Source: Patescibacteria group bacterium
Lineage (GTDB): Bacteria; Patescibacteriota; Gracilibacteria; UBA1369; PNNO01
NCBI GenBank assembly: GCA_018821175.1
Contig: JAHJMX010000089.1
Span: 1 to 30,007 of the forward strand
Direction: 5' to 3'
Length of the DNA: 30,007 nt
Part shown: positions 1 to 30,007 of the stretch, piece after piece
How the letters are laid out: each line of letters opens with the position of its first letter
Position numbering within the stretch: position 1 is the stretch's first letter
Program-made: the position numbers and the translations under genes
The notes under the pieces: model-generated
Databases searched by the model: none
Seen by the model: the letters and a program-made list of their open reading frames with translations, nothing else
Told to the model about the DNA's origin: nothing

Positions 1-571
1 GAGTGTCGTAATAATCGCCCCAGAATTTTTCTTTTATATATGTTGTTTTAAGTAATTTTTCTGGGTTTTGTATGAAAAGTTTGAGCAAAGTTTTATTTTT
101 TTTCGTAAGATTTATTAGATTTCCTTCAAAATAAAATTGATTATGATTTATGTCGTACTCCAAATTTTCATACTTAAGTTTCATATTCATGTTTGTATTT
201 CTTGAAAACTGAGCCCATCTAGTGACTCGGAGGGCAAGTTCTTTTGCATTGAATGGTTTTCTAATATAATCGTTCACACCTTGTTTAAAAGCTTCTTCTA
301 AATATTGAACCGATTGAAATCCAGTGATGATAATAATTGGGATTTGCTTATCTGTTTTTCTAATATCTTCACATAAATCCAGTCCACTCATTTGGTTTTC
401 TCCCAAGAATATATCAAGTAGAACTACATCAAATATATTGGTGCTGACTTCTTGCTTTGCACTTTCAAAATTGCATGCAATTTTTATAATATTTACTGTA
501 GTGTGTTTTCTTAACGTGTTTTGAATTGATGCTGCTACTAAAGGTTCATCTTCAACGATTAGTACGTTCAT
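1..571 (-). CDS. OmpR/PhoB-family response regulator (receiver + winged helix), 3' end truncated by window edge
   Basis: Manual translation from ATG at 571: MNVLIVEDEPLVAASIQNTL...FDVVLLDIFLGENQMSGLDLCEDIRKTDKQIPIIIITG...GVNDYIRKPFNAKELALRV...LKYENLEYD...LTKKNKTLLKLFIQNPEKLL...KFWG. Acidic pocket (ED), phospho-acceptor D, T and KPF are all present. Open to the window edge; absent from the ORF track. Confidence 0.93.
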   Translation of the reverse strand, partial: MNVLIVEDEPLVAASIQNTLRKHTTVNIIKIACNFESAKQEVSTNIFDVVLLDIFLGENQMSGLDLCEDIRKTDKQIPIIIITGFQSVQYLEEAFKQGVNDYIRKPFNAKELALRVTRWAQFSRNTNMNMKLKYENLEYDINHNQFYFEGNLINLTKKNKTLLKLFIQNPEKLLKTTYIKEKFWGDYYDT

Positions 572-716
572 TGGCTTGAATTGGTTTAGAATTTTATTTT
601 TTTTGTCATGATCATTTCATACTTCTTTTTTTTTGTCATGTTATCCTTCTAATCACTTGTCAATATCTGGTTTTTATAGTACTGTTCCGCACCAATGATT
701 ATAACACTTTTTCGTC

Positions 717-1313
717 ATGGAAAGTATGAAGAAAAAAGATATTGTACATCACTTTCTATTAAATCTGCTGACAGTTTTAGATTTTATGGTTAGAGAAGAC
801 AATATCGGGGAGAACACAAAGGGGGAAATTCTTAATTTATTAAAAGTTGCTGGCTTGATTATCTCAAATGAAAAAGTATTTATAGATGAAAAACCTGAAT
901 TTTTTATTCAAGAAATTCATCTTAATGACATTCTTGAAATAGTTGTATCTATTTATCAAAAAATGCTTGATGAACATGGGGTTACCATTGTTATTCCACA
1001 TGAAGATTATGCTTTGAATATAGATAGGCATTATTTTGGAGAAGCTATGAAATATATTGTTGAGAGATTGATGACATCAGTTTCTTTCATTAATTTTGAA
1101 TATGATAAAAATGTGAAAATTTTATCTATTTTGCATGATGGTGGTGAGATTATCCCTGATTTGTCGAAATCATTGTCAAGCTTTTTGGCGGTGAAGGGGA
1201 TTTCAAAGGATGACATCATTTATCGCCTTGCTTTAGCGCTTTTAGAAATGCAAGGGATGAAAGTTGAGTTCTCATCTAATAAAATTGAAATTAAAATGGG
1301 GAAGCTTGTTTAG
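717..1313 (+). CDS. Degenerate histidine-kinase-like protein (DHp/HATPase remnant, no sensor or TM)
   Basis: EIHLNDILEIVVSIY...HGVTI...LNIDRHYFGEAMKYIVERL...ILHDGGEII...YRLALALLEMQGMKVEF follows HATPase_c layout, but the N, G1 and G2 boxes are eroded. Divergent from a response regulator. Confidence 0.6.
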   Translation: MESMKKKDIVHHFLLNLLTVLDFMVREDNIGENTKGEILNLLKVAGLIISNEKVFIDEKPEFFIQEIHLNDILEIVVSIYQKMLDEHGVTIVIPHEDYALNIDRHYFGEAMKYIVERLMTSVSFINFEYDKNVKILSILHDGGEIIPDLSKSLSSFLAVKGISKDDIIYRLALALLEMQGMKVEFSSNKIEIKMGKLV

Positions 1314-1353
1314 ATGGGGTTCATGTTTATGTGACATATGGTCTCACAGGGGC

Positions 1354-1381
1354 TTGACAAGCGCCGATATCTGGTTATAAT
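1354..1381 (+). promoter_or_regulatory. Sigma70-type promoter for the 1421 gene
   Basis: TTGACA (1354-1359), 16-nt spacer, TATAAT (1376-1381): both hexamers are perfect consensus. Confidence 0.75.
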
Positions 1382-1420
1382 AACACCCTTTGTATAGTAT
1401 TAATATAACGATTTTTCGCA

Positions 1421-2488
1421 ATGGCTTGGGACAAAATATATCTTTCACAACTAGTTGTTATTATTAACCTTATCAAGAAGGGGAATATAGAAAATGGTCA
1501 TGGTGCTTTAAAAAAGTTTGATGAATATTTGGATGATGTTAAATATCTTGGGCAATTTAGTTCTGATAATTGGGATAAATACTGGAGAAAGAAAGTCTAT
1601 GATTTTGCTAAACTTTTTGATGATGTTGCTGAAAGACATGCAGGTCGTTTTTTGCGTGTTTTAAATGAAAAACTTAAAGTGATTGGAGATAGCGAGAAAG
1701 AGGTTATTGAATTTATTAAGTCTGAGCTTGTTTATCATTATGAAACTAAGCAAAGCAATCTTTTAAAGCAATTTGCTGATTTTGTTCATCAATATCCAGA
1801 TAATCCTGAGTTCGCACAAAATTATTCAAATGTTCTTTTTGAAAATAACTACTTTGCTGCCGCAATCCAAGAAGCAGAAAAAACGCTTTTGATTGAGCCA
1901 GATAACAAAGTGTTTCTAGAAAGTATTTTGAATAAAGAACGTGGATATTTTGAATATTTACTTGATCAAAATGATATTAAGGCTGCTAAAAAACTTCTTC
2001 AAAAAATGGAGAAAAATGAGAGATACATTAAACGGCCAAATTTTGCGAGTCAGCTTGTTGTGATGAGAGATCGTTTCCGTGATATAGATATGATTTTCAA
2101 GAAAATTGATGGGATTGATGCGATTGTTCGAAAATCTAATGACCGGGAAAAATGGAGATATATCGAAATTTTTGGCATTTTCTCAGCCATTATTGCATTT
2201 GTTGTTGTAAATGTAGATATTGCAATTGCAGAAAAATTGGCATTTGCAGAAAGATTACTTTTAATGGTTGCTATGGGCGCTATTCTCTCAATTTTTGCAA
2301 TTACAATTTCTTATATTTTCAATCAAGATGATGGGAAATTTTTTCTCAAACCAAAATTTTGGGTTTTGATAATCCTTCTAGTATTCGTCGGTGTTATGAT
2401 TGCATTTAGCCAATTCAGCAATTTTGCAGAATTTTATAGTTTCTTTTTCGATTCGACACGTAATATTAATTTGACAGCGAAACTCTAA
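1421..2488 (+). CDS. Hypothetical protein: helical/TPR-like N-region plus about 3 C-terminal TM helices
   Basis: 355-aa ORF. TPR-like segment YPDNPEFAQNYSNVLFENNYFAAAIQEAEKTLLIEPDN; hydrophobic stretches IFGIFSAIIAFVVV, LLLMVAMGAILSIFAITI, FWVLIILLVFVGVMIAF. Confidence 0.7.
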   Translation: MAWDKIYLSQLVVIINLIKKGNIENGHGALKKFDEYLDDVKYLGQFSSDNWDKYWRKKVYDFAKLFDDVAERHAGRFLRVLNEKLKVIGDSEKEVIEFIKSELVYHYETKQSNLLKQFADFVHQYPDNPEFAQNYSNVLFENNYFAAAIQEAEKTLLIEPDNKVFLESILNKERGYFEYLLDQNDIKAAKKLLQKMEKNERYIKRPNFASQLVVMRDRFRDIDMIFKKIDGIDAIVRKSNDREKWRYIEIFGIFSAIIAFVVVNVDIAIAEKLAFAERLLLMVAMGAILSIFAITISYIFNQDDGKFFLKPKFWVLIILLVFVGVMIAFSQFSNFAEFYSFFFDSTRNINLTAKL

Positions 2489-2518
2489 AAAGGGATTTGA
2501 ATATAATTAATGTTATAT

Positions 2519-2548
2519 AAGGATAATTTACTTTATCCTTCATTTTTT
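2519..2548 (+). terminator. Possible intrinsic terminator
   Basis: AAGGATAA (2519-2526) pairs with TTATCCTT (2533-2540), followed by CATTTTTT. The stem is AT-rich and weak. Confidence 0.35.
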
Positions 2549-2608
2549 GTTTAATTTTTGTTATAAATGTGAAGTCATCTATATATAAATCAATTACTTC
2601 GAATAAAA

Positions 2609-3733
2609 ATGCCTATTAAAAAAACGCCACAACTTACGGTTCAAAATTTCGCCGCTTATTTTTTAATTGTAATTATTGTTACGCTTTTGTTTGTTTTGTT
2701 TGGTATATATTCACCGTTTTGGAATATTTTGATTTTCGCCACTTTGTTTGCAACTATTTTTTTACCGATTTTCAAGAAATTAAGAGATTTATTTGGGGGG
2801 CATCAGAGAATTGCTTCTATAGTTACATGTATTTTAGTTTTGTTTGTAATCATTATTCCACTTGGTCTTTTTTTGATTCTGCTTGTTAATGAAGGGATGA
2901 ATGCGTTTTCTGATATATTCCACAAATTGAATTCTGGATTTTTTGATCAATATACGGTTTGGTGGAAAGAAGGGAATTTTATGTATGATCAATTCCAAAG
3001 CCTTACTGCCTATATAAGTAGTTTTGGTGGGGAAAGTTTTGATATTACTGGTTTGAATTTCGATATTATTGGGCAAATTACTTCTGGGATTGCTTGGTTT
3101 ACAAAGAATTCTTTTGAAACTATAAGTAATTTCTTGGCAAATATAATTTGGTTTATATTTTCGTTCTTTATATTTTTCTTTTCTCTATATTATTTCTTGA
3201 AAGACGGGGAATTCTTTGCTAAAAAAATCACTGATTTGAGCCCACTTCCAAAAAAATATGAAGCTGCAATTTTTAAAAAATTTAAAGAAGTTACACTTGC
3301 CATGCTTTTTGGGATTTTCTTTACTGCAGTGATTCAAGGGACACTTGCTGGAATTGGTTATGCCATTGTGGGTGTACCTAATCCAATTTTCTGGGCTACA
3401 GCGACTGGATTTTTCTCGCTCGTACCTTTGTTTGGGACAGCAATTATCTGGGGGCCAACTGCACTTATTCTTATGTTGACAGGGAATCTTGTTGGAGGAA
3501 TTGGGCTATTTCTTTGGGGAATGACAGTTGTTGCAACTGTTGATAATTTTGTTCGTCCTTACCTTATTGAAGGACGAGCTCCAGTTCATCCACTTCTTAC
3601 TTTCCTTGCTGTGCTTGGAGGATTGTTTGCATTTGGGTTGCAGGGGATTATATATGGTCCTCTTGTGCTTAACTTGCTTCTTGCGTTCCTCCATATTTAC
3701 GAAATGGAATATGCAAAAGTTTTAAAGCATTAA
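2609..3733 (+). CDS. AI-2E family (UPF0118/PerM/TqsA) transporter
   Basis: 374 aa, polytopic. Family-typical C-half AVIQGTLAGIGY...FFSLVPLFGTAIIWGP...VDNFVRPYLI...VHPLLTFLAVLGGLFAFGLQGIIYGP. Confidence 0.9.
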   Translation: MPIKKTPQLTVQNFAAYFLIVIIVTLLFVLFGIYSPFWNILIFATLFATIFLPIFKKLRDLFGGHQRIASIVTCILVLFVIIIPLGLFLILLVNEGMNAFSDIFHKLNSGFFDQYTVWWKEGNFMYDQFQSLTAYISSFGGESFDITGLNFDIIGQITSGIAWFTKNSFETISNFLANIIWFIFSFFIFFFSLYYFLKDGEFFAKKITDLSPLPKKYEAAIFKKFKEVTLAMLFGIFFTAVIQGTLAGIGYAIVGVPNPIFWATATGFFSLVPLFGTAIIWGPTALILMLTGNLVGGIGLFLWGMTVVATVDNFVRPYLIEGRAPVHPLLTFLAVLGGLFAFGLQGIIYGPLVLNLLLAFLHIYEMEYAKVLKH

Positions 3734-3748
3734 AAGGGGCTCCCCTTT
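3733..3748. terminator. Bidirectional terminator between convergent genes
   Basis: AAAGGG-GCTC-CCCTTT hairpin with A/T tracts on both flanks, in the 30-nt gap between convergent stop codons. Confidence 0.55.
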
Positions 3749-3763
3749 ATTTTGACTTTTTAT

Positions 3764-5965
3764 TTAAATTGATTTTCGCAATTTAGCATTGTTTTCTTTT
3801 AATAATGCAATTGATGCCGCGACTGAAAGTGGAGCTAGTACTGGATGGATTAACATTCCAGTAATTGGTAGGAAAACTCCTGCTGCAATTGGTAACGCAA
3901 TTAAATGGTAGAGAAAAGATATTTTAAAATTGTTACCGATTGTTTTCATAATTGCATTTGCGCTATTTATTGCTGAATTGATCTTATTAAGATCATCATT
4001 GATACAGGTCATATCTGAAGATTCTAGTTCAGTGTCAGTACCTGTATTCATTGAAATCCCAATATCTGCCTGTATTAAAACAGGAGCGTCGTTAATCCCA
4101 TTTCCAACAAATGCAACGATTTCTTTTTTGTCTTGAAAAGCTTGGATTGTTTCAATTTTTTCTTTTTGTAATATGTCGGCGACAATGTCTTTTATGCGAA
4201 GTTCATTTGCGATATGTTCTGTGATTTTTTCATTATCACCACTTACAATTGTCATTTGAATTTTTTGTTTGTTCAAATTTACAGCAACTTCTTTTGCACT
4301 TTCCTTGATTGTATCAGCAACACCAATTACACCTATTAGGATACGACTCTTTGCAACAAAAATTGGAGTACGTACATTTCTTGAAAGGATTTCTGCTGCA
4401 TGCTTGAGTTCGCTATCCATCTGTACATTTGACTGTTCCATCAATTTCAAATTTCCAGCTACAACTTCTTCTCCTTCAATAATTCCCATAATTCCTTGTC
4501 CTTCGATATACCTACAATCGTATGGTTTTTGGAATGTTATTTTTTCATTTTTGCAATATTCAACAATCATTTCTGCGAATGGATGATTCGAAGCACTTTC
4601 TAAAGACCCAAGTAAAATCAAAAATCTTTTTTCATTAAATCCAGGTTTTGTAATTACGTTTGTAATCTCAGGAATTCCATTTGTTAAAATTCCAGTTTTA
4701 TCAAAAACAACTCGATCTATTCGTGACAGTTTTTCTAAAGTTTTACCCCCTTTTAAAAGAATTCCTCGTGAAGCAAGTTTTTCTAATCCAAAGTTAATTG
4801 GATTCAGCGTTGCATACTCAAAAATATATGTATTTGCAATGATCAAAATGCTGGTGCTTGTCATTATTGCAACAAATGTATTTGCGCCTAGATAAAGCCA
4901 AGTAAAAGCAGTTACAGCGGCTACTATCAAAATTAAAATCGTAAATATGTTGTTAGCTTTTTCTCCGAATTTCTCTTTTTTACTTTGATATTTTTTTGTC
5001 TGATTCAGGAGGGAAATAATTTGTGAAAGAGTTGTATTTTTACCAACTTGCGTGGCTTTTATAGCAATCGTGTTTTGAATATTAATTGTTGCTGCCATCA
5101 CTTCACTTCCAACAGTTTTTTCTTCTTCAGGGCCACTACCAGTTACCATTACTTCGTTAATTTTTGTTATTCCTTGGATAATAATGCCATCAACAGGAAT
5201 AGTTTCTCCAGCATTTACTTTGATTACTTCTCCAGCTTTGATGTCATTTGTATCAACTTCTATTTCTGTACCATTTCTAACAACACGAGCTTTCTTCGGT
5301 TGTAAGCTTACTAGATTATCGATATTTGCCTTTAATTTTCTTTCTATATTAAGTCCAAGTAAACGGATTGCAATTGTTGCAAGAACAATGAATGTGATAC
5401 TTTGATGAATAATCATTCTATTTACATATGGAGTGATGTTTGGGATCAAAGTAAGTATGAGTGCGTATATATATAGGAGTGCAAGTCCAACAGTACTTAA
5501 TAAATACTTGCTATTTTTAAATTTGATAATATTTGTATAGGCGATTTTGCAAAATTCAAAAACCCCGAAATAAATAACGAGAGAAGTTAATGCAAAGAAG
5601 ATTGGATTAACCAAAAATGTTGGAAATCCATCAATTTTTCTTATTATAATTTCTCCAAATAGAATGAGGAGTGTTAAGATTGCGCAAACTATCATTCTTT
5701 TGATCCATTTTTGTAATTCAGTTTTTCTTTTCTTGAGTTTTTCGCTCTCTAGTTCTATTTTTTCTGGAGTATAATCAATTTTTTCAATTGCCTTTATTAT
5801 TGTTTTTTCGCTAATAATCTTTTCGTCGTATGAAATTGCAGCGCTTTCATTTGGGAAATTTACAGTAATGCTTAAAACTCCCTTGATTGCACCTATAATT
5901 TTTTCAATTTTTTGTGCGCAAGTCGCACAGTGCATATCGCGGATTTTTAGCATCAAATTTTCCAT
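3764..5965 (-). CDS. P1B (CopA-like) P-type ATPase with degenerate transport motifs
   Basis: N-terminal HMA domain MHCATC; IPVDG; DKTGILT (phospho-Asp, about D422); SNHP; SGDN; GNGINDAP. The CPC site reads NTY and TGE reads TGS. Uninterrupted 733-aa ORF. Confidence 0.88.
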   Translation of the reverse strand: MENLMLKIRDMHCATCAQKIEKIIGAIKGVLSITVNFPNESAAISYDEKIISEKTIIKAIEKIDYTPEKIELESEKLKKRKTELQKWIKRMIVCAILTLLILFGEIIIRKIDGFPTFLVNPIFFALTSLVIYFGVFEFCKIAYTNIIKFKNSKYLLSTVGLALLYIYALILTLIPNITPYVNRMIIHQSITFIVLATIAIRLLGLNIERKLKANIDNLVSLQPKKARVVRNGTEIEVDTNDIKAGEVIKVNAGETIPVDGIIIQGITKINEVMVTGSGPEEEKTVGSEVMAATINIQNTIAIKATQVGKNTTLSQIISLLNQTKKYQSKKEKFGEKANNIFTILILIVAAVTAFTWLYLGANTFVAIMTSTSILIIANTYIFEYATLNPINFGLEKLASRGILLKGGKTLEKLSRIDRVVFDKTGILTNGIPEITNVITKPGFNEKRFLILLGSLESASNHPFAEMIVEYCKNEKITFQKPYDCRYIEGQGIMGIIEGEEVVAGNLKLMEQSNVQMDSELKHAAEILSRNVRTPIFVAKSRILIGVIGVADTIKESAKEVAVNLNKQKIQMTIVSGDNEKITEHIANELRIKDIVADILQKEKIETIQAFQDKKEIVAFVGNGINDAPVLIQADIGISMNTGTDTELESSDMTCINDDLNKINSAINSANAIMKTIGNNFKISFLYHLIALPIAAGVFLPITGMLIHPVLAPLSVAASIALLKENNAKLRKSI

Positions 5966-5984
5966 GCGAATTTAGGTAAAGTTA

Positions 5985-6713
5985 TTAAGAAAGTTCACCT
6001 TCGATGATTGATTTTAAATTAGCATAACTGTTTGGGACTCCACGAATTAATTTCCCATTAATAAACAAAGTTGGGGTTGATTGTACTCCATATGAAATCC
6101 CTTCTGCCTTGTCTTTTAGAATTTCTTCTGTGTATTTTTCACTTTCATAACATTCAGTAAAAGTTGCTGCATTGAGGCCAATATTCTTTGCGTATTCATC
6201 AAAGTTTGTTTTTGGATTTTCTTCTTTGGCCCAGGTTGTTTGATTTTCAAAAAGCATGTCATGCATCGCAAAATATTTCCCTTGATCTCCAGCACATTCT
6301 GCTGCCATTGCAGCATTAATTGCATTTGTGTGAATTGTTAATGGGAAATCTCGATAAACGTATTTCACTTTTCCTGTATCAATAAAATCTTTTTTCAAGT
6401 TTGGATAAATTTCTTTATACATCTTCGCGCAAAATGGACATTGATATTCACTAAATTCAACTATCAAAATTGGGGCATCTTCAGATCCTAAAAAATCATC
6501 ATCGTCTGCACTTATTTCCAAAACATTTTCTTGCTCTGTTTGTGTAGTTTGTGCGTTCCCTGATTCTACTACTGTTTTTTTGATATTTGAATCATTGTGG
6601 AATTCGATAGTTGCCAGTTCAAAGCGCCCGATGATATATCCAACTATTAGACCAATTAAAATAAATGATGCTGTTTTCCATATGTTTTGTGAAGATTCTT
6701 GTGTATCTGCCAT
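5985..6713 (-). CDS. DsbA-family thiol-disulfide oxidoreductase, N-terminal membrane anchor
   Basis: IVEFSEYQCPFC, YVYRDFPL, AAMAAECAGDQGKY, GVQSTPTLFING (CxxC plus cis-Pro loop). Start placed at ATG 6713; the in-frame GTG at 6749 is the alternative. Confidence 0.9.
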   Translation of the reverse strand: MADTQESSQNIWKTASFILIGLIVGYIIGRFELATIEFHNDSNIKKTVVESGNAQTTQTEQENVLEISADDDDFLGSEDAPILIVEFSEYQCPFCAKMYKEIYPNLKKDFIDTGKVKYVYRDFPLTIHTNAINAAMAAECAGDQGKYFAMHDMLFENQTTWAKEENPKTNFDEYAKNIGLNAATFTECYESEKYTEEILKDKAEGISYGVQSTPTLFINGKLIRGVPNSYANLKSIIEGELS

Positions 6714-6798
6714 TCTGGATGAGGGGTTAATGTGACTAACATCTGTCACCCTTCATTATGAACACAAATTCACTAAATATCAAAAACAAACCTAAATT

Positions 6799-8772
6799 TT
6801 ATATAAATTTTATAAGCCCCCACTTTTTAACCCCAAAATATCCTATGAATCCTAGTGGTGGTAGAAAAGAGATAACGGCATACAGAGGGTTATTAATCCC
6901 GGGACTTTCGGCTTTGTCGTTTTGATCATCTTGTGTTTTTTCTAAGATTTCATATGTTTCCAAAATCAATTTATCGTCCTCTTTGGATGCTATGATTTCG
7001 AGATCAATTCCTTTTTGAAATATATTACTTAAAATATTATCCCCACTTTGTATAATATGGAATTCTACGAATGTTGGCTCTAAATCTTCAATTTGTAAAT
7101 TTAATATACTGTTGATTTCGTCAAAAACTTCAATTTTACCTTTATATTTATATAGTCTTTGATTTTCTTTTCCTGGACTGATATTTTTGTTCCATTTCCA
7201 AATTGCTTCTTCTTCGCCTTCAATGCTAATTTTCATAAATGATTCGTTTTCTGAAACTTTTAAATATGTAATTGCATCTATTTCAGAGCCCTCAAAATCA
7301 ATTAGTCTTACTTGGTTTTCACTGTTTTTGAGTGCAAAACCTAAATCTTTATCGCTTAAAATGAAGTATTCCCCTGAATTAATTGTTGTATTTTCAAATG
7401 TGAATATTTTTTTACTTTCTTCTCCTATATCTATTGTCCAATTACCCATATCAATGTTTTCATCTGATGCGTTATAAATTTCAATCCATTCATTTCCAGA
7501 ATCACTGCCTTCAGGATTCGGAAAGATTTCTGTTATATACATTTCATCTGATAATGTCCCATCCACGATGTTTGATTTTTCATTCGCATTATTTTTTTCT
7601 GTAGTTGCCTTTGTTTCCTTTTGTGTGTTGGCAGTTTCTAATTCAGGGAATTCATTTGGTAAAAGGGGAGTTGGCATTAAACTCCATTCGTAATCATTAC
7701 CATCTGTAATTGCATAACTTTTGCCTTCTGCAGCATTTTTATACGTAACATCAACAACAATTTCATTATCACTATCAAAAAGCCTGACTTCATCTTCATC
7801 ATTATTCAAATTTAATTTTGTTTCCCAGGACGGCAGCAATAAAAAACCATTACCTTGAATTTCTTTATTTTTTATTAAATAGGATTTGCTCCCTCCGTCC
7901 TGGTCATCTATTTGCCATCCATCCAAATTACAGTTTTCGCTATTTGTATTCATGAGTTCAATCCATTCTTTGTCAGTGTCTTTGCCGCTCGGATTTGGCA
8001 TTATTTCGCTGATGAGAATATTTTCTTTACAAACATTCCCGATCACAGGATTTAAATTTACGCTTTCTATAATATTATTTTCTTCAATTCCTATAACATC
8101 TGTGTGAGATTCATCATTTATTTCAGGTTGGATTTCATTTTCCTCCAAAATAATTTCCCAATCATCCGCAGAATTTGTATCTACTACATTTTTCCTGCCA
8201 ATTGAAATATTAGTTCCAATATCCACACTATTGATGCAACTTGAAATATTTGAATCATTCCATTGTTCTTCTTCATACATTGTCTCGAAATCTTCAATTT
8301 CGTCCTTTGTTGGTGAATCACTTGTCCAACAAATTCCGTCGACAATAACATTATTATGATTTTTCAAAATAACTTGCTCGGTTGTCCCAGTTAATCCACT
8401 TTTTGTTAATTTTATATTTAAAATCCCATCATTCAACGTAATGCTCTCAGAATTTTCTTTAAAAGAAATAATTATTTCGTCACCACTTTCAACCAAAATA
8501 TCATTTTTGATTTCGAAAAACACGTTATCATCAGAGATCTGCATTCCTTTTAAACTTTTCTTTTTATTCTCTACATACTCACTAACAATAATTTTAATAA
8601 AATCCTGTTCAGTATTTTTGAAATTTACTTCATTAATAAGGAGATTTGGGAATTCATATTCTCGCACATCTGGGGTGGCCATTTCGGCATATGCTCTTTG
8701 CACAAAACTTAAATAAATTACAACAAGCGCAAAAATCATCAAATCAAAAAATCGTTTCAAATTAAATTTCAT
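6799..8772 (-). CDS. Exported lamin-tail-domain (LTD) protein, three LTD-like repeats, C-terminal TM anchor
   Basis: Signal-peptide-like N-terminus (IFALVVIYLSFVQRAYA); repeats LLINEVNF, ILISEIMPNPSGKDTDKEWIELMN, MYITEIFPNPEGSDSGNEWIEIYN; C-terminal hydrophobic helix followed by KK. Confidence 0.8.
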   Translation of the reverse strand: MKFNLKRFFDLMIFALVVIYLSFVQRAYAEMATPDVREYEFPNLLINEVNFKNTEQDFIKIIVSEYVENKKKSLKGMQISDDNVFFEIKNDILVESGDEIIISFKENSESITLNDGILNIKLTKSGLTGTTEQVILKNHNNVIVDGICWTSDSPTKDEIEDFETMYEEEQWNDSNISSCINSVDIGTNISIGRKNVVDTNSADDWEIILEENEIQPEINDESHTDVIGIEENNIIESVNLNPVIGNVCKENILISEIMPNPSGKDTDKEWIELMNTNSENCNLDGWQIDDQDGGSKSYLIKNKEIQGNGFLLLPSWETKLNLNNDEDEVRLFDSDNEIVVDVTYKNAAEGKSYAITDGNDYEWSLMPTPLLPNEFPELETANTQKETKATTEKNNANEKSNIVDGTLSDEMYITEIFPNPEGSDSGNEWIEIYNASDENIDMGNWTIDIGEESKKIFTFENTTINSGEYFILSDKDLGFALKNSENQVRLIDFEGSEIDAITYLKVSENESFMKISIEGEEEAIWKWNKNISPGKENQRLYKYKGKIEVFDEINSILNLQIEDLEPTFVEFHIIQSGDNILSNIFQKGIDLEIIASKEDDKLILETYEILEKTQDDQNDKAESPGINNPLYAVISFLPPLGFIGYFGVKKWGLIKFI

Positions 8773-8862
8773 ATCAAAAAATTAGGAAAAAGTTAGAATG
8801 GATCTGCACTTTATCTATTTAGAATTAAATTTCTCTAAAAAATTCATAAAATCTAAACCTCG

Positions 8863-8889
8863 TTGACTTTTTGACTCCCATACTATAAT
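8863..8889 (+). promoter_or_regulatory. Probable sigma70 promoter for the ncRNA/rny region
   Basis: TTGACT (8863-8868) and TATAAT (8884-8889). The 15-nt spacer is short. Confidence 0.45.
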
Positions 8890-8909
8890 TTATTTAATGG
8901 TTAAATCAT

Positions 8910-9085
8910 TGATTTAATTTAGTTGAATAAGAATCGATAAAAGGTTAAGTGAAAGCTAAGAGATTGAATTTTAAATTTGAAAAAAATGACATTGAATTTA
9001 GATATATTTTTAGTTAGTAGACGGTAAAAAGCCATTACTGCGCGTTGCAGTAATATCGATTCAAATTCGGGGCTAAGTTAGATCA
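8910..9085 (+). ncRNA. Candidate 6S RNA-like rod-shaped RNA
   Basis: 8910-8939 pairs with 9054-9085 (GAATCGATA/TATCGATTC perfect; outer part closes with G-U pairs). Asymmetric central bubble with a 3' hairpin ATTACTGC/GCAGTAAT (9034-9054). Apical stem 8954-8980 with 8992-9015. About 176 nt, promoter upstream, terminator downstream. Confidence 0.55.
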
Positions 9086-9110
9086 GTGTTGCCATAACAC
9101 TAACTTTTTT
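9085..9110 (+). terminator. Intrinsic terminator-like hairpin immediately before rny
   Basis: AGTGTT-GCCAT-AACACT then AACTTTTTT; rny ATG follows at 9113. Confidence 0.5.
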
Positions 9111-9112
9111 GT

Positions 9113-10639
9113 ATGGATAGCATGTTAATTTTACTGGCCTTAGTAGGGCTTGGAGCGGGAACGGTGGGTGGTTATTTTTATAGAAAAAATGTCGTTGAAT
9201 CGAAGAACAGAGATTTGAATGAAAAAAGTGCGCAATTACTTAAAGACGCACAAAACAAAGCTAAAGATCTTCTTTTTGAAGCCAAGAATAATTCTTTTAA
9301 ATTGCTTGATGAAGCAAAGAAAGATGAGCGCATGAAGCGTGAACAGCTTCATAAAATTGAACAAAGACTTGTTTCAAAGGAACAGATTCTTGAAAAAAAA
9401 TCTGAAGATGCAGATAAACTAAAAGAGGAACTTGAAAATAAAGTTACTTCTGTTAAACGTCTTCGTGAAGAGGTGCAAAAAATTCAAGAAATGCAAGAAG
9501 TGGAACTTGAGAAAGTTGCACAAATGTCTAAGGAAGACGCTAAAGCAATTCTTCTTAAAAAGGTTGAGGATGATACTAAAGAAGTTTTGGTTGAGCAGAT
9601 CAAGAAGACTGAAAAAGAGGTCAAAGATCAGGCTGCACAAAAAGCAAAATATATTATCGCTGAGGCGGTCCAAAAATATGCCGCTGAAACTACAGTTGAA
9701 TCTACAGCTACAATAGTAAGTCTTCCTTCTGATGATATGAAGGGACGTATTATTGGGCGTGAAGGTAGAAATATTAATACATTTGAAGAGATTACAGGTG
9801 TGGATGTGATTGTTGATGATACACCAGGATCAATTGTTATTTCCGGATTTGATCTAGTGCGTCGTTATGTCGCAAAAATTACACTTGAACGTTTGATTTC
9901 TGATGGACGTATTCATCCAGCTAGAATTGAAGAAACTTATGAAAAAGTTAAAGGTGAAGTTGGGCAACTTGTGAAAGAGCTTGGTGAAAAAGCTGCTTTT
10001 GATGTTGGTGTTGCTGGGCTTCATCCAAATCTTGTTAAACTTCTTGGACGGCTTAAATTTAGAGTTAGTCATGGGCAAAATGTTCTTAAGCATTCAATGG
10101 AAGTTGCATTTATAGCTGCTAATCTTGCTTCTGAGCTTGGAGCTGATGTGAATATTTGTAAACGTGCTGGATTGCTTCACGATATTGGTAAGGCAGTTGA
10201 TCATGAAGTGCAAGGAAATCATGCTGCGATTGGTCGTGATATTGCTAAGAAATTTGGGATTAGTCCTGCAGTGATTCATTGTATCGAGTCGCATAATGAT
10301 TACATTGAAGCTGATTCATTAGAAGCAATGATTGTTTCTGCGGCTAATGCAATTGCAAATTCTCGACCTGGTGCAAGTAAGGATAATTTAGATAATTATA
10401 TAAAACGTTTGGATGAGCTTGAAAATGTATGTTCAACATTTGAAGGAGTTGAAAAATCATTTGCAATTCAATCTGGAACTGAGGTGCGAGTATTCGTTAA
10501 TCCAACTAATGTAGATGATTTGGGTGCGGTTAAATTGTCGCATGAGATTACGCGTAAGATTGAACGTGACTTGCAGTATCCGGGCCAAATAAAGGTTAAT
10601 GTTATACGGGAAACGAGAGATGAAGCTTATGCAAAGTAA
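9113..10639 (+). CDS. rny: Ribonuclease Y
   Basis: N-terminal TM, coiled coil, KH domain (MKGRIIGREGRNI), HD domain (QNVLKHS...LLHDIGK), C-terminal YPGQIKVNVIRETR. Confidence 0.97.
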   Translation: MDSMLILLALVGLGAGTVGGYFYRKNVVESKNRDLNEKSAQLLKDAQNKAKDLLFEAKNNSFKLLDEAKKDERMKREQLHKIEQRLVSKEQILEKKSEDADKLKEELENKVTSVKRLREEVQKIQEMQEVELEKVAQMSKEDAKAILLKKVEDDTKEVLVEQIKKTEKEVKDQAAQKAKYIIAEAVQKYAAETTVESTATIVSLPSDDMKGRIIGREGRNINTFEEITGVDVIVDDTPGSIVISGFDLVRRYVAKITLERLISDGRIHPARIEETYEKVKGEVGQLVKELGEKAAFDVGVAGLHPNLVKLLGRLKFRVSHGQNVLKHSMEVAFIAANLASELGADVNICKRAGLLHDIGKAVDHEVQGNHAAIGRDIAKKFGISPAVIHCIESHNDYIEADSLEAMIVSAANAIANSRPGASKDNLDNYIKRLDELENVCSTFEGVEKSFAIQSGTEVRVFVNPTNVDDLGAVKLSHEITRKIERDLQYPGQIKVNVIRETRDEAYAK

Positions 10640-10653
10640 TTAGAAATTATTAG

Positions 10654-10681
10654 GAGAGGTTAATTTGTAACCTCTCTTTTT
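10654..10681 (+). terminator. Intrinsic terminator after rny
   Basis: GAGAGGTTA-ATTTG-TAACCTCTC perfect 9-bp stem followed by TTTTT. Confidence 0.8.
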
Positions 10682-10744
10682 AAAATACGTTATAAAAACC
10701 TGAATAAGATTAAAAAATAAATCTCAACCCCTTAACATTCTATT

Positions 10745-11812
10745 ATGAAAAAACTCCTATTGCTTGTAATGGCGTTTGGAATGTTTGCTGTAATTACACC
10801 CGCAGTTTTTGCAACAGATGTTTGCTCAGACACGCCAGAATCAAGTGCTGATTTTTACGTGGAAACTTCGCGTGCTTCTTGGCTCATGGGCCAATCATGT
10901 ACAGATTCTAATGTTGTCACTACTATGCCGCAAGGTTCGGTTATGCATGTAATTGGTATGACTGAGTATTGGCATAAGCTTGTTACTGAAGAGGGGCAAG
11001 TTGGATGGATGTGGGTTGATTTTGTACAGCCAACATCTAAGACTTTTAATCCTGTTAGTGCGGAGCCTGAACCAGTGGTTATTTCGGATCCAGTTGTTGA
11101 AGAACCAGTTGTGTATAGTCCAATGTATGATATCGCAGGATATAAATACGAAACAGCTGTTTGGTATGTATACAATCAAGGAATTGTACAAGGATATCCA
11201 GATGGGGCATATCAACCAGACAGAGTTATCAATCGTGCAGAGCTGTTGAAGATTATTATTGAGGCAGCCTATGATGATGAATTTGCATCATATGGGAATC
11301 AGAGTTGTTTCTCAGATGTTCCAGCAGGACAGTGGTATACGCCTTATATATGTTTTGCAAAACATGCAGGGATTGTACAGGGATATGGTGATGGAAGTTT
11401 CCAGCCAGCAGCAGAAATTAACTTTGTAGAAGCACTTAAAATGGCGCTAGTTGGATTTGGGCATGAATATACAGAAGGAGATCCATGGTACAAAGATATT
11501 GTGCAACTTGGAGGCAATGAAAGAGCGATTCCAATGGACATCAAATCATTTTCGGTAGCGTTCACCCGCGGACAAATGGCAGAGATGATTACTAAGATAA
11601 TGAAAGGGCAGGATGGAACTTTGGAAGAATATGTGAATAACTTAGTTTATTATAATTACAATGTTAATTATGGAACTATTGATGCTGGTATTGATATGGA
11701 AGATGCGTATAAAAATGGACAGTGTCTTTGGGACTTAACAGTTTATGATACTGGTGAATTTAATGATGCTGGAATGGAGTGTAAAAATGGAGACTGGTTG
11801 TTTATAGATTAA
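10745..11812 (+). CDS. Exported SH3b + S-layer homology (SLH) domain protein, paralogue 1
   Basis: Signal peptide; SH3b-like VVTTMPQGSVMHVIGMTEYWHKLVTEEGQVGWM; SLH repeats GIVQGYPDGAYQPDRVINRAE, FSDVPAGQWY, GYGDGSFQPAAEINFVEALKM. Confidence 0.85.
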   Translation: MKKLLLLVMAFGMFAVITPAVFATDVCSDTPESSADFYVETSRASWLMGQSCTDSNVVTTMPQGSVMHVIGMTEYWHKLVTEEGQVGWMWVDFVQPTSKTFNPVSAEPEPVVISDPVVEEPVVYSPMYDIAGYKYETAVWYVYNQGIVQGYPDGAYQPDRVINRAELLKIIIEAAYDDEFASYGNQSCFSDVPAGQWYTPYICFAKHAGIVQGYGDGSFQPAAEINFVEALKMALVGFGHEYTEGDPWYKDIVQLGGNERAIPMDIKSFSVAFTRGQMAEMITKIMKGQDGTLEEYVNNLVYYNYNVNYGTIDAGIDMEDAYKNGQCLWDLTVYDTGEFNDAGMECKNGDWLFID

Positions 11813-12578
11813 ATAATTTCAAACCCTTTAACTTTATAAGTATGAAAAAAACGCTTCTAGGAGTAGCGGTTGCAGCAATTATGTCTTCGATACTATTTGT
11901 ATCGGCGGCTTTTGCGACAGACATTTGTAGCAACACTCCACTATCAAGTGCAAATTTCAATGTAGAAACTACTTCTGCAGTTTATTTGCGCGACATTTCG
12001 TGTATGGATTCAAACATTACTGCAACTTTGCCAGCTGGAGAAGTTTTGCATGTAATTGGTCTGACTGAAGGATGGCACAAAATTGAACGTGCTGATGGTA
12101 GTACTGGATGGCTTTGGGAGACTTTTTTAACTTCTACTACAAAGCCTTTCAATGCAGTGGTAACAACTCCGGAACCAGTCGTGGTCCCAGTTGTGGAGGA
12201 GCCAACTTTGTATAGTCCGATGTACGATATTTCAGGATACAAGTATGAAAATGCAATTTGGTATGTATACAATCAAGGGATTGTTGGAGGATATCCAGAC
12301 GGATCATATCAAGCAAATAGAGTGATCAACCGTGCAGAGCTTTTAAAAATAATAGTTGAGGCAGCATATGATAATGAATTCGCGTCATATGGGAATTCGA
12401 GCTGTTTCTCAGACGTTCCAGCTGGGGAGTGGTATACACCTTATGTGTGTTTCGCAAAATCAGAAGGAATTGTACAAGGATATGCAGATGGGAGTTTTAA
12501 ACCAGCAGCAGAAATTAACTTTGTAGAAGCTTTGAAGATGGCGATGGTTGGATTTGGGCATGAATATACAGAAGGAGA
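11405..12578 (+). repeat. Near-identical DNA blocks shared by the tandem SLH paralogues
   Basis: 29-nt exact match 11405-11433 = 12502-12530; 32-nt exact match 11450-11481 = 12547-12578. Confidence 0.85.
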
Positions 12579-13293
12579 ACCATGGTACAAAAATATCGTT
12601 GAACTTGGAGGAGCAGAAAAAGCAATTCCAATCGACATCAAATCATTCTCAGTAGCCTTTACACGCGGGCAAATGGCAGAGATGATTACAAGAGTGATGA
12701 AAGGTAATGATGGCGTTTTGGAAGACTATCTTGGAGTTGAAGTATACAACAACTACACAGTTACATATGCAACTATTGATGCAGGAATTGATGTAGAAGA
12801 TTTAGTTGGAAGTGGGCAATGCGTTTCTTCTGCAGGGGTTGTTTACAACGATGGAGTTTCATTTGAAATGAGTGAATGTACAACTTGTATGTGTGCAGAC
12901 GGGAACTGGCTTTGTACAGGACTTTGTATGCCAGAGGAAGAGACAGTTATTTATACTAACGAAGAACAGGCATTTACTCTTGAACTTCCAGGGACGTGGG
13001 TTGATGTGGTTGCACAGCAATTGCCTGGGGACGAGATTTTTATTAAATCTTCAGTAGATGAGGATAGATATTTTGATATTATATTTTATGGACTTCAATA
13101 TGGGGATGCAATGATTCTCGATGAGGGGCAAGTTAGAACTGTACTGATTGGAGAAACTCCAGAATATGCAATTTTAATGAGAACCTTTGATTGTAAAAAT
13201 AGTATGCCGAGTTGTGCTGTTGAGGATGAAATTGATTCAACAATACAGGATGAGCTAGAAATGATTCTTGAAACGTTTACTTTGATTCAATAA
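11842..13293 (+). CDS. Exported SH3b + SLH domain protein, paralogue 2, with Cys-rich module and extra C-terminal domain
   Basis: Same SH3b/SLH architecture as 10745-11812, followed by C...YNDGVSF...CTTCMCADGNWLCTGLC and about 120 further residues. Confidence 0.85.
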   Translation: MKKTLLGVAVAAIMSSILFVSAAFATDICSNTPLSSANFNVETTSAVYLRDISCMDSNITATLPAGEVLHVIGLTEGWHKIERADGSTGWLWETFLTSTTKPFNAVVTTPEPVVVPVVEEPTLYSPMYDISGYKYENAIWYVYNQGIVGGYPDGSYQANRVINRAELLKIIVEAAYDNEFASYGNSSCFSDVPAGEWYTPYVCFAKSEGIVQGYADGSFKPAAEINFVEALKMAMVGFGHEYTEGEPWYKNIVELGGAEKAIPIDIKSFSVAFTRGQMAEMITRVMKGNDGVLEDYLGVEVYNNYTVTYATIDAGIDVEDLVGSGQCVSSAGVVYNDGVSFEMSECTTCMCADGNWLCTGLCMPEEETVIYTNEEQAFTLELPGTWVDVVAQQLPGDEIFIKSSVDEDRYFDIIFYGLQYGDAMILDEGQVRTVLIGETPEYAILMRTFDCKNSMPSCAVEDEIDSTIQDELEMILETFTLIQ

Positions 13294-13305
13294 ATTCATT
13301 TAAAC

Positions 13306-13333
13306 TTGACTAGAGGATTTAGCACTTTATAAT
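13306..13333 (+). promoter_or_regulatory. Sigma70 promoter of groESL
   Basis: TTGACT (13306-13311), 16-nt spacer, TATAAT (13328-13333). Confidence 0.75.
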
Positions 13334-13345
13334 ACTGAGTGCTAA
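13319..13345. promoter_or_regulatory. CIRCE element (HrcA operator)
   Basis: TTAGCACTT-N9-GAGTGCTAA against consensus TTAGCACTC-N9-GAGTGCTAA (one mismatch), directly upstream of groES. Confidence 0.92.
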
Positions 13346-13394
13346 ATCCTTTTTATTTACGTCTTAGCATTTTGTATCTTTAACTATTTTCAAT

Positions 13395-13694
13395 ATGGCA
13401 AAAATCATACCTGTATCAGATAATTTGGTTGTTGAAGCCCTTGAGGCCGAGAAAACTGCTTCTGGGATTATTATTCCTGATACTGCTTCAAAAGAAAAAC
13501 CTCAAAAGGGGAAAGTAATTGCTGCTGGTCCTGGAAAAGTTGGTGATGATAATGAACGTATTCCAATGGAGGTGAAAGAAGGGGATACTATACTTTTCAA
13601 ATTTCAAGAATGGGGCGCTACAAAAGTAAAAGTTGATGGTAAAGAACTTTTGGTTTTGAAAGCTGATGATGTGCTTGGAATTTTCCAAGATTAA
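13395..13694 (+). CDS. groES: Co-chaperonin GroES
   Basis: IIPVSDNLVVE...KTASGIIIPDTASKEKPQKGKVIAAGPGK...VKEGDTILF...DDVLGI. Confidence 0.98.
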   Translation: MAKIIPVSDNLVVEALEAEKTASGIIIPDTASKEKPQKGKVIAAGPGKVGDDNERIPMEVKEGDTILFKFQEWGATKVKVDGKELLVLKADDVLGIFQD

Positions 13695-13720
13695 TTCGTA
13701 CATAAAAATTCATACTTTAA

Positions 13721-15397
<1,677 letters not shown>

Positions 15398-15430
15398 AAA
15401 CTTTTCTTCTTAAAGTAATCAAAATCAATT

Positions 15431-15474
15431 AGCTTCTCGTTGGCAAAAAATTGCTTATGGGGAGCTTTTGTTTT
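15431..15474 (+). terminator. Intrinsic terminator after groEL
   Basis: AGCTTCTCGT (15431-15440) pairs with ATGGGGAGCT (15457-15466) using G-U pairs; inner GGCAA/TTGCT stem; then TTTGTTTT. Confidence 0.65.
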
Positions 15475-15507
15475 AGGATTCATTGTAGTGTTAAAAACGG
15501 AATTTTC

Positions 15508-15549
15508 AAAAACTTCTTTTGCATGTAATTATGTGAGAGAAGTTTTTTT
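15508..15549. terminator. Second hairpin downstream of groEL
   Basis: AAAAACTTCT (15508-15517) and AGAAGTTTTT (15538-15547) form a perfect 10-bp inverted repeat, extended inward by G-U pairs, with A/T tracts on both sides. Confidence 0.45.
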
Positions 15550-15578
15550 GTAAGAATATTTTATTCGTACATCTCTTA

Positions 15579-15587
15579 TGCTATAAT
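15579..15587 (+). promoter_or_regulatory. Extended -10 promoter (TGnTATAAT)
   Basis: TGCTATAAT 28 nt before ATG 15615; no convincing -35. Confidence 0.55.
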
Positions 15588-15614
15588 CTGCCGTAGAAAA
15601 TAATAATTCTAAGT

Positions 15615-16037
15615 ATGGTAAATCAAAAAAAATCTAAATTAATAGATGGGCCGAGGCGTGTTATGAAAATAATGAAAAATGCTATCACTTTGCAAGATGA
15701 TGATTTTGTGATTAATCAAATTGATGGGGATAAGGTTGATAATGATGAAGTTAATGTTGATAAAGGTTATTCACATGGAGCAATCGGGGTATCTCAAGTC
15801 CCGGAAGCTGCTGAAAAGGTTAAGGTTAGTTTTGGGAATTTCGCAAAGCTTGTTGCAAATAGGAATTTTGAAGACGTTATTGAAATGAATAAAGATGAAG
15901 ATGTGATTGTGAGCAGTAATTTACTTGCAGATTTAGCTAATTCTCATGAAAATGAAGGAGAACGCAGAATTCCAGCAGTTTTTGTTGTTGGAGTTTTAAT
16001 CGGGATTGTCATTACATACATTCTTTTAACTTATTAA
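15615..16037 (+). CDS. Hypothetical acidic protein with a single C-terminal TM helix
   Basis: 140-aa ORF with its own promoter; ends RRIPAVFVVGVLIGIVITYILLTY; 6 nt before pyrH. Confidence 0.7.
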   Translation: MVNQKKSKLIDGPRRVMKIMKNAITLQDDDFVINQIDGDKVDNDEVNVDKGYSHGAIGVSQVPEAAEKVKVSFGNFAKLVANRNFEDVIEMNKDEDVIVSSNLLADLANSHENEGERRIPAVFVVGVLIGIVITYILLTY

Positions 16038-16043
16038 TATACG

Positions 16044-16762
16044 ATGGATATGTCTTCTGAGATAAAATATAAGAGAGTCTTACTTAAGTTGTCCGGAGAA
16101 GTTTTAGCAGGGAAATATGAGTCTGGTATTGATGTGGAATATGTTGCTGAGCTTTGTGAAGAAATTGCAGAATTACATGAAATGGGAGTTCAAATCGCAT
16201 TAGTAGTTGGTGGAGGAAATATATGGAGATACAGAGATTTTAAAGATTCAGGAATTGAGAGAATCATGTCGGACAATATGGGTATGATGGCAACAGTTAT
16301 GAATGGATCAGCTTTAAAAGGAGCTTTTGAAAAACTAGGACTTGAATGTCGTGTTTCTTCTGCTCTCCATGTTCGCCAGGTTGCTGAGGATTATTTGCCA
16401 CCACGAGGACGTCATCATTTAGAGCAAAATAGAATAGTTGTTTGCGTTGGGGGGACAGGAAGTCCTTTCTTTACAACTGATTCTGCTGCTGCACTTCGTG
16501 CACTTGAGCTTAATTGTGATATCTTGTTAAAAGCGACAAAGGTTGATGGGGTTTACGATAGTGATCCTGAAACTGATCCAACAGCAAAAAAATATGATGA
16601 AATTTCTATACTGAAATGCTTGCAAAAGATTTAAGAGTAATGGATTTGACTGCGATTTCATTGTGTAAGGATGGGAATATGCCAATTCTTGTTTTCAATT
16701 TAAAGAAAGGAAATATGAAGAAGGCGATTTTTGGTGAAAAAATAGGAACTATTGTTTCATAA
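16044..16762 (+). pseudogene. pyrH: UMP kinase PyrH, frameshifted as sequenced (1-nt deletion near 16605-16608)
   Basis: RVLLKLSGE, VVGGGNIWR, GGTGSPFFTTDSAAALRALE, KATKVDGVYDSDP. Frame 0 stops at 16634; the canonical C-terminus [32 protein letters not shown]...GEKIGTIVS* continues in the -1 frame from 16607 to TAA 16760-16762. May be a sequencing error. Confidence 0.9.
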
Positions 16763-16791
16763 ATTTTTAATTTAATAAAATAATCAATAAT

Positions 16792-17352
16792 ATGCCTACA
16801 TCGAAGTATCATCAAGCCGCGAAGGTTGAGTTTGCTAAAGCAATTGATCATTTGGAATTCGGATATTCTAAATTGCAAATGGGACGTGCTAATGCTGGTT
16901 TAGTTGAAGATGTAAAAGTTGAATCTTATGGTGTGCAACAACCACTGAAAGCAGTTGCATCTGTTTCTTGTCCAGATTCACGAACAATTCAAATCCAACC
17001 ATGGGATCGTTCGAATTTAAGTTCAATTGAAGTTGCAATTCAGATGTCAGGACTTAATTTGACTCCAATTAATGATGGGATTTGTGTAAGACTTAATATT
17101 CCACCTTTGACAGAAGAAAGAAGAAAAGATTTAACAAAAGTTGTGCACAAATTAGAGGAAGAGGCTCGCATTGCTGTTCGCAATGCTCGCCAAATTGCTC
17201 ATGATGGCCTTAAAAAATTGTTTAGTGACAAAGAAATAAGTGAAGATGATTTTCATGGATCAAGCAAGAAACTACAAGATGATGTTGATAGTGTGAATAG
17301 AGAGATTGAATCTTTGTCTAAGGCAAAAGATAAAGATATTATGACTGTATAA
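16792..17352 (+). CDS. frr: Ribosome recycling factor
   Basis: LQMGRANAGLVEDVKVESYG, IQIQPWD, LNLTPINDG, RLNIPPLTEERRKDLTK, RIAVRNAR. Confidence 0.97.
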   Translation: MPTSKYHQAAKVEFAKAIDHLEFGYSKLQMGRANAGLVEDVKVESYGVQQPLKAVASVSCPDSRTIQIQPWDRSNLSSIEVAIQMSGLNLTPINDGICVRLNIPPLTEERRKDLTKVVHKLEEEARIAVRNARQIAHDGLKKLFSDKEISEDDFHGSSKKLQDDVDSVNREIESLSKAKDKDIMTV

Positions 17353-17364
17353 TAATTCATTAAA

Positions 17365-19044
17365 ATGGAATTTCTTTTATCTTTACTAGTTTTTATCGTT
17401 ATTTTTTCTGCGATTATTTTGATACATGAATTTGGTCATTTTTATGTTGCTAGAAAAGTTGGTATTAAGGTAGAAGAATTTGGGATTGGATTACCACCAC
17501 GTGCATGGGGGAAAAAAATTAGAGGAGTTTTATATTCGATTAATTGGATACCATTTGGTGGATTTGTCAGGATGTATGGTGAAGATTCTGTGAATCCGAA
17601 AATCCTTCAGAGTAAAGATAGTTTTGCATCAAAAAGTGTTTGGAAAAGAATGATGGTTGTCACAGCGGGAGTTTTTATGAATTTCCTTCTGGCATTTGTA
17701 CTTCTTACAATTGGATTTTCGGTTGGGATTGAGCCATTGATTATGAATTCGCAAGATTTCACTCAAGCTGTTGATGATAATGTTGTTACAATCGAGCATG
17801 GGATTTTTGTTTCAATTGTGGAGGAGGATGGTGTTGCTTATGCTGCTGGTTTACGAGTTGGAGACAAAATAATTTCAATAAACAATAAAGATTTAAATTT
17901 TGGGCAGCTTGCACTTTTGAATATAGCTGCTGATGAGCCAATTGTTTTGAATGTTTTGAATGAGAGTGGTTTCCATGATGTTTCGTGGCAGGTTACCTCG
18001 GATGATTTTGATTATGGAGCAGAGTTTTATAGTGCAACGTATTTGCCACGGATTACGCTTAAGGATTTAGATATTTCACATAGTTTATATATAGATGGAT
18101 TTAGAGAAGGGGACATTATTACAAAGGTTAATGGACATGAAGTTTATGAAATAAGTGGGCTTTTGCGCATATTAAATAATAGGAATAATGCTGATGAAGC
18201 GGCGAAATATGAAGTTGTTCGTAACAATGAAGTTGTTGAGCTTAGTTCGACGTTTGTACTTACTGATATTACTTTGAATGAAAATGATGATTTTTTATGT
18301 GATATTTGTCTTGAGCGAGCCATTATAACAGGTGTTAATCCAGGTTCTCCGGCTAATGAGGCTGGGCTTGAAGCTGGAGATATTATTTTGGAAGTTACAA
18401 ATCAAGAACTTGAGGATCCTTCACAATTGGCTTTGATTACGGCAGAAAATATTGGGAATGAGATTGTGTATGAAATCGATAGAAATGGGCAATTAATAAA
18501 TTTAAATATTACGCCAGGGGAGGATGGAATGATTGGGATTTTATTTGCATCGACAGTTATGTATGAGGGGCAAGGAGTTACAATGTATGATTTGAATTAT
18601 TTGACTTCGGTTAAAGAGATTAAAAATGTTAGTTATCCGGTGCATATTGCAGCAAAACAATCTCTATTTGAAATGAAAAGACTTGCAGTTTTGACGGTCG
18701 AGATGTTTGGGAATCTCGTTAAGTCTGTAACAAGCAAACTTGTTGTGCCAGAAGGGGTTGCTGGCCCTGTTGGAATTTTTCAAATCACTCAGCAAGTATT
18801 TGTTGAAGATGGATTATTTGCATTATTAAGACTTGTTGCACTTTTGTCATTGAGTTTAGCTGTATTAAATATCCTTCCTTTTCCTGCTTTGGATGGTGGA
18901 AGGTTAATATTCCTAATATTTGAAGCTGTCACTCGTAAACGCGTGTCTGCAAAATGGGAATCATTGTTTCATATGATAGGGTTTCTCCTATTAATCACAT
19001 TGCTAGTTTTCATTACGTATAGCGATATTTTGGCTGCTCTTTAA
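17365..19044 (+). CDS. rseP: RIP metalloprotease RseP (M50B) with about three PDZ-like segments
   Basis: IHEFGH zinc motif, FGIG, NWIPFGGFVRM, AGVFMNF, VAGPVGI, LNILPFPALDGG; PDZ-like AAGLRVGDKIISIN, GFREGDIITKVNG, SPANEAGLEAGDIILEV. Confidence 0.93.
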   Translation: MEFLLSLLVFIVIFSAIILIHEFGHFYVARKVGIKVEEFGIGLPPRAWGKKIRGVLYSINWIPFGGFVRMYGEDSVNPKILQSKDSFASKSVWKRMMVVTAGVFMNFLLAFVLLTIGFSVGIEPLIMNSQDFTQAVDDNVVTIEHGIFVSIVEEDGVAYAAGLRVGDKIISINNKDLNFGQLALLNIAADEPIVLNVLNESGFHDVSWQVTSDDFDYGAEFYSATYLPRITLKDLDISHSLYIDGFREGDIITKVNGHEVYEISGLLRILNNRNNADEAAKYEVVRNNEVVELSSTFVLTDITLNENDDFLCDICLERAIITGVNPGSPANEAGLEAGDIILEVTNQELEDPSQLALITAENIGNEIVYEIDRNGQLINLNITPGEDGMIGILFASTVMYEGQGVTMYDLNYLTSVKEIKNVSYPVHIAAKQSLFEMKRLAVLTVEMFGNLVKSVTSKLVVPEGVAGPVGIFQITQQVFVEDGLFALLRLVALLSLSLAVLNILPFPALDGGRLIFLIFEAVTRKRVSAKWESLFHMIGFLLLITLLVFITYSDILAAL

Positions 19045-19151
19045 AATGTTTTCTATAAAAGAACTTGCCAACAAAAAAAAGATAGTTTCTAAAGTGATTG
19101 CGCTCTCTTTTTAAATATTTTATAAAATCGGGTGCTACACCATATGTGGTG

Positions 19152-19177
19152 TGTTGATAAGGCGTGATTAATCCACA
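19152..19177. promoter_or_regulatory. Two DnaA-box-like 9-mers upstream of dnaA
   Basis: TGTTGATAA (19152-19160; reverse complement TTATCAACA) and TAATCCACA (19169-19177), each one mismatch from TTATCCACA, in opposite orientation. Confidence 0.45.
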
Positions 19178-19236
19178 TTTAGGATCAAAAAAGTTGAACG
19201 ATATGAACTTGATTTTTACTTTCTGCAAGGATTAGT

Positions 19237-20709
19237 ATGTGGTCCCAATCTCGAGGGAAACCTATTTATTTGAAAGATTATATGTCCAACAAAGATCTCT
19301 GGCAGAATATTTTGAGGCGACTTAAGCCCACAATGAAATTGCCAGTGTTTAAAACTTGGTTTGCAGACACCGCTGTATTGCGGAAAGAGGAGAAGTCAAT
19401 TGTTATTGGACTTCCTACGCCGTTTGCGAAGAAATGGGTTAGTGATAGATATAGAATAAAAATATTACAAGCAGCTCAAGAAGAAGATCCGACAATTGAA
19501 ATTATTGAATATGAAGTGCATTCTGCTTTGTCAAATCCAGGTTCAACTGAGAAAGTTCATTTGGAATCTTTGCTTGATGAAGAAGATGAGAAAAAAGTAC
19601 GTAAAGTTCGGGGGAAAGAAGAACTTCATATTGGCAATGGCGTTACAAGCAAAAGGCTTGGTATTCAATATACATTGGATAATTTTGTTGTTGGAAAAGA
19701 CAATAGGTTGGCTCATGCAGCTTGTATGGCGGCAGCTAATATGCCTGGAGGGATTTACAACCCATTGTATATTTTTTCTGGAGTTGGACTTGGGAAAACA
19801 CATCTTCTTCAATCTTTGGGCAAAGAAATATTGAATAATGATCCAAGTGCACGTGTTGTTTACATGACAGCTGAGCAATTTACTAATGAGATTATTGATG
19901 CAATTGGGAAAAGACGGACCAAGGAGTTTAAAAATAAATATCGTAATGTAGATTGTTTCATTTTGGATGATATTCAATTCCTTGAAAATAAGGATATGAG
20001 CCAAATGGAATTTTTCCACACATTTAATGATTTGTATGATCAAAATAAGCAAATCGTATTAAGTAGCGATAGTCCGCCAAGGGATCTTGATGGCTTTAAA
20101 GAAAGGCTTAGAGGACGATTTGGAATGGGAACTGTTGTGGAAATTTTGCCACCTGATTATGAAACAAGATTCGCGATTTTGCGCCAACGAGCTCAAGATT
20201 TACAGATTATAATTGATCCAGCAGTACTTGAATTTATTGCATTCCATATTGAAACAAATGTACGTGATTTGATTGGAGTTTTGATGCAAACAGTTTCACA
20301 ATCTGCTTTGAATAATATGTCGCCAAATGTTGCTCTTGTTACAGAAATTCTGGAACAACAACACAAGATCCATGTTATTCATAGCGAACAATCGGCAATT
20401 GGAGGACGCTTTGAAAGCAACATAAGAACAATGCAACAAATTATCGATAGAGTTGCTCTTTATTTCAGTATTTCAAAAGATGAGTTGATTGGACCTGATC
20501 GTAAAAAGGAAATTAAGGATGCAAGACAAGTTTGTATTTATCTGATTCGTGATGAACTTTCACAATCTTATGATAAAATTGGTCAAACTTTAGGAGGGCG
20601 TAATCATACAACTGTTTTGCATGCATACAACGTTATCAAAACAAGGCTTAAAACTGATTTCAGGCTAATGCGCGACATCAATGCTCTCAAGAAAGAAATG
20701 GGTCTTTAG
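19237..20709 (+). CDS. dnaA: Chromosomal replication initiator DnaA
   Basis: YTLDNFVVG, YNPLYIFSGVGLGKTHLL (Walker A), LDDIQF (Walker B), EFFHTFN, domain IV ARQVCIYL...GGRNHTTVLHA. ATG 19282 (MSNKDLW) is a plausible alternative start. Confidence 0.98.
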   Translation: MWSQSRGKPIYLKDYMSNKDLWQNILRRLKPTMKLPVFKTWFADTAVLRKEEKSIVIGLPTPFAKKWVSDRYRIKILQAAQEEDPTIEIIEYEVHSALSNPGSTEKVHLESLLDEEDEKKVRKVRGKEELHIGNGVTSKRLGIQYTLDNFVVGKDNRLAHAACMAAANMPGGIYNPLYIFSGVGLGKTHLLQSLGKEILNNDPSARVVYMTAEQFTNEIIDAIGKRRTKEFKNKYRNVDCFILDDIQFLENKDMSQMEFFHTFNDLYDQNKQIVLSSDSPPRDLDGFKERLRGRFGMGTVVEILPPDYETRFAILRQRAQDLQIIIDPAVLEFIAFHIETNVRDLIGVLMQTVSQSALNNMSPNVALVTEILEQQHKIHVIHSEQSAIGGRFESNIRTMQQIIDRVALYFSISKDELIGPDRKKEIKDARQVCIYLIRDELSQSYDKIGQTLGGRNHTTVLHAYNVIKTRLKTDFRLMRDINALKKEMGL

Positions 20710-20829
20710 ATTGCGCAAATTTTGTGATCAAAATAACGAGAAACAACTTTACTTTTGTCGTCCTGGTTCATATACTACGTGTGTTCTAAGATTTAAGGAC
20801 ATTCTCTTTTTGTTATTAAAATAAAACAT

Positions 20830-22515
20830 ATGCCTCGAATACCAAGAAAAAGACCTATCGATTATATTCTTCCATTTTTGATCATGATTTGTACCGGAGT
20901 AATTGTTGTACTTGGATATCAACTTTATTCGAGCCTTCAAGGCCCTGAAGAAAAAGAAGATATTTATATGTATTTAGCTAATGGTAGTGCAAAAATTTTA
21001 CCTTGGGGATCAGGTGAATGGGAAAGGGCTTATTCTGGGACTAGATTGTTTCAAGGAGATTCAATTAAAACTCCACAAGGGGGGCGAATTGTTGTTGAAC
21101 TTTTTGAAGATCATTATATAAGAATGGATGAAAGAACTGAGCTTAGTATTAGTGAGATTAAGGCGAGTGGCGATGGATATGAAGTTGAGATTAATCTTCA
21201 AGATGGGAAAATTTGGATAAATAGTGATGAAACTTCAGACTCTCCAGTTAGGTTTAATGTGAGAACAAAGCATACTTCGATTCAAACAGTTGCTACAGTT
21301 TATGAAGTTGAGCAAAATATTGATAGCGAAGTGATTCGTGTTATGGAAGGAGAAGTTTTGGCAGATATTTTTGTTGATGAAGGGGAGGATCAAAGAAAAG
21401 TTGAGAGTATTTCAATTGGAGTTGGGCAAGAATCTGTTATCACTGATCAAGATTTACAAGATTATGCTGACATGAAGAACCCTTCTGTGATTAATGCTAT
21501 TGCTGATGAGTTTAAGGAAAGTTTCTTTTATAAATGGAATTATGCTGAGGATAAATTGCCTACAGATTATAGTTTGAAAGGTGGCGGAGATTTCAATGAG
21601 GCTTTGATTGAAGGAGGGGCGACTGAAGATCCAGAGCAAGTTGTTACAGAAGAGGCAGGGGAAAGCGATTTGCCTTGTCCAATCATTACAACACCATCTA
21701 CGAATGTATTTACAACCCCAGAATCTTCACTCACTTTACGTGGGACAACTTCTGAAATGACAAAGCAAATGATGGTTGATGTAACAAGTGGAAGTAATAC
21801 ACAGACTTATGAACTTAATTTGTATGTTACCGGAGGTTCTCAATGGAGTTTTGCGATTTCTGCAGCTGGTGGGAATATGAAAGCTGGAACAAATATATAT
21901 AAATTTTATGCAATTGATGAGAATGATTTAAAGAGTGCGACTGCAACTGTAACTGTTGTTTATGAAAGCGATGGAAGTGTTGTGCTTGATGAAGATGCGG
22001 TGGATCCTGAAGAGGAAGTGATAGATGAGGAGACTGAAGAAGTAGGAGACTTGGGAGACTTTGTAGCTCCTAAAGTTTTGACTTACAATGGGGGAGAATC
22101 AAATGAGTTTGATGTTGATGGCGTGAGTGTTTCTGGAAGCGTTGCTGGGGCTGAAAAAGTTTTGGTAAATGGTTATCAACTTACAGCTTTTAAGCCAGGG
22201 GATACTAAGTGGACTTTCTATGCAAAAGAATCACTTGGGAATTTGAGTGATGGAGAAAATACATATAATGTTGTAGCTTATGCCCCAGATGGAAGTACGA
22301 AATCTGTTGAGGCTATAATTATTTACGATCAACCTGAACCAGAGGAAGAAGAAGTTCCTGCAGAAGAGCCAGTAGCTGACGAAAGTGAGCCTGCTGTGGA
22401 CGAAACTCCTGCAGATGACACTACTGCCGCAACTGCACCTAAACCACTTTTAGACACAACTGTACCATCGACACCAGCGCCTGGAGAACCTGATGCTTCA
22501 GATCCTGCAGCGTAA
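20830..22515 (+). CDS. Membrane-anchored FecR-domain protein with Ig-like repeats and acidic Pro/Ala-rich tail
   Basis: TM near residues 12-34; LFQGDSIKTPQGGRIVVEL...IRMDERTELSI...LQDGKIWIN...VRTKHTSIQTVATVYEV (FecR-like); two Ig-like units ending GTNIYKFYAID and GENTYNVVAYA. Confidence 0.72.
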   Translation: MPRIPRKRPIDYILPFLIMICTGVIVVLGYQLYSSLQGPEEKEDIYMYLANGSAKILPWGSGEWERAYSGTRLFQGDSIKTPQGGRIVVELFEDHYIRMDERTELSISEIKASGDGYEVEINLQDGKIWINSDETSDSPVRFNVRTKHTSIQTVATVYEVEQNIDSEVIRVMEGEVLADIFVDEGEDQRKVESISIGVGQESVITDQDLQDYADMKNPSVINAIADEFKESFFYKWNYAEDKLPTDYSLKGGGDFNEALIEGGATEDPEQVVTEEAGESDLPCPIITTPSTNVFTTPESSLTLRGTTSEMTKQMMVDVTSGSNTQTYELNLYVTGGSQWSFAISAAGGNMKAGTNIYKFYAIDENDLKSATATVTVVYESDGSVVLDEDAVDPEEEVIDEETEEVGDLGDFVAPKVLTYNGGESNEFDVDGVSVSGSVAGAEKVLVNGYQLTAFKPGDTKWTFYAKESLGNLSDGENTYNVVAYAPDGSTKSVEAIIIYDQPEPEEEEVPAEEPVADESEPAVDETPADDTTAATAPKPLLDTTVPSTPAPGEPDASDPAA

Positions 22516-22534
22516 AAGATTGCTGTGTAAAAGA

Positions 22535-23545
22535 TTATAAATAAGTGGCTTTATTTTGGTTGTGTTCATCGTTATTGCGAGCATATTTTACTTCGCCAGT
22601 ATCGAGAGTTGTTAAGTAGAACCAATAGTCGCTTTCGACTGGATTTAATGTGCCTTCAATGTGTTCGATATCTGGATTTGAAATTGGGCCAGGAGGCATT
22701 CCAACAAATTTCCGTGTATTGTAAGGGGAATCTATTTCTAAATCTTGATATGTAATGTCCTTATTCTTTGTAACGTAAATAATCGTTGCATCCGCTCCAA
22801 TATGCCAACCTTCATCTAGACGTTTCCATAAAATTCCGGAAATTAATCCATAATCTTCTGGTGTTCTTACTTCCATTTGTAAAATTGAAGCCATTGTTAT
22901 GATTTCTTGTAATGTTCGATCTTGTGATTTAAATGTATCTCGAACAGTTTCAAATTTATGGTCAAAATTATCGAGCATTTTTGTTATCAAAACAGATGAA
23001 TCGAAATTTACTCCATCAACAAAATATGTGTCCGGATAAAGATATCCTTCGAGAGCGAACTCCACATCTCCGATTTCTTCGCGGTTTAAAAACCAGTAAG
23101 AATCGTAACCAGAGAAAGCTCTTGCTGCAGCCTCAAAATCACCATCAGGGGCAAGGTCCATATTTACAAGCTTATCATCTATCTGGCTTATTGTTAGGCC
23201 CTCTTGAATTGTAATTGAAACTTCCGAAGAGACTGGATTTTTAAAACCTTCGATAATTTCAGGGACATTCATTGATTTGCTAAGATTATAATTCCCAGCT
23301 TCAATATTTTTAGAAGCTCCAGTTACGCGTATATACAAATAAAAAATATCCTCATTTTTTATTAAATCATGTTTTTTTAAAGTTTTTGCAATATCTTTTG
23401 CTGTATCTCCACGATTAACGGTTGTCATTATTTGGCTAGTATCACCTGCATCAACTGCGGCCCAAATGTTATTATAAGTATAAAATAAAGCTATAATAAT
23501 CAAAACAAGTGCAGCAAAAAAGACTTTCTTCAAAAATGATTTCAT
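22535..23545 (-). CDS. mltG: Endolytic transglycosylase MltG (YceG)
   Basis: N-terminal TM, IEAGNYNL, VSITIQEG, LEGYLYPDTY, MASILQME, SPYNTRKFVGMPPGPISNP, YWFYL, HNQNK. Confidence 0.93.
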   Translation of the reverse strand: MKSFLKKVFFAALVLIIIALFYTYNNIWAAVDAGDTSQIMTTVNRGDTAKDIAKTLKKHDLIKNEDIFYLYIRVTGASKNIEAGNYNLSKSMNVPEIIEGFKNPVSSEVSITIQEGLTISQIDDKLVNMDLAPDGDFEAAARAFSGYDSYWFLNREEIGDVEFALEGYLYPDTYFVDGVNFDSSVLITKMLDNFDHKFETVRDTFKSQDRTLQEIITMASILQMEVRTPEDYGLISGILWKRLDEGWHIGADATIIYVTKNKDITYQDLEIDSPYNTRKFVGMPPGPISNPDIEHIEGTLNPVESDYWFYLTTLDTGEVKYARNNDEHNQNKATYL

Positions 23546-23569
23546 TAATAAATGAGTTAAATTTGTAAT

Positions 23570-23866
23570 TTATTGTAAACCAGGCATTTTATCAAGTCCC
23601 ATTCCTCCCATTACGTCTTTCATTTCTTCAGCGCCAATTTGTTGAGATCTTTTAATCGCTTTATTCAAAGCCTTAACAAGATTTGCTTCAGCTTTATTTT
23701 TATTCGCATATGCCTCGTCTGAAAACGTGATATTGATAACTTCCTGTTGTCCATCAATAGTTACTGTGACTCCTTCAACTTCAGCTTCTACATGTGTGTT
23801 TTGAAGTTTTTGTTTAATCTTTTTAGCTTGTTTCTGTAATTGATATAGATCTTTCATTTGATTCAT
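23570..23866 (-). CDS. ybaB: YbaB/EbfC family nucleoid-associated protein
   Basis: LQKQAKKIKQKL...VEAEVEGVTVTIDGQQEVINI...LVKALNKAIKRSQ...MGGMG, 98 aa. Confidence 0.85.
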   Translation of the reverse strand: MNQMKDLYQLQKQAKKIKQKLQNTHVEAEVEGVTVTIDGQQEVINITFSDEAYANKNKAEANLVKALNKAIKRSQQIGAEEMKDVMGGMGLDKMPGLQ

Positions 23867-24054
23867 TCCTATGATTTTTAAATAATTTATTTTGCGCTAT
23901 TGATACGCGACAAATATGATACCTGTGGGGGCAAGAATAGTAAAGTAATCTTAGGTAAAATACATGCAAATTGACTTGCGTTTTGCTCTTATTTTAGATA
24001 AACTCTTGCACGCTTGAACGAAATAAATTCAAATAAATTAAAACCTGAAAAGTT

Positions 24055-24699
24055 ATGAGTACATTAGCATTAGAGGTGCAAACAAGAACAAATGATAATT
24101 CTGGAGAAGTTAGAAGAGGAGGGCTTATCCCTGCCGCTTTTTATGGCCCAGGAAAAACGAATCAAAGTTTTGTAATGGATTATCAGACTTTTAGAAAAAC
24201 TTACGAAAAAGCTGGAGGAAATACTGTACTTGAACTTGATATTGATGGTAAATCTAAAGAATTTGTCTTGGTTCATGATGTACAATATGATCCAATTACA
24301 GATCGTTTCATTCATGTTGATTTCTTGCACATAGATATGAATAAAGAAACTAATGCAGAAGTTCCATTAGTATTCGTTGGTGAATCTAAGGCAATACGTG
24401 ATGAAGCTGGTATTCTTATGGTCAATCGTGACGTACTTGAGGTTAGATGTTTGGCTAAGAGCATTCCACATGAAATCGAAGTTGATATTTCATCTCTAGT
24501 TGATTTCAACCATTCAATTCATATTAGAGACATTAAACTTCCAGAAGGTGTTGAGGCTGTTGATGATATTGATTTAACAATCGCAACAGTATCTGCTCCT
24601 CGTGAAGAAAAAGAAGAAGCTCCTGTTGAGGCAGTTGCTGCTGAAGGGGCTGTTGTTGAAGGAGACGCTGCTAAAGCTGGGGAAGCAAAATCTGAGTAA
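24055..24699 (+). CDS. rplY: 50S ribosomal protein L25 (long Ctc-type form)
   Basis: RRGGLIPAAFYG, VHDVQYDPITDRFIHVDF, AEVPLVFVGES, IPHEIEVDISSL, IHIRDIKLPEGV, acidic Ala-rich tail. Confidence 0.95.
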   Translation: MSTLALEVQTRTNDNSGEVRRGGLIPAAFYGPGKTNQSFVMDYQTFRKTYEKAGGNTVLELDIDGKSKEFVLVHDVQYDPITDRFIHVDFLHIDMNKETNAEVPLVFVGESKAIRDEAGILMVNRDVLEVRCLAKSIPHEIEVDISSLVDFNHSIHIRDIKLPEGVEAVDDIDLTIATVSAPREEKEEAPVEAVAAEGAVVEGDAAKAGEAKSE

Positions 24700-24725
24700 T
24701 CTGGAAAATAAACTTACATATCATT

Positions 24726-25886
24726 ATGGAAAACGAAGAATTGTCTAATATTTCTCCGAATCCGGACCCTGGTAAAGATGATGAGAACCAAGGGGAGGAT
24801 TTAAGTGGGGAATTCTGGAGCAAGAATCGTATTTTGTTAGCCGTACTTGGTGTTTTATTGGTTGTTGGGATTGTATTCATTGTTTTAATTTGGATGAATG
24901 CTTTCAAGTTGCCTGAACAAAAGGCAATTCATGAGAAAATCCCTGCTCCGGATGAAGAGGTAAAAGAAGAAGAGAAAGTTCTCCATGTTTCACTTATTGA
25001 TGGAGATCAAATTGAAGTTGAAGAAGAGAGAATGATTGCAGTTATTATAGAAAATCATAGTGATTCACGGCCACAAATGGAGGGGCTTGCTGATGCTAGT
25101 TTGGTTTTTGAAACTGAAGCTGAGGGTGGGATTACAAGATTTTTAGCATTTTATCCATATCAGACTATAGAACGAGTTGGCCCTGTGCGATCAGCGCGTC
25201 CTTATTTTGTTAAGTGGGCAGAGCAGTTTGATGCTGGATTTGCGCATGCTGGTGGAAGTGATGCTGGACTTGCTGAAATTTATAACAGTGGGCAATTGCT
25301 TGATTTGGATGGGCTTGTCCTTGAAGGTGGAGATAAATATTTTGTGAGAGATTACAATTATTATGCTCCACATAATTTATTTACAAATTTGGCTGAATTG
25401 CGTGAAAGAATGGATGATTTAGGCTGGGACAAAGCGCTAAAATATCCATTTGCGACTTTTGGTGAGATGAGAGATTCAGCTTATGAAGAAGTCGTTTCGG
25501 CGAATACAATTCATATTTATTATCCGTTCCCACAATATTTTGTGAGATACGATTATGATCCATATACTGATACATACTTGAGATATCAGGCTGGGTTTGC
25601 CCATAATGATCATGGATCAGGTGAGCAAATTGCACCTTCGAATGTGATTGTTATGACTACAAATTATTATCCTATTGATGACGCTGGGCGCCTACAAATG
25701 CAAACTGAAGGGGAAGGGGATATGTATTTTTTCCGTAATGGAAAGGTTTATACTGGGACATGGCAGAAATCATCATCCCTTGGTGGTCTGAAATTCTATG
25801 ATGAAAACGATGAAGAATTTCTGTTTGAAGTTGGGAAAACATGGATTTCAGTCATTAATTATCAAGGCGGACTTCAGTGGGAGTAG
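24726..25886 (+). CDS. DUF3048 (YerB-like) membrane-anchored protein
   Basis: N-terminal TM; IAVIIENHSDSRPQMEGLADASLVFETEAEGGITRFLA, VGPVRSARPY, AHAGGS, YAPHNLF, GKTWISVI. Confidence 0.85.
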   Translation: MENEELSNISPNPDPGKDDENQGEDLSGEFWSKNRILLAVLGVLLVVGIVFIVLIWMNAFKLPEQKAIHEKIPAPDEEVKEEEKVLHVSLIDGDQIEVEEERMIAVIIENHSDSRPQMEGLADASLVFETEAEGGITRFLAFYPYQTIERVGPVRSARPYFVKWAEQFDAGFAHAGGSDAGLAEIYNSGQLLDLDGLVLEGGDKYFVRDYNYYAPHNLFTNLAELRERMDDLGWDKALKYPFATFGEMRDSAYEEVVSANTIHIYYPFPQYFVRYDYDPYTDTYLRYQAGFAHNDHGSGEQIAPSNVIVMTTNYYPIDDAGRLQMQTEGEGDMYFFRNGKVYTGTWQKSSSLGGLKFYDENDEEFLFEVGKTWISVINYQGGLQWE

Positions 25887-25903
25887 TAACTGCAATAAAC
25901 AAT

Positions 25904-25938
25904 AAAAAAATCCCCACACATTTCTTAGCGGGGATTTT
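25904..25938. terminator. Bidirectional terminator between convergent genes
   Basis: AAAATCCCC (25907-25915) and GGGGATTTT (25930-25938) inverted repeat with A/T tracts. Confidence 0.65.
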
Positions 25939-25968
25939 CTAGTTTGGTCTGTTTCCACTTTCGATCTA

Positions 25969-26253
25969 TTAATTAACTAGATCTTCTAGGAGATTTCGCA
26001 TTTCTTGAAATTTGGTTTCTTTCTCTTCTTGCTGTCTGATCATTGCTTGTCGTTCTTCATTTAATGCGAAGTTTAAATTGAGCGATATTATATCGCCAAT
26101 TTGGATCCCGTCTGGCAATTCATTTATTGGCCATTGAATAATATTCCCTTCTCCTTCGATGCCATTCTCGACTTCAAAATGCGCATATCCACCATCAATT
26201 TTCTTGAGTGTAGCGTTTAGTTTTCCTAGTTTGTTTGTGTGATTTTCGTTCAT
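25969..26253 (-). CDS. DUF3006-like small protein
   Basis: KIDGGYAHFE...IQWPINELPDGIQIGDII... followed by a C-terminal helix ending LLEDL, resembling the DUF3006 pattern from memory. Confidence 0.55.
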   Translation of the reverse strand: MNENHTNKLGKLNATLKKIDGGYAHFEVENGIEGEGNIIQWPINELPDGIQIGDIISLNLNFALNEERQAMIRQQEEKETKFQEMRNLLEDLVN

Positions 26254-26299
26254 TTCAACGGAATTTTATTCATTAATTTATAAACTTTTAGGTGCGAGC

Positions 26300-28381
26300 T
26301 TACCCCCAAATTACCAATCCTGCAATCAAAGGTGCAATAATTAATGCAATTGTGTTGATAACTTTTATCAACGCGTTTAAAGCAGGCCCAGCAGTGTCTT
26401 TGTATGGATCTCCAACAGTGTCTCCGACTACAGCAGCTTTGTGAGCTTCAGATCCTTTTCCACCAAAATGTCCATCTTCAATATATTTTTTTGCATTGTC
26501 CCAAGCTCCTCCACCTGTACACATATTAAGAGCCATTAAGAATCCAACTACGATAACTCCAGCTAGTAATCCTCCAAGAGCTAGAGGCCCTAGGAATACA
26601 CCAACTAAGATTGGAGAAACTACAGCCAAGATACCAGGGAAGACCATTTCGCGAAGTGCAGCTTTTGTAACGATATCTACGCATTGTTTGTAATCTGGTT
26701 GTGCTTTTCCGCTCATGATTCCTTTAATTTCTTTGAATTGTCTTCTTACTTCAACTACTACGGCATGAGCAGCTTTCCCAACTGATCCCATCAAAGATGA
26801 TGCGAATAAGAATGGCAAAAGTCCTCCGATAAATAATCCGATTAATACTCTGTAATCAGCAATGCTGAATACAAATTCGTGATTACTGTTTTTTGCTAAC
26901 TCCTCAGTGTAAGCCTGGAAGAGAACAAGTGCAGCTAATGCGGCACTACTAATTGCATAACCTTTTGTTACTGCCTTTGTTGTATTTCCAACTGCATCAA
27001 GTGCATCTGTATTTTTTCTAACTTTTTCTGGAAGGCCAGCCATTTCAGCTATTCCACCAGCGTTATCTGTTATTGGACCATAAGAATCAGTTGCGATTAC
27101 AAGTCCGGTAGTTGAAAGCATAGCTACAGCTGCGATTGCAATTCCGTAAATACCATTTCCAGCAGACGAAGCTTCTCCGAAGAAATACGCAATGATAATT
27201 CCAGTAACGATTAAAATTACTGGCAAGAATGTGCTTTCAAGTCCAACTGCAATACCAGCGATAACATTAGTTCCAGCACCAGTTTCGCAAGATTTTGCGA
27301 TTTTTTTAACAGGGCTATATTTAGTTGAAGTGTAATATTCAGTAATAAGAGTGATGAATACAGTGATTGCAAGTCCTACAAGGGTTGCATAGAAAAGGTT
27401 AATATCTCCAATCATGTATTGTGTAACGAAATAGAATCCAATAGCAGAAAGGACTCCAGTAACGATCATTCCTCTATATAGAGCTCCCATGATATTTGTT
27501 TTTCCTTCTCCAAGGTGCACAAACCAAGTTCCAACAATTGAAGTTAGAACAGCGACAGCTCCAAGAGCTAATGGATATTCAATCCCAGCAATTGCAAGTG
27601 TGTCAGTAAGAGTTGAAGCAGCTAAGATCATTGCGGCAATCAAAGTTACTGCATAAGTTTCAAAAAGGTCAGCTCCCATTCCAGCACAATCTCCAACATT
27701 ATCTCCAACGTTGTCAGCGATTACAGCTGGGTTTCGAGGATCATCTTCAGGGATACCTTTCTCCACTTTACCAACTATATCAGCTCCAACGTCAGCAGCT
27801 TTTGTATAAATACCACCTCCAACACGGGCGAAAAGTGAAACTAAAGAAGCTCCAAATGCGAATCCGATAAGTAGATTTGGTGCATCAGCAGAAGGAATAT
27901 TTAGTAAGTGTATGAATACGAAATAAAATCCAGAGACACCCAAAAGAGCAAGTCCAACTACAGCAAGTCCTGTAACTGCTCCTCCACGGAATGCAACAGC
28001 AAGGGCTTTTTGAAGACTTGTTTCTGCAGCGTGTGTAGTTCTAACATTTGCACGAACTGAAACATTCATTCCAATATATCCTGCAAGTGTTGAGAATATA
28101 GCTCCAACGAAAAAACCAACTGCTATAAGTAAGTTGTTGTTATAATCTCCTTTTGGAATTGTGTATGCAAGGACTAGGAAAATTAGAATTGTGAAGAACA
28201 GAACTGTAATTGTTTGCCTGTTCAAGTAAGCAGACGCTCCTTCTTGTATAGCTTTAGCGATTGCTTGCATCTTTTGTGATCCGCTTTCTTTTGAGAGTAC
28301 GTGGATGATAAGTCCAACAGCGTAAATTAACGCAACTAAACTCACGAGGATTGCGATCGTAGATACTTGGAAGAAATCCAT
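26300..28381 (-). CDS. hppA: Membrane-bound H+-translocating pyrophosphatase, K+-independent signature
   Basis: [96 protein letters not shown]. Confidence 0.96.
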
Positions 28382-28571
28382 ACGAATAAAGTTAATGATA
28401 TATAAATTAAGACGTGCAACATATTAGCTTGAATAAGACGAAAAACCAACCTTTTTTAGGAATAAAGATTTGCATTAAATAGCGATTTGTTGAGCAATTT
28501 ATAAGAACATATTCACAATGTCCAATTTTTCCATTAGAATGCTCCTTGGTCTACTATTTAACAATTGAAAT

Positions 28572-29348
28572 ATGGAGGATCAGTATAATGGAAATAATCA
28601 TGAGCAAAATCATGCGCATGAAAATGAAAATAATTCTAATAACAATGCTAGTATGAAAAATGATTTCAAAGAGCACTTGGATGGTGCTATGGGGACTTTT
28701 AATGAAATTAAAAATCCAGGGAAGTTTTGTGTTAAGACAGAGTTCATGAATGCGATTGAGATTTTGAAGTTGAACGAGAAAAAAATGCAAGAAATTGCAA
28801 CAAGAAAGACAACTGCAACTGCAGCTCTTTTGTTTATTTTAATTGGGGTTGTTGCGATGGGACTTGGGACACAATTTATGCTTCCAGGTTGGCTTAGACC
28901 AAGTATGGGATATATGCTAATTTCAATGCTTTTTAATTTAGTAATGGTTATAGTTGGAATTTTTGCACTTGATTTTGTTGCTAATCAATTTTTCAAGGGT
29001 AAAGGTGATTTTGGACAATTGTTCCGTGTGTTTGGATATAGTTATATCCTTATGATTCCATATATTCTTCTACCTGTAGCGCCTGGGCTTTATTCTATAA
29101 TTGGTGCTGTAGCAGGAATATGGATGCTCGTAGTTATGTTTAAGACAATGGGATTAATTAAAAAATTGAATGTAGTTCATACTATCTTCTCACTTTTGAT
29201 TGTTGGTGTTGCTCTTGGAATTGTCATGACTATTTTTATGAATGTATTTGGTATTGGATATGGTTTTGGGATTGGTGGAGGATCTGCTGTTGCTGAAATC
29301 AACGACTGGACAGATGCACTTAATGCATTAGGTGATATTAATTACTAG
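28572..29348 (+). CDS. Yip1-domain membrane protein with Asn/His-rich N-terminus
   Basis: About five TM helices; ILKLNEKKMQEIAT...FKGKGDFGQLFRVFGYSYI...WMLVVMFKTMGLIKKLN pattern typical of prokaryotic Yip1-family proteins (recognised from memory). Confidence 0.65.
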   Translation: MEDQYNGNNHEQNHAHENENNSNNNASMKNDFKEHLDGAMGTFNEIKNPGKFCVKTEFMNAIEILKLNEKKMQEIATRKTTATAALLFILIGVVAMGLGTQFMLPGWLRPSMGYMLISMLFNLVMVIVGIFALDFVANQFFKGKGDFGQLFRVFGYSYILMIPYILLPVAPGLYSIIGAVAGIWMLVVMFKTMGLIKKLNVVHTIFSLLIVGVALGIVMTIFMNVFGIGYGFGIGGGSAVAEINDWTDALNALGDINY

Positions 29349-29372
29349 AATTCTAAGTAAAACTGAATTAAT

Positions 29373-29423
29373 CAAAACCCGTTCTTATTGTGACTAAATG
29401 TGGTTCCAAAAAGGCGGGTTTTG
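29373..29423 (+). terminator. Long-loop hairpin after the Yip1 gene
   Basis: CAAAACCCG (29373-29381) and CGGGTTTTG (29415-29423) form a perfect 9-bp inverted repeat; loop is unusually long. Confidence 0.5.
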
Positions 29424-29432
29424 TGCTATAAT
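29424..29432 (+). promoter_or_regulatory. Extended -10 promoter (TGnTATAAT)
   Basis: TGCTATAAT, identical to 15579-15587, about 30 nt before ATG 29463. Confidence 0.55.
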
Positions 29433-29462
29433 ATAAGGAATTTTTAAACGTTTAAGATTTCA

Positions 29463-30007
29463 ATGCCAAAAAAAGACAAAAATAATAAAACTGGGAAGAA
29501 CGGGGATGCGGCTTTAAACCCTTTTGCAAAGTCTTTGTTGAGTGGAAAGCCTGTTGTTAAAAGAATGAATTCTTCTAAGAAAAAAAACAATCAAAAACGT
29601 GGGGATAATAAAACTTTAAAAACTGTGCAGGTTGATCAACCGCCTGTGGTTATGGCTCCTAATGTTGTCGAGCCTAAACCAGAGGTTCTTGATAGAAAAA
29701 ATGCAGAAGAGTCAAAGCCAGTAGAAGATACCGTGGATGTAGATGATAAATCTTTTGATGAACTTTTGTTGGGGGATACTAATGAAATTATGGCAGAGGA
29801 AGAAAAAAATGCGTATGGAAGTGATACGGGATTTGATGAGAAAGTTGATGAAGTTGAACAAACCGAATCAGTTGATAAGGTTGAATCAGTTGATCAGGAT
29901 GAACCAGTTGAATTAGCTGAAGACATTAATGAGAATCAGGTTAGTTCAGTGTCGGATAGTTCTGAACCCGAACCCGAATCTGAACCTGGACCTGAACCTG
30001 AACCTGA
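29463..30007 (+). CDS. Low-complexity protein (basic N-terminus, acidic middle, Glu-Pro repeats), truncated by window edge
   Basis: Manual translation MPKKDKNNKTGKNGDAALNPFAKSLL...EKVDEVEQTESVDKVESVDQDE...SEPEPESEPGPEPEP, open to the end; absent from the ORF track. Confidence 0.75.
   Translation, partial: MPKKDKNNKTGKNGDAALNPFAKSLLSGKPVVKRMNSSKKKNNQKRGDNKTLKTVQVDQPPVVMAPNVVEPKPEVLDRKNAEESKPVEDTVDVDDKSFDELLLGDTNEIMAEEEKNAYGSDTGFDEKVDEVEQTESVDKVESVDQDEPVELAEDINENQVSSVSDSSEPEPESEPGPEPEP
29964..30007 (+). repeat. Hexamer tandem repeat (GAACCY) encoding Glu-Pro
   Basis: GAACCC GAACCC GAATCT GAACCT GGACCT GAACCT GAACCT GA, running off the window. Confidence 0.8.

Follow-up and report, generated by a model that had tools for sequence, protein, structure and literature searches.

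A start-locked UUAA(C/A/U) motif as the probable Shine-Dalgarno-free translation-initiation signal of a Gracilibacteria lineage

Which upstream signal marks the start codons of a genome in which Shine-Dalgarno (SD)-like runs are nearly absent? The question is raised by the window analyzed here (the whole 30,007-nt stretch of a Patescibacteria contig), where TAAC begins 12 to 15 nt before 9 of the 26 gene starts. All nine positions given in the original prediction were reproduced exactly, as were more distant placements at −17 (gene at 16044), −19 (5965, minus strand) and −23 (8772, minus strand). Its chance expectation of less than one hit also held: the genome background elsewhere upstream, ~3/809 per position, predicts ~0.5 hits in 26 five-position windows, and the 9 observed are therefore far above chance. 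The sites in the window are as follows:

702..705, + strand: TAAC at −15 of the gene starting at 717
1406..1409, + strand: TAAC at −15 of the gene starting at 1421
9095-9098, + strand: second TAAC upstream of rny, at −18
9101..9104, + strand: TAAC at −12 of rny (start 9113)
10732..10736, + strand: TTAAC, with TAAC at −12 of the SLH-domain gene starting at 10745
11828..11832, + strand: TTAAC, with TAAC at −13 of the gene starting at 11842
13380..13384, + strand: TTAAC in the groES leader, with TAAC at −14 of ATG 13395
13733..13737, + strand: TTAAA (looser variant) at −18 of groEL (start 13751)
16026..16030, + strand: TTAAC, with TAAC at −17 of the gene at 16044
23556..23560, − strand: TTAAC, with TAAC at −14 of the gene starting at 23545
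28391..28395, − strand: TTAAC, with TAAC at −13 of hppA (start 28381)
28558..28562, + strand: TTAAC, with TAAC at −13 of the gene starting at 28572

Analysis of the 809 called genes revealed the genome-wide positional peak that the prediction called for. TAAC starts at −16 to −12 in 146 of them (19, 36, 41, 34 and 16 genes at −16, −15, −14, −13 and −12, respectively), compared with 0–8 at other positions, and the peak shows no 3-base periodicity and is therefore not a by-product of in-frame stop codons. The wording of the prediction needs correction, however, in that TAAC is only one variant, the sharpest form, of a wider motif, (A/U)UUAA(C/A/U), from which G is excluded. Specifically, expectation-maximization motif discovery returned WWTTAA[ACT] in ~80% of genes, with TTAA starting at −17 to −13, and 60% of genes have TAA at −17 to −11. 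Counts at the motif position vs a control window were 97 vs 4 for TTAAC (24-fold), 111 vs 23 for TTAAA and 76 vs 14 for TTAAT (~5-fold each), and 14 vs 6 for TTAAG; the signal is strand specific, the reverse complement GTTAA giving 19 vs 8. C follows TAA with a frequency of 0.31 at the motif vs 0.08 for TAA elsewhere upstream (four-fold), T precedes it with a frequency of 0.56 vs 0.31, and A reaches 0.44–0.49 at −13 to −10, the modal motif position placing AA at −13/−12. The motif also discriminates starts, with TAAC found before 17.9% of first ATGs vs 0.75% of 4,265 deep in-frame ATGs (24-fold). Its information content is low (~4–5 bits), and ~40% of called starts lack a correctly placed TAA, in part owing to crude start calling that simply took the first ATG.

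The near absence of SD-like runs, claimed from the window, extends to the genome. There is no SD 4-mer peak, GGAG, GAGG or AGGA occurring at −15 to −7 in 4% of genes vs 5% in the control window, and an SD-like match of at least 5 nt was found in only 15 of 809 genes. As a positive control, the same scan gave 51–62% in two other Patescibacteria genomes.

The frequency of G falls to 0.08–0.10 over −20 to −1, vs ~0.17 farther upstream. This drop, together with the weakness and degeneracy of the motif, fits a passive explanation in which selection acts only for G-poor, A/U-rich, unstructured leaders, and perhaps for anti-SD avoidance, and UUAA(C) is merely their commonest word; for F. johnsoniae and E. 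coli, upstream adenines have been suggested to be sensed indirectly, via RNA structure or dynamics (PMC6847099). However, the peak is narrow, covering five positions instead of forming a broad A/U-rich tract, and the preferences for C after TAA and T before it, as well as the stronger enrichment of TTAAC than of TTAAA and TTAAT, speak against a passive origin. Synonymous shuffling points the same way, since TTAA[ACT] is mildly depleted in coding sequence (0.80–0.91) and TTAAG is not, mirroring the motif, but this test is weak because codon-pair bias confounds it; GGAGG (0.77) and AGGAG (0.73) behaved similarly in the same test, and the effects are small.

Relatives bear on the passive explanation from both sides. 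Relatives were compared through positional counts of fixed words against control windows, as motif discovery de novo from 40–80 genes per relative proved too noisy in AT-rich DNA to yield a clean consensus. In relatives of 43–52% GC, the TAAC peak survives (13–26%, with controls at 0% except for 6% in G013), so composition alone is no explanation. A class member of 60% GC instead carries a different C-rich, G-poor motif, TTCCC/TCCCC, in a similar place, indicating that the conserved feature may be a G-free unstructured tract and not UUAAC itself. On balance, we regard a purely passive origin as unlikely, though deserving of some weight. The motif extends through the family and the order and across most of the class (Gracilibacteria in the broad sense), including TGA-recoded lineages; TAAC enrichment was 9–10-fold at each of these three levels and SD did not exceed the control, with the proviso that relatives are not independent samples and that p-values for these comparisons have descriptive value only. 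Other Patescibacteria classes showed no TAAC peak (13 vs 6) and did show SD (118 vs 35), in line with the description of the element as lineage specific.

An alternative raised at the outset was that TAACnT, read as TAnnnT, is the −10 box of leaderless or near-leaderless mRNAs. A TAA starting 12–16 nt before the ATG is indeed near the place expected for a leaderless gene, and the leaderless organization known as GeneMarkS-2 group C likewise combines absence of SD with a TA-led word ~10–15 nt before the ATG. Nevertheless, T is not conserved at the last place of the hexamer (A 0.47, T 0.34), and operon-first genes, but not internal ones, have their own promoter signals 30–70 nt upstream, with a TTGAC peak at −70 to −51 and a TATAAT peak at −50 to −31, TATAAT at −20 to −1 being almost absent (4 of 229 first genes). 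In composite promoter matches, most −10 hexamers lie at −45 to −36, which would imply leaders of ~25–30 nt. The promoter-related features in the window are as follows:

13306..13333, + strand: groES promoter, TTGACT, 16-nt spacer, TATAAT; best sigma-70-type match in the region (11/12)
13319..13345, + strand: CIRCE-type inverted repeat TTAGCACTT-N9-GAGTGCTAA, overlapping the groES −10 box
15582..15587, + strand: TATAAT, 33 nt upstream of ATG 15615, read directly
28512..28540, + strand: promoter-like TTCACA-17-TAGAAT, its end 31 nt before ATG 28572
29427..29432, + strand: TATAAT preceded by TGc (extended −10), 36 nt upstream of ATG 29463, read directly

The separate upstream promoter that had been claimed for groES was confirmed, and with it a CIRCE operator. 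The repeat, of CIRCE type by its consensus, overlaps the −10 box and would mark the groES transcript as leadered. The predicted leader is ~55 nt long, and its TTAAC starts at −15, ~40 nt downstream of the inferred transcription start. Orthologous groES genes from five relatives have the same promoter/CIRCE/TTAAC layout, while the flanking leader sequence differs. The promoter-like site at 28512..28540 would give the gene at 28572 a leader of ~25 nt, and the leader of the gene at 15615 has TAA at −14 and −11. Group C, defined by a TAnnnT ending 6–8 nt before the ATG at operon-first genes only and by no separate promoter, was therefore rejected: the word found here is also present at internal genes, has no conserved final T and lies downstream of separate −35/−10 boxes. 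A −10 box is, in our judgment, a very improbable identity for the motif.

Operon-internal genes provide further evidence against a promoter element. TTAAC in the −20 to −11 bin was found in 29 of 229 operon-first genes and 31 of 214 internal genes. Among genes overlapping or no more than 10 nt from the upstream gene, TTAA occurred in 28–33% vs 2–4% in the control window, and with gaps of at most 7 nt, where the motif lies within the upstream coding sequence, in 27/83 vs 5/83. The gene at 16044 is a case in point, as it is separated from the upstream gene by 6 nt, so TTAAC at 16026..16030 lies inside that gene's coding sequence. Elsewhere in the window, TTAAC at 11828..11832 sits within the 29-nt same-strand gap after the gene ending at 11812, and the groEL TTAAA falls in the 56-nt groES-groEL spacer. 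In the ribosomal-protein operon, most spacers of 22–36 nt carry the motif.

This filling of intercistronic spacers could also reflect another RNA signal, such as an endonuclease processing or stability site, by which polycistronic mRNAs would be cut back to short leaders, or a stop-linked termination-reinitiation device with UAA ahead of the start. In its favor, all 38 internal genes whose upstream stop falls at −17 to −11 have TAA there, compared with TAA at 74% of stops genome-wide, and stop codon and motif are therefore sometimes one triplet. However, internal genes with the upstream stop elsewhere have TAA as well (65% vs 18%), and it is the start codon, rather than the upstream stop, that fixes the position of the motif. 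Moreover, there is no frame preference relative to the downstream ATG (36, 41 and 34 at −15, −14 and −13), the distribution of intergenic gaps has no maximum that would put stops at −14, and the motif is equally common at operon-first and divergent genes, which have no upstream ORF. Such a signal appears improbable to us as the source of the peak.

We also considered that UUAAC is a base-pairing site for an exposed GUUAA-like segment of 16S rRNA, or for another ribosome-bound RNA, acting as a replacement for the anti-SD. Its sequence-specific preference, C included, speaks for pairing, and its spacing matches that of the 5′ part of an extended SD against the 16S 3′ terminus, as reasoned from the E. 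coli UAAGGAGG geometry. On the other hand, GUUAA is missing from the 3′ tails of the relatives' 16S (CACCUCCUUUCU...); a GUUA(A) complement was found neither near their 3′ end nor at any lineage-specific position. The GUUAA words elsewhere in their 16S are either not conserved or universal, occurring also in SD-using outgroups or in E. coli. The variants UUAAA and UUAAU would, moreover, pair unequally, and we give a pairing mechanism little chance.

Loss of CCUCC from 16S, for which a check had also been proposed, was not borne out in relatives: the 3′ end in eight same-family genomes reads GGAUCACCUCCUUUCU or GGACCACCUCCUUUCU with CCUCC kept, the 16S of the window's own genome being unassembled. 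CCUCC is degenerate in some class members (G030, G055, G059, G071 and G084). The 3′ flank of the relatives' 16S can form a CUCCUU-UCU-AAGGAG hairpin, but an SD-using outgroup has it as well, so it does not explain the missing SD use. A prfB frameshift as the reason for keeping CCUCC was rejected, since prfB is a continuous ORF with no CTTTGA site. In the proposed check of bS1 and bS21, bS21 (PF01165) was not found in the window's 94%-complete genome, and a four-domain bS1 is present. In the remainder of the sample, bS21 was found in 23 of 60 other class genomes vs 41 of 48 in other classes.

The explanation that we consider most likely, and hold with reasonable confidence, is that (A/U)UUAA(C/A/U) is the principal upstream signal by which ribosomes are recruited and starts chosen in a non-SD lineage. 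The sequence data point to a function in translation, and the original reading as a translation-initiation element is supported by the start-locked position, the equal frequency at first and internal genes, the separate promoters and the strand specificity. The motif would act as an mRNA element of 5′ leaders and intercistronic spacers, with its adenines at ~−13/−12 relative to the start codon. Its recognition probably involves no pairing with 16S rRNA but rather the 30S platform or bS1, if known systems are a guide, and G-poor, unstructured leaders may add to its effect. A search of public sequencing runs for this DNA turned up only DNA metagenomes and unrelated RNA. Reading by the 30S platform or bS1 has been proposed for the A-rich −11 to −14 element of Bacteroidetes and the A/U-rich T7 gene-10 enhancer (PMC6028130, PMC6847099, PMC7797042, PMC8748333, PMC9590205).

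Most likely, the motif is a lineage-specific version of the SD-free initiation known from Bacteroidetes. GeneMarkS-2 defines genomes with non-SD ribosome-binding sites (group B) by the same motif at first and internal operon genes (PMC6028130), and this is the pattern found here. In both systems, SD is absent and CCUCC kept (here in same-family relatives), one motif lies 9–12 nt from the start with adenines at −12/−13, leaders are short (here as predicted) and bS1 is suspected of reading the motif. Adenines at −12/−13 raise translation efficiency in F. johnsoniae (PMC6847099), and the parallel is a hint that both systems share an ancient 30S-platform contact. The systems differ in phylum (here Patescibacteria/CPR, class Gracilibacteria in the wide sense) and in consensus, which is UUAA(C/A/U) with flanking U and a preferred C instead of an A-run. 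In addition, the Bacteroidia-type SD-blind ribosome has its anti-SD sequestered by bS21, bS18 and bS6 (PMC6847099, PMC7797042), whereas bS21 was not found in the window's genome and is patchy in the class; SD-blindness, if present in this lineage, must therefore work otherwise. Unlike in Bacteroidetes, we saw no SD-bearing rpsU autoregulation, and prfB lacks a frameshift site.

A bolder proposal, which we regard as possible but doubtful, is that UUAAC is a dedicated, class-wide SD replacement (Gracilibacteria, Absconditabacteria and Peregrinibacteria) with a sequence-specific reader peculiar to bS21-poor CPR ribosomes, perhaps an rRNA segment or a protein (the short four-domain bS1, for example), and that GC-rich members have switched to a C-rich version. 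If true, bacteria would possess a second natural code for non-SD initiation, distinct in mechanism. On the preferred reading, SD-independent initiation with a defined upstream signal would have arisen outside Bacteroidetes, and class ribosomes mostly without bS21, with CCUCC yet kept in the family, bear on what the anti-SD is kept for and on how ribosomes choose starts without it. In practice, gene prediction built on SD sites will put starts in the wrong place in these genomes, and a UUAAC spacing model would improve annotation of the whole CPR class, TGA-recoded lineages included, and offer a design rule for gene expression in, or from, uncultured organisms of the lineage.

In the full-text literature, with most subscription journals outside the search, we found no CPR paper naming the motif. 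Passages of one study list SR1/Absconditabacteria and Ca. Peribacter riflensis as "SD-scarce," with SD in 2–7% of genes, and the passages searched named no replacement motif that we could find (PMC10783764). They concern the same broad clade; CCUCC is degenerate in some of its members, unlike in the window's family, where it is retained.

Presence of the motif showed a positive correlation with r-protein-like codon usage, taken as a proxy for expression (Spearman rho 0.25), that is confounded by composition and false ORFs. Finally, UUAAC also occurs in the T7 gene 10 "epsilon" enhancer, the 9-nt UUAACUUUA, which acts with a downstream SD and for which an rRNA-pairing model is not supported and bS1 is now favored (PMC8748333, PMC9590205); an h17-type complement was not found in the relatives' 16S. 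Both elements are A/U-rich and upstream of the start, and epsilon raises initiation, but epsilon lies farther upstream and works with an SD, whereas the motif here does without one. Identity with epsilon was rejected, as the match ends after the first five bases, beyond which the sequence is generic A/U, and there is no SD. A scan for the epsilon 9-mer gave 3 exact matches, and 24 vs 4 with at most one mismatch.

For each of the 26 genes in the window, inspection of 45 nt of upstream sequence confirmed every TAAC position given in the original prediction, with TAAC located at −12 to −15 in 9 of 26 starts and TAA at −18 to −10 in 22 of 26. Next, we analyzed 816 ORFs (≥80 codons) from the whole genome, with overlaps removed greedily and the start placed at the first ATG to follow the upstream stop, a crude form of start calling that bears on all genome-wide motif counts below. 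In this set, TAAC showed the anticipated positional peak, with 19, 36, 41, 34 and 16 occurrences at −16 to −12 and 0 to 8 at every other position from −40 to −1. The peak had no 3-base periodicity and is, therefore, not caused by in-frame stop codons. The Shine-Dalgarno (SD)-like words GGAG, AGGA and GAGG displayed no positional peak.

Motif discovery returned (A/T)(A/T)TTAA(A/C/T) in ~80% of genes, with TTAA starting at −17 to −13 and G almost excluded. In a TAA-anchored alignment, the frequency of T preceding TAA was 0.56 near starts versus 0.31 at farther-upstream TAA words, and that of C following TAA was 0.31 versus 0.08. TTAAC occurred 97 times in the motif window and 4 times in the control window, while its reverse complement, GTTAA, occurred 19 and 8 times, respectively, indicating that the signal is strand-specific. 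Its most diagnostic variant is TAAC: at −16 to −12 it precedes 17.9% of first ATGs, compared with 0.75% of 4,265 deep in-frame ATGs inside genes. Among genes without the motif at the first ATG, it was fourfold more common at nearby downstream ATGs than at deep ones; thus, some called starts are wrong, and the motif usage of 60% is a lower bound. Fifteen genes carry an SD-like word of at least 5 nt; these mostly encode hypothetical or secreted-looking proteins (judged by N-terminal sequences only) on small contigs and might have been acquired recently or stem from contamination during binning.

TAA is also a stop codon and accounts for 74% of stops genome-wide. In 38 operon-internal genes the upstream stop lies at −17 to −11, and TAA is present in that window in every case, which suggests that one triplet sometimes serves as both stop and motif. 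Stop codons as the full explanation were ruled out, because the other 174 internal genes contained TAA at −17 to −11 in 65% of cases versus 18% in the control window, and the intergenic gap lengths of this genome showed no peak that would put stops at −14.

The motif could alternatively be the −10 box of leaderless mRNAs. However, TTAA was found at −17 to −13 in 28–33% of genes overlapping or lying ≤10 nt from an upstream same-strand gene (control, 2–4%); the share was 38–44% for gaps of 11–100 nt and 25% for divergent genes. Even with gaps of ≤7 nt, where the motif falls within the upstream coding sequence, TTAA was enriched (27/83 versus 5/83 in the control), and in the S10-spc-alpha ribosomal-protein operon (contig C15) most of the 22- to 36-nt spacers contained TTAA or TAAC. 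Promoter words behaved differently: operon-first genes (n = 229) showed peaks of TTGAC at −70 to −51, TATAAT at −50 to −31 and TGnTAnnnT at −60 to −31, none of which was seen in 214 operon-internal genes, whereas TTAAC in the −20 to −11 bin was found 29 times in the first genes and 31 times in the internal ones. In composite −35/−10 matches of operon-first genes, the −10 hexamer was mostly at −45 to −36, so that the predicted leaders are short and rather uniform (~25–30 nt). At groES, two elements were identified upstream of the gene:

13306–13333: near-consensus groES promoter, TTGACT-16-TATAAT, the top promoter match of this region
Within 13306–13345: CIRCE/HrcA-type operator, TTAGCACTT-N9-GAGTGCTAA, overlapping the groES −10 box

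Here, TTAAC lies ~40 nt downstream of the inferred transcription start, and the groES leaders of five relatives in the class keep the promoter, CIRCE and TTAA(C) at −14/−15 amid differing flanking sequence. Finally, the would-be TAnnnT hexamer has no conserved T at its sixth position. Based on gene context, separate promoters, the groES layout and hexamer shape, we rejected the leaderless reading for this genome; an mRNA signal is favored by a motif equally common at first and internal genes and downstream of separate promoters.

The source genome (1.07 Mb, 141 contigs, 35.8% GC, estimated completeness 94%) encodes a GroEL that shares 83% identity with the GroEL proteins of two "Patescibacteria group" genomes and 63–72% identity with the ones from Gracilibacteria, Peribacteria and Peregrinibacteria MAGs. 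Some lineages of its class have in-frame TGA in rplB, identifying the class as the Gracilibacteria/Absconditabacteria/Peregrinibacteria clade; in the source genome itself TGA is a stop, terminating 76 of 831 called genes. We sampled 40–160 kb per genome from 4 same-family, 6 same-order, 12 other same-class (3 TGA-recoded) and 10 other-class genomes, so that the pooled counts below combine small samples per relative from related, and hence non-independent, genomes.

TAAC at −16 to −12 versus a control window 30 nt farther upstream
Same family: 396 genes; 63 versus 7
Same order, other families: 338 genes; 54 versus 6
Same class, code 11: 556 genes; 42 versus 4
Same class, TGA-recoded: 155 genes; 12 versus 2
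Other Patescibacteria classes: 462 genes; 13 versus 6

SD 4-mers did not exceed the control across the window's class but numbered 118 versus 35 in other classes. In relatives with 43–52% GC, TAAC was present at 13–26% (controls 0%, except 6% in genome G013). One same-class genome with 60% GC (G084; L208–L227) showed neither a TAA signal ahead of starts nor SD; instead, G was depleted and a TTCCC/TCCCC word was enriched ~9–14 nt before starts. This pyrimidine-rich word is similar to the anti-SD rather than to the complement of the anti-SD.

On the ribosome side, the 16S 3′ ends of relatives were checked for loss of CCUCC, and CACCUCCUUUCU is kept in eight same-family genomes. Several other members of the class have a degenerate anti-SD core (CCUCU in G030 and G055; UCUCC in G084, G071 and G059; L081, L201–L204), a sequence pattern that fits relaxed constraint. 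These cores also fit a published listing in which SR1 and Peribacter appear as SD-scarce without CCUCC (PMC10783764). In G030 and G055, a complementary word just downstream co-varies with the anti-SD (…CCTCT…AGAG), suggesting a conserved precursor hairpin of the anti-SD with its 3′ flank, a feature also present in the SD-using outgroup G142. A GUUA-type complement was also looked for: no GUUAA occurs near the 3′ end of the relatives' 16S, and the GUUAA words elsewhere in it also occur in SD-using outgroups. Of 60 other genomes sampled in the class, bS21 was detected in 23, versus 41 of 48 in other classes, in agreement with a previous study (PMC9297842). A check of bS1 and bS21 content in the source genome (94% complete) found bS1 (405 aa, four S1 domains) and no bS21. 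The bS1 and prfB genes of this genome are located as follows:

Contig C137, L116:1414–2631: bS1 gene
Contigs C8:7129–8004 and C27:6–176 (L205, L207): prfB (RF2), split over two contig ends

In prfB, neither a programmed +1 frameshift site nor an internal SD was found. The bS1 gene is among those without TAA or TTAA at −17 to −11, its nearest TTAA being at −28. The E. coli rpsA leader is unusual and autoregulated, and the motif-less bS1 leader may be analogous.

Initiation that dispenses with SD and relies on another upstream motif is already known (GeneMarkS-2 group B; PMC6028130), and SD scarcity has been tabulated for three genomes of the clade. In the literature searched, a UUAAC-type replacement signal was neither named nor shown class-wide. 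At modal spacing, the motif adenines occupy −13/−12. Well-translated genes of Flavobacterium johnsoniae show an enrichment of adenines at −12 and −13, in an mRNA stretch believed to adjoin bS1 (PMC6847099). The T7 gene-10 enhancer, for which 16S pairing is not supported and bS1 is now favored (PMC8748333, PMC9590205), starts with UUAAC, as does the motif, the likeness being limited to those five bases. Because of these two precedents, we favor, by analogy, a mechanism in which a protein or the platform would recognize a UUAAC-like tract that stays unpaired within a G-poor leader, with considerably less confidence than the general reading of the motif as a probable non-SD initiation element. 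That the motif merely reflects an unstructured leader seems unlikely, given its sharp positional peak, the preference for C after TAA and its persistence in GC-richer relatives.
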